A DNA stretch of 64,000 nucleotides from Alphaproteobacteria bacterium. GTDB lineage: Bacteria > Pseudomonadota > Alphaproteobacteria > GCA-2731375. The position numbers and the translations under genes are program-made. Numbering within the stretch: position 1 is the first letter of the stretch; every line of letters begins with the position of its first letter. Below, in pieces: positions 1 to 64,000 of this stretch. The notes below the pieces were generated by a model that worked only from the letters and a program-made list of their open reading frames with translations, was not told where the DNA came from and ran no database searches. The stretch is from the NCBI GenBank assembly GCA_030752605.1, contig JASMDX010000064.1, positions 1 to 64,000 on the forward strand, read 5' to 3'.

Positions 1-197
1 GGGGAATCACAATCGAGCCGAAAAGTGAATCAGAAACGCAAGAAGACGATCGCCAACACAGCACTTTCTTGCAATCTCAATTACTTCAAATCGCCGAAAA
101 TCAGAGGCATGGCAACGCTGTCCGAGTTCTTAACAGACGACAAATTGATTCCAATTTTATACTGTTTGATCTAGGCGTTTGGCGCCATAAGTGGCTG

Positions 198-503
198 CTA
201 GTCTACGGCGGTCGCCTCGGCGGCGGGCGCCGCCTTCGCGACGGCGCGTTTCAGGCGGCGTGCCTTGAGGGACAGCTGGCTATCCTTGGCAGCGGTCAAA
301 TAGGCGTCCAGGCCGCCCTTTTTTTCCACCGTACGCAGGGCGGATACACAAACCTTCAAACGGATAGCACGGCCCAGGGCATCCGAGTGCAGCGCCATTT
401 CCTGCACATTCGGCAGGAACCGCCGCCGTGTTTTGTTGTGAGCATGTGAAACGTTATTGCCCGTCAACACGCCTTTACCGGTAAGTTCGCAACGCCGCGC
501 CAT
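198..503 (-). CDS. rpmB: 50S ribosomal protein L28
   Basis: The ORF 198..584 contains the motif [32 protein letters not shown], typical of L28. The start is placed at the internal ATG at 503, giving about 100 aa, the normal L28 length. The stop is TAG at 198-200. Confidence 0.85.
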
Positions 504-940
504 GATATCAATCGTCCCAATAGATCCGGCGGCGGAAGTACCGGCGGAGCGGCGTTTTTTAGGCAAATCAAAGGCTCGCGTCAAGTACGTTAGCGAGGTG
601 GCGGTGAGAAAAATCGTGGTTGCAGTACAACGCCCAGCCGGGATGCATACACGATATATTTGGCACCGTTCAAGATTATGATCGCCGATTGATTATGTAA
701 TTATTTCGTTGCACGAACATAGTCACCCGAAGACACTCGAAATGAGTAATTTCTGTATCTTACGACGCGCGAACCCGCAGCAACCGTGCGGCGGCAACGT
801 ATCTGCAAGGGATGAAGCCGTTACTGATCGAAAACGGGCCAACCAAATTGCTATTTCGGTCGTGCTAAACTTTCCTGGCCTCATCCGGATTTTGATAGGG
901 GCGCAAGATGAAGAAGCAGAATTTTACGGCATAGTCGGGC

Positions 941-1132
941 ATGGCTGCGTTAACAGTATTATTGTCGGCCTGTTTCGACGACCCTGATGTAGGGCTGCAA
1001 TCGGTAACAGCAGCCCCGGAAGGCATTATGCCGACTGGGCTCATGATAAAAGACAATGCCACGGGTCCTGCGGCAAGAGGTCAATTTGCACTTATGAGTA
1101 TGGGCCAGCTCAAGAAAGCACTGCAGGATTAA
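941..1132 (+). CDS. small putative lipoprotein (63 aa)
   Basis: The ORF begins MAALTVLLSAC, a signal peptide followed by an LSAC lipobox-like cysteine. It lies in a lower-GC gap between rpmB and meaB. No homology assignment is possible. Confidence 0.2.
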   Translation: MAALTVLLSACFDDPDVGLQSVTAAPEGIMPTGLMIKDNATGPAARGQFALMSMGQLKKALQD

Positions 1133-1147
1133 GGTGGCATCACGATA

Positions 1148-1249
1148 CAGATGCGGTAGCAGATCCAGATCAACCGCCTTTTCAATAAACGCGTCGACGT
1201 ACTGGCCGAGACCGCCTGCCTCCAACCAACTTCCGATATCGTCCGCCAC
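1148..1249 (-). pseudogene. SAM (sterile alpha motif) domain N-terminal remnant
   Basis: The first about 34 aa of ORF 959..1249 read MADDIGSWLEAGGLGQYVDAFIEKAVDLDLLPHL. This matches the W-L-x-x-L-G-L-x-Q-Y-x-x-x-F start of bacterial SAM domains, as in rhizobial adenylate cyclases, and then diverges. No catalytic domain follows. Confidence 0.3.
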
Positions 1250-1344
1250 GGCGTCCCATCCCTTTTGCAGAGGGATTATAGCATATTATGACTTTTTCGC
1301 GGCGCTGAAGATGCCGTCAGCCTTCCTGCTATCCAATGGAAGCT

Positions 1345-2337
1345 TCAATCCGCCCGCTTCAAAAACGCCGCAAGAATTTCCCGTGCCGCCGCCGATGGCG
1401 TGATCTCGCCCGCGCCGACCTGTTCCTCGCGCGCCGCGATCAACGGAGCCAGAGCCTCGCCCGATTTCAATTCGGCCATTAGGTCATCCTGAATTTCTTC
1501 CCACAGCCAGCGCCGGGCCTGGGCGGCGCGGCTAGCCTGGCCATCGCCTTTTGCCGTCAGAACTGTCTGCAAACGCTGCATGGCCTGCCAGATCTCGGCC
1601 AGGCCCTGCCCCCGCAAGGCCGAAGCCAACAGGACCTCGACCTCCCAGCCCGGCGTTTTTGGCCGGATCAGATTGAGGGCATTCCGGTAGTCCGCCGCGG
1701 CATGGTTGGCGGCATCGACAAAAGCACCGTCAGCCTTGTTCACCACCAACAGATCTGCCAGTTCCATGATGCCGCGCTTGATGCCCTGCAATTCATCGCC
1801 GCCCCCCGGCGCCACCAACAGCAGGAACATATCAACCATGTCAGCGACCGCGTATTCCGACTGTCCCACGCCGACAGTCTCGACGATCGTTACGTCATGG
1901 CCGGCCGCCTCCACCAGGGCCATGGCCTCGCGGGTGCGCCGGGCCACGCCGCCCAGGGAACGCCCGGCCGGCGAGGGCCGGATAAAGGCGTTGGGGGCGC
2001 GGGATAAATCCTCCATGCGGGTTTTGTCGCCCAGGATGGAGCCGCCGGTGCGTGACGACGACGGATCCACCGCCAGCACCGCGATCCGCAAGCCCAGGGC
2101 CGTAAGGTGGCCGCCAAACGCCTCGATAAATGTTGACTTACCGACCCCCGGCGCTCCGGTAATGCCAATGCGGATGGACGTCTTGGTGTTTCCGGGCAAG
2201 ACCGCCAACAGTGCCTCGGCCTGGCGGCGGTGATCGGGGCGGGTCGATTCCACCAGCGTGATGGCGCGCGCCAGCGTGCGGCGGTCACCCGCGGCAACGG
2301 CCGCAGCCATGGCGATAGCATCAAAATCTTGTTTCAT
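1345..2337 (-). CDS. meaB: methylmalonyl-CoA mutase-associated GTPase MeaB (ArgK/LAO-AO transport ATPase family)
   Basis: The ORF has a Walker A motif GITGAPGVGKST, the VETVGVGQSE switch and the VVNKAD G4 motif. The start is taken at the internal ATG at 2337 (MKQDFDAIA...), giving about 330 aa. The upstream extension of the ORF is probably not translated. Confidence 0.8.
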   Translation of the reverse strand: MKQDFDAIAMAAAVAAGDRRTLARAITLVESTRPDHRRQAEALLAVLPGNTKTSIRIGITGAPGVGKSTFIEAFGGHLTALGLRIAVLAVDPSSSRTGGSILGDKTRMEDLSRAPNAFIRPSPAGRSLGGVARRTREAMALVEAAGHDVTIVETVGVGQSEYAVADMVDMFLLLVAPGGGDELQGIKRGIMELADLLVVNKADGAFVDAANHAAADYRNALNLIRPKTPGWEVEVLLASALRGQGLAEIWQAMQRLQTVLTAKGDGQASRAAQARRWLWEEIQDDLMAELKSGEALAPLIAAREEQVGAGEITPSAAAREILAAFLKRAD

Positions 2338-2395
2338 ACAGTTTCTCGTTCCGGGCGCACCATAGCCAATCAAGGCCATAGCGCCAAGTATTGGG

Positions 2396-2680
2396 GTGCC
2401 AAGCATCGATCCCCTGCCACGGGGAGTGCGGCCAGAAGCGCCGCTTGGAGACAGCCGCAGGGGCACTGAAGCACGATTGTTGTTCATGGGCAGGCTCAGC
2501 CATGAAAAAGGTATCGGCAAGCTTTTCGAGGCCCTAAGCAGCGGTGCCCTGGCCAATCTCGACTGGACGGCGGTAATCGCGGGCGATGACAAAAATTACC
2601 GCCCGATGATTTCAAACACCCTGGAATTCTGCCCCCATTTGGTGTACCCGATAGAACATGGAGAAGGCAAAGCATCATGA
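2396..2680 (+). pseudogene. glycosyltransferase family 1 fragment (about 94 aa of the C-terminal domain only)
   Basis: The motif LLFMGRLSHEKGIGKLFEAL...VIAGDD resembles the start of a GT1 C-terminal domain. No N-terminal domain is present, because only 60 nt separate it from the meaB start. It ends prematurely, and its TGA overlaps the hldE ATG (ATGA). Confidence 0.35.
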
Positions 2681-4191
2681 ACGATAGTCCGGCAATGCTT
2701 AGGCTGTTGGAGCGGTTCCATTTGGCACGGATCATCTGTCTAGGCGATCTGATGCTGGACCGCTATGTCTATGGCACCGTCGAGCGTATCTCGGCGGAGG
2801 CGCCGATCCCCATTATTCGGGACGAACGGAACGAGAGCGTGCTGGGCGGCGTCGGCAACGTGGCACGCAATATCGCCGCCGCCGGCGGCCAGGCTCATCT
2901 GCTGGCCCTGAACGGTGATGATGCCGCGGGCGCCGAAGTGGCCGCACAGCTTGCGGCCATGGCCGGTGCTGGCGCCGGGATTAGTACCGATCTGGTAACC
3001 CGTCCGGGCCGGCCGACGACGGTTAAAACCCGTTATATAGCGGCCGGCCAGCAATTGCTGCGGGCGGACCGGGAAACCACTGATGCCATCAACACCGCCG
3101 ACGGCGAGACGCTGCTGTCCCATCTGGATGCCGCCCTGACCGGGGCCGAAGTGCTGGTATTGTCGGACTATGGCAAGGGCGTCCTGAGCGATGATCTCCT
3201 CGCCGCCGCCATCGCACGTGCCCGCGCCGCTAACGTCACCACGGTCGCCGATCCGAAACGCCATGACCTCTCGGCCTATGGGGGAGTGGATTTCTTAAAG
3301 CCGAACCGGGCCGAACTGACCGCTGCCACCGGGCTGCCGTGTGACAGCGACGAACAAGTTACCCGCGCCGCCCGTGCCGTGATGCAACAATGCGATATTG
3401 GCGCCATACTGGTCAGCCGCTCGGAACAGGGCATGAGCCTTATCACCAAGGACGGCGATCCGGTGCATCTGCCCGTGCGCGCGCCGGAAGTCTTCGATGT
3501 CTCGGGCGCCGGCGATACGGTGGTAGCCATTTTCGCCCTGGCGCTGGCCGCCGGCTCCGCGCCCATGCTGGGCGCGCAACTGGCCAATCTGGCCGGCGCC
3601 ATCGTCGTGGGCAAGGTCGGCACCGCCGCCGTAAGCCAGGACGAATTGGCCAACGGCGTCCTAAGCGCCGATCTGACCCGGTCCGAAGACAAGGTCGTTT
3701 CCGCCGCCATGGCCGGGGCCGATGTGGAACGCTGGCGAGCCAATGGCTTGCGGGTCGGTTTCACCAACGGTTGTTTCGATCTGCTGCATCCCGGCCATAT
3801 TTCGCTTTTGAATGAGGCCAAGAGCCTTTGCGACCGCCTGATCGTCGCCATCAATGACGATGCCTCGGTGCGGCGCCTGGGAAAGGGTGAAGGCCGCCCG
3901 GTACAGGCGGAGGCCGCGCGCGCGCTAGTGCTGGCTTCGCTGGCCACGGTCGACCGGGTTTTGATATTCGCCGAAGACACGCCTATCCCCTTGCTGGAAC
4001 AGTTGCGCCCGGACGTCCTGATCAAGGGTGGCGACTACGACATCGCGGGTGTGGTCGGGGGCGATATCGTGCAGGCCTATGGCGGCGATGTGAAGCTAGC
4101 GGGTTTCCTCGACGGACACAGCTCCACCGCCGTGATAGCGCGCATGGACGCGGGTGCAGGCGACAAAACCGATTCGGGCGGCGGGAATTGA
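2677..4191 (+). CDS. hldE: bifunctional D-glycero-beta-D-manno-heptose-7-phosphate kinase / heptose-1-phosphate adenylyltransferase
   Basis: An N-terminal ribokinase-like domain (GAGD) is followed by the C-terminal cytidylyltransferase motif FTNGCFDLLHPGHISLL. The product is 504 aa. Confidence 0.9.
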   Translation: MNDSPAMLRLLERFHLARIICLGDLMLDRYVYGTVERISAEAPIPIIRDERNESVLGGVGNVARNIAAAGGQAHLLALNGDDAAGAEVAAQLAAMAGAGAGISTDLVTRPGRPTTVKTRYIAAGQQLLRADRETTDAINTADGETLLSHLDAALTGAEVLVLSDYGKGVLSDDLLAAAIARARAANVTTVADPKRHDLSAYGGVDFLKPNRAELTAATGLPCDSDEQVTRAARAVMQQCDIGAILVSRSEQGMSLITKDGDPVHLPVRAPEVFDVSGAGDTVVAIFALALAAGSAPMLGAQLANLAGAIVVGKVGTAAVSQDELANGVLSADLTRSEDKVVSAAMAGADVERWRANGLRVGFTNGCFDLLHPGHISLLNEAKSLCDRLIVAINDDASVRRLGKGEGRPVQAEAARALVLASLATVDRVLIFAEDTPIPLLEQLRPDVLIKGGDYDIAGVVGGDIVQAYGGDVKLAGFLDGHSSTAVIARMDAGAGDKTDSGGGN

Positions 4192-5369
4192 CGATGACGG
4201 CAGCCGACGTTCGGGTCGACGTCGTCATTATCGGCGGCGGCATCGCCGGCCTTTGGCTACTCGATACATTACAAGACGCCGGCTACTCCGCCCTGGTCCT
4301 TAACAAGGGTGCCCTGGGCCAAGGGCAATCCATCGCGGCCCAAGGCATCATTCATGGTGGCACCAAATATTTCGGCGAGTCCGCCGTGCCCGATCTAGCG
4401 CCCATGCCGGAACGTTGGCGGGCCAGTCTTACCGGCCAGAAAGGCCCCGACCTTAGCGCGGCGACAGCCTTGGCCGACGCCATGCTGATGTGGGTGCCGC
4501 CGCAACCCGCCGGCGCCATATTAACCGGCTTCGCCAAAGGCATGATGCGCCGCAGGATGCGAAAGCGCGCCGCTGGCGACCGCCCCTCGGTATTGCCCCA
4601 AGATAGTAGCGGCGATCTGTTGGATGTTGACGAAGCGGTCATCGACGTGCCGTCGGTTCTAACCGCATTGCGAAACCTGCATTCCGAGCGGGTCCGCGCT
4701 TTGCCCGCAGGTGACGCCCCACGCCTGGCTGAACATGACGGCGGCATGGAGATCACTGCCGGTCCGGCCAAGATCTATGCACAACGGCTGATCCTGGCAG
4801 CGGGCGCGGGTAACGAAAAACTGTTAGCCGCCGCCGGAATGAAGGAAATCGCCTGCCAACGCCGTCCATTGCGGCAAATAATTATTCGTGGCATGGCGCA
4901 GCCCATCTATCTCCATTGCATGGGCCTGAACCCGAAACCCTTGGCGACCGTAACCTCGCACCCGGACGGCGCCGGGGGTTATTATTGGTATGTTGGCGGC
5001 CTATTGGCGGAGCAGGGTGTGGCCCAGACGCCGGAACAATTGATAGCGACAGCAAAGGGCGAATTGTCCCAGCTATTGCCGGGAGCTGATTTTTCCAAGG
5101 CGGCATGGTCAACCTTTCACGTCGACCGCGCGGAACCCACCGGCCATGGCGGTCTGCGGCCCTCATCCGCAATAGCCCGCCGCAAAGGCGCAGTGATCGT
5201 CGGATGGCCCACGAAACTGGCCCTGGCACCGGTGCTGGGGGACAAGATCTTGGCTATGTTGCGAGCGGAGGCACTGCATCCCGGCGCCGATGAAATAGGC
5301 GGCCTCGCCGCCCTGCCCGCACCCGGTATCGCGCCACCGCCTTGGCGGGAGGCACGGCAATGGAGCTGA
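4188..5369 (+). CDS. FAD-dependent oxidoreductase
   Basis: The N-terminal Rossmann motif is VVIIGGGIAGLW. Its start overlaps the hldE stop (ATGA). Confidence 0.7.
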   Translation: MTMTAADVRVDVVIIGGGIAGLWLLDTLQDAGYSALVLNKGALGQGQSIAAQGIIHGGTKYFGESAVPDLAPMPERWRASLTGQKGPDLSAATALADAMLMWVPPQPAGAILTGFAKGMMRRRMRKRAAGDRPSVLPQDSSGDLLDVDEAVIDVPSVLTALRNLHSERVRALPAGDAPRLAEHDGGMEITAGPAKIYAQRLILAAGAGNEKLLAAAGMKEIACQRRPLRQIIIRGMAQPIYLHCMGLNPKPLATVTSHPDGAGGYYWYVGGLLAEQGVAQTPEQLIATAKGELSQLLPGADFSKAAWSTFHVDRAEPTGHGGLRPSSAIARRKGAVIVGWPTKLALAPVLGDKILAMLRAEALHPGADEIGGLAALPAPGIAPPPWREARQWS

Positions 5370-6130
5370 GATCGCTTGGCCCAAGAGGTCCCTCGGTCAG
5401 TGCCCTGGCCCTGGGCAGCACCAAATTCGGCCGCCGCGAAGGCGTCAAATATCCCAATGATTTTGCCTTGCCCTCCGATGGCCAACTGGCCGATCTATTG
5501 GCGCTGGCAAAGGCAGAAGGCGTCAACCTGGTGGATACCGCGCCCGCCTACGGCAGCAGCGAAACGCGCATCGGCGTCCTGATCGGCGCCGACGAACATT
5601 GGCGGATCGCCACCAAGGTGGGCGAGACATTCGTTGATGGGTGCTCCCATTTTGATTTCTCACCTAGCGCCATCCGCACCAGCGTGGAACGTAGCCGGCG
5701 GCATTTGCGCCGGGACGTGCTTGACATCGTGCTGCTGCATTTGTCCGATAACGACAGCGAAATTCTACGAGACGGCGCCGCTGTCGAGACTTTGTTGGAG
5801 CTGCGCGAAAAAGGCGTGATTACCGCCGTTGGGGCATCAACGAAAAATCTCGCGGCGGGGCTGGTGGCCGTGGAACAATGCGATCTGGTGATGATTACCT
5901 TGAACCCGGCGGATCAAACGCAGCAGCCGGTGTTGACGACGGCACATGACGCCGGCAAGGGGATCTTAATAAAAAAGCCGTTGGATAGCGGACATCACGA
6001 CAATATACCCGATGCCTTGGCGGGTTTGGTACAAGAAGCAGGTGTTAGCAGTGTCGTCGTGGGAACGATCAACCCCGCTCACCTGGCCGACAATTGCACG
6101 GCCGTTCGACGGGCACTGAGCAGTGAATAA
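5360..6130 (+). CDS. aldo/keto reductase family oxidoreductase
   Basis: The AKR-type motifs LVDTAPAYGSSE and IGASTKN are present. The start is taken at ATG 5360, preceded by GGGAGG; the six-frame ORF starts at a TTG at 5342. Confidence 0.75.
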   Translation: MELRSLGPRGPSVSALALGSTKFGRREGVKYPNDFALPSDGQLADLLALAKAEGVNLVDTAPAYGSSETRIGVLIGADEHWRIATKVGETFVDGCSHFDFSPSAIRTSVERSRRHLRRDVLDIVLLHLSDNDSEILRDGAAVETLLELREKGVITAVGASTKNLAAGLVAVEQCDLVMITLNPADQTQQPVLTTAHDAGKGILIKKPLDSGHHDNIPDALAGLVQEAGVSSVVVGTINPAHLADNCTAVRRALSSE

Positions 6131-6229
6131 GAAGTCGCCAAAGAAAAAGGTTCGGGCATAGGAACGATGGTAAGGCGGCGGCCGGCCTGGCGCTTGGCTC
6201 CCGCCTGTTTTCCCGCCGTCCGGAAGCGG

Positions 6230-6670
6230 TCAAGGCCCCGGGTCCTCCCAACGCCTGAGACGTTTCGCGGCTGCGCGGGCAAAGCGCAGGGTAACCTCGC
6301 GCCGCCGGCTGGCATGCAGCGCCTTGGAGTTGCCAGGCGCCGGACGGGCGATATCGCCAGAATAGGCATCAGCCAGAATTATTCCCGGTTCGTCAGGTAA
6401 TATCTCTACTGGAAAGTCCAGGGGTACCGCGAAATAGAACAGATCGCAATAGTCGAGATATTCCGGCCATTTCTGATCCGATCTAAAATCCACCACGCTG
6501 CACTTGATCTCGACAATAGCGATGCGGCCCTTGCGGTCGATTCCGGCCAGATCGGCCCGGCGGCCGGAGCGCAGGGTAAATTCGGTCAGACTGTCATAAC
6601 CCAGATGGGTCAACAGCCGGCCCACGCCACGGGCCAATTTCTGTGCCGTGTCATTGCGGGGCGCCGCCAT
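6230..6670 (-). CDS. mmcB: MmcB-family DNA repair protein (PD-(D/E)XK nuclease fold)
   Basis: The core ADLAGIDRKGRIAIVEIKCSVVDFRSD is typical of MmcB-like putative endonucleases from alphaproteobacteria. Confidence 0.55.
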   Translation of the reverse strand: MAAPRNDTAQKLARGVGRLLTHLGYDSLTEFTLRSGRRADLAGIDRKGRIAIVEIKCSVVDFRSDQKWPEYLDYCDLFYFAVPLDFPVEILPDEPGIILADAYSGDIARPAPGNSKALHASRRREVTLRFARAAAKRLRRWEDPGP

Positions 6671-6678
6671 AAAGGATG

Positions 6679-7041
6679 CTAACCCCGTTGGATCAGGTAT
6701 TTGGGATTTGCCAGGGCGATCTTGTCCTCGGCGGTCTTGCGCAGATGGTCGAGCACCGCGCCCCGCTTGTCATCCATCTCTCCCGAACGAATGGCTCGTG
6801 ACAGGGCTGCGTTCATCTCTCCCAGGTCGCTGTCCTGACCCAACAGATCCCGCAAGCGCTCCAACTCGGCAGCATCCATGGGGCCACCTTCCGCCATGGT
6901 TCGTTCAACAATCGCCAGGGCATTAATGGCGACCCGGGTGTGAAAGGCCAGCTGCCCTTCAACATTCGGGGTAACATGATCGGCCAGGAATTCGCGCACC
7001 GCCTCAACCAGTTCGGCGGCGGTGGGTCTATCGGTCGGCAT
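6679..7041 (-). CDS. DUF6285-like small protein partnered with phosphotransferase genes
   Basis: This 120-aa acidic protein sits immediately downstream of two APH-like kinase genes (19-nt gap). This arrangement is recurrent in Proteobacteria and Actinobacteria. Confidence 0.5.
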   Translation of the reverse strand: MPTDRPTAAELVEAVREFLADHVTPNVEGQLAFHTRVAINALAIVERTMAEGGPMDAAELERLRDLLGQDSDLGEMNAALSRAIRSGEMDDKRGAVLDHLRKTAEDKIALANPKYLIQRG

Positions 7042-7059
7042 TCTTAGGTCCTTCCATGC

Positions 7060-8106
7060 TCAATCAAGCAATTGCAACAGATCGTATTCGGTTTCCGCCG
7101 CCCTACGGCCGATGCCGGCATATTCAACGGTGCGCTGCTCCCCATCAAGATGGGTAAAGCAGAGGATCATGCACAGGATGCCCCAGCGCAGGGTGCCAAA
7201 GACCTGCCAGAAGTAGATTTCCTCCGCATCAAGACGGCCACCGCCAGCTGCTTCATAACCGTCAATCATATCGGCAACATCGCCAAAACCGCCGACGATG
7301 TTGTCGTGATAGCCATAGCGCCAGGAGCGCACGCACATCCAGCCAAGGTCGCTGCCGGGATTGCCCAGATGGGCGGATTCCCAATCCAGCACGCCGATCA
7401 GGCCGTCCCGATCGACCAGAATATTGCCATTGCGGAAATCCCCATGGCAGAGCGCATAACGCTCGCCCGCCAATTCCAAACGTTCCTGCAACCAGCGAAA
7501 GCCGTATTCAAAACCGGCATGGGGTTGGTGAAAGGAATCCATGATGGCACGGTAATGCAGCAATTCCTCGGCCGCCGGCAAACCCCGCATGGCAGGCAGA
7601 TTCTCCATAGGAATCGTGTGGAAGCGCCCAGCCGCATGGCCAATTTGATAGGCCAGCTTTGGCCGGGCGCGGGCATAGGCATCGTCCCGTACGATCCGCC
7701 GGCCCAGGGCCTCACCCACCAGACGATGGCTAAAGAAGCCTTCAGTGGTACGTTCGGCTTTGTGTAAAAAGAACGGCACCTTGGGCATGGGCACACCGAC
7801 CTCGCCGGCTAGCTGCAGCAACCGTCCCTCGACCAAGCGCCCCACGTTCAAGCGGCCTTCGGGCACGCCTTCGAACTTCTTTTCTACCTGGCGGTCCATG
7901 GGATCGCGCTTCAAGATCAAGGGCTGGCGCGCGCCATCAGGCTTCAGGGCATCAAACGACCAGGTCTCGCGGCTGGCCCCGCCGGACAGACGGGCCAGAC
8001 CCTCGACCTCGGTGCCCGTACCATATTCCTCGGCCAACCTCTCGCACAAAACCGCCGCCAACTGTTCGCCAGCGCTAAGTTTTGGGTCTTGCACCGCCTC
8101 GGCCAT
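7060..8106 (-). CDS. phosphotransferase family protein (APH-like kinase fold), copy 1
   Basis: The motifs RLSGGASRETWSF, LILKRDP and the Brenner-type catalytic loop CHGDFRNGNILVD are present. The start at 8106 overlaps the upstream paralog stop as TGATG. Confidence 0.75.
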   Translation of the reverse strand: MAEAVQDPKLSAGEQLAAVLCERLAEEYGTGTEVEGLARLSGGASRETWSFDALKPDGARQPLILKRDPMDRQVEKKFEGVPEGRLNVGRLVEGRLLQLAGEVGVPMPKVPFFLHKAERTTEGFFSHRLVGEALGRRIVRDDAYARARPKLAYQIGHAAGRFHTIPMENLPAMRGLPAAEELLHYRAIMDSFHQPHAGFEYGFRWLQERLELAGERYALCHGDFRNGNILVDRDGLIGVLDWESAHLGNPGSDLGWMCVRSWRYGYHDNIVGGFGDVADMIDGYEAAGGGRLDAEEIYFWQVFGTLRWGILCMILCFTHLDGEQRTVEYAGIGRRAAETEYDLLQLLD

Positions 8107-9149
8107 CAATCCACCAATTGCAACATATCGTATTCGCCCTCGATAGAACGGCGGCCAATAGAGATTTTTTCGACCGAGCGTTCCCGCCCCTCGATATGGG
8201 TAAAGGCCAGCATCATACAAATCACGCCCCAGCGCATGCAGCCAAACACTTCCCAAAAATGTAGCGTCTCCAACGAGATCCGGCCGCCGCCGCCCGCTTC
8301 ATAGCCATCCAGCAAATCCTGCACCGGACCGAAACCGCCCACCGGGTTGTCGTAATAGCCATAACGCCAAGCCCGGATACAGATCCAGCCCAGATCAGAG
8401 ACAGGGTTGGCCAGATGGCCCAACTCCCAATCCAGCACCCCACGCAAACCGTCACCATCAACCAGCAGATTACCGTTGCGGTAATCGCCGTGGGAGAGGC
8501 CGATCTGATCGCCGGCCAGTTCCAGCCGCTCGCGCAGCCAATGGATGCCGTATTCAAAACCAGCGTGGGGCTGTTTCACCGAATCCATCACGGTGAGGTT
8601 ATAATCCAGAGCCTCTGCCGGAGTAAATCGGCGCAGCTCCGGCAGGCGCTCTATAGGAATATTGTGAAACCGCGCCGCCGCCTCACCGCATTGAAATGCC
8701 AGTTTGGGCCGGGCATTGGCAAATTCATCCTCGCGCACGATGCGCCGGCCCAGAGCCTCGCCTTCTAAACGCTGCATCACGAAGCCCGCCGTAGTGCACT
8801 CGTCGGCAGCCAAAAAAAACGGTACTTCCGGCACCGGCACGCCAACTTCGCCGGCCAACTGCATCAGGCGCCCCTCGGTCCAGCGGTCGACGCTAAATTT
8901 CGTGTCGGCCCCGCCCAGCTGGTTTTCCAGCTTCTCATCCAGGGGGTCACGTTTCAGGATCAACGGCTTGCGCCCGCCATTGAGCAACAAAGCGTCAAAC
9001 GACCAGGTCTCCCGGCTAGCCCCGCCTGAGAGGCGCACCAGGCCATCGATTGTGGTGCCGTGGCCATAGACCTCGATCACCCGCTCCTCCAGTACAGCGG
9101 CCAGGTTCTGGGTCTGAATTTCGCCCTTGTTTTTTGTTGTGTTAGCCAT
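8106..9149 (-). CDS. phosphotransferase family protein (APH-like kinase fold), copy 2
   Basis: This is a paralog of 7060..8106 with the same motifs, including SHGDYRNGNLLVD. The start is taken at ATG 9149 (MANTTKNK). Confidence 0.75.
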   Translation of the reverse strand: MANTTKNKGEIQTQNLAAVLEERVIEVYGHGTTIDGLVRLSGGASRETWSFDALLLNGGRKPLILKRDPLDEKLENQLGGADTKFSVDRWTEGRLMQLAGEVGVPVPEVPFFLAADECTTAGFVMQRLEGEALGRRIVREDEFANARPKLAFQCGEAAARFHNIPIERLPELRRFTPAEALDYNLTVMDSVKQPHAGFEYGIHWLRERLELAGDQIGLSHGDYRNGNLLVDGDGLRGVLDWELGHLANPVSDLGWICIRAWRYGYYDNPVGGFGPVQDLLDGYEAGGGGRISLETLHFWEVFGCMRWGVICMMLAFTHIEGRERSVEKISIGRRSIEGEYDMLQLVD

Positions 9150-9248
9150 CACCGTCTGGCATCCGTCCACCCGTAATACTATACAAGTCCATAGGATAGA
9201 GGGAGAGAGGGAAGCAAGGCAATTGGCAACAGCGATGATGAACGCCTT

Positions 9249-9548
9249 TTGCGCCTGTCACCGCAAGACAATGTGGCGGTGCTGGTCCAATCGGTCAGCC
9301 AGGGCGAGCGCCTGTTGCTGGGCGGACAAGAACTGGTGCTGCCCTCCGATTTGGCCCTGGGGCACAAGCTGGCTCTCAGGCCACTGGCGGTTGGCGATAC
9401 GGTAATCAAATACGGCACGCTCATCGGCTCCATCACCCAGGCCGTCGCCGCCGGCGGGCATGTGCATAACCACAATCTGAAAAGTGATTACATCGCCAAC
9501 CATTCCGAAGATGATCCTTACGAAGCCGACCTTGAAGTGGAGCCCTAG
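9249..9548 (+). CDS. UxaA/GarD-family (altronate/galactarate dehydratase) small SAF-domain subunit
   Basis: The 99-aa N-terminal SAF-like segment, with HKLALRPLAVGDTVIKYG, matches the split form of UxaA-family hydratases. Confidence 0.55.
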   Translation: MRLSPQDNVAVLVQSVSQGERLLLGGQELVLPSDLALGHKLALRPLAVGDTVIKYGTLIGSITQAVAAGGHVHNHNLKSDYIANHSEDDPYEADLEVEP

Positions 9549-9550
9549 AC

Positions 9551-9715
9551 ATGATCAACGGCTATCTGCGCGCCGACGGGCGGAAGGGCATCCGCAACAT
9601 GGTCCTGGCCGTGGCCCAAGGCACCGAAAGCAATTCGGAAGCCCTGGGCCATCAGGAGTTTTGTATGAAGTACAAACGTTTCGAAGCCATCGGCCCGGAA
9701 TGTTCGCCGATCTAG
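9551..9715 (+). pseudogene. UxaA-family large subunit, truncated after about 54 codons
   Basis: It starts MINGYLRADGRKGIRNMVLAVA, the canonical large-subunit start, then diverges and stops. The remainder is absent, and the 3' end is overlapped by the convergent peroxiredoxin gene. Confidence 0.45.
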
Positions 9716-10155
9716 CCTAAATCCGCCAATACCTGGTCGGGATGCTCCGCCGGGACGACGGTATCGTAGACCTTGACGATATAGCCGTCGGGACCAATCA
9801 GAAAACTAAAGCGGGCCGGAAACGGTTTTTCCGTCTGGATCACGCCATAGGCTTCGCCCGCGACTTTCTCGGGATCGCTCAACAGATCGTAGGGAAAGTT
9901 GAACTTCTCCTGAAAGGTGCGATTATCCTCCGGGCTATCGAACGAAGCGCCCAGGATCACGGCATTCTTGGCTGTAAAGTCTTGGATTCGATCACGGAAC
10001 CCTTTGCCTTCAACGGTTCAGCCAGGCGTGTCGGCCTTTGGATACCACCACAGGACCACATGGTGGCCCTTATACTGTTCCAGGGTGGTGGTTACACCCT
10101 GTTGGTTGCGCATGGAAAAGGCTGGTGCCAAATCCCCTACTTTCGGTAATGCCAT
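9712..10155 (-). CDS. bcp: Bcp/PrxQ-type peroxiredoxin with an in-frame TGA at the peroxidatic Cys codon (candidate selenoprotein)
   Basis: From ATG 10155 the frame is uninterrupted to the stop at 9712, except for one TGA at 10018-10020 (codon 46). The protein reads MALPKVGDLAPAFS...VVLWWYPKADTPG[TGA]TVEGKGFRDRIQDF...ILGASFDSPEDNRTF... It aligns along its length with E. coli Bcp, YPKAMTPGCTVQACGLRD, with the TGA exactly at Cys45. There is a strong RBS (GGGGAG). The six-frame track only reports the part downstream of the TGA. Confidence 0.65.
9984..10002 (-). other. candidate bacterial SECIS-like hairpin downstream of the in-frame UGA
   Basis: The mRNA segment GGGUUC-CGUGAUC-GAAUCC forms a 6-bp stem (one G-U pair) with a 7-nt loop containing GU. 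It begins 16 nt 3' of the UGA. This was folded by eye only. Confidence 0.3.
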
Positions 10156-10159
10156 TTTT

Positions 10160-10165
10160 CTCCCC
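10160..10165 (-). promoter_or_regulatory. Shine-Dalgarno GGGGAG for the peroxiredoxin gene
   Basis: The mRNA sequence is AAAAGGGGAGAAAAAUGGCA. The GGGGAG lies 5 nt upstream of the ATG at 10155. Confidence 0.5.
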
Positions 10166-10182
10166 TTTTGGTTATGGCCGTC

Positions 10183-10383
10183 CTAGCTATCGAATGAAAA
10201 CTTTATGCCGTCACTACACCCTGTTCGCCGCACGCCACTAGGTGAAGCGGATTGAGGTGCCTGGGATTGCGCCGGCTTGGCCGCCTCGGGGCGCTTCCCC
10301 GACAGTGCATCTAGGCGCTGCCGGTTCTTGTCCAGCAGCGCATCAAAGGCGGCAGACGAATTCCTATCCCCATCGTTACTCAT
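10183..10383 (-). CDS. hypothetical small protein (66 aa)
   Basis: The ATG at 10383 has a GGAG RBS and lies 12 nt downstream of the hydrolase gene stop. The product reads MSNDGDRNSSAAFDALLDKNRQRLDALSGKRPEAAKPAQSQ... There is no homology call. Confidence 0.25.
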   Translation of the reverse strand: MSNDGDRNSSAAFDALLDKNRQRLDALSGKRPEAAKPAQSQAPQSASPSGVRRTGCSDGIKFSFDS

Positions 10384-10393
10384 GCTCCATCCT

Positions 10394-11104
10394 CTACGCC
10401 TGGGCCTTACGGCCTTCATTCCACCAGGTCTCGAATTCCGTACGCGCCGCATCAGAAAAGCCCGACGTGGCCAAGCCGCGCAAATATTCCAACACCGCAT
10501 TGCCATCAATGACGTCGCCGTATTTGGCGTCGATATCGAACAGATTGGCCTCGTGCGGGCCTTGCGCCCGGTCGCCAACACCATCGCTGACTACGATGGT
10601 GTAGTAGGCATATTGCAAGGAATCAACCGCCGAGGCACGCACACAGCCTGACGTGGTACAGCCGGTGATAACCAATGTGTCGACGCCCTGACTGCGCAGA
10701 TAGCTATCCAGATCGGTGCCGAAAAAAGAAGAGGCATAGTTCTTCGATATGACCAATTCACCCGGCAATGGCTTGATCTGATCGTCCACCACGCAATTGG
10801 GCGAGCCCTTGCGCAGAATTCCCAGAGACGGCACTTTTTTGACGAAGACACCACCGTCGGACAGATCCTCCTTGTATTCCACCGTGGTGTAAACGATGGG
10901 CAGACCGGATTTTCGGAACGCCGTTTGCAACTGGGCCGTCACCGCCAATTGCGAGGAAAAATCACCACCCAGGGGCGAGCTGGGATCGGTAAAGCCGACA
11001 ATAAAATCTACCACCAGCAGGGCCGGCTTCCTGCCGAAGCCCGAGGACACGGCAAAGCCCTTGCTCTCATAGCTCGCCCGTGTGTCCTGTTCCCAATCCG
11101 CCAT
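10394..11104 (-). CDS. isochorismatase-family cysteine hydrolase (N-carbamoylsarcosine amidase-like)
   Basis: The motif LLVVDF and the catalytic-Cys motif LVITGCTTSGCVRASAVD are present. At 236 aa the size fits. Confidence 0.7.
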   Translation of the reverse strand: MADWEQDTRASYESKGFAVSSGFGRKPALLVVDFIVGFTDPSSPLGGDFSSQLAVTAQLQTAFRKSGLPIVYTTVEYKEDLSDGGVFVKKVPSLGILRKGSPNCVVDDQIKPLPGELVISKNYASSFFGTDLDSYLRSQGVDTLVITGCTTSGCVRASAVDSLQYAYYTIVVSDGVGDRAQGPHEANLFDIDAKYGDVIDGNAVLEYLRGLATSGFSDAARTEFETWWNEGRKAQA

Positions 11105-11153
11105 GGACCGCCTCCTCGTTTTGCGGCGATTGTAACAGCTATAGGCTTCGCCG

Positions 11154-11507
11154 CCACCTTTAACCGCGATGAGCCACTATGGCGGCGACTTCAACGGGGT
11201 GGCTCAAGGGCGACATATGCTTGGTTCTGAGGATGAGTAGATAATCGCTGCCAGGTATCTCGCGATGCAGAATTTCCGTTACCCGGCGGTCGGGCTCGCT
11301 GGTCTATTCGCCGCAGATGATCAGCGTCGGCGCGGGAATGCCGCGACAATCGCACGGTGTGGTCGGGTTCGAGAGATTAGCCGCGAAATTGGCAATGCCA
11401 CGGTTGTTGTAACCGGCAGAGCCGAACCGCATGATCTCCGCCACATCCAAGTTGGCCTGAAAGATGAAATCCAGGCTCGGTTCAACGATTTTCATATGCT
11501 GTTCCAA
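11154..11507 (-). pseudogene. alpha/beta-hydrolase C-terminal fragment with an internal TAG
   Basis: The ORF 11304..11507 ends ...GIPAPTLIICGE, then a TAG. The same frame continues TSEPDRRVTEILHREIPGSDYLLILRTKHMSPLSHPVEVAAIV..., a classic alpha/beta-hydrolase C-terminus. The N-terminal about 150 aa, including the nucleophile elbow, are absent. Confidence 0.4.
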
Positions 11508-11636
11508 TCATATACTCAGCATTCATATTGCCCGCAAATGCACGCGGCAGCGATACCCCGTTTACACCCCATCTCATTTTTCGGCTATGTTATCGGCAAT
11601 TGCTATTTGTATCCGTAGATTAGAAGGGATGTGGCC

Positions 11637-12836
11637 ATGGATATCGCCTTTAATGCCGAGGAATTGGCATTTCGCGACGACGTACGGGAATTTCTCGCCA
11701 CCAAACTGCCAAGGGAAATCCAGGAACGCACGCGTATCGCGCCATCTTATGTGCCCTCCGATTACACCAGAAGATGGCAGAATATTCTCTACCGGCAAGG
11801 CTGGGGCGCACCGAACTGGCCGGTGGACCTTGGCGGCACGGGCTGGAACGCCATGCAAAAATATATTTATGACGCCGAATATCAGGCCGCCGACTGCCCC
11901 CGGCAAAGCCCATTTGGCATTTCCATGGTCGGGCCGGTGATCTGCGCCTTTGGCACCGATGCGCAAAAAGAACACCACCTGGGCCCCATCATCCGAGGCG
12001 AAAAACAATGGTGCCAGGGTTATTCCGAACCGGGATCAGGCTCGGACCTGGCCTCGTTGGTGACCCGTGCCATCCCTGATGGTGACGACTATGTGGTCAA
12101 CGGCTCTAAGATCTGGACCTCGCACGCCCATCATGCGGATTGGATTTTTTGTCTGGTGCGCACCAATACGGAAGTGAAGAAGCAGGAAGGGATATCCTTT
12201 CTGCTGATGGACATGACCACGCCGGGCATCACGGTGAAGCCGATCATCTCCATGGACGGCCATCATTATCTGAACGAAGTATTTTTCGACGACGTACACG
12301 TGCCGATCTCGAACCGCATTGGCGAGGAGAACAAGGGCTGGACCTATGCCAAATTCCTACTGGGTCACGAGCGCACGGGGATCGCCGGGGTCGGCAAGTC
12401 AAAGCGCAAGGTGGAGCGCCTGAAGCAGATCGCCGGTATTGAGCGGGCCGACGGCGGCTCGGTGCTGGAAAAGGATTCATTCAGAAGCCGGCTGAGCGAG
12501 GCAGAGGTCGCCCTGCAAGCCGTGGAGTTCACCCAATTGCGCATCCTGGCCCAGGAAAGGGCGGGCAAGCCGCCGGGGCCGGAAGCCTCAACCCTGAAAA
12601 TCGGCGGCACCCAGGTGGAGCAGAGCCTGAACGAATTGATGATCGAGGCCATCGGCCATTACGCGGCACCTTATCCCGCCGACGAGTTGGACCCGGAGCG
12701 TAACGAGCCGCCCATCGGGCCCGACTACACCATTGGCCTGATGCAGGAGCGCCTGTTGCGCCGGGCCGCGACGATCTACGGCGGCAGTAACGAAATCCAG
12801 CGCGGCATCATCGCCAAGGCGGTACTGGAAATGTAG
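11637..12836 (+). CDS. acyl-CoA dehydrogenase family protein
   Basis: The ACAD middle and C-terminal motifs are present (YVVNGSKIWTS, IYGGSNEIQRGIIAK). The start is at ATG 11637. Confidence 0.8.
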   Translation: MDIAFNAEELAFRDDVREFLATKLPREIQERTRIAPSYVPSDYTRRWQNILYRQGWGAPNWPVDLGGTGWNAMQKYIYDAEYQAADCPRQSPFGISMVGPVICAFGTDAQKEHHLGPIIRGEKQWCQGYSEPGSGSDLASLVTRAIPDGDDYVVNGSKIWTSHAHHADWIFCLVRTNTEVKKQEGISFLLMDMTTPGITVKPIISMDGHHYLNEVFFDDVHVPISNRIGEENKGWTYAKFLLGHERTGIAGVGKSKRKVERLKQIAGIERADGGSVLEKDSFRSRLSEAEVALQAVEFTQLRILAQERAGKPPGPEASTLKIGGTQVEQSLNELMIEAIGHYAAPYPADELDPERNEPPIGPDYTIGLMQERLLRRAATIYGGSNEIQRGIIAKAVLEM

Positions 12837-12978
12837 GACGGCGTGAGGCAGGCGCGGCGTTCTATTTTAGGAACAAAGCAAGCCCTGATCAAACTATTTG
12901 CAACTCCGCTCATTGGAACTCGAACGAGTTAAGTCCTCGACGAGTTTTGCCGCCATGTCAGCTTTGCCTCGGGCTCAT

Positions 12979-14118
12979 TCAGGCGGCGCGGTGGGGAAGG
13001 CAAATCTGGCGGATCGCCTCGCCGTTCTGCAGCCGATCGAAGCCTTCATTCAAATCGTTGAGTCCAACCTGGCGGCTGATCAGCTTGTCGACCGGCAACC
13101 GGCCCTGGCGGTACAAGCTGATGAAGCGCGGAATGTCGCGCACCGGCACGCAAGAGCCCATATAGCTGCCCTTGATAGCCTTCTCCTCCGCGACGAGATT
13201 ACTCTGGATAAAGGAGAATTCGGCCGTCGAGGGGGACAGGCCAGCCGTCACGACGGTCCCGCCATAGCGCGTGATCTCATAGGCCGTCTTCATCGCCGGA
13301 ATGACGCCGGCCAGGTCGATCGCGAAATCGACCCCGCCGTTCGTCAGGTCGCGCACCTGTTCGGCATGGCCCGCCTCCGAGGCATCGATCGTATGCGTGG
13401 CGCCGAACTGGCGGGCGAGGCCCAGCTTGTCATCGGCGATATCGACGGCAATGATCGTTTCCGCGCCGGCCAGCTTGGCGCCCAGCACGCCGTTCAGCCC
13501 GACCCCGCCGAGCCCGATAATTGCAACCGTGTCGCCTGGTAGAATGCGCGCCGTGTTGATCACCGCGCCCACGCCGGTCATCACCGCACAACCGAACAGT
13601 GAGGCCTCGTGCAGCGGCAGATCCTTGTCGATGACGACGACCGAGCCGCGGTCGGCGACCGCGTATTCGGCGAAGCAGGACACGCCGGTATGGTGCGCGA
13701 TACGGTTGCCGTCAGCGTCGGCGATGCGGCGGCCGCCGCCCATCAGATCGCCCGCCGCCTTGGCCTTGGCCCCGACCTCGCAAACTTGTGGCCGCCCCTC
13801 CATGCAGCGCCGGCAGCGCCCGCAGCTGGGACTGAACTGGAAGACGATATGGTCGCCTTGGGCTATATCTGTGATGGCGGATCCGACCTCGACGATCGAA
13901 CCCGCGCCCTCGTGCCCTAGTACCAGTGGCTCCGGCCGCGGGCGCGCGCCGTTCATCACGGAGAGGTCGGAATGGCACAGCCCGGCACCGCCGATCTTGA
14001 CCAGCACCTCGTTCGGACCGGGAGGATCCAAGGTAACCTCCTCTATACTGATCGGCTTGCTGTCGGTAAACGGCAGCGGCGCATCGAACCGGCGCAGCAC
14101 GGCGGCCTTCATCTTCAT
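12979..14118 (-). CDS. zinc-dependent alcohol dehydrogenase family protein
   Basis: The Zn-ligand motifs GHEGAG and GLCHSD, the structural-zinc cysteines CGRCRRC, and the Rossmann motif GLGGVG are present. The start at ATG 14118 is preceded by AGGGAGGAAG. Confidence 0.8.
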   Translation of the reverse strand: MKMKAAVLRRFDAPLPFTDSKPISIEEVTLDPPGPNEVLVKIGGAGLCHSDLSVMNGARPRPEPLVLGHEGAGSIVEVGSAITDIAQGDHIVFQFSPSCGRCRRCMEGRPQVCEVGAKAKAAGDLMGGGRRIADADGNRIAHHTGVSCFAEYAVADRGSVVVIDKDLPLHEASLFGCAVMTGVGAVINTARILPGDTVAIIGLGGVGLNGVLGAKLAGAETIIAVDIADDKLGLARQFGATHTIDASEAGHAEQVRDLTNGGVDFAIDLAGVIPAMKTAYEITRYGGTVVTAGLSPSTAEFSFIQSNLVAEEKAIKGSYMGSCVPVRDIPRFISLYRQGRLPVDKLISRQVGLNDLNEGFDRLQNGEAIRQICLPHRAA

Positions 14119-14485
14119 AGCTTCCTCCCTGATCGTCCGGCGCGTCGGGGCGCCCTGGCGGTTATAGTAGCCATGGTACTCTAAGGCCCCGTCCTTCAGA
14201 CACCACAAAATTCCGGAAAAAGCGAGCTTGTCAAAGGGACGAACGGGACGCAACGCCGGCGCCTTCCCTCCGGCATGGTGAGAGTTTAGCGCTAGGGGCG
14301 ACGGATCTATCCGCGAAAAATCGGATGGCTCGAATGTCGGGCGTCCATAACCGGGTCGGGGATCATTGAAAATGACCCGTCCTGAAAATGGACTTTCGGT
14401 GACGATAGTGGTCTAACCCATCTTGGATATCAGAGGCTTCATGACACCAATTGGGCCACGCTGAAATGGTTGAATTTTAAGAATA

Positions 14486-15712
14486 GTGGAGACTTTGATG
14501 CAAGATGACTTGCTGCATGTAACAACTTGGCGGAATGGCGAGAAGGCTTGGTCGCCGTTTTCCGAACAGGAGCTGCTCAACCGGCAAGAAAAAATCCGAG
14601 CCTATGCGGCGGAGCACGATATCGATGCCTGCATTTTCACCTCACATCACAATATCTGCTACTTCTCCGGCTTTTTGTATTGCTATTTTGGCCGCAAATA
14701 CGCCCTCGTGATTGATGGTGGCGGTGCCACGACAGTGACGGCGGCGATTGATGGCGGGCAGCCGTGGCGCCGCGGCGTTGCCGGCAACATCACTTATACT
14801 GACTGGAGCAAGGACAACTATTTCCGCGCCCTTCAACAATTGCTACCCAAGGTCAAGCGCCTTGGCATTGAGTTTGACCACGTCAGCCTGGATCTTCATC
14901 GGCAACTGATTGAGGCATTCCCAAATACTGAAATGGTCGATGTTGGGCCACCTACAATGTGGCAGCGGGCCATCAAATCGCCAGATGAACAGGCTTTAAT
15001 CAAGATAGGGGCCCGGATCTGTGAACTCGGTGGACAAGCATGCGTGGATGCGGTCGAGGCAGGCGTTCCCGAGCACGAGATCGCCATCGCATCGAGCACC
15101 ACGATGATCCGCGAGATCGCCCGTAGTTTTCCCTTTGTCGAACTGATGGACAGCTGGACGTGGTTTCAATCGGGGATCAATACGGACGGCGCCCATAATC
15201 CGGTGACCAATCGAGTGATTGACGCGGGAGACATATTGAGTTTGAACTGTTTCCCCATGATTTTCGGTTACTATACAGCGCTCGAACGCACCCTGTTCTG
15301 TGAATTCGCAAGCGATGAACATCTCAGATTGTGGGAAATCAATTGCGAGGTTCATCGCCATGGCTTGGGATTGATCCGGGCCGGCGCCAAATGTAGCGAT
15401 ATTGCCAAGGAGTTGAACAATATCTATCGCCGCCACGATTTACTCAAATATCGCTCTTTTGGATATGGACACTCATTTGGCGTGCTAAGCCACTATTACG
15501 GCAGGGAAGCTGGAGTAGAACTTCGAGAAGACGTGGAAACCGTGCTGCGTCCGGGCATGGTGGTCTCCATGGAACCAATGATCATGATACCGGAAGGGCA
15601 AATGGGCGCGGGCGGATACCGCGAACACGACATCTTGATTATCGGCGAAGAGAGCACCGAGAACATCACCAAATTCCCATTCGGGCCGAAGTATAATATT
15701 ATCGAGAAATAG
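14486..15712 (+). CDS. creatinase (creatine amidinohydrolase, M24 family)
   Basis: There is close full-length similarity to Pseudomonas putida creatinase, for example TDWSKDNYF, WTWFQSGINTDGAHNPVT, FGYGHSFGVLSHYYGREAG and YREHDILI. An alternative start is the ATG at 14498. Confidence 0.8.
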   Translation: METLMQDDLLHVTTWRNGEKAWSPFSEQELLNRQEKIRAYAAEHDIDACIFTSHHNICYFSGFLYCYFGRKYALVIDGGGATTVTAAIDGGQPWRRGVAGNITYTDWSKDNYFRALQQLLPKVKRLGIEFDHVSLDLHRQLIEAFPNTEMVDVGPPTMWQRAIKSPDEQALIKIGARICELGGQACVDAVEAGVPEHEIAIASSTTMIREIARSFPFVELMDSWTWFQSGINTDGAHNPVTNRVIDAGDILSLNCFPMIFGYYTALERTLFCEFASDEHLRLWEINCEVHRHGLGLIRAGAKCSDIAKELNNIYRRHDLLKYRSFGYGHSFGVLSHYYGREAGVELREDVETVLRPGMVVSMEPMIMIPEGQMGAGGYREHDILIIGEESTENITKFPFGPKYNIIEK

Positions 15713-16002
15713 CCTGATCATTGGAATTTCTTGCATGCCGAATGCAACAACCTTGGGGTCGATACCTTGCCCAGGAGGTTCCATCGATTAGTTTTCACGT
15801 AACCACATCGGTTGCTGATCAGGGTGCCTGGTGACGATGCTTGAATGACCCTGATCGAATTTTGCCAATTGCGACAGATCGAACAGGTGCGAATTTCCAA
15901 TCAAAGCATGCCGGCGCTTTGCCATCGTTGGTGGGCTTTGTTTCAAATACGCTGCCATAGTTGTCCAAAAAATGTGCCCACGGGAGGATGGACAAATGAT
16001 AC

Positions 16003-17643
16003 TTAGCCATCCGCCTCTGCTCGTAATTCAACCCGGCGGATCTTGCCCGAGATGGTTTTGGGCAGGGCCTCGCGGAATTCGATTTCGCGGGGGTACTTAT
16101 AGGGCGCGGTCAGGTTCTTGACGAAATCCTGGATCTCCACCACCAAATCGTCCGAGGCTTCATAGCCTTCCGACAACACGACAAAGGCCTTGACGATCTC
16201 GCCGCGCATTTCGTCTGCCTTGGCAACAACGGCGGATTCCATGACGCCGGGATGCTCCACCAGGGCGCTTTCCACCTCAAACGGCGAGATGCGGTAGCCG
16301 GATGAGGAAATAATGTCGTCGGAGCGGCCAACGAACCAGATATAGCCATCCCCATCCCGCGTCGCCGTATCTCCGGTGTAGTACCAGCCGTTGCGGAAGG
16401 ATTTCGCCGTCGCCTCTGGATCGCGGAAATAACCGTCGAACAAACCGGGAGGATACGGATCGGTGATTTTCACCGCGATATGGCCGACGATATCGTCCGC
16501 GACCACATTGCCGTCATCATCGATAATGCCGATATCAATACCAGGCACTGGCTTGCCCATGGAACCGGGCCGGATTTCCATGCCGGGATAGTTGGCGACA
16601 ATATTGACGGTCTCGGTCTGGCCATAGCCATCGTGGATGTCACAGCCCGTGGCGGCTTTCCAACTGCGCATGGCTTCGGGGTTCAACGGCTCGCCCGCGC
16701 CGATGCAATGGCGGATGGAGCTAACGTCGTAAGGTGAAATATCCATGGTCGCGAACAGGCGGTAGACCGTGGGTGGGGCACAGAAAGTAGTCACCTTGTA
16801 TTTCTCGATCAGCTTCAAGTGCATATCCGCATCGAAACCAGCAGCGTCATATAGCATGATCGCGGCACCGGCGATAATGGGCGGGAAAATAATGCCCCAG
16901 GCCGCCTTGGCCCAGCCGGTATCGGTCAGGGTCCAATGGATATCGTCCCGGCGCAAACCCTGCCAATAATTACAGGTAATGGTATGGGCCAGGCCGTAAG
17001 CGTGGTCGCGGGCAACCATTTTTGGCAATGACGTAGTGCCGGAGGTGAAATAAATCAGCATCAGATCCGACGCCTTGGTCGGCGGCACCAAGGAACGGTC
17101 AAAGGTATCAGGCGCGGTGGCGCAGGCGCTTTCCTTGCAGGTCCAGCCCGCACGCTCCTCACCAATGATGATCAGATGCTCCAACGTGGGGCATTGATCG
17201 CGCACGGCCTCAACCTTTTCCGCGTGCTCGGCGGTGACAATGACGATCTTGGCGCCGGAGCGGTTGACCCGGTATTCGATATCATGCGCTGTCAACAGAT
17301 TGGTGCCCGGCATGGCAACGACGCCCATTTTCATACAACCGAACAGGGCATGATAAAAGGCAGGTATCCGCGTGATCATGACAAAGGCGAAATCGCCTTT
17401 CTCGGCGCCAATATCCTTGAGCACATTGGCGAACTGGTTCGAAGCCCTCTCCAGATCACCATAGCTTTGTTCTTCCGCGCTTTCGCCATCGTTAGCCACG
17501 GCGATCAGGGCGGTCTTGTCCGCCTTCCCCGCCTGGGTCGCCAGCACATCAAAGGCAAAATTGAAGTCATCCGGAATCTCGAGCTTGAACTCCGCCCGCG
17601 CCGCCTCGTAATCGAAAGTTTCTGCTTCGCTAGCCATGACCAT
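16003..17643 (-). CDS. acyl-CoA synthetase (AMP-forming, ACSM/propionate-CoA ligase-like)
   Basis: The AMP-binding motif YFTSGTTSLPKMV, the A8 motif YYTGDTATRDGDGYIWFVGRSDD and the terminal PKTISGKIRR are present. The start is taken at ATG 17643, preceded by GAGAGG. Confidence 0.8.
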   Translation of the reverse strand: MVMASEAETFDYEAARAEFKLEIPDDFNFAFDVLATQAGKADKTALIAVANDGESAEEQSYGDLERASNQFANVLKDIGAEKGDFAFVMITRIPAFYHALFGCMKMGVVAMPGTNLLTAHDIEYRVNRSGAKIVIVTAEHAEKVEAVRDQCPTLEHLIIIGEERAGWTCKESACATAPDTFDRSLVPPTKASDLMLIYFTSGTTSLPKMVARDHAYGLAHTITCNYWQGLRRDDIHWTLTDTGWAKAAWGIIFPPIIAGAAIMLYDAAGFDADMHLKLIEKYKVTTFCAPPTVYRLFATMDISPYDVSSIRHCIGAGEPLNPEAMRSWKAATGCDIHDGYGQTETVNIVANYPGMEIRPGSMGKPVPGIDIGIIDDDGNVVADDIVGHIAVKITDPYPPGLFDGYFRDPEATAKSFRNGWYYTGDTATRDGDGYIWFVGRSDDIISSSGYRISPFEVESALVEHPGVMESAVVAKADEMRGEIVKAFVVLSEGYEASDDLVVEIQDFVKNLTAPYKYPREIEFREALPKTISGKIRRVELRAEADG

Positions 17644-17782
17644 GAGCCTCTCGTCCGTCATCAATTTCGTTGGCCGTACATTAATCCGCGTAATGCGCGG
17701 AGCCAACCCATCTTTCCTCTTGTGGATTGGGCCGGGTCGGTGAAAACTGGCGTCAACAAAATCCGCGTAAAAGGGAAGCGAG

Positions 17783-18799
17783 ATGAGCCCAATTAATTCA
17801 GGAAGACCCGTACGTCCCGGGGACCGCTATAAGCCCAGACCAACGCCCGGCGGCGGCGCTCCAATTGGACGCACTGGGCCGCGCATTAGCACAGGGGGCA
17901 AGAAGGAAATTCTCTGCGCCTTTGGCGTTGATGTTGATGCGGTCGCCGGCTGGCTGGGGTCGTACGGCGGTGAGGACAGCCCCTGCGATATCTCGCGTGG
18001 TTTGTTCTCTGGCGAAGTCGGCGTGCCGCGCCTGGTCAATCTGTTCGACCGCTACGCCATTCCCACCACCTGGTTCATCCCCGGCCATTCCATCGAAACC
18101 TTTCCCGAGCAGTGCAAAATGGTGGTCGATGCGGGCCACGAGATCGGCATGCACGGCTATTCCCACGAAAACCCCATCGCCATGACGCCAGAGCAGGAAA
18201 TTGCCGTCATGGACAAATGCATTGACCTGATCGAAAAGCTGGCCAAGCGCAGGCCCACCGGCTATGTGGCGCCATGGTGGGAATTCAGCACCGTGACCAA
18301 CGAACTGCTACTGGCACGCGGCATCAAATACGACCACAGCCTGATGAATGACGATTTTCATCCTTTCTATGTGCGGGTAGGCGATAGCTGGACGCCGATC
18401 GATTATTCCAAGCACCCGGATGAATGGATGACGCCCCTGGTACGTGGACAGGAAACGGATCTGATCGATATTCCGGGCAGCTGGTACCTTGATGATCTAC
18501 CACCGATGATGTTCATCAAATCGGCGCCGAACAGTTTCGGCTTCGTCAATCCACGGGATATCGAGGAGTTGTGGCGCGATCAGTTCGATTGGGTCTACCG
18601 GGAAAACGACTATGCCGTCTTTACCATGACCATCCACCCGGACGTCTCGGGCCGGCCGCAGGTTCTGTTGATGCTGGAGAGGATGATCGAATACATCACC
18701 TCGCACACCGGCGTGCGGTTCTGCACCTTTGACGAAATTGCCGATGATTTCCGTCAGCGCTGTCCCCGCGAAGGTGCGGCTGCCAGCGTGCCCGCATAA
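17783..18799 (+). CDS. polysaccharide deacetylase family protein (NodB-homology hydrolase, PuuE-like)
   Basis: It carries the NodB-type motifs TWFIPGH and [11 protein letters not shown]. Confidence 0.7.
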
Positions 18800-18803
18800 T
18801 ATC

Positions 18804-19127
18804 ATGTGCGCGCTCTGCGGTGTCTTGGGGGGACGCGGCCACTGGACAGAAAGCGCCGCCGCACCGGAAGCCTTTGCCTCCCGCCCCGAACAACACACAA
18901 GGGCGCGGGAGCGCCAAGCACGCACCCGCCTGGTTAACCGGGTGCTGGGCCACTACGGACTTAAGCTTGACGACTGGTTGGGCGGCGCCCAAGTGTTGCG
19001 CGGGCGCACCGGGCGCACGGCGCTGGTCAATAATCTGTCCGAGATGTGGGCAGCGGCGGACGATCTAAGCCGCCAGGACTGCGATCCCCTGGACCCGGAT
19101 CTGTTGCAACGTCTGGAAAGAGAATAG
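18804..19127 (+). CDS. hypothetical protein (108 aa) between the deacetylase and the CobW-like GTPase
   Basis: The internal ATG at 18804 lies 5 nt after the deacetylase stop. The product is Cys-rich at the start (MCALCGVLGG) and has no family call. Confidence 0.35.
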   Translation: MCALCGVLGGRGHWTESAAAPEAFASRPEQHTRARERQARTRLVNRVLGHYGLKLDDWLGGAQVLRGRTGRTALVNNLSEMWAAADDLSRQDCDPLDPDLLQRLERE

Positions 19128-19130
19128 CCG

Positions 19131-20167
19131 TGGGCGAATTTTCCCAACAGACGCCAATCAATATCATCACCGGCTTTCTGGGCAGCGGCAAGACGACGCT
19201 GCTGAAGGGCCTGTTGACGGCCCCGAACCTGACCGACACGGCGGTGCTGATCAACGAGTTCGGCACCGTGGGTCTGGACCACGAATTGGTGCAAAACGTC
19301 ACCGAAAGTACGCTATTACTGGATAACGGCTGTCTCTGCTGCGCCATTCGCGGTGACCTGCAAGGCGCCCTGCGTGATCTGCTGTCGCGGCGGCAAAGCG
19401 GCCAGGTGCCGCATTTCAAGCGCGTGGTCATCGAAACATCGGGCCTGGCCGATCCCGCCCCCATTGCCTACACCCTATTGGCGGAGCCGGTGTTGCAGCA
19501 TCATTTTCGCCTGGGCGGTATCATCACAACGGTGGATGCGGTCAACGGCGGAGAGCAGCTACGGCGCTTTCCCGAATCCGTGAAACAGGTCGCCATGGCC
19601 GACCGCCTGATCGTCACCAAGACCGACCTGGCAGAACCGGAACAAATCGGCGTTCTGCATGGTAGCCTGCGGCGTCTGAACAAATCCGCCCAGATCATCG
19701 AAGTGGCGGAAGGCGAGATCCAGCCGGCGGCACTATTGACCGACGACATGTATGACGACGAAGGCCGTAGCCGGGAGATTGAACACTGGCTCGCTGCCGA
19801 GGCTGGTGCGGACGCCCTTGCCCATGATCATGCCGACGACATCCATTCCTTTGCCCTGAGCTATCCCGCGCCACTGGACTGGAGCGCATTCAGCATCTGG
19901 ATGAGTATGCTGTTGCACCGCCACGGAAACAATGTCCTGCGCATCAAGGGCTTACTGAATGTCGCGGGCGTGCCCACACCGGTGCTGATCAATGGCGTGC
20001 AGCATATCGTGCATCCGCCGTCCCATCTGCCCGCCTGGCCCTCCGAAAACCGGCAATCACGCATTATTTTCATTGTCCGGGGTATGGACAGAGTGGCAAT
20101 CAAGACCTCGTTGGCTGTCTTCAACAAGCTCGCCAATCCGGACGTGGCGCCGGGACGCGCCGCCTAG
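19131..20167 (+). CDS. CobW/COG0523-family GTPase (putative zinc metallochaperone)
   Basis: The P-loop INIITGFLGSGKTTLL, the CxCC motif CLCCAIRGD and the C-terminal CobW_C domain are present. The start is a GTG at 19131, 4 nt after the previous stop. Confidence 0.8.
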
Positions 20168-20173
20168 GACTGC

Positions 20174-21724
20174 TTAGACAATTCGGCTGTTCGCCTTGCC
20201 CCAATAGCGGTCCTTCAACAAGCGCTTGTATAGCTTGCCGGTTTCAAGCCGAGGCAGTTTGGCTTCGAAGTCGATGGAGCGCGGCACCTTGTAATTCGCC
20301 AGATGCTCGCTGGCATAGCCGGAAATCTCAGCCGCCAGGTCATCAGAAGGCGCAATGCCGGGCGCCGGCTGCACCACCGCCTTGACCTCTTCGCCAAAGT
20401 CTGGGTTCGGCACGCCAAAGACGGCGACGTCAGCGACTTTCGGATGCATGACGATGCAATCCTCTATCTCCTGTGGATAGATATTCACGCCACCGGAAAT
20501 AATCATGAAGCTTTCCCGGTCGGTCAGATACAAAAAGCCATCCTCGTCCAGATAACCCACATCGCCCAGCTTGGTCCAAAGCGGATGCTTGGGGTGCTTC
20601 GCTGCTTCGGTTTTCTCCGGGTCGCCGTGATACTGGAATGGCATCTCATCACGCTCGAAGTAGATGGTCCCCGTCTCGCCTATCGGCAACTCGTCACCAG
20701 CCTCGTCACAAATGTGCAGAACGCCCAATATGGAACTGCCGACGCTGCCGGGATGAGCCAGCCATTGATCGCTGTTGCAAACGGTCATGCCGTTGATTTC
20801 GGTGCCGCCATAATATTCCCAGATAATTGGTCCCCACCAGTCAATCATCTGATGCTTTACATCGATCGGACAGGGTGCTGCGGCATGAATGGCAATCTGG
20901 TGGCTCGAAAAATCATGGCCGGCCCGCTCTGCCTCATCCAGTTTCAACATGCGGATGAACATGGTCGGCACCCACTGGCTGTGGGTTACCCGGTACTTTT
21001 CGATCAGGCGCAGGGATTCGACGGCATCGAATGTCTCCATGACCACGTTCGTTCCGCCAAGGCTGTGCACGGCGGCGGTAAAGCCCAGAGGCGCCGCGTG
21101 ATAAAGCGGCGCGGGCGAGAGATAAATCGTATCCGGACCAATGCTGTAGAGCTGTTGGACAAGGCCATCAAGCATGGACGGATCGACAAATGGTCCGTCG
21201 CTCAACGGGCGTTTGATACCTTTCGGCCGGCCAGTGGTGCCGGAAGAATAATTCATGAAGTCGCCGCGCGGCTCCCCCGCCATTGGTTCAGCCGACTGCT
21301 TGGCGATTTCATCCTCATAGCATTCGAAGCCCGCCACCGTGCCATCGACCATGAGACGGACGGGACAATCGTTCAGGGTAGGTAGTACCCCTTCGGCAAC
21401 GGCGGCCACGCCGGCGGAGGTAACCAGGGCCTTGGAGCCCGAATCGTTGAGGATATAAGTGACCTCCTCGGCGGTCAGAAACTTGTTCACGGCACAGACA
21501 TACATGCCCGAGCGCACCGCGGCCCAGAACACTTCATGGTAGCGGATATTATTTTCCATGAACAGCGCAACAACATCGCCGGGCCGCAGGCCCACCGCAT
21601 GCAGATAATGGGACAGGCGAATACTTCTCTCGTTCAACTGGCCATAGGTCAGACTTTTCCCCGACCCGGCCATGATGGTGGCGATCTTGTCAGGGGCCGC
21701 GGCGGCATGATCGACGATGGGCAT
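20174..21724 (-). CDS. long-chain-fatty-acid-CoA ligase (FadD-like, AMP-binding)
   Basis: The motifs YSSGTTGRPKG, YGGTE and the terminal KLPRLETGKLYKRLLKD are present. The product is 516 aa. Confidence 0.8.
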   Translation of the reverse strand: MPIVDHAAAAPDKIATIMAGSGKSLTYGQLNERSIRLSHYLHAVGLRPGDVVALFMENNIRYHEVFWAAVRSGMYVCAVNKFLTAEEVTYILNDSGSKALVTSAGVAAVAEGVLPTLNDCPVRLMVDGTVAGFECYEDEIAKQSAEPMAGEPRGDFMNYSSGTTGRPKGIKRPLSDGPFVDPSMLDGLVQQLYSIGPDTIYLSPAPLYHAAPLGFTAAVHSLGGTNVVMETFDAVESLRLIEKYRVTHSQWVPTMFIRMLKLDEAERAGHDFSSHQIAIHAAAPCPIDVKHQMIDWWGPIIWEYYGGTEINGMTVCNSDQWLAHPGSVGSSILGVLHICDEAGDELPIGETGTIYFERDEMPFQYHGDPEKTEAAKHPKHPLWTKLGDVGYLDEDGFLYLTDRESFMIISGGVNIYPQEIEDCIVMHPKVADVAVFGVPNPDFGEEVKAVVQPAPGIAPSDDLAAEISGYASEHLANYKVPRSIDFEAKLPRLETGKLYKRLLKDRYWGKANSRIV

Positions 21725-21769
21725 CTTCTACTCCTACAAATTACAGCCGCGGCGCTGGACCAAGCGGCC

Positions 21770-22288
21770 CTAGTCCGATAATGCGCCACGTTGCGGCGGC
21801 GCGCGGCGCGTGGTCCAGCCATCGCGGAAGGCGCGCACCACGTGGTGCAGGAGATAAAACAGGATTGCCAGGATCACCATCACGATGATGGCCAGCAAAT
21901 GCCCGCCAAATTCCCCACCGATAATGGTGCCGCGGTTAACCAGGTGCTCCCCCAGCATGGCTACGGCCTGCAAGGTGCCGCCGGCGCAAAAGATCACCGC
22001 CACCAGGATTGCCACCTGCAAACTGTCAAACACCAGAACTTCCACGCTCGAGGCGCCACCCTCGCGCCCAAACTGGTTGCGGAAGCTCTGCCAATGGGAA
22101 ATGACGTAGCCAATAATGCCCACCAGGGATGCGAACCAAAACACCACGTTGGAGAAATGGATCTGTGGAATATGGGCCACCAGATAGATTTCAAACGGTT
22201 TATAAAAATACAGAAAGATCAGCAAAATGATGATCGCGATCAAGCTGATCCATAATTTTGGCCTCCGCGCTGTTGTATCTTCCGCCAT
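21770..22288 (-). CDS. small polytopic membrane protein of unknown function (paralog of 42538..43020)
   Basis: It has four predicted hydrophobic helices. The shared N-terminal motif is LLIFLYFYKPFE. It lies 45 nt upstream of the fadD-like gene on the same strand. Confidence 0.5.
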   Translation of the reverse strand: MAEDTTARRPKLWISLIAIIILLIFLYFYKPFEIYLVAHIPQIHFSNVVFWFASLVGIIGYVISHWQSFRNQFGREGGASSVEVLVFDSLQVAILVAVIFCAGGTLQAVAMLGEHLVNRGTIIGGEFGGHLLAIIVMVILAILFYLLHHVVRAFRDGWTTRRAPPQRGALSD

Positions 22289-22513
22289 TTCGCCTCAACC
22301 CAGCTCTGCTTTGTCGATCGTTCTTATACTGCAGAATGGTACCCGAAACGGTTCCTTTGTCAAAATAGTCAAATCACCCACCAGATAGTGGCGGGAACAA
22401 GTTGACCGCAGGCAATGGCACGCTAACATGCAGGATCGAAATTTGGCGGATTTGGAGGAAGAATTCGCTAGGTATTTTGTATAGAGTAGGGGCCATAAAA
22501 ATGGGGAGGCAGA

Positions 22514-24574
22514 ATGAGTAGTCGGTTAGGCGTGGATGTCGGTGGCACCTTCACTGACCTGTTGCTGTTCAATGAACAGAACAGCGAATTGCGCCTGTTG
22601 AAAACACCGTCAACGCCCCAGGACCAATCCATCGGCATCATGAACGGTATTTCGCAATTGATCGCCGACACCGGCATCGCCGCCCCGGAAATCAATGCGC
22701 TGCTGCATGGCACCACCATCTCCACCAATACTGTGCTGGAGGAAAAAGGCGCCAAGGTCGGCCTGCTGGTAACCAAGGATTTTGAACAGGTGCTGCATCT
22801 GGCCCGCTCCCAAACCCCCGGGCCCCTGGCCGGCTGGATGATCATGGAGAAGCCCGATCCCTTGGCCGATCTAGAACTGACACGCGGCATACCGGAACGG
22901 ATCAGCGCCCATGGCGATGTGCTCACACCCCTGGACGAGGCCGCAGCGCGCGAAGCGGTACGCGAATTAATAGATGCCGGTGTTGAATCCATAACCGTAT
23001 CGCTGCTGCATTCCTATGCCAACCCGGACCATGAACGCCGCCTGCGCACGATTATCGATGAGACTGCGCCCGATATCCCGATTTCGCTATCATCCGATAT
23101 CCTGCCGGAATTCCGTGAGTACGAACGCACTCTAGTGACGGTGATGAACGCCTACGTGGGTCCATCCATGCAGCGCTATCTGGCCAGTTTCGAGGAGAAG
23201 CTGAAGACCATTCAGTTCTCGCCACACGTCAATATTGTCCGCTCGGACGGCGGTTTAATGTCCGTGATGCGAGCCTCTGATTCGCCTGTACACACCATGC
23301 TCTCGGGGCCTGCGGGTGGCGTATCCGGCGCTGCCTATGTCGCCACCCTGGCGGGACATGGAAATGCCCTAGGCTTCGACATGGGCGGCACCTCGACCGA
23401 TGTCTCGTTGATCCAGAACGGCGAACCGTTGATTTCGCGGCAGACCTCGTTGGGCCACTATCCCATTAAGATCCCCTCGGTGGAGGTTCATTCGGTCGGA
23501 GCCGGTGGTGGTTCCATCGCCCATGTGCCCATGACCGGCGCGCTTCGTGTGGGACCGGAGAGCGCGGGTGCCGCGCCTGGCCCGGCCTGTTACGGACGCG
23601 GCGGCGAACAGCCCACGGTGACCGATGCCAACTTGCTGTTGGGCCGCCTGCCGCCGCAGTTGCTGGACGGCCGCATGGTCCTGGATATCAAGGCAGCGGA
23701 GGAAGTGGTGGGCAAGATCGCCCGTGCCCTGGGTTTGGATTTGCATCAGGCGGCCAAGGGTATTCTTGATATCGTCAATGAAAACATGTTTGGCGCCCTG
23801 CGCCTGGTCAGTGTGCAAAAGGGCCTAGACCCGCGCGATTTCGCGCTGATAGCGTTCGGCGGCGCGGGGCCCTTGCACGGCAACGCTATGGCGATTCTGG
23901 GCAATTGTTATCCGGTTATCGTACCGCCCACACCCGGCGTGCTGTCAGCGCTTGGTTTTCTCTATTCCGATGTAAAGAATGAATTCGCGCAAACCTATGT
24001 ACGCAATATCTCGGACGTGGATGGCAACCAGTTGGGCGAGATCTATGACCGCCTGGGACGGGAGGCGCGCGGCTGGCTGCGCGAGGAAGGCATCGACGAT
24101 CAACGCCAGGAGCTAAACTTCCAGGCCGATGTGCGCTATTTCCGCCAGGGCTATGAATTTGCCCTGCAAGTCAATCCCGACAGCTTGAGCAACGGCGGCT
24201 TGTCGGATCTGGAGGCCCGCTTTGGCGATGCGCACGAGCGCCTTTACGGCTTCCGACTGGAACAGCCGGTGGAATTGGTCAATTTGCGCGCGGTCGGCAC
24301 CGGCGGGGTGGAAAAGGTGCATCTGCCAAGCTTTGACTTGGAAGGCGCGGACGCCTCGGCGGCGATGGTGGAGCAACACAGGGTTTATTTCGACGGCGGC
24401 TTCGTCAACGCCAATATCTATGACCGGAAATCGCTGCGTGCCGGTCACCGCATTACCGGACCGGCCGTTGTCACCCAGGCGGATGCCACGACTGTCATTC
24501 ATCCCGGCCATATCGCCACGGTTGATAGTTACCTGAATATTCTGATTTCACCCGAGGGTGGGCAACCGGCATGA
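22514..24574 (+). CDS. hyuA: hydantoinase/oxoprolinase A subunit (N-methylhydantoinase A, ATP-hydrolysing)
   Basis: The N-terminal motif is LGVDVGGTFTDL, and the product is 686 aa. Its stop overlaps the hyuB start (ATGA). Confidence 0.85.
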   Translation: MSSRLGVDVGGTFTDLLLFNEQNSELRLLKTPSTPQDQSIGIMNGISQLIADTGIAAPEINALLHGTTISTNTVLEEKGAKVGLLVTKDFEQVLHLARSQTPGPLAGWMIMEKPDPLADLELTRGIPERISAHGDVLTPLDEAAAREAVRELIDAGVESITVSLLHSYANPDHERRLRTIIDETAPDIPISLSSDILPEFREYERTLVTVMNAYVGPSMQRYLASFEEKLKTIQFSPHVNIVRSDGGLMSVMRASDSPVHTMLSGPAGGVSGAAYVATLAGHGNALGFDMGGTSTDVSLIQNGEPLISRQTSLGHYPIKIPSVEVHSVGAGGGSIAHVPMTGALRVGPESAGAAPGPACYGRGGEQPTVTDANLLLGRLPPQLLDGRMVLDIKAAEEVVGKIARALGLDLHQAAKGILDIVNENMFGALRLVSVQKGLDPRDFALIAFGGAGPLHGNAMAILGNCYPVIVPPTPGVLSALGFLYSDVKNEFAQTYVRNISDVDGNQLGEIYDRLGREARGWLREEGIDDQRQELNFQADVRYFRQGYEFALQVNPDSLSNGGLSDLEARFGDAHERLYGFRLEQPVELVNLRAVGTGGVEKVHLPSFDLEGADASAAMVEQHRVYFDGGFVNANIYDRKSLRAGHRITGPAVVTQADATTVIHPGHIATVDSYLNILISPEGGQPA

Positions 24575-26832
24575 ACGAGCAAAATCCAGAGCGCGGCCGG
24601 GTATCCCTCGACGATCTGTTGAAGGCCAACAAGGCGCAATTCGACAAAATCTTCGCCGACCAGATGCAGGCGAGCGGCTTGCTTTCGGTCGATCACCGGC
24701 CCGCCACCGCCGACGATCGCGCCTCCGCCAGTGTCGCCAGCACTCAGAGCGCGGATAACGTCACGGCACAATTAAACGCCCAGTATGGCAGCGGCTGGTC
24801 GTCGGAAATTCTGGAACATTCCGCCGAACGGGGCGGCGTTTCCGTCCTGGTCAAACTTACGGTCGGCGACGTTTCAAAAATGCAGTTTGGCACCGCGCGG
24901 GCCAATGGCGATAAAGGCAAGGCACTGCAACGGGCCACCGACGATGCCCTGGCGAAATGTTACGCCATGCTGGCGAACGGCGAGCCTGCAACCGAGGCCA
25001 CCGCCTCTGCGCAGAGGCCACGGCAGGCGCTTCACCCCGCCGACGTAGCCCAGCAACCGGCGCCGGTTGGTGACAAGCTGGATGGGGTTACCCTGGATCT
25101 GATCGAGAACGCCTTGCGCAACGCCCGTCACGAAATGGACGCGGTACTGTTCCGCTCAGCCATGTCGCCGGTGATCCGCGAGCAGCACGACGAATTTCCC
25201 ATGATCACCGATCCCAAGGGCCGCATGATCGTCGGGCAGTTCGGATCCTACGTACCAGCGATGTTGAAGACACAGAATTTCGACCTGGAACCGGGTGATG
25301 TGATCCTGCAAAGTGATCCGTTTCAGTGCGGCGGCGCCATTAGTCACATAAACGACTGGCTGATTCTGGTGCCTGTGTTCTTTCACGGCAACCTGGTCGG
25401 CTTCACCTCCATGTTTGGGCATATGATGGACGTGGGGGGTCCGGTACCGGGCTCCATGCCTACCGCCGCCACGTCGATCTTTGGCGAAGGTCTGCGCATT
25501 CCCCCAATCAAGCTGTACGAAGGCGGCGTGCTGAACCGTGCCGCCCTTGACCTGATCATGAATAATACCCGTACACCGGAGATGAACTATTCCGACCTGA
25601 TGGCCATTCTGGCTGGTTGCCGGGCCGGTGAAAAACGCGTCATCGAACTGTGTGAACGTTTCGGTGGGAACATCTATGCCGATGCCTGCGATGCCCTGTT
25701 GGAACGCACCGAGCGCGCCATGCGCCAGTTGATCGTGGCGAACCTACCGACCGAACCGCAGTCGTTCGAGGATTATGTGGACAGCGATGGTTGCGGCAAC
25801 GGCCCCTTCAAGATGAAGTTGACCGTTTGGCGCGAAGGTGAACATGCCTATTTCGATTGGACCGGGACCGCCGATCAAGCGCCTGGGCCCATCAACTTCT
25901 ACCTCCACGAAGGTATGTTCAAGATGTTCATCGGGGTCTACATGATCATGGTGTTCGACCCCCAGATCCTGTTCAACGACGGCTTCTACGATCTGATACA
26001 CGTCACCCTGCCCAAAGGTTCGTTGGTGCATCCAGATTTTCCGGCCTCGCTTGGCTGCCGCACCCATACATTATCGCGGCAGTTCGACGTCATGGGCGGT
26101 GCCTTGAGCCACAACGCGCCGGAGCTGGCGACGGCGGCAGGCTATGGCTCGAGCCCGCATTTCCTGTTTTCCGGCACGGATCTGGATGGCCGAGATTTTC
26201 AGTTGATGGAGATCCTTTACGGCGGCATTCCGGGTCGGCCTATCGGCGACGGCATGGACGGCCATTCCTGGTGGCCTCTGTTCGAGAACATCCCAACCGA
26301 ATATCTGGAAACCTATTACCCCATGGTGATCGAAAGCTATGGCAGTATCAAAGACACCGGGGGTGCGGGTTTGCACCGGGGCGGCAACGGGATTGAAAAA
26401 ATTTACCGGCTGCTGGCCGAGGGCGATGTCTCCATTCACGATGACCGTGATGTCAGCCAGCCTTGGGGTATTCTGGGCGGCAAGCCTGGTGCGGTATCGA
26501 AAAAATTCCTGATTCGCAAAGATGGCGAGAAGACGCCCCTGCCCGCGAAAATTGATAATGTGCGGGTCCGGCCTGGCGACCGTATTGTATTCTGCACCGC
26601 CGGTGGCGGCGGCTGGGGCGATCCGTTGGAGCGTGATCCGATTTGGGTGCGCAATGACGTGGCGCGAAAACTGGTCAGTATCGAGTTGGCGCACAGTGAT
26701 TATGGCGTGGTTCTGGAGGGGGCAGAGATTGTCGTTGACCACCGGGCCAGCCAGGATTTGCGCGAAGGTATGAGGCGAAACCGCAAAGCCTTGCCGATGT
26801 TTGATTTTGGTGACCGGCGTGGCAGTAAATAG
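24571..26832 (+). CDS. hyuB: hydantoinase B/oxoprolinase subunit with an unusual N-terminal extension of about 170 aa
   Basis: The canonical HyuB body starts near DGVTLDLIENALRNARHEMD. It is preceded in-frame by a low-complexity segment of about 170 aa rich in A, S, T and Q. Confidence 0.8.
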   Translation: MNEQNPERGRVSLDDLLKANKAQFDKIFADQMQASGLLSVDHRPATADDRASASVASTQSADNVTAQLNAQYGSGWSSEILEHSAERGGVSVLVKLTVGDVSKMQFGTARANGDKGKALQRATDDALAKCYAMLANGEPATEATASAQRPRQALHPADVAQQPAPVGDKLDGVTLDLIENALRNARHEMDAVLFRSAMSPVIREQHDEFPMITDPKGRMIVGQFGSYVPAMLKTQNFDLEPGDVILQSDPFQCGGAISHINDWLILVPVFFHGNLVGFTSMFGHMMDVGGPVPGSMPTAATSIFGEGLRIPPIKLYEGGVLNRAALDLIMNNTRTPEMNYSDLMAILAGCRAGEKRVIELCERFGGNIYADACDALLERTERAMRQLIVANLPTEPQSFEDYVDSDGCGNGPFKMKLTVWREGEHAYFDWTGTADQAPGPINFYLHEGMFKMFIGVYMIMVFDPQILFNDGFYDLIHVTLPKGSLVHPDFPASLGCRTHTLSRQFDVMGGALSHNAPELATAAGYGSSPHFLFSGTDLDGRDFQLMEILYGGIPGRPIGDGMDGHSWWPLFENIPTEYLETYYPMVIESYGSIKDTGGAGLHRGGNGIEKIYRLLAEGDVSIHDDRDVSQPWGILGGKPGAVSKKFLIRKDGEKTPLPAKIDNVRVRPGDRIVFCTAGGGGWGDPLERDPIWVRNDVARKLVSIELAHSDYGVVLEGAEIVVDHRASQDLREGMRRNRKALPMFDFGDRRGSK

Positions 26833-26892
26833 GCTAAGACAGCTAGACTGAATCGAAATTACGAACACTAAGAAAACAAGGGTGCTTGCACG

Positions 26893-29709
26893 ATGTTTGA
26901 AGTTGGAATTGCGCTGTTTATCACGGCCATCGTCGTCATCGCGATCCTGTATATTATTTCCATCTGGATCTACAAGCGGGCGCCGTCGAATATGTGCTTC
27001 ATCCGCACGGGCTTTCGCGGCACCAAGGTTTGCTTGGGCAAGGGCGCCCTGGTCCTACCGGTATTTCACGAGGTCAGCTGGGTCTCCCTAGAAACCTTGA
27101 AGTTGATCATCTCCCGCTCCCGCGATCAGGCCATATTGACCTCGGACAATATCCGCATTGATGCGGTGGTCGAACTCTACACCCATGTAGGTCACACTGA
27201 CGACGCGGTGCTGGTCGCCTCGCGAAGCCTGGGTGAGAAGACCTTCGATTCCGATAAGGTGCGCAGCCTGCTGGAAGCCAAAGTCGTCGGCGCCCTGCGC
27301 AGTTACGCCGCGAAAAAGACCTTGAAGGAACTGCATCAAAACCGCGACGCCTTCGCCAACGACATCCGCAACGGCGTGACGGAAAGCTTTACCGCCAACG
27401 GTCTGGTCCTCGAAGAGGTCTCCATCGTCACCCTGGAACAGTCAGGCAAAGAGTTTTTCCGCACCGATAATGTTTTCGATGCCGAGGGCCTGAAGGTGAT
27501 TACCGAGATCACATCCGATGCCAAGCGCAAGGTGCATGAAACGGAAAAACGCACCACGGTTTCTATTCGCCAAAAAGACCTCGACACGCAATTGGAACTG
27601 TTGGAGATCGAACGCCACGAGGCCGTGGCCCGGGCCAATCAGGACAAGGAAGTCGCCAACGAACAGGCCAAGCAGCTGGGTGAAAAGCAGATTTACGTAC
27701 TGGATCAGCGCATGGGCGTGGAAGAGAAAGAAATAGATAACGAAAAATCTCTGGAACGCATGCGTACCGAGCGTGATCTGGCCGTAACCGAGGAAGCCAA
27801 GCGCCGGGAAGCAGCGGAAATTCAAAAGGAACTGGCGCTTGAAAAAGAGCGCCGGGACCGCGAGATTGAATTAATCGCCAAGGCGCGGGAAGAAGAACTG
27901 GCCAACATCTCCCGCAACCTGACCTTGGAAAAGGCCGAGCGCGACCGTCAAATCGAACTGGTAGCCAAAGCCAAGGAGTCCGAGCTGGCGGAAATCGACC
28001 GTACCCTGGCCCGTGAACAGGCGGAAAAGCAGCGCGAAATCGAGTTGTCGCAAAAAGAGAAAGAACGCCAGCAGACCGAAATCAACCGCATTACCGCCGT
28101 CATGGCGGAGGAAGAAACTGCCCGCGATGCCCGTCATGCCGCAGCCGAGGAAGCCAGTCTGGCGGTCCGCAAACGCGCCTTGGAAACACGTTTAGAAATG
28201 CTGGATCTGGACAAGGCGGAAAGCTTTGCCGCCGCCAAGCAGGAACAGGAAGTGGCCAACGAAAAGGCCAAGGTCTTGAGCGAGCAGCAACGCTTCATCC
28301 TTGATCGGCGCTGGGAGGTCGAGCAGGAGGAAATTCAAAAAGCCGAGTCATTGGAAAAAGCACAAATTGAGAAGGACGCCGCCGTGATCCGTCAGGGCGG
28401 GGCGACACACGCCGCCGAAATCGCCCGCAGCCTGGCCCGGCAAAAGGCCGAGCGCGATAGCGAGATTGAATTGATCGGCAAGGCGGAGGAACTGGAACGC
28501 GCCGAGATCCGCCGCACCCTGGCCCGCGAACAGGAGGAGCGCGACCGCGAAATCGCACTGGTCGCGAAGGCCGAGGAACTGGAAGCGGTCGAGGTCCGCA
28601 AGAATCTGGCTGTCGAGATGGAACAGCGGCAACGCGATATTGCCTTGATCGAAAAGGACAAGGAGCGTGAAGCCGCTGATATCAGGCGGTTCCAGGCTCG
28701 CGAGACCGAGGAACGCAACCGGGAAATCGCCATGGTCGAAAAGACCAAGGAGCTGGAGGTGGCGGAAGTGCAACGCCTGGCCACTACGGCGGAACGCGAG
28801 GGGGCGCAGCATCGGGTCGAATCCGTGCGCCTGGTCGCCGACGCCGAACGCGCCAAGGAGGTTGAGCAGATCGACGCCGAGATGCTGGCGGAAATTCGCC
28901 GTATCGACGAAGAGAGCAAGGCTACCATCACGCGCATGCATATGATCACCCAGTCCGAGGCGCGCAAGCTGGCCGCTGAGCAGGAATCGGACGCCACAAT
29001 GATCCGTGCCCGCGCCTCCGCTGAGGCCCAGAAAATTTCCGCCGAAGGTATCGAGCGGGAGGCCGCCGCCAAGGGCCGGGCCGAGATGGAGGTCGAAGCC
29101 CTGCGCGTGGAAAATACCCAGCGCCTGTTGGAAGCAGAGGCTTCCGGCATGGAAGCCAAGGCCGATGCCTTGAAGAAATACAACGATGCCGCGACCTTCC
29201 TGGAACTGGCCAAGCTATCCATCGAGGCGGATCGGGATATCCATATTGATCAGGCCAAGGCCATGGGCAATGCCCTGGAAGGGGCGCAGATCCGCATGTA
29301 CGGCGGCGGCGACGGCACAGTGGATACCATTCGCGGCCTGTTCACCCAGGGCTTTGGCGTCGGCGAGGTGCTGGAAGGATTCGCCCAGTCCATGCCCGAA
29401 GGCCTACGCCAGAAATTCACCGCCAACGGCCTACGCGGCCTGTTCGGACGCCCCTACGGCCAAGGCAGCCTGAGGGAAGCCGCCGATCATCTGGCCGCTT
29501 TGGTCGATAGTACCTTGAGCACGAAAAAAACTCGCGAGGCCAATTTCCCCGAGGCCTTGGAGAAACTGATTGAAGCCGCCGGCGATGACGAAACCATGAG
29601 CCAGACCCTGACCATGATGAAGGAGTTGAACAGCCGGGGTGGCTTTGATGAGGTACCGTTCGAGAGCGTCTGGAATATCATGCGGGCCGTCGCCAAGACA
29701 GCTGATTAG
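26893..29709 (+). CDS. flotillin-family (YqiK-like) SPFH-domain membrane protein, 938 aa, with an expanded coiled-coil
   Basis: There is an N-terminal TM helix and an SPFH domain similar to E. coli YqiK (RTGFRGTKV..., TLKLIISRSRD). A very long charged coiled-coil with 29-aa repeats follows. Confidence 0.8.
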   Translation: MFEVGIALFITAIVVIAILYIISIWIYKRAPSNMCFIRTGFRGTKVCLGKGALVLPVFHEVSWVSLETLKLIISRSRDQAILTSDNIRIDAVVELYTHVGHTDDAVLVASRSLGEKTFDSDKVRSLLEAKVVGALRSYAAKKTLKELHQNRDAFANDIRNGVTESFTANGLVLEEVSIVTLEQSGKEFFRTDNVFDAEGLKVITEITSDAKRKVHETEKRTTVSIRQKDLDTQLELLEIERHEAVARANQDKEVANEQAKQLGEKQIYVLDQRMGVEEKEIDNEKSLERMRTERDLAVTEEAKRREAAEIQKELALEKERRDREIELIAKAREEELANISRNLTLEKAERDRQIELVAKAKESELAEIDRTLAREQAEKQREIELSQKEKERQQTEINRITAVMAEEETARDARHAAAEEASLAVRKRALETRLEMLDLDKAESFAAAKQEQEVANEKAKVLSEQQRFILDRRWEVEQEEIQKAESLEKAQIEKDAAVIRQGGATHAAEIARSLARQKAERDSEIELIGKAEELERAEIRRTLAREQEERDREIALVAKAEELEAVEVRKNLAVEMEQRQRDIALIEKDKEREAADIRRFQARETEERNREIAMVEKTKELEVAEVQRLATTAEREGAQHRVESVRLVADAERAKEVEQIDAEMLAEIRRIDEESKATITRMHMITQSEARKLAAEQESDATMIRARASAEAQKISAEGIEREAAAKGRAEMEVEALRVENTQRLLEAEASGMEAKADALKKYNDAATFLELAKLSIEADRDIHIDQAKAMGNALEGAQIRMYGGGDGTVDTIRGLFTQGFGVGEVLEGFAQSMPEGLRQKFTANGLRGLFGRPYGQGSLREAADHLAALVDSTLSTKKTREANFPEALEKLIEAAGDDETMSQTLTMMKELNSRGGFDEVPFESVWNIMRAVAKTAD
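27846..28793 (+). repeat. intragenic 87-nt tandem repeats, imperfect (coiled-coil EIELIAKA repeats in the flotillin gene)
   Basis: At least seven copies of RDREIELIAKA(R/K)EEELAEI(S/D)R(N/T)L(T/A)xE(K/Q)AE fall in two blocks, around 27850-28110 and around 28440-28790. Confidence 0.5.
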
Positions 29710-29744
29710 GCTGGGTGGGCATGAGGAACCAGGTATTGCCATCA

Positions 29745-29762
29745 TTCCCGCGAAAGCGGGAA
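29745..29762 (+). terminator. GC-rich hairpin TTCCCGC-GAAA-GCGGGAA downstream of the flotillin gene
   Basis: A perfect 7-bp stem has a GNRA tetraloop and sits 36 nt after the stop. There is no U-tract, so it may be a processing or stability element or a U-less terminator. Confidence 0.3.
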
Positions 29763-29830
29763 CCCAGAGCCATTATACAGGGCTTCATGGCAAGCATGGA
29801 CTGCCGCTTTCGTGGGAGTGACAATGGGAT

Positions 29831-30943
29831 ATGGCCGAACTAGACGTTGTCATAGAGCATGTGGATAAGACCTTTCCGGGCGACACCCGGGCGGTCATTG
29901 ATTTCAATGCCGAGATCGTACATGGCGAGTTCGTCTCCATGCTGGGGCCGTCAGGCTGTGGCAAGACCACCCTGTTGCGCATGATCGGCGGTTTGGAGGA
30001 GGTCACGCGGGGCAAGATTTTTATCTCCGGCCAGGATGTCACCGACCTGCCGCCCTCGCACCGCGACACCTCGATGATGTTTCAAAGTTTCGCGCTGTTC
30101 CCCCACAGAACAGTTTTCCAGAACGTTGAATTCAGCCTAAAAATGCGTGGCATGGACAAGAACATGCGCGCCGGCAAGGTTTGGGCCATGCTGGAAACCG
30201 TAGGCCTGGATCAACTGGCGTCGCGCCGGCCGTCCGATCTGTCCGGCGGCCAGCAACAGCGCGTCGCCCTGGCCCGGGCTTTGATTTCGGAACCAACGGT
30301 ATTGCTGCTGGACGAGCCCTTGGGCGCACTCGACTATAACCTGCGCCAGACCATGATGGTCGAGCTGAAAAAGATACAGCAGGAAACCGGCATTACCTTC
30401 ATCATGGTCACCCATTCTCAGCAGGAAGCCATGTCCATGGCCGACAAGGTTATCGTGATGAGCGATGCCATGGTGCAGCAGATTGGGTCATCCAGGGAAA
30501 TTCATGAAAACCCACGCAACCGCTTCGTCGCCGATTTCATCGGCAACAACAATATGTTCAAGGGCACAATCAAATCCCGCAGCGGTTCCATGATTTTTGT
30601 AGAGGCGGAGCAGCAGCTCTATTATATTCGTGTACCAGAGCATATTCGCCAGGTGCCTGTTGGTCAGGAGGCTCATTTCTCAGTCCGCGCCGATCTGATG
30701 CATACGGGGGACAATCCGGACATGGCCAATAAAGTCGTAGGCAGCTATGTCGCGACGGAATTTCTTGGCACCTTGGAAACCGACGTGTTTGAACTTGAGC
30801 CAGGTCAATTCGTACATGTGGAACAGCATCGTAAATTGTCGGACAGTACCTACAAGATTGGCGAGCAAGAGACCTTATGTTTTGCCGCCGATTCCGGCAT
30901 GCTGTTGGAGAGAACTCGGCGGCCGGAGGATTTGGACCGCTAG
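29831..30943 (+). CDS. ABC transporter ATP-binding protein (PotA/MalK-like, with a C-terminal TOBE domain)
   Basis: Walker A GPSGCGKTT, the signature LSGGQQQRVALARAL and Walker B LLLDEPLGALD are present. Confidence 0.85.
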   Translation: MAELDVVIEHVDKTFPGDTRAVIDFNAEIVHGEFVSMLGPSGCGKTTLLRMIGGLEEVTRGKIFISGQDVTDLPPSHRDTSMMFQSFALFPHRTVFQNVEFSLKMRGMDKNMRAGKVWAMLETVGLDQLASRRPSDLSGGQQQRVALARALISEPTVLLLDEPLGALDYNLRQTMMVELKKIQQETGITFIMVTHSQQEAMSMADKVIVMSDAMVQQIGSSREIHENPRNRFVADFIGNNNMFKGTIKSRSGSMIFVEAEQQLYYIRVPEHIRQVPVGQEAHFSVRADLMHTGDNPDMANKVVGSYVATEFLGTLETDVFELEPGQFVHVEQHRKLSDSTYKIGEQETLCFAADSGMLLERTRRPEDLDR

Positions 30944-30970
30944 ACCTTCGTATTCGATGGGTAGACCACA

Positions 30971-32251
30971 ATGGATAAGACCGCCGATGTTGTCGTAATT
31001 GGTGCCGGTATCGCCGGCACCGCCACTGCCTACTACTTGGCCAAAGGCGGTGCATCAGTCATTGTTTGCGAGAAGGGCGAAATCGCCGGCGAACAATCCA
31101 GCCGCAACTGGGGCTTTGTCCGCCAGCAGGGCCGCGACCCCGCCGAAATCCCGCTGATGATGGAAGCCAACAAGATCTGGCGCGGCCTGGAGCGGGAATT
31201 GAACGCCGACCTGGAATGGCTATCCGCCGGCAACTTGGTCACTTTCGATACGGATGAAGAGGCTGCCGGGTGGGAGCAATGGCAGAAAACAGCGGCGGAA
31301 TTTGGCCTTCCTACGCAAATTTTGAGCCGCGCTAAATTGGATGCAATCACGCCAGGCAATGCCTTTGACTGCAAGGGCGCCATTTTCACCGAAAACGACG
31401 GCCAGGCGGAACCAACGAAAGTCACCGCCGCCCTGGCCCGCGCCGCCGAGGGCCGGGGCGCGGAATTCTTGACCCATTGCGCGGTGTTCGAGGTCGAGAC
31501 CACGGGCGGCGTCGCGTCTGGCGTGGTCACGGAACATGGCGTCATCCGCGCGCCGGTGGTGGTCTGCGCCGGCGGTGCCTGGTCGGGGCGGTTCCTCCGT
31601 ACACTCGGTTTGAAATTGCCACAGATGTGGATCAAGGGCTCGGTCGCGCGGACCACGGCGGCGCCCGTCATCTCGCATACAGCCACCTGGACCGGAGTGG
31701 CTTTTCGTCAGCGCCGGGATGGCACCTTCAATATCGCCACCCGCTCGGCGGATCATGACCTGACCCTGGAAAGCGTGCTGAATTTTCCCTCCTTCGCCGG
31801 AAGTTTTGTCCGCAACAAGCGGGACATTAAGCTCAACCTGAACCGCCTTGCGTTTGATCTACTTGGCGGCAGCTTCTCGAAATCCGCCCTGACGAAGGAA
31901 CTGACCACCCACCGCATCCTCGACCCCGAACCCAATCACAAGGTCCTCAACCACGTACTCTCGGAACTGCGCCGTCTGTTGCCGGATACGGCGGCGGTGG
32001 AGATCGAGCGTAAATGGGCCGGCTATGTGGACATGGCGCCGGATATGCTGCCGACCCTGGATGCCCTCGACCAACCATCGGGCCTGGTTCTGGCCACAGG
32101 CTTTTCAGGCCATGGCTTTGGCATGGGGCCCATCGTGGGCCGGCTAATTTCCGAGCTGATCCTGCGTAGCAAGCCTTCGTTGGATCTGCACGCCTTTCGT
32201 TTCAGCCGTTATTCCGACGGCACGAAACTCACGCCCCACAGCGTGGTGTAA
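30971..32251 (+). CDS. FAD-dependent oxidoreductase (DAO/DadA-like family)
   Basis: The motif VVVIGAGIAGTATAYYLAKGG and the C-terminal GHGFGMGP typical of the DAO family are present. Confidence 0.75.
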   Translation: MDKTADVVVIGAGIAGTATAYYLAKGGASVIVCEKGEIAGEQSSRNWGFVRQQGRDPAEIPLMMEANKIWRGLERELNADLEWLSAGNLVTFDTDEEAAGWEQWQKTAAEFGLPTQILSRAKLDAITPGNAFDCKGAIFTENDGQAEPTKVTAALARAAEGRGAEFLTHCAVFEVETTGGVASGVVTEHGVIRAPVVVCAGGAWSGRFLRTLGLKLPQMWIKGSVARTTAAPVISHTATWTGVAFRQRRDGTFNIATRSADHDLTLESVLNFPSFAGSFVRNKRDIKLNLNRLAFDLLGGSFSKSALTKELTTHRILDPEPNHKVLNHVLSELRRLLPDTAAVEIERKWAGYVDMAPDMLPTLDALDQPSGLVLATGFSGHGFGMGPIVGRLISELILRSKPSLDLHAFRFSRYSDGTKLTPHSVV

Positions 32252-32264
32252 CCGGAGACATCCC

Positions 32265-32834
32265 ATGAAGACAGTTTTGATTACCGGTGCCGCGGGCGGC
32301 ATCGGCACGCGTCTGCGCACATTGTTAAAAGGCGTCTATCCGCGTCTAACCCTCTCCGACATGGCCCAGGTCACGGCGTTGCTGCGAGGCGTCGATGACA
32401 AGGTCCGCCCCGACAGCCGTTACGGCGTATCCAAAGCCTTTGGCGAGGCCCTGGGTTCATTCTATGCCGAGAAATTCGGCCTCGGCGTCCTTTCCATCCG
32501 TATCGGCAACATCGATGACTATCCGGTGGACGAGCGGCGTCTGTCGATCTGGGTCAGCCCACGCGACCTGGTGCAACTGATCCGCATTGGCCTGGAGCAC
32601 CCGGATCTGGGTTACGAGATTGTCTGGGGCGCCTCCGCCAACGCACGGGCCTGGTGGGACAACGAACCGGCACACCGTCTTGGCTATCGCCCCCAGGACC
32701 ACGCCGAGGACCACCGGGACCGCGCCCTGGCGGCGGAGACGGAGCGCACACCGAATGCAGTAGCCGACTATTTTCAGGGCGGTGATTTTTGCGCCTTTGA
32801 TTTCGCTGGTCCCACACCCGAAGGAGACGCATGA
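32265..32834 (+). pseudogene. udh: uronate dehydrogenase (Udh) homolog with an internal deletion of about 80 aa
   Basis: The ends match Agrobacterium Udh: MKxLLITGAAGxxG, RPDxxYGVSKxFGExL, VWGASANxxxWWDN and FQGG. The central Rossmann core between LSD and RYGVSK is missing, leaving 189 aa against about 265. Confidence 0.5.
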
Positions 32835-33759
32835 TCATGGCGACCATCGAAGCCGTTGATTTTTTCTATCTGCGTATGCCGACGGTCGAGGCAATCGCCG
32901 ACAACAGCCAGGATTCACTGCTGGTGCGCATCGCCTCGGGCGACGAGGCGGGCTGGGTCATGTGAAAAGCACGGCGAAGACGCCCTATGCCTCGCAGCTG
33001 TTCGGCAATGACCCGCATGAGACACTGACCAAGGGCGCGGCCCAGCGGAAAGCTGGATTTCGCGCCGTTAAATTCGGCTGGGGCCCATATGGTCAAGGTG
33101 ATGCGGCAACGGACGCCGCGCACATCGCCGCCGCACGCGAGGGCCTGGGCGAGGACGGTATTCTGTTGGTCGATGCAGGCACGGTCTGGGTCGACGACGT
33201 GGAGGCCGCCGCCGCGCGCCTTGACGCGTTAAAAACACACCGGGCCACCTGGCTGGAGGAACCATTCATCTCCGCCGCCCTAGGCGCTTATAAGGCGCTG
33301 GCCGAACGGGCCGCACCACTGCGTCTGGCAGGCGGTGAAGGGGCGCATAACTTTCATATGGCACAGCAGATGATCGACCATGCCGGCCTGGGCTATGTGC
33401 AGATCGACGCTGGACGCATGGGCATCTCTGACGGCAAGCGGGTGGCCGATTATGCCGCCCAGCGCGATGTCCGTTTCGTCAACCATACCTTTAATTCACA
33501 CATCGCGCTCAGCGCCTCGCTGCAGGCCTTCGCCGGACACGAAAAGGATGATATTTGCGAATACCCGGTAGAGGCCAAGGCGCTATCAAGGGAGATTACC
33601 CAGAGCCTGATTGAACGGGATGGTGATGGCCTGATCAGCGCGCCCGAGGCACCAGGTCTGGGCATGGAGATCGATGCGGACGCCCTGGCCCGCTATCTGG
33701 TTCAGGTCGAGATCACGATTGATGGCGAGGTCGGCTACAAAACACCCCAGCTAACGTGA
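32830..33759 (+). pseudogene. enolase-superfamily (mandelate racemase/Gci-like) gene with a deletion plus frameshift
   Basis: A 44-codon capping-domain start (...LLVRIASGDEAGW) stops at 32963. The barrel domain resumes in another frame at 32962 (KTPYASQLFG...GFRAVKFGWG...LEEPF...). About 65 aa are missing between the two parts. Confidence 0.5.
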
Positions 33760-34578
33760 ACGGCGGTAGAGAACCGTGTAGATCCCCAGGAACACCGAGA
33801 TCATCGCCAACGAGAATAGCGTCGAGGCGGTGCCCAGCGCGAACAATGTAGGCCGGATACGCTGGGTCATGGAGGCGTTGATATCCAGGGGCAAGGTGTT
33901 GTCCGCCCCCGCCAGCAACGTAGTGCGAGCGAATTCATCATAGGAAAGCGTGAAGCCGAACAGGCCGGCGGCAACCACCCCCGGGGTGATTAGGGGCAGG
34001 GTAATCTCCTTGAATACGGTCCACTCATCCGCGCCCATGTCGCGGGCAGCCTCCTCCAGGCCGGAATCAAAGCGGTTGAAGACGGCCATCATCACTAGAT
34101 AGCCGAACGGTAGAGCCCAGATCACATGCACCGCCAGGCCGGATGAATACCAAGCCGGCGACAGGCCCAACTGCCGCATCAGAATCGCCATGCCAAGGCT
34201 GAGCAGAACACCTGGCACCATCAGGCCGGTCAAAACTGTGTAGAACAATACATTGGAAAAACGGAACGCCTTGCGAAAAGCCATGGCCAGCATGGTGGAG
34301 AACAGCGCGGTGATAACCATGACCATCAAGGCCAGAATGAGGGAGCGGCCCAGAGCCCCCTGCATGTCGCCCACCGTGGACGGTTCCAGCAACTTATTCC
34401 ACCAATACAGGCTCCAACCCCGCATGGGAAAGGAAGTACCGCCGCGCCGGCCCTGGAAGGACAGGATGAACATGGCGAACATAGGCCCGTAAATGAAAGC
34501 CAGGAAGATCATGTAATAGATCGAGAAGCCGGTCTTCACCCGCAACTTGCGCCATCTTTCCGGTGTCCAGCGAGCCAT
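33751..34578 (-). CDS. ABC transporter permease (PotC-like)
   Basis: The product has 6 TM segments and the EAA-like loop. It is 275 aa. Confidence 0.8.
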   Translation of the reverse strand: MARWTPERWRKLRVKTGFSIYYMIFLAFIYGPMFAMFILSFQGRRGGTSFPMRGWSLYWWNKLLEPSTVGDMQGALGRSLILALMVMVITALFSTMLAMAFRKAFRFSNVLFYTVLTGLMVPGVLLSLGMAILMRQLGLSPAWYSSGLAVHVIWALPFGYLVMMAVFNRFDSGLEEAARDMGADEWTVFKEITLPLITPGVVAAGLFGFTLSYDEFARTTLLAGADNTLPLDINASMTQRIRPTLFALGTASTLFSLAMISVFLGIYTVLYRRSR

Positions 34579-34584
34579 TGGTTT

Positions 34585-35562
34585 CTAAAGCTCCTTCCGG
34601 ATATCAACGACACGCAGGATGACGATGATGCCGATCACCATGGCCAGCATCAGCATTAGGGCATTAACGGCGGCAAAGGGATAATTCGCGATGCCATAGT
34701 AATTCAGGATCACCGTGCCGGCTGTCGAAGTCTTGCCGCCGTATACAACCACGGCGGTAGCGAATTCACCCATGATCATGACAAAGATGAAGATCATTCC
34801 AATGGCGACGCCGGGCAAGGACATGGGCCCGATGATCTCGCGGAAAATTTGGAACGGCGTTGCACCCATATCGGTGGCGGCCTCCAATATGTCCTTATCG
34901 ATCTTGGCCAGGGAAAAGAAGATCGGCCCGATACCTAGCACCACATAGATTTGCACCAAGGCCATGGTGTAGCCGAATTCGGAATAGAACAAAAAGCTGA
35001 CCGGCTTATCCACGATACCCATTCCCAATAGCGCCTGATTGATCAGGCCACGCCGGCCCAGCATGGGCAACCAGGCCACGGCACGGATCAGATACGAGGT
35101 CCAGAACGGCACCATGCACAATAGGAACAAAGCCAGCTGCCATTTGAATTCCTGCACCTGCATGGCCAGGAAATAGGCTATCGGGTAACCAACAATCAGG
35201 CATAGAAGCATAGTGACCAGGGTGAAATAGACAGTGGAGCCAAGGGTGCGAATAAAGACCGAGGGTAGAAGAAAGCGGTCGGAATCAGGGTCGAAGAAAC
35301 CTTTGGTGTAAAAATACTCGCCATAGAATTCCAACGAGAAGGCCGGGCTCAAACCTTGCGGGGTGTTCTCCCAGAAACTGAAGACAACGATGGATACCAG
35401 CGGAATAACCAGAAACAGGATCAGCCAAAGGCTCGCCGGCGCGATCAGCCAGGCGGTGGAAAAGCCTTCCTCGGCATAGCTGATCTTGCCCTGGACGGAA
35501 CCATCCGGCTGGGGCTGGCTGCCGATCAAACCTGTATGATGCTGGTCACTGGCTTTTGACAT
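34585..35562 (-). CDS. ABC transporter permease (PotB-like)
   Basis: This is a polytopic permease of 325 aa, 6 nt upstream of the potC-like gene. Confidence 0.8.
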   Translation of the reverse strand: MSKASDQHHTGLIGSQPQPDGSVQGKISYAEEGFSTAWLIAPASLWLILFLVIPLVSIVVFSFWENTPQGLSPAFSLEFYGEYFYTKGFFDPDSDRFLLPSVFIRTLGSTVYFTLVTMLLCLIVGYPIAYFLAMQVQEFKWQLALFLLCMVPFWTSYLIRAVAWLPMLGRRGLINQALLGMGIVDKPVSFLFYSEFGYTMALVQIYVVLGIGPIFFSLAKIDKDILEAATDMGATPFQIFREIIGPMSLPGVAIGMIFIFVMIMGEFATAVVVYGGKTSTAGTVILNYYGIANYPFAAVNALMLMLAMVIGIIVILRVVDIRKEL

Positions 35563-35654
35563 TTCGATACGGCAAAAAATTAAAAGAATGGGGCCGGCAC
35601 GGAGAATGCCGCACCGGCCCAGTATTATCGCATGATGTTATTCCAAGTCTGTTA

Positions 35655-36941
35655 TCACGCGGTCAGGAATTCCGTCCACCGTTTCACCAGATAGTCGTTC
35701 TCGCTCATGATAGAGTTCCAAACGGCAATCTTCTTGAAGCGCTGTTCGTACGAGCCGCCGTCACGCACCACGCCTTTTTCCACCAGGGGCGAGCCAAACG
35801 GATCCGGCAGTTCCTTGGCCGCGGGCTTGCCTTCGTACCAGAAGTCCCACTCGTCGGCGGGCAGATGCTTCTTCGTATTGGCGGGGGTAGACATGTAATA
35901 ACCCTGACGGGCGACAAAGGCGCCGGCCCAGCCATCCAGCCACCAGTTGATGTAGTCGTAGGCCTGATCCAGCTTCTTGCCCGAAGCCTTGGCCGAGATC
36001 GCCAGGGCGCCATGCCAGCCCCGCATGCCTTCCTTAGGCGAGGCGTAGATGCAGGGCACGCCCTCGGCGTTCACCGCCGTCACTGCCGGCGACCACATGC
36101 TTTGCAGGGCCACCTCGCCACTGACCATCAGATTGACGGACTGGCCAAAGGTTTCCCAAAAGGCGCGGAAATGGCCTTCTTTTTTCTTCTTGATAAGAAA
36201 GTCTACCAGGAAGTCGATTTCCTTTTTCGTCATATTGCCCTTGTCGCCAAACTTGATCAGGCCAAGCGCTTCGACGCCCATAGCCGCATCCATAGCACCG
36301 ATCTGCGGCACGTTGAGGAGTGCCACCCGGCCCTTGAAGTCGGAGCTGAACAATTCCGCCCAGCTTTCAATAGGCCGGCCGGTATCCTCGGGGTTGTAAC
36401 CGAGAGAATCCGCATTGTGCCAACCGGGCACGGCGGAGATATAACGCGACGGCCCCTTGGTTCGATTGCCGTCCTTGTCGACCCAGATTTGCCGCACCGG
36501 CGCATCGCCCTGGCCAACACTTGAACCTGGCGTCAACATGCCGGTCTTGGTCAAGTTCGAGACCTTGTCCCAATCCTTGATCCGCTTGGTATCAATGGGC
36601 TGGAACACTTTTGAAGGAATCATCACATCGAACATGTCGAAATAGCATTCCGAGACTTCGTATTGATCATTCTGGTTCAAGGTCTTGCCAAACAAGGCGC
36701 CATAGCCGAGCGCCTGGCCACGGATCTTAAAGCCCACGTCCTTGGCCGCCTTGCCTTGGATTTCGTTGATGATGCTAACGCCCAGGCCGATGGTCCGAAT
36801 TGGATCGGCGGCTTGTACAATATTGGGGAAACCGGTGATACCACCAGCCGCCGCAACCGTCGCCGCGGTTCCCATGAATTTACGGCGGCTCATCCGCAAC
36901 GATGCGCCACCACTTTTCCTGTTGCCCTTTTTCACAGTCAT
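35655..36941 (-). CDS. ABC transporter periplasmic substrate-binding protein (PotD/PotF family) with a Tat-type signal
   Basis: The twin-arginine motif is SRRKFMGTAATVAAAGG. The RBS GGGAGG lies upstream. The product is 428 aa. Confidence 0.8.
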   Translation of the reverse strand: MTVKKGNRKSGGASLRMSRRKFMGTAATVAAAGGITGFPNIVQAADPIRTIGLGVSIINEIQGKAAKDVGFKIRGQALGYGALFGKTLNQNDQYEVSECYFDMFDVMIPSKVFQPIDTKRIKDWDKVSNLTKTGMLTPGSSVGQGDAPVRQIWVDKDGNRTKGPSRYISAVPGWHNADSLGYNPEDTGRPIESWAELFSSDFKGRVALLNVPQIGAMDAAMGVEALGLIKFGDKGNMTKKEIDFLVDFLIKKKKEGHFRAFWETFGQSVNLMVSGEVALQSMWSPAVTAVNAEGVPCIYASPKEGMRGWHGALAISAKASGKKLDQAYDYINWWLDGWAGAFVARQGYYMSTPANTKKHLPADEWDFWYEGKPAAKELPDPFGSPLVEKGVVRDGGSYEQRFKKIAVWNSIMSENDYLVKRWTEFLTA

Positions 36942-37126
36942 TTCTTGCCTCCCATTGGCTTTTCAATTGCGCGGCGATCATCTGGCGATATTCAGCGGCA
37001 CCGCACGCCTCATCCATCCCTTGCCCCAGCCACTCGCCTACCGCCTAGCGCAAAGCTGGTTTAATGATACATTAGGCACAGATTCTGCAAAGCTTAAAGT
37101 AACGAATATATTTCGGGGAGAGGGGC

Positions 37127-38596
37127 GTGACGGTTCTCATTAAGAACGGCCGCATCATAACGGCGGTGGATGATTACCATGCCGATATCTTCATTGGCAC
37201 CGATACGGTCTCGCTGATCGGGCTCAATCTGGAGATTGATGCGGATCATGTTATCGATGCCGCCGGCAAGCTGGTGATACCGGGCGGTGTCGATCCCCAC
37301 ACCCATATGGAGATGCCGTTTGGCGGCACCACCACATCGGACACCTTCGAGACCGGCACCAGGGCAGCGGCCTATGGCGGCACCACGACCATTGTCGATT
37401 TCGCCATTCAGACCAAGGGCACCTCAACCCTTGCCGCGCTGGATGCCTGGCACGAAAAGGCGGTGGGACGCACCGCCATCGACTATGGCTTTCACATGGT
37501 CATCACCGACATGCCGGATGAACGCCTGCCAGAGATGCGCCGATTATCAGAGGAAGGCGTCACATCCTACAAATTGTTCATGGCCTATCCCGGCGTGCTG
37601 CTATCCGATGACGGTACCATATTCAGGGCCATGCGCAAGGCCGGCGAGGATGGCACCCTGGTCTGCATGCATGCGGAAAACGGTATCGTCATCGACGAGT
37701 TGGTCAAGATCGCATTATCGGAAGGCCATATCGAACCAAAATATCATGCCCTGACCCGCCCCACGCGGCTGGAGGCGGAGGGCGCGCACCGGGCCCTGGC
37801 CATTGCCGAGGTGGCCCAGGCGCCGGTCTATCTGGTGCATCTCAGCTGCTTTGACGCCTTGGAGCAATTGCGCATGGCGCAAGCCAGGGGCGTCATGGCG
37901 CATGCGGAGACCTGCCCGCAATATCTGTTACTGGATATCGACTGCTATGACGAACCGGGTTTCGATGGCGCCAAATATGTACTGACCCCGCCCTTGCGTG
38001 AAAAATGGAATCAGGACGAACTATGGGGCGGCCTGCGCAATTCAGCCCTGGACGTGATCTCGACGGATCATTGTCCGTTCTGCATCCGCGACCAGAAAGA
38101 GATCGGCCGCGATGATTTCTCCCAGATCCCCAACGGCGGCCCCGGCGTAGAAAACCGCATGAGCCTGATTTATCACAAGGGCGTCAACCACGGGAACATC
38201 TCACTGAACCGCTTCGTCGAGCTGACCTCGACCTCGCCCGCCAAGATTTTTGGGCTGTTCCCCAAAAAGGGAACAATCGCCGTGGGCAGCGACGCCGACA
38301 TTGTTATTTTCAATCCCGACCGGGAAGAAATAATCTCGCTACACAACGCCCACACCCACCACATGAACATCGATTACAACGCCTATGAAGGCACCAAGGT
38401 GCGCGGCTTTACTGAAACCGTGCTGTCACGAGGCCAAGTGATTATCGACAAGGGCCAATATCTGGGCCAGCCCGGCGACGGCGCCTTCGTCAAGCGCGGT
38501 CCCTACGGGGGCCTGCACGCCAACAGCCGAGGTGCTGCTGCACGCACGGCACTGACAACTTCGGCCCGCCTGGGCGCCCCGGGAGCGCATCGATAG
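37127..38596 (+). CDS. dihydropyrimidinase / D-hydantoinase
   Basis: The metal-binding motifs PGGVDPHTHM and the cyclic amidohydrolase family are recognised. The start is a GTG after GGGGAGAGGGG. Confidence 0.85.
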   Translation: MTVLIKNGRIITAVDDYHADIFIGTDTVSLIGLNLEIDADHVIDAAGKLVIPGGVDPHTHMEMPFGGTTTSDTFETGTRAAAYGGTTTIVDFAIQTKGTSTLAALDAWHEKAVGRTAIDYGFHMVITDMPDERLPEMRRLSEEGVTSYKLFMAYPGVLLSDDGTIFRAMRKAGEDGTLVCMHAENGIVIDELVKIALSEGHIEPKYHALTRPTRLEAEGAHRALAIAEVAQAPVYLVHLSCFDALEQLRMAQARGVMAHAETCPQYLLLDIDCYDEPGFDGAKYVLTPPLREKWNQDELWGGLRNSALDVISTDHCPFCIRDQKEIGRDDFSQIPNGGPGVENRMSLIYHKGVNHGNISLNRFVELTSTSPAKIFGLFPKKGTIAVGSDADIVIFNPDREEIISLHNAHTHHMNIDYNAYEGTKVRGFTETVLSRGQVIIDKGQYLGQPGDGAFVKRGPYGGLHANSRGAAARTALTTSARLGAPGAHR

Positions 38597-38608
38597 CCCT
38601 GGCGGCGT

Positions 38609-38629
38609 AGCGGGAGTTCCCGTTTGATT
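38609..38629 (+). terminator. small hairpin CGGG-AGTT-CCCG followed by TTTGATTG
   Basis: It lies 13 nt after the hydantoinase stop. The stem is short and was read by eye. Confidence 0.3.
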
Positions 38630-38639
38630 GGAGGAGCTG

Positions 38640-39095
38640 AAGCTAACGACTTTGGGCGTCTAGTGGAGAGCTTCATGCGCAACTGCATCCTGACGACCAG
38701 AAACTCGATCACGGCGAAGATCGCGCCGTATTTGAGGAGATCCTCCGCTCCGTGAACCTGCATTTGTTCGTGTTTGAAGATAGGGACATGATTATCCAAG
38801 CGACCTGCTACCTGAATATTATTCTCAATATTACGCGCTGCATCTCACTAGGGAAGCATTGAAAACGTCGTGACGGAAGAGACCTTGCACTACATGGGTA
38901 TCAGCAAAGAAATCATCAGGCACACGCTACGATTTGCTTGGAACAAGGGTTGCTACAAGATATGTTGCAAACAGGGACAAAACGGGAAGTGACACGCAAC
39001 TTCGATACACCCTTCGGCTTTCGCGGCGACGAGAAATTTGGATTTTTCGCACAGCCTCCCGGCGGCAATAGCTAGAACACGTTCTAAAATTGAAA
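38640..39095 (+). other. AT-rich decayed region with frameshifted ORF fragments (possibly an acetyltransferase-like remnant)
   Basis: GC here is visibly lower than in the surroundings. Three short frames read ...VFEEILRSVNLHLFVFEDRDMIIQ..., ...LRFAWNKGCYKI... and ...GFRGDEKFGFF... No intact ORF longer than 100 aa is present. Confidence 0.2.
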
Positions 39096-39120
39096 AATAA
39101 TCGAGTATGGAGTTTCCAGA

Positions 39121-39651
39121 TTGAGACGCGCAACCGGCTCACACACCATCGTCGATCAGTTAGTCATTGGTCTGATCGAGGGCATCATGACTGTATTTGG
39201 CCTTATCGTTCTTGTCTTTCCTTTGGCGTTGTGGGCGGTGCCCCAGCACGGCGCACTGGCCAACACGGTTTTCTATATTGTCTTGTTGGCAGGCGGTGGG
39301 TCCTTGATTTCCCTGATTGCCCTGGCATATTTGAAAGGCCTGTTATTTCCCAGCCGTTTGGATCAAGACGCACCAATGGGCGGGAAAGCTCGTCTGGAAG
39401 CCTACAAGGCTTGGGGGCAGACACAGGACGATGCCCACAGGGTGGAAAAGCAAATACGGTCCATGAAGGGGGGGGCCCTGCACAATTTCGGCTATATGGT
39501 TCGCATCGCCACCCTACTGAGCACGGTCGTCGCGTCCCTGTATCTCGGCACCTGGGCCTTCATGGATTTTTACTACGGCTCCACGGAGGTTTTATCCGCC
39601 GATGCGAGGTGGGAGCTACTCCATCCAGATGCTTGGGAGTGGGGGAAATAG
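39121..39651 (+). CDS. hypothetical membrane protein
   Basis: There are 3-4 predicted TM helices. The start is uncertain, either the TTG at 39121 or the ATG at 39187 with GAGGG. Confidence 0.45.
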   Translation: MRRATGSHTIVDQLVIGLIEGIMTVFGLIVLVFPLALWAVPQHGALANTVFYIVLLAGGGSLISLIALAYLKGLLFPSRLDQDAPMGGKARLEAYKAWGQTQDDAHRVEKQIRSMKGGALHNFGYMVRIATLLSTVVASLYLGTWAFMDFYYGSTEVLSADARWELLHPDAWEWGK

Positions 39652-39673
39652 GGCACGTTCGGAGTATTCCGGC

Positions 39674-40801
39674 TCAATCTCCGTCCTCGATAAATTCAAA
39701 ATCCTGCCGCCTTTCCACCGGCATGGCGGCGAGGAAATCCTTGGCATCGCTGGCCGACATTGCTTCGACACTGCCATCTTCGTGCTGGACGACCACGCCG
39801 CCCTGCTGCAAGGAAGTGATACGGCGGTCACGCTCGGCCCGTTCCGGGTCGCAGACCAGGGCGCAATTGCCACAGGTTGTGGATAAATCACGGCCGCCGA
39901 AACCGAACACCATGGGCTGCTTGTTGGTCACGCCGTCCGGCGCGGGACGGCGGTTGAAAGGCGGGATGGCCTGACGGTAGGCGCCCTTCAACTCCTTATC
40001 ATCATTGGGGATGGGGAAACGGCCCGGCGACCAAGTCGACCAGCGGCGATTCTTGGCTAGGCCGTTGTAGCCGGCGCAGACATAGGTACAGCGGGCATAG
40101 TCGCGCCGTTCCGTATAGGTGAATTCGCGCCCGCCCATGGTGACCGTAACCTTGTCCTTTTTGCCAAAGCGGAAAAAGCCGGATGGACACGAGGCATTGC
40201 AGGCTTGGCACTCGTCGCAATAGTTATCCTCTTCCGCCAGGGGCTGGTCGGCGGTCAGGGGCACATCGGAAACAGCGGTGGCGAAGACCACATTGGGGCC
40301 ATGCTCCGGCGTCAGCACATTACCGGAGAAACCGAACCAGCCAAGGCCGCTGCGGATCGCCAGATAACGGTGCGACAGATCGGGCTGTTGTTCGATGTAC
40401 CTGACGTCGTTACCGGCGCGGTAGACCGAATTCGACATTACAGCCACCGCCTCGGCCCCAAACTGGCCCAGATAGCTGGCCACCTGTCCGGCGATGCCGC
40501 TTGCCATAGTGTTGGAATGGTTCTGATCCCGCTGATGGCCGTGCCGGTCTTTCTTGGAGAGATAGGCGCGGATATTGTCCGCATCATAGGGCACGGCAAA
40601 GGTTATCGCGGACCTGGCGCTACCCAGAATATGGTTGAGATCGGTCGAGGGCGGGCCACCAGCCAGGGAGTCCAGATCATTGATACCGACCGAAGTAGCG
40701 CCGTAGGCCAACGCTACCTCCTTGATTTTCTTCTGCATGTCCTTGATGGAAACCGTGCCCGCGGCACCATGCATCATGCCATCGGCATATTTCTCAACCA
40801 T
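39674..40801 (-). CDS. QueG/reductive-dehalogenase-superfamily 4Fe-4S protein (epoxyqueuosine-reductase-like, divergent)
   Basis: The N-terminus is like QueG (DMQKKIKEVALAYGATSVGIN), with AIRSGLGWFG and the ferredoxin motifs CDECQACNASCP and CGNCALVCDP. The second cluster is spaced much farther than in QueG. The start is uncertain (40801, 40825 or 40858). Confidence 0.6.
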   Translation of the reverse strand: MVEKYADGMMHGAAGTVSIKDMQKKIKEVALAYGATSVGINDLDSLAGGPPSTDLNHILGSARSAITFAVPYDADNIRAYLSKKDRHGHQRDQNHSNTMASGIAGQVASYLGQFGAEAVAVMSNSVYRAGNDVRYIEQQPDLSHRYLAIRSGLGWFGFSGNVLTPEHGPNVVFATAVSDVPLTADQPLAEEDNYCDECQACNASCPSGFFRFGKKDKVTVTMGGREFTYTERRDYARCTYVCAGYNGLAKNRRWSTWSPGRFPIPNDDKELKGAYRQAIPPFNRRPAPDGVTNKQPMVFGFGGRDLSTTCGNCALVCDPERAERDRRITSLQQGGVVVQHEDGSVEAMSASDAKDFLAAMPVERRQDFEFIEDGD

Positions 40802-40903
40802 TCTAAATACCCTGATCCAATCCATGACAACTAAACCATCAATTGTACAGCCACACAAAGCGCAAGAGTTAATTATATTAAATTAAGAATTGCGTCCCCA
40901 TAA

Positions 40904-41608
40904 CTAGGTCCGATCAAGAAAGCCTAAGATCCAGGCAGCAGCAGCGGCTTCATCGGTTGGCGTGGACATACTATCAAGGGCGGCATCGGCCGTGACGGGG
41001 CCGATAATATCCCGGCGCACCCGGAGCAATTCGCTGGCGAAGTCCCTGGTCAATTCCGGGTGGTTTTGGATGCTCAGTACGTTCGCTCCAATGGTCATGA
41101 TGCCAATAGGACAAAAGTCGCTGCCGCCGTGCACTTCCGCGCCTGGTGGCGGCGTTACGACCTGGTCCTGATGAGAGGCCAACAGGGACAGGCTTTGTAG
41201 TGGCGGCACCATCCAATCCGCCGTGTTCGTAACTTCATGGCTGTGCACGCCAACGCCCCAACCGGACGCATTTTTCACCTCGCCGCCAAAGGCTTGGGCG
41301 ATCAACTGGTGGCCAAAACAAATGCCGACGACGGGCCGGGTTTCTGACGCCGTCCGCGTAAAAGCCTCCAACAAAGGGATCCAGGCATCGCCGTCGTAGA
41401 CCGCGGCCGCAGCGCCGGTGATCAGCCAGCCGTCGCATTCTTCCGCAGCCTGGGGAAATTCACCATCATAACAGAGATAGGAGCGTAACTTCGGCCCCTC
41501 ACCGGTGGAATCCAGGAAATTCTGAAAGGCATCCGAGAAAGATGTCAAATAGCCGTGAAATTCTGGCGCTACCGCGCCCGCTTCAAGTATGCCGATGGTC
41601 AAGGCCAT
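40904..41608 (-). CDS. class I glutamine amidotransferase-like protein
   Basis: The catalytic-Cys motif is VVGICFGHQLIAQAFGG, with NHPE nearby. The product is 234 aa. Confidence 0.7.
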   Translation of the reverse strand: MALTIGILEAGAVAPEFHGYLTSFSDAFQNFLDSTGEGPKLRSYLCYDGEFPQAAEECDGWLITGAAAAVYDGDAWIPLLEAFTRTASETRPVVGICFGHQLIAQAFGGEVKNASGWGVGVHSHEVTNTADWMVPPLQSLSLLASHQDQVVTPPPGAEVHGGSDFCPIGIMTIGANVLSIQNHPELTRDFASELLRVRRDIIGPVTADAALDSMSTPTDEAAAAAWILGFLDRT

Positions 41609-41613
41609 GGCTA

Positions 41614-42528
41614 CTAATCGACTAGATTGCCCTTTTCATCACGGACCTCAGGCCCGCGGACACGGGCGCGGCCATCACCGAAACCTTCGTCACGGCCCGC
41701 TAGCGCGGCCTTGAGACCATCGGCACGGGCGACCTTGCGGAAACTGCGTGTGCCGGGCGCCAAATGGGCGCGGGCATCGTTCTCAGCCGCCAGCCGTTGC
41801 AGGGTCCTCGCACCCATCAGTTCAAGCCCCAAATTGACGATACGTTTGTTGGCGGTCAGCAGATCGGGATCAATCTTGGCCAGGCGGCTGGCCAGGCCCT
41901 CGACCTCAGCCTCCAGCAAATCGCTAGGCACGGATTTCATCACCAGGCCGATCTCCACCGCCTCTGCGCCTGTAATGGTATCGCCGGTCAGTACCAGGCG
42001 CTTGGCCCATTGCGGCCCACAATGATAAACCCACATCTGGTTCGGCAACGATCCGAGGTCGCGGGCGGGGGGAAAGCCGATCACCGCATCATCCGCCGCA
42101 ATCACCATGTCGCACAGCAAGGCAATATCGGTGCCACCCGCCAGACAATGGCCATGGATTTGCGCAATGGTGGGTTTGTGCATATCAAACAGCACCATGC
42201 GCAGGCGCTGGCTGTATTCCAGGCGCCAGATATCATCATCAATGGTGGGATCGGCATAGATGCCGCCGTCGCGATAACTGCGTCCGGGACGGCCACCGGC
42301 GGGTGGGTTGTTCAGGCCCGGTGTAAGATCATAGCCGGCGCTAAACGAGGGTCCCGCGCCGCGAATGATAATGCCATGGACCTCCTTGTCGTTGTCCGCC
42401 TCCCACAGGGCCTCGTTAAACTCTTCCAGCAGCGGCACAGAGAGGGCATTACGCTTTTCCGGCCGGTTCAGAGTAATACAGGCGCGACCGTCGACGGCCT
42501 CGTAAAGGATATGCTCAAACTGATTCAT
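41614..42528 (-). CDS. enoyl-CoA hydratase/isomerase (crotonase) family protein
   Basis: The motifs ITLNRPEKRNAL and GAGPSFSAGYDL are present. It lies 5 nt upstream of the GATase gene. Confidence 0.8.
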   Translation of the reverse strand: MNQFEHILYEAVDGRACITLNRPEKRNALSVPLLEEFNEALWEADNDKEVHGIIIRGAGPSFSAGYDLTPGLNNPPAGGRPGRSYRDGGIYADPTIDDDIWRLEYSQRLRMVLFDMHKPTIAQIHGHCLAGGTDIALLCDMVIAADDAVIGFPPARDLGSLPNQMWVYHCGPQWAKRLVLTGDTITGAEAVEIGLVMKSVPSDLLEAEVEGLASRLAKIDPDLLTANKRIVNLGLELMGARTLQRLAAENDARAHLAPGTRSFRKVARADGLKAALAGRDEGFGDGRARVRGPEVRDEKGNLVD

Positions 42529-42537
42529 TTCCGAAGC

Positions 42538-43020
42538 CTAATGCTCTTGTGCCCGACCTCTACGTCCAACCGGGCGCATGACCTTCAATAGCCAGAATAT
42601 GATGCAAAAAACACCGGTTAAAATGACCAAAGCAACCACCGCCGCCAGGCGTTTGCCAAAGGCCTCATCCAGGCTGTAGCCGGGCGCCAACAGGTAAACA
42701 CAAAGGATCTGCACCGCCTGCAAGGCAGCACCTGCCGAAAACAGAATGGCGATGAAGGTGGAACCGCGCAACGAGGTCAGCACCATGCTCTCAACACTGC
42801 GCTGCTGGACAATGTGGGATTGATAGGCCCGCCAATGGTAACCGCAGAAACCGGCTATACCGACAATGACAACAGCCCACAGAATAGAATTTTCATAACT
42901 CAAACCGTTCAGGACCAGATTGAACAGATCCTCAAACGGTTTGTAGAAATACAAAAAGATCAGAACGACGATATAGATAATAAAGCCCACAAGGGTCCAG
43001 AACCACTGCCACCCATTCAT
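42538..43020 (-). CDS. small polytopic membrane protein (paralog of 21770..22288)
   Basis: It shares the N-terminal motif LIFLYFYKPFE and the 4-helix topology. It lies 9 nt upstream of the crotonase gene. Confidence 0.5.
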   Translation of the reverse strand: MNGWQWFWTLVGFIIYIVVLIFLYFYKPFEDLFNLVLNGLSYENSILWAVVIVGIAGFCGYHWRAYQSHIVQQRSVESMVLTSLRGSTFIAILFSAGAALQAVQILCVYLLAPGYSLDEAFGKRLAAVVALVILTGVFCIIFWLLKVMRPVGRRGRAQEH

Positions 43021-43103
43021 ATGCCGTCCCCTTTGAACCTTATCCTGTGCCGCATTTTAGCCGTCACGATGGCCGCGCGATAGGGTCAAATGCCGGCAAT
43101 TAT

Positions 43104-43910
43104 TCACTTCAATGCATCCGAGATCAAACGGCCAAAGATAACCATCTCCGGACTGGTCCCACGATAGGTATCAAGGGCAGAAAGAATGGCCGGAATTTCC
43201 GCCATGTCAGGCATCGCGGCATCCGGTATCGGTGGCAGTTGAGCAAACAGCTCCACCACCGCTCCGTCCACACCCGCCAACAACGCCACCCGTGCGGCGT
43301 CGGTTCCGGGCGCGGTGAACAGCGGTACCAGGACCCGGGCCAGGTGCGAAAAATAGGCCGGCCAACGGGCCAAAATACGATAGAGTCCGGGCACGAATGG
43401 CGTGCCATCCACATCCGTTCCCAATTTCAACAAGGACGTACGAGTGTCCTCATCCGCCAAGGCCGGATCGAGCATTGTGGGCAGGACCGGCAGGGCCTCG
43501 GGCGGTTGCCAGCCGGCGCCGGGCCAGCCGGCGCCTTGGGGCCGCTCCTCCGCCAGCAGATGACGCAGTAGACCGGCGAACATCAGATTGACCGGCGCCA
43601 CCCGGACAAAGCCGGCGCAGACCTGGGCCACCAGCCGCAGATCACCTCCGGAAAGACCAAATTCCCGTGCATCGAACGACGCCAGAGGCGGCAGTGGTAA
43701 ATCGGTGGCGACCCGCCAACCGGCGTCTTGTGCCTGCCCGGACCGAAAGGCCGGGTTCAACGCGGCCCAGCTCCACTCCAGCCAGCCCGGCTTGGTCGCC
43801 AGATGGCGCTGCAATGACGAGACATAGGGCACGGCCCAAAGCTGGCGGATTTCTTCGTAGATCCCCGCGATCTCACCCGTGGCCGCGTCTTCCGGCAGCT
43901 CCACCAGCAT
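43104..43910 (-). CDS. DehI-family protein (halocarboxylic acid dehalogenase DehI-like)
   Basis: The N-terminal signature GEIAGIYEEIRQLWAVPYVSSLQRHLATKPGWLEWSW resembles the DehI family. The start is taken at ATG 43910; the longer ORF would overlap the amidase by 90 nt. Confidence 0.45.
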   Translation of the reverse strand: MLVELPEDAATGEIAGIYEEIRQLWAVPYVSSLQRHLATKPGWLEWSWAALNPAFRSGQAQDAGWRVATDLPLPPLASFDAREFGLSGGDLRLVAQVCAGFVRVAPVNLMFAGLLRHLLAEERPQGAGWPGAGWQPPEALPVLPTMLDPALADEDTRTSLLKLGTDVDGTPFVPGLYRILARWPAYFSHLARVLVPLFTAPGTDAARVALLAGVDGAVVELFAQLPPIPDAAMPDMAEIPAILSALDTYRGTSPEMVIFGRLISDALK

Positions 43911-43924
43911 CTGATCAGCCACCG

Positions 43925-45346
43925 TCAGACCGTCAGCGGTGGGCGGCGCAGATGCCACTCCGTGGCTTGCTCGTAAGCATAGGCGACCTGCAATAGCAAC
44001 GGCTCTTCGAACCAAGGGCCCAACAGTTGCAAGCCAATCGGCAGGCCGGCTTTCGTAAAGCCACAGGGAATGGAGATCGCTGGCTGGCCGGTAAAGGCCG
44101 CCAGCCGGGTCAATTGCCCCAGCGCCTTCCAGCCGATGACTTCCCGCTCACCCACCATAGTCTTGCCCGTGGCGATAGGCACCGAGGGGATCACCGCCGT
44201 CGGCATGGCCAGAATAGGTGTTTGCGACAAAACCCCGGCCATTTCCTGACGCACCCGTGTTTGAGTTTGCCGCGCCCTGATGTAATCCGTAGCGCTCAAA
44301 CCTTCGCCCAGGCGCAGGCGCTCGTTGACATCCGGCGACAGCTGGTCGGCATAATCACGCAGATGGCCATCGTGCACCGTGTGGGCCTCGCCCATGGCCA
44401 CGACATTCCAGCCCTGAGTGGCATCCCGATTAAAGGACAGCACCGCCTCCTCCACTGCCGCGCCCAGGTCCTGCAGCACGCCCAGGGCAACGTGCACGGC
44501 GGCCTCGACCTCCCCATCCAGGCGATCAAAGAAGAAGTCGCGCGGCACGCCGATACGCAGGCCATCCAGGGGCCGGCCCAGCAACGCGGTATAGTCGTCG
44601 GCCACCCTGGCGTTCGCGGTCGACGGATCGGCCGGGTCGGCGCCGGCGATGGCGGTCAGTACCAAAGCGGCGTCGCGCACTGTACGCGTCAGGGGGCCGC
44701 CGTGATCAAGGCTTTCACACAATGGATAGATGCCGGAGCGGGAAGCCAGGCCATAGGTCTGCTTCAAGCCAACGACGCCACACAGGGAGGCTGGAATACG
44801 GATTGATCCGCCGGTATCACTGCCTAGGGTGGCCATGGCCAGGGCGGCGGAGGTGGCGCAACCGGACCCCGATGAGGAACCGCCGGAGACATAATCTATG
44901 TTCCATGGGTTCCGCGCGGTGCCTACGTGTGGGTTGATACCCGTGGGGCCAAAGGCGAATTCATGCAGGTTCAACATCCCCACCATGACGGCGCCGGCCT
45001 CACGCAGGCGAGCAACGGATGTGGCGTCCGTATTGGCGATGTCTTCGGACAGCAGTTTCGAACCACAGGTGCGTTCCATGCCCGCGACCTGAAACAGATC
45101 CTTAACGGCCATGGGAATGCCATGCAACGGCCCGCGATAGTTACCGGCGGCGATTTCGGCCTCCGCCTCCTTAGCCGCCGCTATTGCGGCATCGGGATAG
45201 AGGGAGATATAGGCATTCAAATCTGGGTTCAACGCCTCGATCCGGGCCAGTTGACTTTGCATCACCTCGACGGGGGAGACCTCACGCGCGGCAATCATCG
45301 TGGCTAACGATGCGATATCCATTTGGGCCAATTCGTCGATACTCAT
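43925..45346 (-). CDS. amidase (amidase-signature family, GatA-like)
   Basis: The amidase-signature segment GGSSSGSGCATSAALAMATLGSDTGGSIRIPAS is present. The start at ATG 45346 has GGAGG and overlaps the upstream gene stop (ATGA). Confidence 0.8.
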   Translation of the reverse strand: MSIDELAQMDIASLATMIAAREVSPVEVMQSQLARIEALNPDLNAYISLYPDAAIAAAKEAEAEIAAGNYRGPLHGIPMAVKDLFQVAGMERTCGSKLLSEDIANTDATSVARLREAGAVMVGMLNLHEFAFGPTGINPHVGTARNPWNIDYVSGGSSSGSGCATSAALAMATLGSDTGGSIRIPASLCGVVGLKQTYGLASRSGIYPLCESLDHGGPLTRTVRDAALVLTAIAGADPADPSTANARVADDYTALLGRPLDGLRIGVPRDFFFDRLDGEVEAAVHVALGVLQDLGAAVEEAVLSFNRDATQGWNVVAMGEAHTVHDGHLRDYADQLSPDVNERLRLGEGLSATDYIRARQTQTRVRQEMAGVLSQTPILAMPTAVIPSVPIATGKTMVGEREVIGWKALGQLTRLAAFTGQPAISIPCGFTKAGLPIGLQLLGPWFEEPLLLQVAYAYEQATEWHLRRPPLTV

Positions 45347-46425
45347 TCCACAGCCTCCGGGATCGCAACGATTAACAAAATACCGTAAATGGCAACGAAG
45401 ATCGTGTCTTTGACCGCGCCCAAGCCCTGCTTGCCTTCGTTGCCCTGGATCAACATGACGATGATCTCTAAAACGAAGGCGATGATGGCCAGAAAGAAGA
45501 ACGGCCAGACCGTGCTCCACCACGAGATCTCCGGTAGGGGCGCGGCGCCCTCGGGCACAGTCTTCATGGCGCGCCAGATCAGCAACAGGATCGGCAGGGC
45601 GATGAGATAAGCATGCGCCAGCAGAAAACGCAGCCGCGTGCGGGTCCGATCCAACACCCAAAAGACCAGAAAAAACAGCGCCACATAAAGTACATCCCAG
45701 AACATCGCGGCGTATTCTTCGCCTCCGGGGTCTTGCCGCAGGTTGAGGAAAGCCAGGATCAACAGGATTGTAATGGCATCACAGAGCAGCCATTCCCGGA
45801 AGTTCTCCGCCACGTCCTTGACGTTCCAGCCCCGCGAGGCCTTGTCGAACAGCAACACCAGAGCTACCGCCAGAGAGGCCGGATAGATCAGGCCCAGAAC
45901 CAGTGAATACTGCTCGGCCCGGGGCAGATAAATCCAATTCAACAGCAAGAACGCGGCCAGCAGGCCCAACAGACCCAACAGGCGCAGTCCCGCCGGCGTT
46001 GGCTGGGTCGCCGCATCGGGAACGGCGGCCGCGGTCTCCGCCGGCGCCGAAGCGGCGCCGATTGACGGTGCCGCCGGCGCGGCACTTTGCCCTGATCTCT
46101 GGGCCACCAGAAAAATCAGGAAGCCGATCAGGCCCAGACCGCCGACAACCAGCATAATGACGACAAAGGTGATGGCCCGGCCATCGGCCCGCCAGTCCGC
46201 CGCCTGGCCCAACAGGCCCTCAGTGGAAAATTGCCAGATTGCGAGCACCGCAATGACCAACAGCAACAGCGCGGCCAAGAGGTATTGATACCATCGGTTG
46301 GCGCCGCCGCCGCCGTCCTTCGATTGAGCAACCGTCCGGCCAATGAGAAAGACCAAGAACGCCAGCATGCCGACAACGGCGATGGCGATCATGACCTCCA
46401 GAAATATAATTGACCGACTATCCAC
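45343..46425 (-). CDS. hypothetical polytopic membrane protein (360 aa) with an Ala/Pro-rich linker
   Basis: The protein has a hydrophobic profile throughout. There is no family call. Confidence 0.5.
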   Translation of the reverse strand: MDSRSIIFLEVMIAIAVVGMLAFLVFLIGRTVAQSKDGGGGANRWYQYLLAALLLLVIAVLAIWQFSTEGLLGQAADWRADGRAITFVVIMLVVGGLGLIGFLIFLVAQRSGQSAAPAAPSIGAASAPAETAAAVPDAATQPTPAGLRLLGLLGLLAAFLLLNWIYLPRAEQYSLVLGLIYPASLAVALVLLFDKASRGWNVKDVAENFREWLLCDAITILLILAFLNLRQDPGGEEYAAMFWDVLYVALFFLVFWVLDRTRTRLRFLLAHAYLIALPILLLIWRAMKTVPEGAAPLPEISWWSTVWPFFFLAIIAFVLEIIVMLIQGNEGKQGLGAVKDTIFVAIYGILLIVAIPEAVE

Positions 46426-46473
46426 CGTGCCCCAAATCCTGCGTTAGTTTCTTAAATCCAATCACTTCGACGG

Positions 46474-47226
46474 CTATGCCCGCAGCGTTACGTCAAAGCG
46501 ATCCTTGAAGGCTTGGCGTAGGGTCTCGAACCGCACGCCAGCCCGGATCACCGAGAAATCTCGAAAGTCTATGATAGTTGATGATCGGCCCTGGTGGTTA
46601 GCATATTGCGACAGGCCGTAATCGAAACTGAGATCCGCCGCTGCCCGCACCGCTTCGTCAATGTCGTCCAGACGGTACTTGCTGCCCGACAAAGAAAGAT
46701 TGGCAGAGGAACCGAACACCGGCATTTCACGGTCCCAAGCCTGGCGGGCGATTTCGTCGTGCACCTGCCCAGCGTTCAACAGCATATCCAGGGTACCGGC
46801 CTTGGATGATGATTCCAGAACAAACGGATCCACTCTGGCCAAAATGGGATGATCTTCGCGAAACGGCGCCACCACGGAAAATGGCAGACCGACCTGTTCG
46901 ACCATTTCCCTCACCATGCCGTGCCGGTCCGCCGCCATGATATGCAACTCCGCGCTCATGGCATAATTGCCAAACATGCCGGAGGGTTTTTCGTAGCTCC
47001 GTTGCTTGGTATCAAAAATGCGGCGGATACCCTGGGGCGTGGCGGCCAGGATAGCATATGCCACATCCAGGGGGGCAATGGCGACACCGCCCGCCGCTAG
47101 ACAATCCAGCAGGGCGCCCACTTCGGCGGAGAGTTGTTCGGGTCCCACCGCATCCTGGGTCCGCCGCTCGTCCGGGGCGCCAGGCTCTATCGTTGTTTCG
47201 GCCTCGATCATGCTACTTACCACCAT
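46474..47226 (-). CDS. YrdC/Sua5-family protein (L-threonylcarbamoyladenylate synthase-like)
   Basis: The YrdC-domain core LLDCLAAGGVAIAPLDVAYAI and ...VFGSSANLSG are present. The start is taken at ATG 47226, 1 nt after the upp stop. Confidence 0.7.
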   Translation of the reverse strand: MVVSSMIEAETTIEPGAPDERRTQDAVGPEQLSAEVGALLDCLAAGGVAIAPLDVAYAILAATPQGIRRIFDTKQRSYEKPSGMFGNYAMSAELHIMAADRHGMVREMVEQVGLPFSVVAPFREDHPILARVDPFVLESSSKAGTLDMLLNAGQVHDEIARQAWDREMPVFGSSANLSLSGSKYRLDDIDEAVRAAADLSFDYGLSQYANHQGRSSTIIDFRDFSVIRAGVRFETLRQAFKDRFDVTLRA

Positions 47227-47227
47227 G

Positions 47228-47863
47228 CTATTTCGTGCCATAGAGGCGGTCGCCCGCATCGCCCAGGCCCGGCAGGATATAGCCGATATCACTCAATTGC
47301 CGGTCGATGGCGGCGGTCAGAATGGGAATCTCTGGATGTGCGGCGGCAAATGCCTTGACGCCTTCGGGGGCGGCGACCAGGGCAACAAATCGTATCTGTT
47401 TGGCGCCGGCCTCTTTCAGGCGCGTGACAGCAGCAGCGGAGGAATTGCCCGTAGCCAGCATGGGATCGACCACAATGACCTGCCGCTCGCCGATGGAATA
47501 GGGCAGCTTGAGATAGTATTCCACCGCCTCCAGGGTATCATGATCACGGTACATACCGATGTGGCCAACACGGGCCGAGGGGATCAGATCCAGCATACCT
47601 TCCAGCAAACCATTGCCGGCACGGAGGATGGAGACTAGGCAGAGTTTCTTGCCGTCCAGGGCGGGTGCCTGCATGACCTCGAGCGGGGTTTCGATTTCGA
47701 CCTGCTTCAAGGCCAGATCGCGCGTTGCTTCAAACGCCAGCAGCAAGGCGATTTCCCGCAACAACTGCCGGAATTCGGCTGTGGAGGTTTCCTTGCGCCG
47801 CAGCAAGGTCAATTTGTGCTGGATCAGGGGATGATCCGCCACTGTCACGTTTGCTGCCGCCAT
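47228..47863 (-). CDS. upp: uracil phosphoribosyltransferase
   Basis: The Upp family is recognised along the protein, from [12 protein letters not shown] through the C-terminal [10 protein letters not shown]. The product is 211 aa. Confidence 0.85.
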
Positions 47864-48088
47864 TGCGCCAAGCCTCTCTGTTTATTCCCGGCACAGTGTA
47901 ACCAAGGGACCCGAAAGGACATAGCCCCTTCGCGGAATTGATATTCATGAGCGCTTTGATTGGTAGCCAAAGTATGGCTGTCGCGGAAGCCGAAAGCGGT
48001 TGCCGCCACATCAAATGCTTCGCCGCAGGAAGCATGGGAACACGATCAGAATACGGCTACTTTCTTGCTAAATCTGTTTTCATCTATG

Positions 48089-49093
48089 TCATATTAAATT
48101 TGAATATAAAATTGGGTTCCGGTTGGCGATTGACATAACGGGCGTATTTGACGAACCTTCGAACAATGGTCGAAGTGTACAAGGTCTAGACTTTCTGCCT
48201 TCGGACATATGCCTTCGTCCGGCGCCGACGTGATCGGCGTACATCTGGTTAACCGGCGCGCCGCCGACGATCACCTTCACATCATCGCGCAGTCCGGCTT
48301 CCGCCAAGGCGTCGATAATCTCCTTCATCTGCGGCATGGTCGTCGTGAGCAGCGCCGATAGGGCGACGATGTCGGGGCGGTGTTCGCGTACCTGTTCCAC
48401 CACCTCCTTGGTCGAGACGTTCACACCCATGTCGATGACCTCGAAACCGGTGCCCTTCATCATGGAAAGCACCATGTTCTTGCCGATATCGTGCAGGTCC
48501 CCCAACACCGTGCCGATCAGTACCCGCCCGCCACGCTTGACGTTGGAGGTCGCCAGATGCGGCTCCAGCAACTTCAGGCCGTCATTCATGGCCCGGGCCG
48601 AGAGCAGTACCTCGGGAATAAAAACCGTGCCATCGGAAAAACGGCCGCCGATCACGTCCATGGCCGGCAGCATGCCCTTATTCAGGATATCCTGGGCTGG
48701 ATAGCCCTGGTCCAGCAATTCCTGGGCATGTACCAGGATGTCTTCCTCCTCGCCTTCCAGAACATCGTTGGTGACCTGCCCGAAGGCTTCGCCGACATCC
48801 ATCTCAGCGATGGTTTCTTCAGTCGTTTTCGTGGGCGATTTGGGCGTCACCGCTGCCTTGGCTGCGTCAAGACTAGCCTCTGTAACCGGGCGGTAGCTGC
48901 CAGCGGTAAGCGGCAAACCACCCTCCTTCTCGATCCGGTCACCAATGTAGAGCAAGCGGTCGAAATCAGCATCGGGCGGCGTGGTATCGCCGATCGAGGC
49001 GATGAAGCGGGTACCCGGCGCAATGGTCTTGAACATGTTGTCCATGAAGTCCTTGAGGTCTTCATGGGTCGAGGATTTCTCCAGCAACAACAT
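48089..49093 (-). CDS. cobalamin (B12)-binding domain protein (corrinoid-protein-like) with an N-terminal extension of about 110 aa
   Basis: A B12-binding_2 cap is followed by the DxHxxG-type motif GTVLGDLHDIGKNMV and GVNV...ALSALLTT. The C-terminal tail is atypical. Confidence 0.6.
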   Translation of the reverse strand: MLLLEKSSTHEDLKDFMDNMFKTIAPGTRFIASIGDTTPPDADFDRLLYIGDRIEKEGGLPLTAGSYRPVTEASLDAAKAAVTPKSPTKTTEETIAEMDVGEAFGQVTNDVLEGEEEDILVHAQELLDQGYPAQDILNKGMLPAMDVIGGRFSDGTVFIPEVLLSARAMNDGLKLLEPHLATSNVKRGGRVLIGTVLGDLHDIGKNMVLSMMKGTGFEVIDMGVNVSTKEVVEQVREHRPDIVALSALLTTTMPQMKEIIDALAEAGLRDDVKVIVGGAPVNQMYADHVGAGRRHMSEGRKSRPCTLRPLFEGSSNTPVMSIANRNPILYSNLI

Positions 49094-49298
49094 CTCGGGA
49101 ATGCCACCATGGATGGTCAGGTGAAGCTAGCCAACCTGTAGGCGCGCCAATTTTATGGTGATAATCTTACACTATATCCGCTTAAATTGTGATCAATATC
49201 AAGTAAATCGGCTCGGAAAATCGGGGCGGAATATGTTAGTGTCCTGGATCGAAAATACGGGTAACCAGAGTTAGCGGTCAGGCACCGCAGCAGGGGAA

Positions 49299-49505
49299 AT
49301 GATGTCGTTGGACAAGACGGAAATCGAAGCGCGGATTGTCGCCTTGCAACAGGAACACCGGGACCTAGATGGCGCCATCGATGCCATGGTGGAAAAAGGC
49401 GCCTTCGATCAGCTACAGCTGCAACGCATGAAAAAGCGCAAGCTGGCCCTGCGCGATCTGATCAGACGGCTGGAGGCGCAGTTGGTGCCCGATATTATCG
49501 CCTAA
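49299..49505 (+). CDS. DUF465/YdcH-family small protein
   Basis: This 68-aa product, with RIVALQQEHRDLDGAIDAM, matches the YdcH family. Confidence 0.5.
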   Translation: MMSLDKTEIEARIVALQQEHRDLDGAIDAMVEKGAFDQLQLQRMKKRKLALRDLIRRLEAQLVPDIIA

Positions 49506-49543
49506 CGGAGACCCTTCAGACGGCGCGGCGAAACGCGCGGATA

Positions 49544-50299
49544 TTATTGTTGCTTGGCGGCCTGCGACGCGGGTTTTTTCAGGGCGTTCTTTTGCACATA
49601 CATGGCCCGGTCGGCGGCATCCATGGCTTGCTGCGCCGATTGGCCCTTTTTGAAGGTCGTAATGCCGTATGAGGCGCTCATGGTGAATTTCGCCCCGCCA
49701 TGTTCCACCGGCGTGGCCATGATCGCCTGGGCCAACTGGCGGCCCTTGACCAAGGCCTGTGCGGCATTGGTATGACTCAGGATAACACCGAATTCATCAC
49801 CGCCCAGACGGCCCAGCATATCGGATTCGCGCAGATTGTCGGAAAGGGCGTTGGCCACGTGTAACAGGGCGGCATCGCCGGCGGCATGGCCGTATTCGTC
49901 ATTGATCCGCTTGAAATCATTCAGATCGAAATAAACCAGGCTGGAAACGGCGGCGTAACGTTCGTTGTAGGAGATCGCCCGGCCCATTTCCCGCATCAAG
50001 GCACGGCGGTTCGGGATCAACACCAGGGTATCCTCGTCCGCCAGGCGCTCCATATAGGCCAGACGGCTGTTCACACGCTCCACCTCCGCCTGCAGACCCT
50101 CGACCTCCTGCATCAGGGTCAGGATGGCCTGGCGCACCTTTGGCGTCAGTTCCGGCTCTGGAATGCCCATGACGGTGGCGCTGTCCGTCGGCGCGGCCAC
50201 GCCAAGATCCGAGGACGAAGCATAGGCTCCCGTCGCCGACGCCGGGTTTCGGCGCTGCGCCGCGGTGGGCCGCACGGGACGTGTTTCAGGAATCTTCAT
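49544..50299 (-). CDS. GGDEF-domain diguanylate cyclase
   Basis: The motifs DLNDFKRINDEYGHAAGD and RLGGDEF are present. An N-terminal coiled coil precedes the domain. Confidence 0.8.
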   Translation of the reverse strand: MKIPETRPVRPTAAQRRNPASATGAYASSSDLGVAAPTDSATVMGIPEPELTPKVRQAILTLMQEVEGLQAEVERVNSRLAYMERLADEDTLVLIPNRRALMREMGRAISYNERYAAVSSLVYFDLNDFKRINDEYGHAAGDAALLHVANALSDNLRESDMLGRLGGDEFGVILSHTNAAQALVKGRQLAQAIMATPVEHGGAKFTMSASYGITTFKKGQSAQQAMDAADRAMYVQKNALKKPASQAAKQQ

Positions 50300-50630
50300 A
50301 CTTTCAGCGTCTGCTTTCCATGGCGAATACTACCCGACACGACAGGAAACGTGCTGTAATCTCGCGGGAGTCTTCCTCATATTACGCAAAAACTAGCAAA
50401 GCAAAGGTTAACAAAGCTTTTGGAAGCGCCCGTAACTCAATCTCGACCCTATTATTTAGCGATTGTCCACCAAAATTGCTAGAAAAAGCAAAATTCCAGG
50501 TGGGTTGGCGCCGGGCAAGAGCCTATAATCCCGGCCCGAATTGGCCCAGCCTTCAGGCTATACCGGCGTCCAGTAATACCAAGTTGCGGTGATAAAGAGC
50601 TTGGGCGAGTGTTTTGCACGGAGAGTGAAT

Positions 50631-51125
50631 ATGACGAAAACAGAAGCCAAGGTCGGCGTTATCATGGGAAGCCGCTCTGACTGGCCGACCATGCGCCATG
50701 CGGTTGAGGTTCTCGAGGAACTGGGCGTAACGGTGGAAAGCCGGGTCGTCTCCGCCCACCGTACGCCGCAGCGCCTCTATGATTATGCCGCCGCCGCCGC
50801 TGGGCGCGGCCTTTCGGTGATCATCGCCGGTGCCGGTGGTGCGGCCCATCTTCCGGGCATGGCGGCGTCCATGACCAACCTGCCAGTGCTGGGCGTACCG
50901 GTGGAAAGCAAGGCATTGCAAGGCATGGACAGCCTGCTCTCCATCGTGCAGATGCCCAAGGGCGTACCGGTGGGCACCCTGGCCATTGGCCACTCGGGCG
51001 CCGTCAACGCGGGCCTGATGGCCGCCTCCATCGTCGCCTTGCAGGACGAGGCCGTGGCTCAGGCGCTGGCCGCCTGGCGGGCCCGGCAGACCGACGCCGT
51101 ACCTGACAATCCAGATGAAGACTAG
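50631..51125 (+). CDS. purE: N5-carboxyaminoimidazole ribonucleotide mutase
   Basis: The motifs [11 protein letters not shown] and [10 protein letters not shown] are present. The start at ATG 50631 is preceded by GGAGAG. Confidence 0.85.
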
Positions 51126-51147
51126 CCCCGATGAGGATTGGCGTCAT

Positions 51148-52239
51148 ATGATCCCCCTTCCCTCCGGCAGCCGGATTGGCATTCTGGGTGGAGGCCAGCT
51201 GGGCCGGATGCTGGCTCTGGCGGCCGCACCCCTTGGCTACCGATGTCATATCTTCGGGCCTGAAGCGGCGCCGCCGGCGAGCCAGGTGGCGGACGCCGTA
51301 ACCATCGCGGACTATCTGGATGAGGCGGCATTGAACAGATTCGCCGAATCAGTCGATGTGGTCACCCTGGAATTCGAGAATGTGCCCGCCGCCGCCCTTG
51401 AATTCCTGGCCGATCGCGTTCCCGTGCGACCCGGCGCCAAGGCCTTGGCCACGGCCCAGGACCGCCTGGTTGAAAAGGACTTCGCCAACAGCGTCGGCGC
51501 GGCAACGGCACCCTACGCCACGGTGGACGGCCTGGCGGATTTAAAGGCGGCGATAGCAGAAATCGGACCCCGGGCGGTATTGAAAACCCGGCGCATGGGC
51601 TATGACGGCAAGGGCCAGGTGATGCTGGGCCCGGATTCGGATTTGGTGCAGGCATGGGCGGCCATGGCCGGTGCGCCATCCATTTTGGAGGGTTTTATTC
51701 CCTTTGACGGCGAAGTCTCGGTGATCGCGGCCCGCAGCCTGGACGGCAGGGTCAGCGCCTATCCCCCAATAGCCAACCGGCACCGCGATCATATTCTGGA
51801 TATATCGGAGGTGCCCGCGGACTTGAATCCGATCCAGACCAAACGTGCCATCGCCATCGCCACGGATCTGATCAGCACCCTGGAATATGTTGGCATCATG
51901 GCAGTGGAGATGTTTGTTACCGGCGATAATATGTTGGTCAACGAGATGGCGCCACGGGTGCATAATTCCGGCCATTGGAGCATCGAGGGTGCGGAGACCA
52001 GCCAATTCGAACAGCATATCCGGGCTATCTGCGGCCTACCCCTGGGCGCCACGGACTTGCGCGGCCGGGTGGAGATGCGCAATCTGATCGGCGATGATGT
52101 GGACCAGGTGCCGGCGCTGCTGGCCGAGCCGGGCGCGCATCTGCACCTGTATGGCAAGGTCGAGGTGCGCGCGGGCCGCAAGATGGGCCATGTCACCTAT
52201 GTGCGGCCGGATTCCGGGGCAAAGGACAGCGCCCCGTGA
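51148..52239 (+). CDS. purK: N5-carboxyaminoimidazole ribonucleotide synthase
   Basis: An ATP-grasp domain follows the N-terminal RIGILGGGQLGRML. It is immediately downstream of purE. Confidence 0.85.
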   Translation: MIPLPSGSRIGILGGGQLGRMLALAAAPLGYRCHIFGPEAAPPASQVADAVTIADYLDEAALNRFAESVDVVTLEFENVPAAALEFLADRVPVRPGAKALATAQDRLVEKDFANSVGAATAPYATVDGLADLKAAIAEIGPRAVLKTRRMGYDGKGQVMLGPDSDLVQAWAAMAGAPSILEGFIPFDGEVSVIAARSLDGRVSAYPPIANRHRDHILDISEVPADLNPIQTKRAIAIATDLISTLEYVGIMAVEMFVTGDNMLVNEMAPRVHNSGHWSIEGAETSQFEQHIRAICGLPLGATDLRGRVEMRNLIGDDVDQVPALLAEPGAHLHLYGKVEVRAGRKMGHVTYVRPDSGAKDSAP

Positions 52240-53279
52240 TTTGGAATTTGGGCCTACGGCTGCTGCATCTGCTCGACCCCGAGGATGCCCACCGCCTGAC
52301 CATCCGAGCCCTGCGCCTCGGGCTGGGCCCCAATGTTTCCGCCAATCCCGATCCCATCCTTGCCAGCCGCCATTGGGGCCTGGATTTTCCCACCCCTTTG
52401 GGTGTCGCCGCTGGCTTCGACAAGAATGCCGAGGTGCCGGTGCAGGCCGCGGCCATGGGCTTCAGCTTTGTCGAAATCGGCTCCGTCACGCCGCAACCGC
52501 AGGCTGGCAATCCCCGGCCCCGGCTGTTCCGCCTGTCGGACGATAGCGCGGTGATCAACCGCAACGGCTTTAACAACGAAGGCCTGGGTACGGTGGCCCG
52601 GCGCCTCGCGCCATTGGGCGGCCGCCACTTTATTCTGGGCGCTAATCTAGGCGCCAATAAGGACAGCGAGGACCGCATCGCCGATTATGCTGCCGGAATG
52701 GCAGCCCTGGGGCCCTTGGCTGACTATGTGGTCGTCAACGTCTCCTCCCCCAACACGCCAGGCTTGCGTGATTTGCAGACCCACGAGGCACTGGAGGCAT
52801 TGTTGACCGGTGTCCGCCAGGCCTGCCCCGAACCGCCGCCCGTACTGGTCAAGATAGCACCTGATTTCGACGGCGAAGGCCTGGCCACGCTGGCCAGGAC
52901 CCTGCTGGCCCTGTCCGTGGACGGTGTGATCCTCGGCAACACAACCATTGGCTTGCGCGACGGCTTGAAAAGCCGCCATCGGGGTGAAACCGGCGGCCTG
53001 AGCGGTCAACCGCTGTTCGAATTCTCGACCCAGCAGTTGGCAGCCTTTCATCGCCACAGCGGCGGCAAGATTCCTCTTATCGGCGTTGGCGGAATCGATA
53101 GCGCCGAAACCGCCTATGCCAAGATCCGCAATGGCGCCTCGTTGATCCAGCTTTACACCGGGCTGATCTATAAAGGCCCCGGTCTGATCCCCGCCATCAC
53201 TAACGGCCTAGCCCACCTATTGCGCCAGGACGGTTTCGGTAATATCACCGAGGCGGTCGGGGTGGACGCTACTCACTGA
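52236..53279 (+). CDS. pyrD: dihydroorotate dehydrogenase (quinone), class 2
   Basis: The N-terminal helix and the motif GVAAGFDKN are present. The GTG start overlaps the purK stop (GTGA). Confidence 0.85.
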   Translation: MIWNLGLRLLHLLDPEDAHRLTIRALRLGLGPNVSANPDPILASRHWGLDFPTPLGVAAGFDKNAEVPVQAAAMGFSFVEIGSVTPQPQAGNPRPRLFRLSDDSAVINRNGFNNEGLGTVARRLAPLGGRHFILGANLGANKDSEDRIADYAAGMAALGPLADYVVVNVSSPNTPGLRDLQTHEALEALLTGVRQACPEPPPVLVKIAPDFDGEGLATLARTLLALSVDGVILGNTTIGLRDGLKSRHRGETGGLSGQPLFEFSTQQLAAFHRHSGGKIPLIGVGGIDSAETAYAKIRNGASLIQLYTGLIYKGPGLIPAITNGLAHLLRQDGFGNITEAVGVDATH

Positions 53280-54019
53280 CGCAGGATCAGCTTGCGGCCG
53301 TGAATTTCGAACGAACCCAGGCGGTCCAGGAATGACATGCCCAGCAAGGATGCGCTCATCTCTGCCTCATTGACCGATACGGCCACCTTATTGAATTGAA
53401 TGGGCCCGATGGACAAGGTATCGAGGACGTAAGGCGCACCGCGGCCCCGGCCATTGGCGGTCTGATAGATTTTTGTATAGTGCAGGGCCCCGAGATCGAC
53501 ACCAAGGCGTTTTGCGTCCGACGGCGTGAGGACGATATCCGAGGCGCCGGTGTCGATCATGAAACGGATGCGCGCGCCATGGGCTTGTCCCATGGCATAG
53601 AAATGCCCATCAGACCCTTGGGTCAGGCTAAGGACACCGTCCTGGTCCACCGTGGGGTCGCTGGGGAACAGCTCCGCCCCGACGCGGGCGCCAACCGCGG
53701 AAAGCTCGTCCTGGTAAGTGTAGATCAGGACCAGAACCGCCGCAGCGCCGGTCCAGATCGCGATATTGCGCACTATCTCGCCAAGATTTATCCGTCTAGC
53801 CACCAACAACCCGCTGGAAACCAAGGCCAATATGGTCACCAGGCGCACCAGATCAATTTTATCGTCGTCCGAGGAGAGGCGGCCCGAGAAATGGCCAGAC
53901 AGCCACCAGACGGCAAGGCCGGCGGTGCATAACAGCGCCAGCCACAACAACACGCCGAACGGAAAGCCAGAACGCTTACGTCCCGGCGACAGCGCCCATG
54001 GCCCCGGCTTGTCAGGCAT
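53273..54019 (-). CDS. TIGR02281-type retropepsin-like aspartic protease with an N-terminal membrane anchor
   Basis: There are TM helices and two DTGA/DTGAS-type segments (FMIDTGASDIVL). Confidence 0.7.
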   Translation of the reverse strand: MPDKPGPWALSPGRKRSGFPFGVLLWLALLCTAGLAVWWLSGHFSGRLSSDDDKIDLVRLVTILALVSSGLLVARRINLGEIVRNIAIWTGAAAVLVLIYTYQDELSAVGARVGAELFPSDPTVDQDGVLSLTQGSDGHFYAMGQAHGARIRFMIDTGASDIVLTPSDAKRLGVDLGALHYTKIYQTANGRGRGAPYVLDTLSIGPIQFNKVAVSVNEAEMSASLLGMSFLDRLGSFEIHGRKLILRQ

Positions 54020-54021
54020 CG

Positions 54022-56283
54022 TTACCGGCGCGCGGCCTCGTGCGCGGCCAGGGCGGCCATGTTTACCAGATCGCCCACCGAGGCACCCATGGCGGCGATC
54101 TGCACCGGCTTCTCCAGACCCACAAGGATCGGGCCGATCACCGTGCCGCCGCCCAATTCCTGCAACAGCTTGGACGAGATATTGGCCGAATGCAGCGCCG
54201 GCATGACCAGTACGTTTGCTGGGCCCGACAGACGGGAGAAGGGATAAAGCTCCTTCAAATCCGGGTTCAGGGCCACGTCCGCCGACATCTCGCCGTCGTA
54301 TTCAAAATCCGTGACCCGGCTGTCCATCAAGGCCACTGCCTCGCGCACCCGATCGGCGGTGGGCCAGCCGGGATCGCCGAAGTTCGAATAAGACAGCATG
54401 GCGACGCGTGGTTCGTGGCCCAGGCGGCGGGCGACTTCCGCCGTCTGCACGGCGATATCCGCCATTTCGACCGAGGAGGGCAATTCATGTACCGTGGTAT
54501 CCGCCACGAATACAGTCTGCCCCCGGGCCAGCACCATGGATAGACCGAACACCCGCTTGCCCCGCTGGGCATCGATCACCCGGCGCACATCGTCATAGGC
54601 GGCGTTATAACTGCGCGTCACGCCGGTGACCATTGCATCCACCTCGTCCAGCGCCAGCATGCAGGAGGCATAAATATTGCGGTCCTGATTAACCAGGCGT
54701 TGGCAGTCGCGATACAAAAAACCATTGCGCTGCAAACGCTGGTACAGGAAATCGGCGTAGGGTTCATTGCTTTCCTGGCTCAGCGCGGCGTTGAGTATCT
54801 CAACGCCTTCCAGGCTTTCAATACCCAGACGCTCCATGCTCTCGGCGATCCGTTCCTCGCGTCCGATCAGGATCGGGTCGCCATAGCCTGATTCATAAAA
54901 GCTTAGCGCGGCGCGGATCACCCGCTCTTCCTCGCCCTCGGCGAAGACCACGCGTTTGTGTTCGGCCCTGACCTGATCAAAGATCAACTGCAAGGTACCC
55001 GCCGTTGGATCAAGGCGGCGGCGCAGCTCCAGGGCATAGGCCGCCTCGTCATCGATATCGCGGCGCGCCACACCGGTACGGATCGCGGCCTTGGCCACGG
55101 CCATGGGGATGTCCGTCATCAGACGGGGATCGAACGGTGCGGGAATGATGTATTCCGGGCCATAGCGCAGGGACGCCTTGCCATAGGCCTGGGCCACCTC
55201 GTCGGGCACGTCCTGGCGGGCCAGATCGGCCAAGGCCTGGGCGGCAGCGATCTTCATCTCGTCATTGATGGATATCGCGCGCACATCCAGGGCACCGCGG
55301 AAGATATAGGGGAAACCCAGAACATTGTTGACCTGGTTTGGATAATCGGAACGGCCGGTGGCCACGATGGCATCACCGCGCACCTCGGCGACCTCCTCGG
55401 GCGTGACCTCAGGATCCGGATTGGCCATGGCGAAGATGATCGGCTTGGGCGCCATGGAGGCGATCATTTCCTGCGGGAAGGCGCCACGTGCGGAGAGGCC
55501 GAAGACCGCATCGGCGCCGTCCATGGCCTCGGCCAGGCTGCGCTTGGAGGTATCCACCGCGTGGGCCGATTTCCATTGGTTCATACCATCTTCCCGGCCC
55601 TGATAGATCACCCCCCGGGTATCGCAGACGACAACATTCTCGCTTGGCATACCCATGGATTTGACCAGTTCGACGCAGGCGATGCCGGCGGAACCGGCGC
55701 CGTTCACCACCAGCTTGGTCTCTGCCATGCTGCGTCCGGTAAGATCTACCGCGTTGATCAGGCCGGCGGCGGCGATGATCGCGGTGCCGTGCTGATCATC
55801 ATGAAACACGGGGATATCCATCATCTCGCGCAACCGCTGTTCGATGATGAAGCAATCAGGGGCGCGGATGTCTTCCAGATTTATACCGCCAAAGCCCTTG
55901 CCCAAGAAGCGCACGCAGTTGATGAATTCGTCCACGTCCTCGGTATCGACCTCGATATCGATAGAATCCACATCGGCGAAGCGCTTGAACAATACCGCCT
56001 TGCCCTCCATCACCGGCTTGGCGCCCAGAGGTCCCAGATTGCCCAGGCCAAGCACGGCGGTACCGTTGGAGATGACGGCGACCAGATTACCCTTGGAGGT
56101 ATAGTCATAGGCCAAGTCAGGATTATCCGTAATGCGCAAACAGGGCGCGGCCACGCCGGGGGAATAGGCCAGGCTCAAGTCCCTTTGCGTGGCCATGGGT
56201 TTGGTCGCGGTGATAGACAGCTTGCCGGGTCGGCCTTCGGAATGAAAGCGCAAGGCTTCATCATTTTGATAAGTGTTATCCAT
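54022..56283 (-). CDS. maeB: NADP-dependent malic enzyme (malic enzyme domain plus phosphotransacetylase-like domain)
   Basis: The malic-enzyme NAD(P)-binding segment VVNGAGSAGIA is followed by a C-terminal PTA-like domain. The start is taken at ATG 56283 (MDNTYQND). Confidence 0.85.
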   Translation of the reverse strand: MDNTYQNDEALRFHSEGRPGKLSITATKPMATQRDLSLAYSPGVAAPCLRITDNPDLAYDYTSKGNLVAVISNGTAVLGLGNLGPLGAKPVMEGKAVLFKRFADVDSIDIEVDTEDVDEFINCVRFLGKGFGGINLEDIRAPDCFIIEQRLREMMDIPVFHDDQHGTAIIAAAGLINAVDLTGRSMAETKLVVNGAGSAGIACVELVKSMGMPSENVVVCDTRGVIYQGREDGMNQWKSAHAVDTSKRSLAEAMDGADAVFGLSARGAFPQEMIASMAPKPIIFAMANPDPEVTPEEVAEVRGDAIVATGRSDYPNQVNNVLGFPYIFRGALDVRAISINDEMKIAAAQALADLARQDVPDEVAQAYGKASLRYGPEYIIPAPFDPRLMTDIPMAVAKAAIRTGVARRDIDDEAAYALELRRRLDPTAGTLQLIFDQVRAEHKRVVFAEGEEERVIRAALSFYESGYGDPILIGREERIAESMERLGIESLEGVEILNAALSQESNEPYADFLYQRLQRNGFLYRDCQRLVNQDRNIYASCMLALDEVDAMVTGVTRSYNAAYDDVRRVIDAQRGKRVFGLSMVLARGQTVFVADTTVHELPSSVEMADIAVQTAEVARRLGHEPRVAMLSYSNFGDPGWPTADRVREAVALMDSRVTDFEYDGEMSADVALNPDLKELYPFSRLSGPANVLVMPALHSANISSKLLQELGGGTVIGPILVGLEKPVQIAAMGASVGDLVNMAALAAHEAARR

Positions 56284-56525
56284 TGTCTTAAGCCATTCCC
56301 TGGTTGTGGCAGCCTGATGCCGCTCCAATCCGCACGCAATTTTCCTGGCGCGCATAAACGATACAGTATTTTCCGCTAGCTATCACAGCACATTCAGGCA
56401 TGCCAATATTTTCAACACGGCCTGGTCCAGAACCTAGAAAAGCCTTCTCAGGGCTTTCGCTATTGACTACGTTCGGCAAATACCATCGAGATCAAGGCGT
56501 CAGGACCCCTGTGTAAGAGAGATGT

Positions 56526-57434
56526 GTGAGCAAGAGTAACGCCCCCGTATCACCACAAGTCGGCTATGTCCTGCTCGTCGCGACCTGGCTATGCTGGGGC
56601 TTCAGCTATCCGGCGACCGCCTTCGTGCTGGACAGCATGGATGTGTGGAGCAGCCGCGTTCTGGTCATGACCGCTGCCGCCACCGTCCTGCTGGTCCTGG
56701 GCTGGATGCAAGGGGCGTCTTTGGCGGTACCGCGCAGCTATTGGCGGGATCTAACAATCGCGGCGATTTGCAATATGGCGGTCTTCCAGATCTGCATGAC
56801 CTATGGCGTGCAGCTGCTCAGTGCCGGGCGAACCTCAGTCATCGTCTATACCATGCCGTTATGGGCAAGCATTTTTGCCCACTTTCTGCTGGGCGAGCGC
56901 CTGACCAGGGCCCGGTTCGCGGCCCTGTGTCTGGGCCTTGTGGGCCTGGTGGTGCTGATCTGGCAGGATCTATCGCACTTGCGAAATGCGCCGGTAGGTG
57001 CTGGACTGACCTTGTTCGCTGCCATCCTTTTCGCTCTCGGCGTGGTCTGGATGAAACGGCGGGCCTGGCAAAACGACCCAACCGTACTGGCGGGCTGGCA
57101 GCTATTAATCGGCGCCGTCCCGGTGACAATAATCTGGAGCCTGAGTGATGCCACGCTGTCCCTGTCCAGCCTCAGCAGGGAAAGCTGGACTGCTATCGTT
57201 TATCTGGTCGTGATCGCTAATGCCCTGGCCTATTTCTCCTGGTTCCGGGTGATCGCCGCCTTCCCGGCCACGGTCACGGGCATTGGCGCCATGGCGGTGC
57301 CCATCGTCGGCGTGATGGCCAGCGCCTGGTTGCTGGACGAGAAACTGGGCTGGCGCGAATGGCTGGCCCTGGCCTTGATCATCAGCGCCCTGGCGGCCAA
57401 TCTGGTCCCGACCCTGCAGAGGCGGACACGCTAA
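56526..57434 (+). CDS. DMT-superfamily (EamA-like) transporter
   Basis: The product has 10 predicted TM helices and duplicated EamA halves. Confidence 0.75.
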   Translation: MSKSNAPVSPQVGYVLLVATWLCWGFSYPATAFVLDSMDVWSSRVLVMTAAATVLLVLGWMQGASLAVPRSYWRDLTIAAICNMAVFQICMTYGVQLLSAGRTSVIVYTMPLWASIFAHFLLGERLTRARFAALCLGLVGLVVLIWQDLSHLRNAPVGAGLTLFAAILFALGVVWMKRRAWQNDPTVLAGWQLLIGAVPVTIIWSLSDATLSLSSLSRESWTAIVYLVVIANALAYFSWFRVIAAFPATVTGIGAMAVPIVGVMASAWLLDEKLGWREWLALALIISALAANLVPTLQRRTR

Positions 57435-57916
57435 CGTGGCTTTAAGTAGTGCCGCTCATCGCCGGTCCAACCGACACCGGCGGGGACCGTATAATAGAAC
57501 TCGATGGTCATCTCGCTGAACAGCCATTTGCCATTCACCTTGGCATAGCGATCATCATAGCGGCCCGAAACCAGGTACGAGACGCCAAACCGGCCATAGC
57601 GCGCCTCCAGATACGAGGTACCGGCGCCCGCATCACCATTAATATTGATGATATGGCTGTGGATGAACTGTTTGATATAAAAGCGTTCCCGCTCCCCCAT
57701 GCTGCGAAAACCCGCATCAATCGCCGCGCGGCCTTCATAGCGGGCCAGATAACCCAGCTCCACCAACGCATCCTCGGTGCACAGATCGGCGATTTCACCG
57801 TAGCGGCCATCGTTGATGCAGCTGTGATAGCTGTCCCGCAAGATGCGGATTGCCTCTCTGTCCTCCAAAAGAGTGAGGCGCTCTTCCAGCGCAGCGATAC
57901 GTTCAGCATCGGTCAT
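57431..57916 (-). CDS. nuclear transport factor 2 (SnoaL-like) family protein
   Basis: The composition and size are NTF2-like. The start is taken at MTDAERIAALEERL. Confidence 0.5.
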   Translation of the reverse strand: MTDAERIAALEERLTLLEDREAIRILRDSYHSCINDGRYGEIADLCTEDALVELGYLARYEGRAAIDAGFRSMGERERFYIKQFIHSHIININGDAGAGTSYLEARYGRFGVSYLVSGRYDDRYAKVNGKWLFSEMTIEFYYTVPAGVGWTGDERHYLKPR

Positions 57917-58075
57917 TGCAATAGCTCCCATTGTCATACGCCGTCAGTGCGAGGCACCACTATTCTAGCAAACGGTCCGAGACCGGGTCTGGAAAAACCA
58001 TCGCGGCTTTGCTAGCCTCCCTTGGCAAGTAGTGTCGCCGGCGTTTGGTGAATTTTTCGGATTTTCGAGTCATTC

Positions 58076-60769
58076 ATGAACAAATCTTCCACGGTGGGAA
58101 CCGAGAAACTCACGCCCATGATGGAACAGTTCCTGTCGATCAAGGGGCAGTATGACGATTGTCTGCTGTTCTACCGTATGGGCGATTTTTATGAATTGTT
58201 CTTTGATGACGCGGCCGCCGCCGCCGCCGCGCTGGACATCACCCTGACCAAACGGGGCAAGCACCTAGGCGAGGATATCCCTATGTGCGGGGTGCCCGTG
58301 CATGCCGCCGACACCTATCTTTCGCGGCTGATCCGCAAGGGCTTCCGCGTCGCGGTATGCGAACAGATAGAAGATCCGGCGGATGCCAAGAAACGCGGCG
58401 GCAAATCCGTGGTCCAGCGTGCCGTGGTCCGCCTGGTCACGCCCGGCACTCTGACTGAGGATGCCCTGCTTGATGCCCGCTCCAACAATTATCTCGCCAC
58501 ACTAGCCAAGGTGCGCGGCGCCCATGCCCTGGCCTGGCTTGATCTATCCACCAGCGAATTCCTGACCTCGGAGATCGAGGAAGAAACCATCGGGGCGGAG
58601 CTGGCGCGGCTGGCGCCCGGCGAACTGGTGCTCTCGGATGGCATGCTGGCGGAGGTTTCCGAGGCTGAATGGCGCCATGATTGGTCCGAGCGGATCACCC
58701 CCTATGCCGCCGCACGGTTTGACTCTGGCTCCGGTGAGCGGCGCCTGGCCGCGCTGTATAAGGTTTCCGCCCTGGACGCCTTTGGCGACTTCAGCCGAGC
58801 CGAACTGGCCGCCTGCGGCGCCCTGGTGGAATATCTGGAGATGACCCAGGTCGGCCGCCTGCCGCGCCTGGCGCCGCCGCACCAGGTCTCGGGCCGGGAG
58901 ACCATGGCGATTGACCCCGCCACCCGGCGCAATCTGGAACTGACCCGCACCTTGTCGGGCGAGGTTCGTGGCAGCCTGCTGGCCACCATCGACCGCACGG
59001 TGACGGGTGCAGGCGCCCGGTTGCTGGCGCGGCATATCGCGGCGCCGCTGATGGCGCCCGAGGCGATCAACCGCCGCCTGGACATGGTGGACTATTTCAT
59101 CGCCGCCGAACGTCTACGCCAGGATCTGCGCGCCACCCTGCGGCAATCACCCGACATGGCGCGCGCCCTGGCGCGGCTGTGTCTGGAGCGCGGCGGCCCG
59201 CGCGATCTGGCCGCTATTCGTGACGGCCTCTCGGCGGCGCATGCACTGGGCGGCCTATTGGCCACGTCGGAACTGCCTTTGCCCCCTGATGGCATCGCGC
59301 AGGCAGCTCAGGATCTGGGCCGCCATGATGAGCTGGTGGACGAACTGGCCAGGGCCCTGGCGCTGGAACCGCCGATTTCAAACCGAGACGGCGGATTCAT
59401 TGCATCCGGTTACCGCCCCGATCTGGACGAACTGCGCCAGCTACGTGATGCCTCACGCAAGCTGATCGTCGGGTTGGAGGGCGATTACCGGAAACAGGCG
59501 GGCATCGACAATCTGAAGATCAAGCACAACCGGGTCCTGGGCTATTTCATCGAGGTCGCGGCGCGGCGCGCCGACGGCCTGATGACGGCGCCCCTGAATG
59601 AAACCTTCATGCATCGCCAGACCATGGCTAACGTGGTGCGTTTTTCTACGGTCGAACTGGGCGATCTGGAACGGCGCATCGCAGAAAGTGCTGACAAGGC
59701 TCTGGCGTTGGAGTTGCAACTGTTCACTGAGCTATCGGGCAAGGCGGAGGCGGAGGGCGAAGCCGTCAACCGCGCCGGCGAGGCCATGGCGGCCCTGGAC
59801 GTTGCCGCCGCCAATGGTGAGATGGCGGTCACCGGACGCTACAGCCGGCCCATGGTAGATGACGGTTCAGCCTTTGATATTCAGGGTGGCCGCCACCCGG
59901 TGGTCGAGGCCGCGTTGGCCGCGCGCAACGAAGGCGCCTTCATCTCCAATGATTGCAATCTGGGCGCCGCTTACAAAAGCGGCGCGCGTATCTGGCTGGT
60001 CACCGGCCCCAACATGGCGGGTAAGAGCACGTTCCTGCGCCAGAACGCCCTGATCGCCATTCTGGCTCAGATGGGCAGTTACGTGCCTGCCGCCTCGGCC
60101 CACATGGGCGCGGTAGACCGTTTGTTCAGCCGGGTTGGGGCGGCGGATGATCTGGCGCGGGGGCGCTCCACATTCATGGTCGAGATGGTCGAGGGCGCCG
60201 CGATCCTTAATCAGGCGACGCCTAAGTCGTTGGTTATTCTGGACGAGATCGGGCGCGGCACCGCGACCTACGATGGCCTGTCCATCGCCTGGGCGGCGGT
60301 GGAACATCTCCACGAAGTCAATCAATGTCGAGCCCTGTTCGCGACCCACTATCACGAGCTAACGGCACTGTCGGGCAAGCTTGACAGTCTTGCCAACGTC
60401 ACTATGCGGGTTAAGGAATGGCAGGGCGACGTGGTCTTTCTGCACGAGGTGGGATCTGGCGCCGCCGACCGCAGCTATGGCATCCAGGTCGCTAAACTAG
60501 CCGGCTTACCGCCTTCGGTCATCGGCCGGGCCGAGGTGGTGCTAGCGGGCCTTGAAGATGGCGAGGCTTTGGGGCGCGAGGGGGTAGCCCGCCTGGCCGA
60601 CGACCTTCCCTTGTTCGCCGCCATCAGGCCCACTTCGGGTGGCAGCGCCCATGGCGCGGAGCCATCGGCATTGGAAAAGACCCTAGCGGATATTCTTCCC
60701 GATAGCCTGAGCCCGCGTGAGGCTCTGGATTTGATCTATCAATTAAAGGCGGAAGCCGAGCAGAAGTAG
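58076..60769 (+). CDS. mutS: DNA mismatch repair protein MutS
   Basis: The start TPMMEQF, the Walker [21 protein letters not shown] and FATHYHEL are present. The product is 897 aa. Confidence 0.9.
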
Positions 60770-60780
60770 GAGTGAAAAAA

Positions 60781-62277
60781 ATGGCACGTTACGATGTGGT
60801 TGTTGTCGGTGCCGGTAATGCCGCCCTTTCCGCCGCCATGGCGGCGCGGGAAAACGGTGCCAAGGTGCTGATCCTGGAAAAAGCGGCGGAAGAGGAAAAA
60901 GGCGGTAATTCCTACTTCACCGCCGGCGGCTTTCGCTTTTGCCATAGCGGCGTCGAGGATGCGGCCACGGATATTCTGACCGATTTATCCGATGCCGAGC
61001 GCGAGCAGATCATCCTGCCCGTACACGACCAAAACACATTCTATGATGCGCTGATGAAGGTAACCCACCACCAATCCGACGAGGACATGGCCTGGCGCCT
61101 GATCAACGGCTCCCGCCCGGCGATGGTCTGGTTGAAGAACCACAAGATCCGCTTCATCCCCATGTTCGGGCGGCAATCCTTCAAGTTGAACGGCAAGCAT
61201 CACTTTTACGGCGGCGTCAATATCGAGGCGGTGGGCGGCGGTGCCGGCCTGGTAGAGATGGAATTGGCGGAAGTGCTGCGCATGGGCTGCGAGATCCGTT
61301 ATTCATCCGGTGCTACACGGCTAATCCAGGACCAACAGCGCCGCATTACAGATATCGAGGTGCGCGGACCGAACGGCTATGAGGAAATCAAGACCAAGGC
61401 CGTGGTGCTGGCCTGCGGCGGCTTTGAATCCAACCCCGAAATGCGGGTGCGCTATCTGGGCCCCGGCTGGGATCTGTGCCGGGTGCGTGGGACCCGGCAC
61501 AACATGGGCGACGGCATCCGCATGGCCATGGAGATGGGCGCGCGGCCCTATGGCAATTGGTCAGGCTGTCATTCGGTAGGTTGGGATATTTCCGCACCCC
61601 CTTATGGCGATTACGAGGTGCTGGATAATTTCCAGAAGCATTCCTATCCCTGGGGCATCATGGTCAACCTGAACGGTGAGCGTTTCGTGGACGAAGGTGA
61701 AGACCTGCGCAATCTAACCTATGTGAAGTTTGGCCGAACCATCATGAGCCAGCCCTTCCGCACGGCTGTACAGATTTTCGATCAGAAAACCATTCCGGTG
61801 CTGCGCGATGAATACCGCATCAGACAAGTAACCAAATATACCGCCGACAGCATCGCCGAACTGGCGGCGCAGTTGGAGATCAACCCCCAAGCTCTGGAAG
61901 CCACGATCACGGAATTCAACGCCGCGTGTCGTCCAGGCGATTACAACCCATCGGTTCTGGATGGTGTCACGACCGAGGGTCTGACCATCAACAAGACCAA
62001 TTGGGCCCTACCCATCGACGAGCCGCCGTTCGAGGCCTTTGTGACCACAACGGGTATCTCCTTCACCTTCGGCGGCCTGCGCATTGACGAGGTGGGCGCG
62101 GTGCAGGATCTTTCCGACCGCTCCATTCCGGGACTGTTTGCGGCGGGCGAGCTGGTCGGCGGGTTGTTTTTCGAGAACTATCCCGGCGGCTCCGGCCTAA
62201 TGGCGGGTACTGTGTTCGGCAAACTGGCTGGTGAAGGCGCCGCCGATTATGTGAACGGTGGTGCGGCGGCAAGCTAA
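60781..62277 (+). CDS. FAD-dependent tricarballylate dehydrogenase TcuA-like oxidoreductase
   Basis: The motifs DVVVVGAGNAALSAA, GGFESN, RGTRHNMGDG, GERFVDEGED, NAACRPGD and FTFGGL parallel Salmonella TcuA. No tcuB follows. Confidence 0.7.
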   Translation: MARYDVVVVGAGNAALSAAMAARENGAKVLILEKAAEEEKGGNSYFTAGGFRFCHSGVEDAATDILTDLSDAEREQIILPVHDQNTFYDALMKVTHHQSDEDMAWRLINGSRPAMVWLKNHKIRFIPMFGRQSFKLNGKHHFYGGVNIEAVGGGAGLVEMELAEVLRMGCEIRYSSGATRLIQDQQRRITDIEVRGPNGYEEIKTKAVVLACGGFESNPEMRVRYLGPGWDLCRVRGTRHNMGDGIRMAMEMGARPYGNWSGCHSVGWDISAPPYGDYEVLDNFQKHSYPWGIMVNLNGERFVDEGEDLRNLTYVKFGRTIMSQPFRTAVQIFDQKTIPVLRDEYRIRQVTKYTADSIAELAAQLEINPQALEATITEFNAACRPGDYNPSVLDGVTTEGLTINKTNWALPIDEPPFEAFVTTTGISFTFGGLRIDEVGAVQDLSDRSIPGLFAAGELVGGLFFENYPGGSGLMAGTVFGKLAGEGAADYVNGGAAAS

Positions 62278-63153
62278 CTTAGCTTCTTTGTGCAGCCAGC
62301 TTTTGATGGACTGAAACAGCGGATCGGAGGCTTTCGAGGCCGGATAGACCAATTGGACCAGGCGGTGCGAGCGCCGTTTGATGTCAAACGGGCAGACCAA
62401 CTATCCACTGGCCAGTTCATCCTGGATCAAGGCTTCGATACCGATGGCAACGCCCAGTCCTTCGATGATCGCGTGCAAGGTAAGGTTAGTGCTTTCGAAC
62501 TTCAGTCCGCTATCAGCATCAACTTCTTTTTCGTTGGCGAAATCCAACCGGTGTTTCCAATCGGTCGATCGTGTGACCGCATGCAACAGGATTTGCCCTG
62601 CCAGGTCTTTGGATCCAAGAATCATTTCGGCCAAGGCCGGCGTGCAAACGGGAAAGGCATCGACATCCATGAATTTTTACACGATCTAACCATCCCGCAT
62701 GGCTCTATCGCCCTGGACCTGGATGGTAAGGTCGTAGTGGCCGCTGGTGAATTCAGCCACATTGAGTGATGTAGTAAGGCGAATATCGATATTGGGATAT
62801 AGGTCGTATAAAGCGCCCCAACGCGGGATCAGCCACCGTATCGCGAATGTCGGATAGGCACAGATGGATACGGTTGAGTTTTTCTCCAACTCACAAATGC
62901 GGCAGGAGGCATCGGCCAACTGTCCGAGCGGCCCCCTAATGTCTGCCAGATAGTCGCGGCCAAGGGCCGTTGGGCGCACTCGCTTGTGGCTGCGCTCAAA
63001 AAGTTTTTTGCCAAAAAACTCTTCCAAACTGCGAATTTTCTGGCTAATGGCACCGGGTGTGAGATTCAATTCGTTGGCTGCACCTTGGAAACTTGCCTGC
63101 CGCGCAGCCGCCTCAAACGCCTTGAGAGCCGATAATGATGGAATATGGCGCAT
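62197..63153 (-). pseudogene. LysR-family (GcvA-like) transcriptional regulator, disrupted by two frameshifts
   Basis: The HTH plus the first half sit in frame A (62686..63153, MRHIPSLSALKAFEAAAR...). The co-inducer domain continues in frame B (62401..62670, ...FPVCTPALAEM...) and frame C (below 62400, ...RLVQLVYPASK...SWLHKEAK). Together these would encode one LysR of about 300 aa. Confidence 0.5.
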
Positions 63154-63515
63154 TCGACCGCCTTGTCTTAAGTGATTATTCCTCACGCATACTGTGTAAA
63201 ATTATCGTTTGCCGATCAAGCAGACCGGAAGCATGCTGCGATATTGATGCCGCTATGCCGAGAAGGAACGCCGCAATGAATATCTTGAGCAATCACATGT
63301 TTGCCAACAACACGGAACTCGACGAATGGGCCGCTCCCGACTGCAACGGCAAGAACTTCTTTAACATCGACAACAGCCGCGTTATCGAGTAGCTCGGCCA
63401 GCAATACGCACTCCTGCGTCAGCGTGTGGAGGAGGTCATCAATGACATCCGCGCAGAGGATAGACGGCCGCCTCTTTCATCACCCCGCAATAGCAACCAA
63501 CAACGGAGAGATATC

Positions 63516-63890
63516 ATGAGCGAAAACGGCGACCGCATTATCGCGCTCGATAAGGAACGCATGCAGGCCATGGCAGACAAGGATATCGCCAAGCTGAACA
63601 GCATGTTGTGCAAGGACCTAATTTACACCCACTCAACGGCGCGTCTGGACACCAAGGAAAGTCTGATTGGCAACATGGAATCCGGTGCCACGGTATACAC
63701 CTCGGTCGAGCCATCGGAAGTGAAATCTCAGGATCTGGGCGATGCGGTCGTGTTAACCGGTGTGGCCCAGATCAACGTTGTCGCGAACGGCACGCCAAAC
63801 TCGTTCGGCGTTCGCTTTACCGATGTTTATCAGAACCAGGGCGGAACTTGGCGCATGGTGGCCTGGCAATCAACCAAGCTGCCGGACTAG
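63516..63890 (+). CDS. NTF2-like (DUF4440/SnoaL-like) protein
   Basis: The start at ATG 63516 is preceded by GGAGAG. The 124-aa product includes the segment LIYTHSTARLDTKESL and ends QNQGGTWRMVAWQS. Confidence 0.5.
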   Translation: MSENGDRIIALDKERMQAMADKDIAKLNSMLCKDLIYTHSTARLDTKESLIGNMESGATVYTSVEPSEVKSQDLGDAVVLTGVAQINVVANGTPNSFGVRFTDVYQNQGGTWRMVAWQSTKLPD

Positions 63891-64000
63891 CGCATGTCAC
63901 GGCTGAACCGCAGGCTCAGCCGGTGTAGTCGGCGTCACTGACTTTTTCGAACCATACGCTGCCACCGCCATCCTCGCCATTTTCCGATAGGGCCAGATGC

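What the first reader, a model, noticed from the sequence alone, without database searches (positions are those of the whole stretch)
1..64000. Unusually high density of decayed genes in an otherwise intact chromosome segment
At least eight loci look like pseudogenes or gene stubs: a GT1 fragment (2396..2680), a SAM-domain stub (about 1148..1249), a truncated UxaA large subunit (9551..9715), and an alpha/beta-hydrolase C-terminus with an internal TAG (11154..11507). The others are Udh with an internal deletion (32265..32834), a Gci-like enolase with a deletion plus frameshift (32830..33759), an acetyltransferase-like debris field (38640..39095) and a LysR with two frameshifts (62197..63153). 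An entire hexuronate oxidation route (Udh, Gci, GarD/UxaA) appears to have been lost. This pattern fits ongoing genome reduction or niche change. It also means that any single in-frame stop, including the Sec candidate, must be weighed against decay.
Basis: seen in the sequence. Interest (0 to 1): 0.5.

Follow-up and report, generated by a model that had tools for sequence, protein, structure and literature searches.

The report
Cluster of recently decayed accessory genes
This 64-kb chromosome piece from an uncultured marine oxygen-deficient-zone alphaproteobacterium really does carry remnants of about a dozen broken genes among 53 healthy ones, showing ordinary gene decay caught in the act in a near-clonal ocean population rather than a new kind of genetic element.

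Summary
All eight loci are real gene remnants. Seven have an intact counterpart in sister species, six of them at the same map position. The alpha/beta-hydrolase piece matches only the C-termini of ~275-aa hydrolases elsewhere. I found four more traces: a UxaA small subunit without its ATG, an AidB::epimerase stub and a VanZ tail.

The lesions recur in independent assemblies that are 99.89-99.99% identical, so they are not assembly errors. The LysR gene carries three in-frame stops, not frameshifts. Udh has two in-frame deletions.

The four junctions I aligned base by base sit on 4-9-nt direct repeats. A fifth shows only a ~9-nt overlap of adjacent alignments. Blocks of 5.1, 2.7 and 0.7 kb present in sister species are also missing.

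Remnant density is 0.15-0.2 per intact gene, against a RefSeq chromosome median of 0.024. It is only about 2-3 times that seen in sister MAGs, and part of it lies in a hypervariable polysaccharide locus.

The decay spans different ages. Udh and the enolase are very recent, LysR is intermediate, and GNAT looks oldest.

Loss of a whole hexuronate route is not shown. The enolase is not a Gci orthologue, and the UxaA pair lies elsewhere and is not a GarD equivalog.

The in-frame TGA in the PrxQ peroxiredoxin is conserved and under strong constraint, so it is a true Sec codon.

This is a known phenomenon of moderate interest.

The parts
959..1249 (-). 5' stub of a SAM-adenylate/guanylate cyclase-AAA-TPR gene. 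Only residues encoded by about 1148-1249 are SAM-like; the rest of the ORF is unrelated read-through.
   Evidence: Pfam SAM_1 positions 6-39 of 64. L099 has the intact gene of more than 1,090 aa after MeaB, and nucleotide homology stops at window 1148.
2396..2680 (+). Glycosyltransferase family 1 fragment. The GT1-like part is about 2459-2600.
   Evidence: Pfam Glycos_transf_1 positions 12-59 of 172. It is 67% identical to residues 185-223 of the 362-aa GT1 of L090, whose cluster (GT1, CapK-like, 444-aa gene, flippase) lies upstream of HldE there.
6132..6229 (+). Scar of a 5.1-kb deletion that removed heparinase II/III-like, WecG, GT1 and VanZ-like genes. The last 27 codons of the VanZ-like gene survive at 6175-6229 and beyond.
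   Evidence: Window 6132-6175 corresponds to L087 5013-10129 and L092 1815-6929. VanZ residues 372-398 match window 6175-6255.
9216..9548 (+). UxaA-family small subunit (SAF domain) that has lost its start codon (ATG to AAG at 9216-9218).
   Evidence: Alignment with L092. dN/dS is 0.17 against 0.03-0.06 for neighbouring genes.
9551..9715 (+). UxaA-family large subunit reduced from 396 to 54 codons by an in-frame deletion of about 1,026 nt between ATCCGCAA repeats.
   Evidence: Pfam GD_AH_second 1-20 and GD_AH_C 209-237. Alignment with L092 10336-11526.
11154..11507 (-). C-terminal third of an alpha/beta-hydrolase gene with an in-frame TAG at 11304-11306.
   Evidence: It aligns across the stop to residues about 190-266 of 275-aa Abhydrolase_1 proteins, with E down to 1e-17. 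The only indel among the same-species contigs aligned lies here, at 11159.
17689..17738 (.). Site where a PAS_5 gene (189 aa) present in the sister species is absent. The direction of the change is not established.
   Evidence: Window 17689-17738 corresponds to L092 17167-17901.
32265..32834 (+). Uronate dehydrogenase (Udh) family gene with two in-frame deletions (60 and 183 nt), leaving 189 of 270 codons. The NAD-binding HLGG and catalytic SSN segments are gone.
   Evidence: Alignment with L003 and L005. PDB 3ay3 and 3rft match the intact L003 protein at E about 1e-60. The same 189-aa ORF is called in L001 and L002.
32837..33759 (+). Enolase-superfamily gene (orthologue of PDB 2HZG) broken by a single 256-nt deletion that removes most of the N-terminal capping domain and shifts the frame.
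38640..39095 (+). GNAT acetyltransferase pseudogene with three frame-shifting indels (+2 near 38663, -2 after 38838, -1 after 38961). It is 52% identical to intact orthologues.
62197..63153 (-). GcvA-type LysR regulator pseudogene. It is a single frame with three premature stops (TAG at 62686-62688, TAA at 62677-62679, TAG at 62401-62403).
   Evidence: It aligns without gaps at 80% identity to the intact 298-aa P0131. Relative-rate tests give 31 vs 12 (p = 0.005), 30 vs 10 (p = 0.002) and 25 vs 14 (p = 0.11) with three outgroups.
63276..63482 (+). Chimeric stub made of AidB-like acyl-CoA dehydrogenase codons 1-32 joined to the last ~37 codons of an epimerase gene, left by a 2,655-nt deletion.
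   Evidence: Window 63378 and 63370 correspond to L096 9771 and 7116. Translations are and tblastn.

Best explanation
The window is a chromosomal segment of an uncultured free-living marine alphaproteobacterium. The organism belongs to GTDB genus GCA-2731375 and lives in oxygen-deficient-zone water columns.

In this lineage a set of accessory genes became dispensable and is being removed by ordinary mutation. The affected genes cover sugar-acid catabolism, surface-polysaccharide synthesis, a cyclase signalling protein, a hydrolase, an acetyltransferase, and a LysR regulator with its divergent AidB/epimerase neighbours.

The dominant lesion is spontaneous deletion between very short direct repeats, ranging from 60 nt to 5 kb. 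The rest are nonsense mutations, small indels and one start-codon loss.

The events have different ages. GNAT looks oldest, LysR is intermediate, and Udh and the enolase are very recent. All are shared by every same-species contig I aligned, in a population with almost no sequence diversity. A recent clonal expansion with weak purifying selection on non-essential genes, or a narrowed niche, therefore probably let them spread.

Shown directly: the remnants, their intact counterparts, the junction repeats, the reproducibility across assemblies and the rate differences. Inferred: the cause (drift or niche change) and whether the pattern is genome-wide.
For: - Remnant identity comes from partial Pfam matches.
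- Intact counterparts exist in relatives.
- The same sequence occurs at 99.89-99.99% identity in contigs from independent ENA, JGI and NCBI assemblies. No difference falls at any lesion.
- Four junctions aligned base by base show direct repeats of 4-9 nt: TCCGAC and GATG in Udh, GCTGGG in the enolase, ATCCGCAA in UxaA. The AidB/epimerase junction shows only a ~9-nt overlap of adjacent BLAST alignments. The other junctions were not examined at this level.
- On ages, GNAT is 52% identical with three indels. LysR has dN twice that of its neighbours and 2.5-3 times more lineage-specific replacements than its orthologue with two of three outgroups. Udh and the enolase show window-branch N:S of 4:40 against 32:452 in intact neighbours.
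- The 53 neighbouring genes are intact, with dN/dS of 0.01-0.23 and mostly below 0.1.
- Additional blocks are missing relative to sister species. A conspecific MAG lacks ~8.5 kb after MutS.
- One more N-terminus plus C-terminus fusion remnant (GSDH-like) lies just past the window.
- The same genus is reported to vary in denitrification gene content among 99%-similar MAGs (PMC10359470).
Against: - Only 64-74 kb of one genome was examined, so a genome-wide trend is not shown.
- Sister MAGs also carry broken genes in the same regions: the enolase in L005, GATase in L003, a permease in L006, the heparinase-like gene in L092 and L093, and APH in L094. The excess here is only about 2-3-fold.
- The polysaccharide locus differs among all relatives, and some (L102, L104, L107) share the short HldE-MeaB arrangement. 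Those gaps may be island turnover rather than reduction.
- The window also contains DNA absent from relatives, at 12850-16004 and 39050-39673.
- No IS elements are present, MutS is intact, and intact genes cover about 86% of the window. The classical signs of reductive evolution are therefore missing.
- Udh and the enolase show no relaxed selection. This fits a very recent break but does not prove loss of function.
Confidence: 0.72

Rival explanations
1. This is ordinary turnover of accessory genes in a few flexible loci, as happens in any bacterial lineage. The genome as a whole is not shrinking, and the density in this window is a local accident.
For: - Relatives have their own broken genes, about one per 20 kb.
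- Udh, the enolase and GNAT are each absent from several other relatives.
- The polysaccharide cluster differs in every lineage examined.
- The window also holds DNA that relatives lack.
Against: - Twelve remnant traces among 53 intact genes is 6-8 times the RefSeq median, and more than any sister locus shows.
- The remnants are spread over at least seven separate places, not one island.
- One more lies in the next 10 kb.
Confidence: 0.3
2. The lesions are artefacts of metagenome assembly or binning, such as collapsed repeats, chimeric contigs or consensus errors.
For: The window comes from a short-read MAG. Tandem adh_short copies just outside the window do differ between assemblies.
Against: - Contigs of 50-220 kb from different projects and assemblers carry the same sequence. 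They differ by 1-24 substitutions per 14-21 kb, and none lies at a lesion.
- The lesions include nonsense substitutions and deletions of up to 5 kb, not homopolymer slips.
- The exact proteins of neighbouring genes are indexed in 106-190 blocks of the collection.
Confidence: 0.02
3. Some of the short forms are functional, conserved genes. Candidates are the 189-aa Udh, the 265-aa barrel-only enolase and the 54-aa UxaA fusion, all of which remain open reading frames, three of them through in-frame deletions.
For: - Both Udh deletions and the UxaA deletion are in frame.
- The Udh and enolase remnants show dN/dS of 0.04-0.08, like intact genes.
Against: - No relative carries the short forms; they have the full-length genes.
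- The Udh deletions remove the HLGG and SSN segments of the Rossmann core.
- The enolase lacks most of its capping domain.
- UxaA retains 14% of its length, and its partner subunit has lost its ATG.
- Three of four deletions being in frame is expected by chance with p of about 0.11.
- Low dN/dS is what a very recent break would give.
Confidence: 0.05

Closest known systems
Unitary pseudogenes and deletional bias in bacterial genomes (reviewed in the Pseudofinder paper, PMC9336565; census in PMC11229322)
   Same: Broken copies of single-copy genes whose intact orthologues exist in relatives. The lesions are nonsense mutations, frameshifts, truncations and internal deletions. The remnants are progressively shortened and then removed.
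   Different: Nothing essential differs. The density is several times the chromosome median, and most lesions here are repeat-mediated internal deletions rather than frameshifts.
Early-stage reductive evolution of recently host-restricted bacteria (own knowledge: Sodalis, Mycobacterium leprae, Shigella, Yersinia pestis)
   Same: A high local pseudogene fraction (about 15-18% of loci), a near-clonal population, and loss of catabolic, regulatory and surface-polysaccharide genes.
   Different: The organism is recovered from free-living water-column fractions (PMC10359470). The window has no IS elements, MutS is intact, and intact genes cover about 86% of it. Genome-wide figures are unknown.
Flexible glycosylation (O-antigen or capsule) islands of marine bacteria (own knowledge)
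   Same: The HldE-linked polysaccharide cluster differs in gene content between every relative examined. The GT1 stub and the 5.1-kb gap lie there.
   Different: Most of the other remnants (UxaA, Udh, enolase, GNAT, LysR, AidB/epimerase, hydrolase, cyclase) lie outside that locus.
Oxidative hexuronate pathway Udh-Gli-Gci-KdgD (Agrobacterium and Pseudomonas; own knowledge)
   Same: The intact orthologue of the broken SDR gene is a clear Udh-family protein. It is followed by an enolase-superfamily gene, as Udh is followed by Gci in Agrobacterium.
   Different: The enolase is much closer to the unassigned 2HZG than to Gci. No Gli or KdgD is adjacent. The UxaA-family pair is unlinked and below the GarD cut-off.

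Membership tests
Bacterial unitary pseudogene | Homology to a gene that is intact in related genomes, preferably at the same map position | tested here: met
   Six of the eight have a syntenic intact orthologue. GT1 has a homologue in a relative's cluster. The alpha/beta-hydrolase has only non-syntenic homologues.
Bacterial unitary pseudogene | The reading frame is disrupted, or most of the coding length is missing | tested here: met
   Deletions, stops, indels and a start-codon loss were mapped to the base.
Bacterial unitary pseudogene | The lesion is real, meaning reproducible in independent sequence data | tested here: met
   Independent assemblies are 99.89-99.99% identical, with no difference at any lesion.
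Bacterial unitary pseudogene | Relaxed selective constraint after inactivation | tested here: inconclusive
   This is met for LysR (two of three outgroups significant) and for GNAT, and suggested for the SAF subunit. It is not seen for Udh and the enolase, as expected if those breaks are very recent.
Bacterial unitary pseudogene | No functional product | not testable with these tools
   This needs transcript, protein or activity data.
Genome-wide reductive evolution | An elevated pseudogene fraction across the whole genome | not testable with these tools
   Only the window and about 10 kb beyond it could be read. One further remnant lies there.
Genome-wide reductive evolution | Proliferation of insertion sequences | tested here: not met
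   No transposase or integrase domains were found in the window's genes or intergenic DNA.
Genome-wide reductive evolution | Small effective population, or clonality | tested here: met
   There are 1-24 substitutions per 14-21 kb between contigs from different samples and projects.
Genome-wide reductive evolution | Net loss of DNA relative to close relatives | tested here: inconclusive
   At least about 10 kb is missing where remnants prove ancestral presence, and more where the direction of change is unknown. About 2.7 kb is present only in the window.
Oxidative hexuronate pathway | Uronate dehydrogenase (Udh) orthologue | tested here: met
   The intact L003 protein matches PDB 3ay3 and 3rft over its full length at E about 1e-60.
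Oxidative hexuronate pathway | Galactarolactone cycloisomerase (Gci) orthologue | tested here: not met
   The best PDB match is 2HZG at 497 bits. Gci (4ggb/4hpn) scores 97 bits, and no NCBIfam equivalog passes its cut-off.
Oxidative hexuronate pathway | Galactarate dehydratase (GarD) equivalog linked to the pathway genes | tested here: not met
   TIGR03248 scores 189 bits against a 731-bit cut-off. The gene pair lies 23 kb away, between APH kinase genes and PrxQ.

The most novel reading that the evidence does not exclude
A free-living planktonic denitrifier of oxygen-deficient zones is in the middle of a genome-wide burst of gene loss that accompanied a recent worldwide clonal expansion. That would offer a rare view of genome shrinkage in a free-living marine bacterium proceeding through pseudogenes and microhomology deletions, driven by drift rather than by selection for streamlining.
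Probability: 0.2. Interest if true: 0.55.

Novelty: new member of a known kind. Interest (0 to 1): 0.35.

Why it matters
Pseudogenes are usually scarce in free-living bacteria, and streamlined marine genomes show almost none. How marine lineages lose genes is therefore mostly inferred after the fact.

Here the intermediate stages are visible. The remnants are of different ages, several junctions show short direct repeats, and a regulator is decaying next to the stub of its deleted neighbours. A conspecific strain has already lost the whole block.

If the pattern holds genome-wide, it would give a natural test of drift against selection in marine genome reduction. The organism also matters to nitrogen loss in oxygen-deficient zones.

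Practically, the result shows which ORFs in this MAG should not be counted as metabolic capacity: Udh, the enolase, UxaA, LysR and GNAT. It also shows that the PrxQ TGA is a genuine selenocysteine codon.

Tried and rejected
- A look-up of the APH protein with the ORF-finder's start codon found nothing because the start was wrong.
- Blastx of all intergenic DNA against ORFs of relatives, and Pfam on six-frame translations of the ten largest remaining spacers, found no further remnants.
- No tRNA genes were found. No mobile-element domains appeared in the unannotated genes, so IS-mediated disruption is rejected for this window.
- TAG recoding was considered for the LysR and hydrolase stops. I rejected it because TAG ends 27 of 54 intact genes and LysR also carries a TAA.
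- A literature search for 2HZG gave no functional assignment.
- NCBIfam gave no equivalog for Udh, the enolase or the UxaA pair.
- I looked for a syntenic intact alpha/beta-hydrolase next to the isochorismatase gene. L092 and L090 have none.
- The direction of change for the PAS_5 gap and for the ADH + M24 block versus the 272-aa gene could not be settled for lack of outgroups.

Full report
**Source of the window**

The window's coordinates coincide exactly with GCA_030739775.1 contig JASLYN010000076.1, positions 1-64000 (L085). This is an uncultured marine alphaproteobacterial MAG with about 59% G+C.

A contig of GCA_002731375.1 is 99.96% identical over window 1-14 kb and 98.3% over 42-60 kb. 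That assembly gives its name to GTDB genus GCA-2731375. The genus is described as a Rhodospirillaceae-like denitrifier of oxygen-deficient-zone water columns, with gene content that varies among 99%-similar MAGs (PMC10359470).

The segment is chromosomal. It carries rpmB, mutS, purEK and pyrD. I found no tRNA genes and no mobile-element domains.

**Are the lesions real?**

Contigs of 50-220 kb from independent ENA, JGI and NCBI assemblies cover the whole window. They differ from it by 1-24 substitutions per 14-21 kb. None of these differences lies at a lesion.

The single indel among them, at 11159, falls inside the hydrolase remnant. Gene callers in those assemblies report the same short ORFs. 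Assembly error is therefore excluded.

**The eight loci, one by one**

1. *SAM stub.* Pfam SAM_1 matches positions 6-39 of 64. In L099, at 84% nucleotide identity, MeaB is followed by a gene of more than 1,090 aa encoding SAM, cyclase, AAA and TPR domains. Homology to the window ends exactly at 1148. At least 3.2 kb of that gene is gone.

2. *GT1 fragment.* It matches Glycos_transf_1 positions 12-59 of 172. It is 67% identical to residues 185-223 of a 362-aa GT1 that heads a polysaccharide cluster upstream of HldE in L090.

3. *UxaA large subunit.* The sister species has SAF (112 aa) plus a 396-aa large subunit between the APH genes and PrxQ. The window keeps about 15 N-terminal and 40 C-terminal codons, joined in frame at an ATCCGCAA repeat.

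4. *Alpha/beta-hydrolase.* No syntenic orthologue exists in L090 or L092. The remnant nevertheless aligns across its TAG to residues about 190-266 of 275-aa Abhydrolase_1 proteins, with E down to 1e-17.

5. *Udh.* There are two in-frame deletions, of 60 nt and 183 nt. They are flanked by TCCGAC and GATG repeats respectively. The intact L003 protein is a full-length Udh-family member.

6. *Enolase.* One 256-nt deletion at a GCTGGG repeat removes most of the capping domain and shifts the frame.

7. *GNAT.* It carries three frame-shifting indels and is only 52% identical to the intact orthologues. Those orthologues are 73-78% identical to one another.

8. *LysR.* It aligns without gaps to the intact 298-aa orthologue at 80% identity. 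Leu, Glu and Gln codons have been replaced by TAG, TAA and TAG. There is no frameshift.

- The SAF small subunit has lost its ATG, which now reads AAG at 9216-9218. Its dN/dS is raised.
- Between LysR and DUF4440, a 2,655-nt deletion fused the first 32 codons of an AidB-like dehydrogenase to the last ~37 codons of an epimerase.
- A 27-codon VanZ-like tail marks the edge of a 5.1-kb deletion. That deletion removed the heparinase II/III-like, WecG, GT1 and VanZ-like genes.
- A PAS_5 gene present in the sister species is absent here.

The LysR gene therefore sits beside the stub of its divergently transcribed neighbours. A regulator that lost its target would be expected to decay, although that link is an inference.

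**What is intact**

The remaining 53 genes cover 97-100% of their orthologues. Their dN/dS values are 0.01-0.23 and mostly below 0.1. Intact genes cover about 86% of the window. No further remnants were detected.

**Ages of the lesions**

dS to the nearest relatives is 0.5-0.9.

On the window-specific branch, Udh and the enolase have N:S of 4:40. Intact neighbours have 32:452. Those deletions are therefore very recent.

LysR has twice the dN of its neighbours. It also has 2.5-3 times more lineage-specific replacements than its orthologue with two outgroups (31 vs 12, p = 0.005; 30 vs 10, p = 0.002). A third outgroup gives 25 vs 14 (p = 0.11). GNAT looks oldest. Decay has thus been going on for some time and continues.

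A conspecific MAG lacks about 8.5 kb after MutS, including the LysR remnant. A GSDH-like N-terminus plus C-terminus fusion lies about 5 kb past the window.

**How unusual is this?**

RefSeq chromosomes have a median of 0.024 pseudogenes per CDS (PMC11229322). For 53 genes that predicts 1.3.

The five or six remnants an annotation pipeline would probably flag give P of 0.002-0.01. All eight give 6e-5.

Sister MAGs show about one broken gene per 20 kb in the same regions, though some of those may be assembly errors. The excess over close relatives is therefore only about 2-3-fold.

Part of the loss lies in a polysaccharide locus that differs in every relative. Some relatives share the short HldE-MeaB arrangement. 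The window also holds lineage-specific DNA: a Zn-ADH plus M24 peptidase block at 12850-16004, and ORF176 at 39050-39673.

**The pathway claim**

Udh is confirmed as a Udh-family protein. The enolase is the orthologue of the functionally unassigned 2HZG, not of Gci. The UxaA pair is unlinked and far below the GarD cut-off. A coherent loss of sugar-acid catabolism is plausible but not demonstrated.

**The Sec caveat**

The PrxQ gene at 9712-10155 (minus strand) has TGA at the peroxidatic Cys position. The codon and the sequence after it are conserved in three relative loci from two lineages, at 83-94% nucleotide identity. dN/dS over the whole ORF is 0.029. It is not decay.

**Verdict**

The interpretation as lineage-specific, ongoing gene loss is supported locally. 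Its genome-wide scope, and the drift or niche-change cause, remain inference. The phenomenon itself is well known.

Noticed in passing
window 9712-10155 (-): A PrxQ/BCP peroxiredoxin has TGA in place of the peroxidatic Cys codon (DTPG*TVEG). The TGA and about 40 nt after it are conserved in L090, L092 and L094. dN/dS is 0.029, and a hairpin can form just after the TGA. This is a genuine selenoprotein gene.
   Followed up: partly
window 12850-16004: A Zn-dependent alcohol dehydrogenase and an M24 (creatinase/prolidase-like) peptidase occupy the place of a 272-aa gene in the sister species. G+C drops to 52.7% at 14-16 kb, which suggests acquired DNA.
   Followed up: partly
window 39050-39673: A 176-aa ORF with no Pfam match sits right after the GNAT pseudogene. 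It is absent from L003, L005 and L006, which have 18-35 nt there.
   Followed up: partly
L080 18528-21044 (GCA_002731375.1) vs window 60751 onward: A conspecific MAG goes straight from MutS to tandem adh_short genes. It lacks about 8.5 kb (TcuA, the LysR remnant, DUF4440, Cupin, FMO, hydrolase, 2-Hacid_dh, DHDPS) that the window's strain still has.
   Followed up: partly
L179 15430-15762 (about 5 kb past the window end): A 110-aa ORF joins the N-terminus and the C-terminal end of a GSDH-type sugar dehydrogenase, where the sister species has an ADH_N gene. The neighbouring tandem adh_short genes number one, two or three in different assemblies.
   Followed up: partly
whole window vs L001, L002, L079, L081-L086: Contigs from different oceans' metagenome projects differ by only 1-24 substitutions per 14-21 kb. 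That is a strikingly uniform population for a planktonic bacterium.
   Followed up: partly
L005 12112-13289; L003 GATase; L006 permease; L092/L093 1837-3860; L094 5418-6463: Sister-species MAGs carry their own split genes: enolase, GATase, an ABC permease, the heparinase-like gene and APH. Decay or sequencing noise is therefore not unique to the window's lineage.
   Followed up: no
window 60784-62277: A TcuA-type tricarballylate dehydrogenase (above the NCBIfam cut-off) stands alone without TcuB or TcuC, next to the dead LysR gene.
   Followed up: no
window 28001-30000, 34001-36000, 42001-46000: AT skew is unusually high (0.16-0.24). One such stretch lies inside the 938-aa Band_7 gene.
   Followed up: no

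Follow-up and report, generated by a model that had tools for sequence, protein, structure and literature searches.

The minus-strand gene described here, located in a 64-kb stretch of DNA (the window), very probably encodes a functional Bcp/PrxQ-like peroxiredoxin (Prx) with selenocysteine (Sec) as the peroxidatic residue, as judged from comparison of homologous sequences. An earlier note, made from the letters of the window, had proposed it as a candidate selenocysteine peroxiredoxin. The comparative tests support this reading, because the in-frame TGA is conserved in 82/82 orthologs, purifying selection is equally strong on both sides of it, homologs with Cys at the corresponding position exist, and the codon is followed by a conserved stem-loop with suppressed synonymous variation; from these features we infer the insertion of Sec. 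The case also shows that a reader with the sequence alone can recognize a true selenoprotein gene correctly.

Reading frame, active site and subfamily

The peroxiredoxin frame, on the minus strand, opens with the ATG at 10155 and closes with a TAG at 9714-9712. Its translation comprises 45 codons, the TGA (10020-10018), and 101 further codons before the stop, with zero frameshifts (Table 1). The TGA at codon 46 is thus the sole interruption of a 147-codon AhpC/TSA open reading frame. Its context, P39-K-A-D-T43-P-G-[TGA]-T, corresponds to the peroxidatic motif PxxxTxxC. In a Pfam search done with Cys put at the TGA, residues 6-128 matched positions 1-123 of 124 of the AhpC-TSA profile (PF00578, E=1.3e-31), and P39, T43 and R115 are invariant in a 34-sequence alignment.

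The best NCBIfam matches are the Bcp model NF006960 (residues 4-145 vs. profile positions 4-151 of 156; 106.7 bits, equivalog cut-off 140), followed by the PrxQ model NF053650 (96.1 bits, equivalog cut-off 260), both of them below the cut-offs, and no NCBIfam model reaches its own cut-off for this protein. The top PDB matches by sequence are the BCP structures 3DRN and 5IIZ/3GKK. The resolving Cys at position +5, which characterizes the atypical 2-Cys Bcp class, is not found: the residue at +5 from the TGA is Lys51, and the translated protein has zero Cys in its whole length. Cys is likewise entirely lacking from 34 of the 82 orthologs, and there is no conserved Cys column among the 82. Since neither the +5 Cys nor any other Cys is present, we group the window protein with the 1-Cys-type Bcp proteins.

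The corresponding parts of the earlier note are all borne out by the translation and the profile comparison. It had described an intact 147-codon Bcp/PrxQ gene free of frameshifts and with one in-frame TGA, placed exactly at the catalytic Cys position, a good ribosome-binding site (GGGGAG, 4 nt before the ATG), the absence of the resolving Cys at +5, and likeness to Bcp along the whole length, which agrees with the almost end-to-end alignment to the NCBIfam Bcp model.

Table 1. Features of the peroxiredoxin gene and its predicted SECIS element, in window coordinates.
Feature	Position	Strand	Basis and remarks
Bcp/PrxQ-like peroxiredoxin selenoprotein CDS (predicted), complete, 147 residues	9712..10155	minus	translation; Pfam; 82/82 intact orthologs
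In-frame TGA, codon 46, peroxidatic position of PxxxTxxU; predicted Sec	10018..10020	minus	TGA in 80/80 GTDB species loci and 82/82 unique CDS
Shine-Dalgarno-like GGGGAG, 4 nt upstream of ATG	10159..10164	minus	direct reading of the sequence
Predicted bacterial SECIS inside the CDS	9975..10012	minus	conserved pairing; RNAalifold; suppressed synonymous variation; bSECIS criteria
Lower helix	10012-10008 with 9979-9975	minus	90.1% paired, 77 distinct sequences
Upper helix GGGUUC / GAAUCC	10002-9997 with 9989-9984	minus	99.1% paired, 77 distinct sequences
Apical loop CGUGAUC	9996-9990	minus	7 nt; 21 nt from UGA

Conservation of the TGA codon and its Cys counterparts

With each GTDB species represented by a single genome, a scan for orthologs yielded 80 loci, and all of them carry TGA at the peroxidatic codon. 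They derive from marine Rhodospirillaceae, other Alphaproteobacteria, Gammaproteobacteria (including Thioalkalivibrio sp. HK1), SAR324, Gemmatimonadetes, Latescibacterota and Phycisphaerae, and so represent no fewer than six groups at the phylum or class level. The 82 distinct orthologous coding sequences, 145-162 codons long, each possess exactly one internal TGA, no frameshift and no second stop. Their protein identity ranges from 45 to 97% and their nucleotide sequences differ too; even the nearest species representatives, with 96-97% identity at the protein level, show about 82-85% identity at the DNA level. The earlier note had suggested examining whether TGC, TGT or TGA occupies this codon in relatives; the orthologous sequences have TGA throughout (82/82), and Cys homologs also exist.

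The close matches among database proteins are of three kinds: 82-residue C-terminal proteins, which correspond to the part after an internal GTG and are 73-96% identical to the window Prx, "full-length" proteins with Trp at the TGA site, and Cys forms. Among the top 120 database matches the column of codon 46 is occupied by "W" in 68 and by Cys in 43 sequences, the remaining 9 being C-terminal fragments. For two of the Cys forms, P0002 and P0009, the identity is 61-62%.

TGA is the commonest stop of the long open reading frames in the window (18/38), and many of the 82 orthologs use TGA as their own real terminal stop, therefore the codon is not reassigned.

In two loci from gammaproteobacterial-type genomes we found two tandem Sec-peroxiredoxin genes (L053, TGA at 10130 and 10736; L060, TGA at 6279 and 6759). 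The second copy has a variant motif, WWYPKAGTYG-U-S, and a longer C-terminal tail, and retains the same GGGUUCCGUGAUCGAAUCC hairpin.

Purifying selection on both sides of the TGA

For the 13 closest sequences we calculated the median dN/dS by the Nei-Gojobori method. The value is 0.072 for codons 1-45 and the same for the two stretches after the TGA, codons 47-147 and 62-147. The equality on either side of the TGA argues that the segment after it is translated in the same frame and is strongly constrained, and a translated, constrained segment in turn excludes a pseudogene. Codons 47-65, located between the TGA and the internal GTG, are among the best conserved at the amino acid level (TxEGxGFRDRIQDF).

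A SECIS-like hairpin within the coding sequence

The TGA is followed, after 5 nt, by a two-helix element whose upper helix begins 15 nt after the TGA. The hairpin GGGUUC/CGUGAUC/GAAUCC, which the earlier note had placed at about 16 nt, is thus present, and the pairing frequencies of both helices in the orthologs (Table 1) speak for a conserved stem-loop 3' of the TGA, the lack of which had been named there as an observation that would count against Sec. RNAalifold on its own predicts the same two helices, and sliding the partners by one column reduces the pairing from 95% to 50-59%. The changes are compatible with pairing: in the upper helix G-U is replaced by A-U or G-C, and the base of the lower helix has U-A, C-G and G-C. 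The covariation is modest, and the signal comes largely from conservation: most pairs are simply conserved, and changes on both sides are seen in one pair only. Taken by itself, the hairpin of the window folds no better than shuffled sequences (z=0.41). Because the fold of the lone sequence is at the chance level, a single sequence cannot decide between a selenoprotein and a pseudogene, and the significance of the hairpin derives only from the comparison of orthologs.

The synonymous sites are frozen at codons 49-57: Phe53 is encoded by TTC in 82/82 sequences, Arg54 by CGT in 82/82, and Ile57 by ATC in 76/76, while Arg56 is only CGA or AGA and Gly52 only GGG or GGA. Arg can be encoded by six codons. 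Invariant residues away from the TGA (P39, T43, P44, G45, G69 and S71) use nearly all of their synonymous codons. As a control, metagenome contigs were scanned for Cys forms with the pattern DTPGCTxEGxGFRD(R/S), with synonymous sites left free, which yielded 20 distinct matches. In these, Arg54 is encoded by CGC in 15 cases, by CGT in three, and by CGA and CGG in one each; Phe is encoded by both TTC and TTT, and position 56 is Arg in 16 and Ser in four, with eight codons in use (six for Arg, two for Ser). The suppression of synonymous variation at the hairpin is therefore absent from the Cys forms. Two individual Cys forms illustrate different states of the element. In the close homolog P0009 (L124, 3001-3447) the hairpin has been lost through both synonymous and non-synonymous changes. 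P0002 (L123, 120-572), which has TGC and is known from a single 590-nt contig, still contains the complete sequence of the SECIS-like hairpin, which suggests a recent Sec-to-Cys replacement.

Bacterial SECIS elements are expected to have an apical loop of 3-9 nt, an upper stem of 4-16 bp and a distance of 16-37 nt from the UGA to the loop, with a G at loop position 1 or 2 and G or U next to it, and a minimum free energy (MFE) of at most -7.5 kcal/mol (consensus given in a 2026 review, PMC13188914). The element of the window agrees with this description in all respects: the loop has 7 nt, the upper stem 6 bp and the spacing is 21 nt, the loop CGUGAUC has G and then U at positions 2-3, and the MFE of -7.6 kcal/mol barely reaches the threshold. 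An Rfam scan of the whole 64-kb window at the gathering thresholds gave no match; evidently none of the Rfam models covers this bacterial SECIS.

Searches for the Sec machinery and for other selenoproteins

Neither the 64-kb window nor the ca. 1.3 Mb of flanks from related genomes yielded a selA, selB, selD or tRNA-Sec gene. ARAGORN detected no tRNA-Sec in the window and 60 related loci (the window contains no tRNA genes at all), and a Pfam scan of the 20 largest open reading frames of the window revealed no SelA, SelB or SelD domains. A tblastn search for SelD in the window and all related loci gave no match, a weak negative, as the E. coli sequence used as the query was unvalidated. A selC gene nested within selB has been described for Alphaproteobacteria. 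As context, selABC clusters have been reported in some Rhodospirillales (PMC8124441), which is no test of the genome studied here.

A home-made Sec/Cys screen of 1.34 Mb (the window and 82 loci) retrieved only the Prx family, including the two tandem paralogs; its other matches were rejected as alternate-frame or Arg/Pro-rich low-complexity artefacts. A scan of the window for other coding regions interrupted by TGA, based on a codon-usage score, returned only in-frame neighbors and opposite-strand shadows; the scan is insensitive and missed the Prx gene itself.

Annotation of the gene in public databases

We surveyed the annotation of the database proteins P0001-P0120 and of the loci L001-L017, L121 and L122. 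In public records (NCBI, ENA and Logan) the gene is called as two open reading frames of 45 and 82 amino acids, and in the corresponding DNA every 82-residue call follows a 45-residue AhpC-TSA open reading frame that ends at the TGA. Because none of the NCBIfam models reaches its cut-off, the gene remains split in two in the NCBI annotation. Other entries, from ENA, JGI, Logan and in part NCBI, give the protein in full length but with Trp in the place of Sec. For two such proteins checked in the DNA the codon is TGA and neither database sequence is reproduced under translation table 11, hence the "W" must stem from a code in which TGA is Trp; the Trp entries presumably come from short contigs that were called with this genetic code. 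As a result of the split and Trp calls and the missing NCBIfam match at cut-off, selenium use of abundant marine Alphaproteobacteria and Gammaproteobacteria is under-reported. The practical value of the present case lies in this recurring annotation error, and in the Cys-free Sec-Bcp clade.

Genomic neighborhood

The earlier note had characterized the locus as rich in decayed genes. This is correct for the adjacent uxaA-like gene, which is a deletion remnant, and does not extend to the 20 largest open reading frames of the window, which look intact and encode ordinary metabolic and housekeeping proteins, including MutS, PurK, dihydroorotate dehydrogenase, hydantoinases and acyl-CoA ligases. 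The decayed uxaA-like altronate/galactarate dehydratase region (9249-9715, plus strand) is convergent with Prx and consists of a SAF-domain open reading frame (9249-9548) followed by a 54-codon remnant (9551-9715), whose stop (9713-9715) overlaps the Prx stop (9712-9714). Compared with the related locus L008, the window is devoid of ca. 1 kb of the large-subunit gene and of ca. 140 nt of intergenic spacer; the missing 1 kb is present also in L018 (JABIWH01) and L019 (CAZPWJ01). In the more distant relative L001 both dehydratase genes are entirely absent.

Further downstream of Prx, the window contains two tandem paralogous genes of APH-type phosphotransferases (7060-9170, minus strand), and in relatives this pair is followed by DUF6285 and MmcB-like genes. 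The APH block is syntenic with Prx only in the closest Rhodospirillaceae clade (10/80 loci). On the other side, a 66-codon open reading frame (10183-10383, minus strand) lies between Prx and an isochorismatase-family gene (10394-11104); its counterpart in L008 is a 68-amino-acid gene call with no Pfam match, and it is detectable by tblastn only in the three nearest loci. No conserved operon partner was found among the 80 loci: the isochorismatase-family neighbor occurs in only 17/80 loci, and the other neighbors only in the closest clade.

Alternative readings of the TGA codon

The earlier note had weighed its own proposal against a recent nonsense pseudogene, in which a TGC-to-TGA change inactivated a Cys-type bcp gene within a decaying locus. 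The two codons differ by one base, and the adjacent uxaA-like gene is indeed a deletion remnant; such an accident, however, would not leave the same TGA in 82/82 orthologs from distant lineages, none of them with a frameshift or second stop, nor a downstream segment under purifying selection as strong as that upstream (dN/dS 0.07). The orthologs are not assembly copies of one sequence, given their 45-97% protein identity and differing DNA. The conserved TGA, the dN/dS and the intact orthologs refute this alternative, to which we assign a practically negligible probability. It is also extremely improbable that the locus gives rise to two separate products, a 45-residue N-terminal peptide and an 82-residue protein initiated at the internal GTG (window position 9960). 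These are precisely the two open reading frames called in NCBI, ENA and Logan, but standard gene callers split any selenoprotein in this way, and neither fragment would have a complete thioredoxin fold or the catalytic residue. Codons 47-65 precede the GTG and are nevertheless among the best conserved, and the two-frame annotation is excluded on this ground.

The third alternative, selenium-independent read-through of UGA, in which reassignment or near-cognate suppression inserts Trp, Cys or Gly, with the hairpin acting as a read-through stimulator, appears very unlikely, if slightly less so than the other two. It would account for the W at codon 46 of database proteins and for the lack of Sec machinery in the window and in the ca. 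1.3 Mb of related flanks. Against it, the W of the two proteins checked goes back to TGA in the DNA and a TGA=Trp gene-caller code, and true stops in the window are most often TGA, which also terminates many Prx orthologs. Moreover, a peroxiredoxin with Trp or Gly as its peroxidatic residue would be inactive, and the hairpin fits the SelB-type SECIS model.

Proposed mechanism

According to the Sec reading, the UGA at codon 46 would be decoded by Sec-tRNA(Sec) delivered by SelB, which would be recruited by the in-frame stem-loop starting 5 nt downstream of the UGA. The predicted product is a peroxiredoxin of 147 residues and 16 kDa; its active site would read PKADTPG-U-T, with Arg115 as the catalytic Arg. 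By analogy with peroxiredoxin chemistry, the selenolate would attack the peroxide and become a selenenic acid, to be recycled, as in 1-Cys Bcp, by an external thiol reductant, e.g. thioredoxin, glutaredoxin or glutathione. An external reductant would be needed because Cys is lacking both at the resolving +5 position and elsewhere in the protein. No conserved neighboring gene suggests its identity, as the isochorismatase-family gene is adjacent in so few of the loci. As a speculation in which we place rather little confidence, the clade might constitute a Cys-free "1-Sec" Bcp with Sec as the sole redox-active residue, passed between marine phyla by horizontal transfer along with an almost invariant intragenic SECIS, and with a recycling chemistry and reductant unlike those of the characterized Bcp/PrxQ proteins.

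Relationship to known peroxiredoxins and selenoproteins

A prokaryotic selenoprotein family "Prx" (pfam00578, TxxU) was described in the Sargasso Sea and Global Ocean Sampling (GOS) selenoproteomes (Zhang and Gladyshev, PLoS Genet 2008, PMC2398784), and with 253 sequences it ranks as the sixth most abundant family in the latter (PMC2398784). Dataset S1 of the GOS study lists, under "Peroxiredoxin", reads with the motif WWYPKADTPGUTIEGNGFRDRIQDF (PMC2398784). One of them, JCVI_READ_1000727, is 56% identical to the window Prx over 146 residues. The listing of the same subfamily as a selenoprotein counts in favor of the Sec reading. It also means that the novelty of the gene was overrated in the earlier note, since the exact subfamily is already in the published GOS set. 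By sequence comparison, the window gene is an ortholog within a subfamily that has been catalogued in ocean metagenomes since 2008: real, and not new. The copy in the window is from a marine Rhodospirillaceae-like alphaproteobacterium, the closest MAGs being from Saanich Inlet. In biological terms it is an ordinary member of the known family, which ranks among the most abundant selenoprotein families of marine metagenomes.

A literature search for a characterized Sec-containing Bcp gave nothing relevant. A Sec-containing peroxiredoxin has been demonstrated experimentally in PrxU of Eubacterium acidaminophilum (Sohling et al. 2001, as cited in PMC13188914). Both PrxU (NF040737) and the window Prx are bacterial peroxiredoxins with Sec encoded by UGA at the peroxidatic position, which for the window Prx is a prediction. 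The two belong, however, to different subfamilies: the PrxU model has 233 positions, and the window Prx, with 43.8 bits against the equivalog cut-off of 270 bits, was rejected as a member. With the Cys-type Bcp/PrxQ proteins, such as E. coli Bcp (NF006960), BCP from Xanthomonas campestris (3GKK/5IIZ) and Bcp1 from Sulfolobus (3DRN), the window Prx shares the fold family, the length and the active-site Pro, Thr and Arg (P39, T43 and R115). It differs from them in the predicted Sec in place of the peroxidatic Cys, and in the absence of the +5 resolving Cys and of Cys elsewhere. From the Prx family of the GOS and Sargasso Sea data it differs in nothing essential, as they have in common the Pfam domain, the TxxU / PxxxTxxU motif and the marine origin.

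Follow-up and report, generated by a model that had tools for sequence, protein, structure and literature searches.

Enzymes of the YrdC fold, among them TsaC, HypF and TobZ, are known to form adenylates in biosynthesis, and in the dehalogenase DehI the residues Asp189 and Asn114 activate the hydrolytic water. Relatives of both lie together in the stretch of alphaproteobacterial DNA analysed here (64,000 nt; hereafter the window), in a minus-strand run of nine co-directional genes at 39674-47863, which reaches from upp (47228-47863) to an Fe-S gene (39674-40801). An earlier reading of the sequence alone knew of no characterised pathway with such a combination of genes; we likewise found none in the literature, nor any description of the backbone and module system set out below. 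With about even confidence, we consider that the nine genes are not one dedicated pathway but a lineage-specific mosaic on a conserved marine-alphaproteobacterial backbone, for the catabolism of a cyclic amide or ureide. The backbone comprises the YrdC-like enzyme, two membrane proteins (mem360 and mem160) and a PotD-type ABC importer, and appears to be uncharacterised. The features of the run and its edge are:

47228-47863, minus strand: upp, uracil phosphoribosyltransferase, 211 aa, first gene of the run
46474-47211 (alternative ATG at 47226), minus strand: YrdC-like protein, 245 aa, backbone gene
45343-46425, minus strand: mem360, membrane protein of about 10 TM segments, orphan family, backbone gene
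43925-45346, minus strand: amidase-signature amidase, 473 aa, ATGA-overlapped with mem360, inserted as a module with the DehI-like gene
43104-43910, minus strand: DehI-fold protein, 268 aa, without the dehalogenase catalytic residues
42538-43020, minus strand: mem160, 4-TM membrane protein, orphan family, backbone gene
41614-42528, minus strand: crotonase/enoyl-CoA hydratase family protein, 304 aa, accessory
40904-41608, minus strand: class I glutamine amidotransferase-like (GATase-like) protein, 234 aa, module gene
40802-40903, unstranded: AT-rich spacer in front of the Fe-S gene, 102 nt, GC 0.35
39674-40801 (to 40858 with an upstream TTG), minus strand: RdhA/QueG-superfamily 2x[4Fe-4S] protein, 375 aa, lineage-specific add-on
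39121-39651, plus strand: mem176, small membrane protein, only in the window's own strain group

The close-set, co-directional arrangement and its coordinates had been read correctly from the sequence, but the count of ten genes had not: the earlier list itself has nine, and no inter-gene gap at any junction in 39674-47863 is wide enough for a tenth. Computed with the starts preferred by gene callers, the junctions span -4 to 102 nt: upp/yrdC, 16 nt (1 nt with the ATG at 47226 as start); yrdC/mem360, 48 nt; mem360/amidase, -4 nt; amidase/DehI-like, 14 nt; DehI-like/mem160, 83 nt; mem160/crotonase, 9 nt; crotonase/GATase, 5 nt; and GATase/Fe-S, 102 nt. The -4 nt junction is the ATGA overlap (GGAATGAGT) that had already been noticed between the membrane protein and the amidase; together with the gaps of 5-16 nt, this overlap suggests that translation or transcription is coupled. 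Consensus scans for promoter-like and terminator-like matches gave no more than shuffled controls did, a result without signal either way, and co-transcription is therefore inferred from spacing only, which makes at least partial co-transcription of the nine genes probable. Neither a regulator nor a shared operator was found for the run. Against orthologues in four related contigs, dN/dS is 0.03-0.23 for all nine genes, which indicates purifying selection and therefore that all nine are real genes. The block is unremarkable in base composition (GC 0.596, with GC3 of 0.62-0.76 in each gene, in a window of GC 0.589). The AT-rich sequences thought to delimit it do not do so: 40830-40900 (GC 0.35 versus 0.589 window-wide) lies within the block, where it separates the GATase gene from the Fe-S gene, and 38600-39120 (GC 0.49) is beyond mem176.

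Among related loci the synteny is modular, and the crotonase and Fe-S genes are accessory. The expected conservation of the neighbourhood is seen in relatives, but the full nine-gene order is confined to loci whose Fe-S protein shares 88% identity or more (L001-L010 and L094). The run is not one fixed pathway of ten genes: the cluster lacks the Fe-S gene in L098, and both the crotonase and Fe-S genes in L089 and L090; L104 has the order DehI-like, mem160, GATase; and L179 and L180 additionally have no amidase, DehI-like or GATase gene but keep yrdC, mem360, mem160 and the ABC importer. The co-directional order in L180 is CobW, x, HyuA, HyuB, Band7, ATPase, YrdC, mem360, mem160, SBP, permease, permease. 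The minus strand of the window (yrdC, mem360, [amidase, dehI], mem160, [crot, gat, FeS], ..., SBP, perm, perm) is this order plus insertions. L179 reads upp, ICL-like, YrdC, two isochorismatases, mem360, mem160, convergent dihydropyrimidinase, SBP, permeases, ATPase, Band7. All cluster-bearing loci are from uncultured marine bacteria whose lineages are probably related, so that the synteny may in part reflect shared ancestry rather than selection.

The YrdC-like protein matches PF01300 at 34 bits (GA 25.1), and its K69xR71 and S168-S169-A170-N171 residues (the ATP-binding KxR/SxN tetrad) are invariant in 24 homologues. Its identification as TsaC was rejected (TIGR00057, 34 bits versus a cut-off of 123), and its closest solved structure is SMU.1377c (3l7v), a protein of unknown function. 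At 61-74% identity, yrdC-like genes adjoin HyuAB and/or isochorismatase hydrolases. The membrane protein mem360, with ten hydrophobic segments, has no match in Pfam or NCBIfam even at E<=10, and its family counts only 106 representative clusters among 1.84 billion proteins. Its gene directly follows the yrdC-like gene in the window clade and in L180, and is separated from it by the two isochorismatase genes in L179. The mem160 protein, also without a family match in Pfam or NCBIfam, is the most conserved of the run (dN/dS 0.03-0.04), being 92-97% identical where adjacent genes are 66-84%; its gene adjoins mem360 in L179 and L180, and a C-terminal fragment of mem360 in L092. The upp gene is bona fide (TIGR01091, 271 bits with a cut-off of 208; PF14681, 257 bits) and second in conservation (dN/dS 0.04-0.07). 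It adjoins the yrdC-like gene in the window clade, has one gene between in L179, and is missing from L180, L091-L093 and L181; it could be a housekeeping gene merely sitting upstream of the run.

Position 39674 is not a functional boundary: the SBP and permease genes at 33751-36941, on the same strand, still belong to the conserved backbone. The genes beyond this position are:

37127-38596, plus strand: dihydropyrimidinase/D-hydantoinase, 489 aa, convergent with the run
35655-36941, minus strand: PotD-like SBP of the ABC importer, backbone, on the run's strand
34585-35562, minus strand: ABC importer permease 1, backbone, on the run's strand
33751-34578, minus strand: ABC importer permease 2, backbone, on the run's strand
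29831-30943, plus strand: PotA-like ABC ATPase, backbone
26893-29709, plus strand: SPFH/Band 7 protein (PF01145), 938 aa, backbone-associated
24571-26832, plus strand: HyuB, ATP-dependent hydantoinase/lactamase family (Pfam Hydantoinase_B)
22514-24574, plus strand: HyuA, ATP-dependent hydantoinase/lactamase family (Pfam Hydantoinase_A)
19046-20167, plus strand: CobW-family GTPase, upstream of HyuAB here and in L180

The SBP resembles PotD weakly, and the SBP and permease genes follow mem160 in the same order, at 74-83% identity, in L179 and L180. The ATPase is 74-76% identical in these two loci and lies directly upstream of the yrdC-like gene in L180. The backbone is often accompanied by HyuA/HyuB, the SPFH protein and the CobW GTPase, all of which are in the window at 19-37 kb. 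In L180 the gene for the SPFH protein (67% identical) separates HyuB from the ATPase gene, and the protein is also in L179; the CobW GTPase is 61% identical in L180. HyuA and HyuB, whose best NCBIfam matches are the caprolactamase subunits CapA and CapB (below cut-off), are 48-52% identical to the pair immediately before the yrdC-like genes of L091 and L093, and HyuAB is also part of the L180 operon. In the window, HyuAB and the ATPase are on the opposite strand, 9-25 kb from the yrdC-like gene, and their link to it therefore rests on synteny with few loci (L179, L180, L091-L093). The dihydropyrimidinase exceeds its equivalog cut-off (TIGR02033, 597 bits versus 393) and adjoins the cluster in all loci that reach so far, as well as in L179 (80%) and L092 (82%). 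Neither a canonical N-carbamoylase nor a dihydropyrimidine dehydrogenase was seen in the window. Elsewhere it contains a sarcosine-oxidase-beta-like FAD enzyme (30971-32251; SoxB, 129 bits versus a cut-off of 529), and a creatinase/M24-fold protein (14486-15712) and an isochorismatase (10394-11104) whose matches are far under the family cut-offs.

The inserted C-N hydrolase modules of the window are the amidase with its DehI-fold partner, between mem360 and mem160, the GATase-like protein, the crotonase and the convergent dihydropyrimidinase. Other lineages have isochorismatase-family hydrolases and an ICL/PEP-mutase-like protein as inserted modules. All family calls of the sequence-only reading survived at the superfamily level, although several fell below family cut-offs. 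The amidase (PF01425, 375 bits; motifs KDLF, GGSSSGS and GSDTGGSIR) is AtzE/GatA-like, although its best NCBIfam match, to the AtzE family, reaches 346 bits where 461 are required. An amidase gene is directly upstream of a DehI-like gene in 15 of 53 loci, a pair that also occurs without the cluster. The DehI assignment holds for the fold, in a profile search of the PDB (E 1e-13 to D-DEX, DehI and DL-DEX) and in a structural model (pLDDT 94; TM 0.70-0.78 to structures of these three only), but not for the family (PF10778, 23.2 bits, under the GA of 28.9). The crotonase (NF006128, 313 bits; cut-off 257) is present in the window clade and L098 and missing from L089, L090, L104, L179 and L180. The GATase-like protein (PF00117, 54 bits; PRK05665, 178 bits, short of its 309-bit cut-off) has the motifs GICFGHQ and NHPE, and its gene is present in L089, L098 and L104.

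The Fe-S protein has a true RdhA/QueG fold, as had been proposed, yet fails both family models. Its identification as QueG was rejected (42 bits versus a cut-off of 200). The content of the junction in which its gene lies, between the GATase and dihydropyrimidinase genes, varies: nothing in L098, an SDR gene in L089, the Fe-S gene in L010 and L094, and the Fe-S gene with mem176 in the window. The mem176 gene is found in L001-L005, without a match in L006-L010, and profile searches gave it no family. The Fe-S gene is a recent insertion at this variable junction, behind the AT-rich spacer, and is probably transcribed on its own, outside the pathway; the spacer holds a TATAAT-like stretch, where the consensus scan reported no promoter.

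One alternative is that some ten genes form a single operon dedicated to one pathway not yet described, with the DehI-like and QueG/RdhA-like proteins as its dehalogenase-type enzymes and a halogenated compound as their substrate. This view draws on the tight co-directional spacing, on the two true folds and on the full order kept in L001-L010 and L094. We regard it as very improbable, because in the DehI-fold protein both water-activating residues are replaced, Asp189 by an invariant Leu176 and Asn114 by Ala105 (Ala, Ser or Gly across homologues), and because the Fe-S gene is missing from L089, L090, L098, L179 and L180 and stands behind a 102-nt AT-rich spacer. At 75% identity or less it is never beside a cluster gene, and in 75 more distant loci it is unlinked to the cluster and without a recurrent neighbour; its product has no TAT signal and no RdhB-like partner gene. 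To speak of two dehalogenase-superfamily members was thus misleading, and the halogenated-compound route is without support. The other route suggested from the sequence, a nucleoside or tRNA-modification-like pathway built on a YrdC-type carbamoyl-adenylate synthase, a QueG-like reductase and upp, agrees with the Pfam Sua5_yciO_yrdC match, the retained tetrad and the name 'epoxyqueuosine reductase' that public pipelines give to the Fe-S protein. It has next to no likelihood in our view: the TsaC and QueG scores are far below cut-off, the QueG DUF1730 and HEAT domains are unmatched even at E<=10, genes for TsaB, TsaD and TsaE are absent nearby, and the contexts of the yrdC-like family are always catabolic or transport ones.

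A biosynthetic role is a more serious, though quite unlikely, alternative. The YrdC-like enzyme would adenylate a carboxylate or carbamate, ammonia would come from the GatA-like amidase and the GATase, and mem360 and mem160 would export a ureido or amide metabolite (such as an osmolyte or signal). The amidase scores about as well against GatA (323 bits) as against catabolic amidases, the run includes a class I GATase, and YrdC-fold adenylate formers have precedent; however, the partner that stays constant is an ABC importer dependent on an SBP, the enzymes that replace one another among the variants (isochorismatases, dihydropyrimidinase, HyuAB) are purely hydrolytic, and there is no ligase or synthetase scaffold for glutaminases to serve. 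It is also unlikely, if slightly less so, that the genes share no function and are co-oriented, unrelated neighbours in a variable region, conserved by recent common ancestry only. The restriction of the full order to close relatives, the genes that come and go, the housekeeping-like upp and the missing regulator or operator would all fit. Against this, the order yrdC, mem360, mem160, SBP, permease survives rearrangements and differing insertions, with proteins 54-83% identical, the amidase and DehI-like pair also stands alone in a different phylum (Methylomirabilota: DctP, amidase, DehI, HpcH), and the overlap and short gaps suggest coupling. Within the catabolic reading, there is a small chance that the substrate is of the creatinine or N-methylhydantoin type rather than a pyrimidine-derived ring, with HyuAB as N-methylhydantoinase, the amidase or isochorismatase as N-carbamoylsarcosine amidase and the FAD oxidase as sarcosine oxidase. 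In L091 and L093 the yrdC-like gene and an isochorismatase gene come after HyuAB, and the window has the three creatinine-type candidates named above; yet their matches are far below cut-offs, HyuA is closest to caprolactamase and not to a hydantoinase equivalog, the genes involved are spread across 30 kb, and the dihydropyrimidinase and upp point to pyrimidines.

Under the mosaic reading, ring opening would be performed by the dihydropyrimidinase and/or HyuAB. De-amidation or decarbamoylation might then fall to the GATase-like enzyme and to the amidase, or in the variants to isochorismatases, in an order that we infer, and the YrdC-like enzyme may carry out ATP-dependent adenylation of a carboxy or carbamoyl intermediate. 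Any uracil could be converted to UMP through upp. For the YrdC-like, DehI-fold and membrane proteins, too, any role is putative. The earlier suggestion of a ureido (or cyclic-amide) catabolic route fits the flanking dihydropyrimidinase and HyuA/HyuB genes. We suggest that the system most likely serves the uptake and stepwise hydrolytic catabolism of a cyclic amide or ureide, presumably of the hydantoin, dihydropyrimidine or lactam type, for nitrogen scavenging.

The nine minus-strand genes at 39674-47863, judged by gene content and order across related genomes, are best described as a mosaic: an uncharacterised conserved backbone (the YrdC-like gene, mem360, mem160 and a PotD-type ABC importer), usually found with ATP-dependent HyuAB, an SPFH protein and CobW, together with sets of C-N hydrolases that differ by lineage. 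The sequence-only reading had claimed ten genes here. Nine ORFs were found, its own list also names nine, and the gaps are too small for a tenth:

47228-47863, minus strand, ORF, upp
46474-47211, minus strand, ORF, YrdC-like gene
45343-46425, minus strand, ORF, mem360, a 360-aa membrane protein
43925-45346, minus strand, ORF, amidase
43104-43910, minus strand, ORF, DehI-like gene
42538-43020, minus strand, ORF, mem160, a 160-aa membrane protein
41614-42528, minus strand, ORF, crotonase
40904-41608, minus strand, ORF, class I GATase
39674-40801, minus strand, ORF, Fe-S protein

The starts of all nine genes match public gene calls on identical contigs, and the junctions, in order from upp to the Fe-S gene, measure 16 (or 1, an alternative yrdC ATG lying 1 nt past the upp stop), 48, -4, 14, 83, 9, 5 and 102 nt; the ATGA overlap claimed for mem360 and the amidase gene is seen directly in the sequence. 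Co-transcription of all nine genes is putative, read from the spacing (-4 to 102 nt). A scan of 38400-48400 for consensus promoters and terminators gave counts not above those in shuffled sequence, shared 10-mers (candidate operators) across the eight intergenic regions came to only two matches, which is chance level, and no RNA family reached its gathering score in an Rfam scan of the whole window, so that no riboswitch lies upstream of upp. Purifying selection acts on every gene of the run (dN/dS 0.03-0.23 against orthologues on four related contigs). Horizontal transfer was considered on grounds of composition and ruled out: the block has a GC of 0.596 and the window 0.589, GC3 is 0.62-0.76 across the block's genes, and both values match the window for every gene. 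The AT-rich stretch at 40830-40900, which had been taken to delimit the block, is real (GC 0.35) but lies inside it, between the GATase and Fe-S genes, and is no delimiter.

The sequence comes from an uncultured marine alphaproteobacterium of Rhodospirillaceae type, and proteins identical to those encoded here are found on numerous marine metagenome contigs and MAGs. A survey anchored on the Fe-S protein yielded 80 genome loci, 75 of them at 40-75% identity, and further surveys started from the DehI-like protein and from the YrdC-like protein. The check for a conserved neighbourhood had a divided outcome, since the order is kept in one group of close relatives (L001-L010 and L094) but gene content otherwise varies by locus.

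Gene content of the run at comparison loci from related genomes and contigs
Window type (L001-L010, L094): all nine genes
L098: Fe-S gene missing
L089, L090: crotonase and Fe-S genes missing; SDR in place
L104: DehI-like, mem160, GATase
L179 (YrdC 70% identity): upp, ICL/PEP-mutase-like, YrdC-like, two isochorismatases, mem360, mem160; then convergent dihydropyrimidinase, SBP, permeases, ATPase, Band7
L180 (YrdC 66% identity): co-directional CobW, x, HyuA, HyuB, SPFH/Band7, ABC ATPase, YrdC-like, mem360, mem160, SBP, permease, permease

The two more distant loci, L179 and L180, are decisive for the backbone. There is no upp, amidase, DehI-like, GATase, crotonase, Fe-S or dihydropyrimidinase gene in L180, and the minus strand of the window reads yrdC, mem360, (amidase, DehI-like), mem160, (crotonase, GATase, Fe-S), SBP, permease, permease, which is the L180 order with the insertions shown in parentheses. 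On the plus strand, the 176-aa membrane protein mem176 and the dihydropyrimidinase (37127-38596) sit between the Fe-S gene and the SBP, and the remaining half of the L180 array is found at 19046-30943 as CobW, HyuA, HyuB, a 938-aa Band7 protein and the ATPase. The boundary drawn for the block is thus displaced, because by the L180 order the backbone continues in the window to the SBP and permeases (33751-36941). The idea of one fixed pathway fares no better, as module content varies among L098, L089, L090, L104, L179 and L180. What lies between the GATase and dihydropyrimidinase genes also varies: nothing in L098, an SDR in L089, and in L010 and L094 the Fe-S gene, which in the window is joined by mem176. 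This last gene encodes a strain-specific membrane protein, which was rejected as a mem160 paralogue.

The full set of other cluster genes accompanies the Fe-S gene only where Fe-S identity is at least 88% (L006-L010); at 40-75% identity, not one of the 75 loci has any of those eight genes beside it, and the family has no recurrent neighbour there, the most frequent being found at 7 of the 75 loci at most. On this neighbourhood evidence the gene is an unrelated passenger, inserted recently. The protein scores 42 bits against the QueG model TIGR00276 (cut-off 200), with the match restricted to residues 155-228, and 36 bits against the RdhA model TIGR02486 (cut-off 160), while a Pfam search at E<=10 returned generic Fer4 families only, with no QueG DUF1730 or HEAT domain. 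There is no twin-arginine motif of a TAT signal in its N-terminus, MVEKYADGMMHG, and no rdhB beside the gene, whose neighbours are the GATase gene and that of the convergent 176-aa protein (absent from L006-L010). It does have the nitroreductase-like B12-binding core with a two-[4Fe-4S] ferredoxin insert by which the RdhA/QueG/CblC superfamily is recognised, and differs from RdhA and QueG in carrying a distinct C-terminal beta/alpha domain. More than 900 relatives occur in marine alphaproteobacteria, Desulfobacterales, Chloroflexota, Planctomycetes and Methanosarcina. The protein (39674-40801; L011-L085) belongs to a widespread, apparently uncharacterised third branch of the cobalamin-type RdhA/QueG superfamily. 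Annotation pipelines routinely name this family 'epoxyqueuosine reductase' despite 42 bits against 200 for QueG.

Across the run, the family assignments survived profile searches in part: the Upp equivalog, PF01300 and the DehI fold stand, but the PF10778, TsaC, QueG and RDH cut-offs are missed. By those families' own criteria, the window proteins are not members of the TsaC, QueG, RdhA, AtzE or haloacid-dehalogenase families. Upp exceeds the equivalog cut-off of TIGR01091 (270.8 bits against 208.35, residues 6-211) and that of NF001097 (283 against 114), and the crotonase is above the cut-off of NF006128. The GATase has nucleophile-elbow and His-Glu motifs, with all family matches sub-threshold. 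Neither mem360 (about ten TM segments) nor mem160 (four) has a family match in Pfam/NCBIfam-type profile searches, and 1.84 billion proteins yield just 106 representative clusters for the mem360 family. The region's most strongly conserved gene is mem160, which shows little amino-acid change (dN/dS 0.03-0.04; 92-97% identity where adjacent enzymes show 66-84%), has the lowest GC (0.51) and GC3 (0.62) among the genes compared, and has a paralogue of 40% identity between CobW and HyuA in L180.

The YrdC-like protein matches PF01300 at 34 bits, above the gathering threshold of 25.1, and falls far below the TsaC/Sua5 model TIGR00057 (34 bits against 123.2), the match being limited to the C-terminal 80 residues. 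Among solved structures its closest relative is SMU.1377c (3l7v), itself uncharacterised, and not TsaC or YciO. Among 24 homologues (61-84% identity), K69-Q-R71 and S168-S169-A170-N171 are invariant; the KxR...SxN pattern is the nucleotide/substrate-binding tetrad of TsaC/Sua5. The protein thus shares the PF01300 family with TsaC/Sua5 (t6A), YciO and the YrdC-like domains of HypF/TobZ, and this membership, together with the invariant motif, makes ATP-dependent adenylation of a carboxy or carbamoyl group plausible. In contrast to TsaC/Sua5, the gene has no Kae1/TsaD-type partner and always lies in transport or catabolic neighbourhoods. Related genes (61-74% identity) directly follow HyuAB and/or precede an isochorismatase hydrolase in L091 (from the cultured Aquibium sp. 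A9E412, GCA_030398335.1), L092, L093 and L181. A search of PLSDB plasmids gave one distant match (39%), in Variovorax, where tandem paralogues occur with ICL-like, CoA-ligase and LeuCD-like genes. L178 (Variovorax paradoxus CP063167.1, 878100-879594) has a tandem pair of YrdC-like paralogues, 35-39% identical to the window protein. Their operon-like surroundings include genes for an ICL/PEP-mutase family protein, TctC-type binding proteins, a CoA ligase and LeuC/LeuD-like dehydratase subunits, a further non-tRNA setting of the subfamily.

The amidase matches PF01425 over its full length (375 bits, profile positions 1-445) and has the GGSSSGS and GSDTGGSIR motifs of the Ser-cisSer-Lys region. 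Its nearest models are AtzE, GatA and PRK06169, and it is under the cut-off of every one; for the AtzE models NF006631 and TIGR02715 the scores are 346 against 461 and 335 against 426 bits. AtzE, of the AtzE-AtzG-AtzH system (the 1-carboxybiuret branch of cyanuric acid degradation), is nevertheless the best curated match, and the AtzE family acts on a carboxy-ureido compound. The window cluster differs from that system in having no AtzG, AtzH or AtzD: no ORF of about 70 aa for an AtzG-like small subunit lies beside the amidase gene, which is flanked by mem360 and the DehI-fold gene, and the amidase is partnered by the DehI-fold protein instead.

Dehalogenase chemistry, which the presence of two dehalogenase-superfamily members had seemed to offer, was not borne out: the Fe-S protein is under the RdhA cut-off, and the DehI-like protein is without the catalytic Asp and Asn. 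The latter scores 23.2 bits against PF10778 (gathering 28.9), but a profile of 26 homologues matches D-DEX HadD, DehI and DL-DEX with E of 1e-13 to 1e-7, and its AlphaFold model (pLDDT 94) gives Foldseek matches to 3bjx, 5gzx, 4n2x and 3wj8 only (TM 0.70-0.78, probability 1.0). The DehI-like fold and homology are therefore real, and the two-repeat all-alpha fold is common to it and the group I 2-haloacid dehalogenases (DehI, DL-DEX, D-DEX HadD; E 1e-13). The catalytic Asp (DehI Asp189, HadD Asp205) is strictly conserved in D-DEX and DL-DEX (PMC5780510). In profile alignments with 3bjx and 3wj8, its position is taken by an invariant Leu176, with G175-L176-Y177 replacing S-D-F, and the water-activating Asn (DehI Asn114, HadD Asn131, of the GNPKY motif) aligns with Ala105 in R-V-A-P-V-N. 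Across all 26 aligned homologues the Asp position is Leu and the Asn position Ala, Ser or Gly, which rules the family out as haloacid dehalogenases of the known kind. Because many polar residues elsewhere in the protein are invariant (R22, R103, R116, R250, C98, D215 and several Tyr and Ser), it is probably an enzyme or ligand-binding subunit for a different small acid.

Gene neighbours also set the DehI-like family apart from group I dehalogenases, its partners being amidases, CoA-transferases, GGT-like and enolase-superfamily enzymes rather than dehalogenation genes. Neighbour genes were grouped by all-ORF clustering, since greedy clustering gave spurious antisense ORFs in this high-GC DNA. 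Of the 53 loci with enough flank, 15 have an amidase gene directly 5' of the DehI-like gene, as in a Methylomirabilota example with the order DctP, amidase, DehI-like, HpcH aldolase, and the pair behaves as an independent two-gene module. Other DehI-like genes adjoin family III CoA-transferases, GGT-like hydrolases, luciferase-like monooxygenases or enolase-superfamily enzymes. The DehI-like protein has no match among PLSDB plasmids.

What the island does can be proposed from its hydrolases. The flanking dihydropyrimidinase/D-hydantoinase exceeds the TIGR02033 equivalog cut-off (597 bits against 393), HyuAB (22514-26832, plus strand) are nearest to caprolactamase (535 and 247 bits against a cut-off of 1000), and the variant loci have isochorismatase-family amidohydrolases, a family that includes RutB, biuret hydrolase and N-carbamoylsarcosine amidase. 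The dihydropyrimidinase, caprolactamase-like HyuAB, carboxy-ureido-type amidase and isochorismatase variants lead to a reading as cyclic amide or ureide hydrolysis; we give an even chance to the island serving import and stepwise hydrolysis of such a compound for nitrogen and carbon, with the substrate and the order of reactions both inferred. In this scheme the YrdC-like enzyme would use ATP to adenylate a carboxy or carbamoyl intermediate, and upp, which recurs in L179 and not in L180, would serve uracil salvage. A further-reaching version, which we consider improbable, is that the backbone is an unrecognised catabolic or uptake system in which a YrdC fold uses ATP to adenylate a carbamate or N-carboxy intermediate outside tRNA or cofactor biosynthesis, with a catalytically re-purposed DehI fold as the obligate partner of the amidase; if true, this would be the first catabolic role for the YrdC fold.

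As in hyu and Pyd clusters, a bona fide dihydropyrimidinase/D-hydantoinase lies beside a dedicated importer and amide hydrolases, and the common theme is ring opening followed by carbamoyl or amide removal. The window has no dihydropyrimidine dehydrogenase (PydA), nitrilase-type or M20-type N-carbamoylase, or hydantoin racemase; it has instead an amidase-signature enzyme, a DehI-fold protein, a GATase, a YrdC-like enzyme and two orphan membrane proteins. With CapAB caprolactamase, and with N-methylhydantoinase HyuAB plus N-carbamoylsarcosine amidase, it shares HyuA/HyuB homologues within a conserved neighbourhood, and in variant clusters the yrdC-like gene and an isochorismatase-family hydrolase directly follow HyuAB. 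It differs from these systems in that the scores are about half the caprolactamase cut-offs or less, and its HyuAB lie about 13-20 kb off on the other strand. We know of no described role for a YrdC-like protein in ATP-dependent lactamase or hydantoinase systems. The cluster is uncharacterised, as had been supposed, within the searchable literature: searches on YrdC with hydantoinase and isochorismatase, on dihydropyrimidinase/YrdC/amidase, on DehI with amidase, and on marine N-methylhydantoin or N-carbamoylsarcosine gave no description of this gene combination. The island resembles N-heterocycle and amide catabolic islands and adds three uncharacterised families.

Several other genes of the window deserve mention. 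An isochorismatase-family hydrolase at 10394-11104 has 35-52% identity to those beside yrdC-like genes in L091, L093 and L179, with weak RutB and BiuH similarity; a creatinase/M24-fold hydrolase is at 14486-15712 and a sarcosine-oxidase-like FAD enzyme at 30971-32251. These three hint at more amide or N-methyl amino acid catabolism nearby. In the 938-aa SPFH/Band 7 protein (26893-29709), just the N-terminal 180 residues have a domain assignment; in L180 its 67% counterpart is flanked by HyuB and the ABC ATPase, and L179 has the gene too. At 32265-33759, an MR_MLE enolase-superfamily gene and the adjoining epimerase gene look truncated, at 265 and 189 aa; on an otherwise near-identical contig (L004, 18770-20763) they are 392 and 270 aa, a difference that points to the loss of about 500 bp, which would have inactivated both in the window's strain group. 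Directly upstream of upp, at 48089-49093, is an MtgC/pyl-type corrinoid methyltransferase partner protein with B12-binding domains and an N-terminal extension of about 100 aa, for which some gene callers choose a later start (237 aa). It was rejected as a member of the block, its position being occupied by TRAP transporter genes (DctP, DctQ and a further uncharacterised gene) in L005 and by a flagellin gene in L089.

Finally, we note that a tight co-directional run can be module accretion rather than a single pathway. Two automatic labels are corrected, in that 'DehI' is not a haloacid dehalogenase of known type and 'epoxyqueuosine reductase' is here a separate RdhA/QueG branch. Three 'hypothetical' families, the YrdC-like enzyme (distinct from TsaC and YciO) and the two orphan membrane proteins, are given a testable context. 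If the proposed function is true, abundant uncultured marine alphaproteobacteria would hold a modular island that scavenges nitrogen from cyclic amides and ureides, with targets including dissolved organic nitrogen of the pyrimidine, hydantoin and lactam types.
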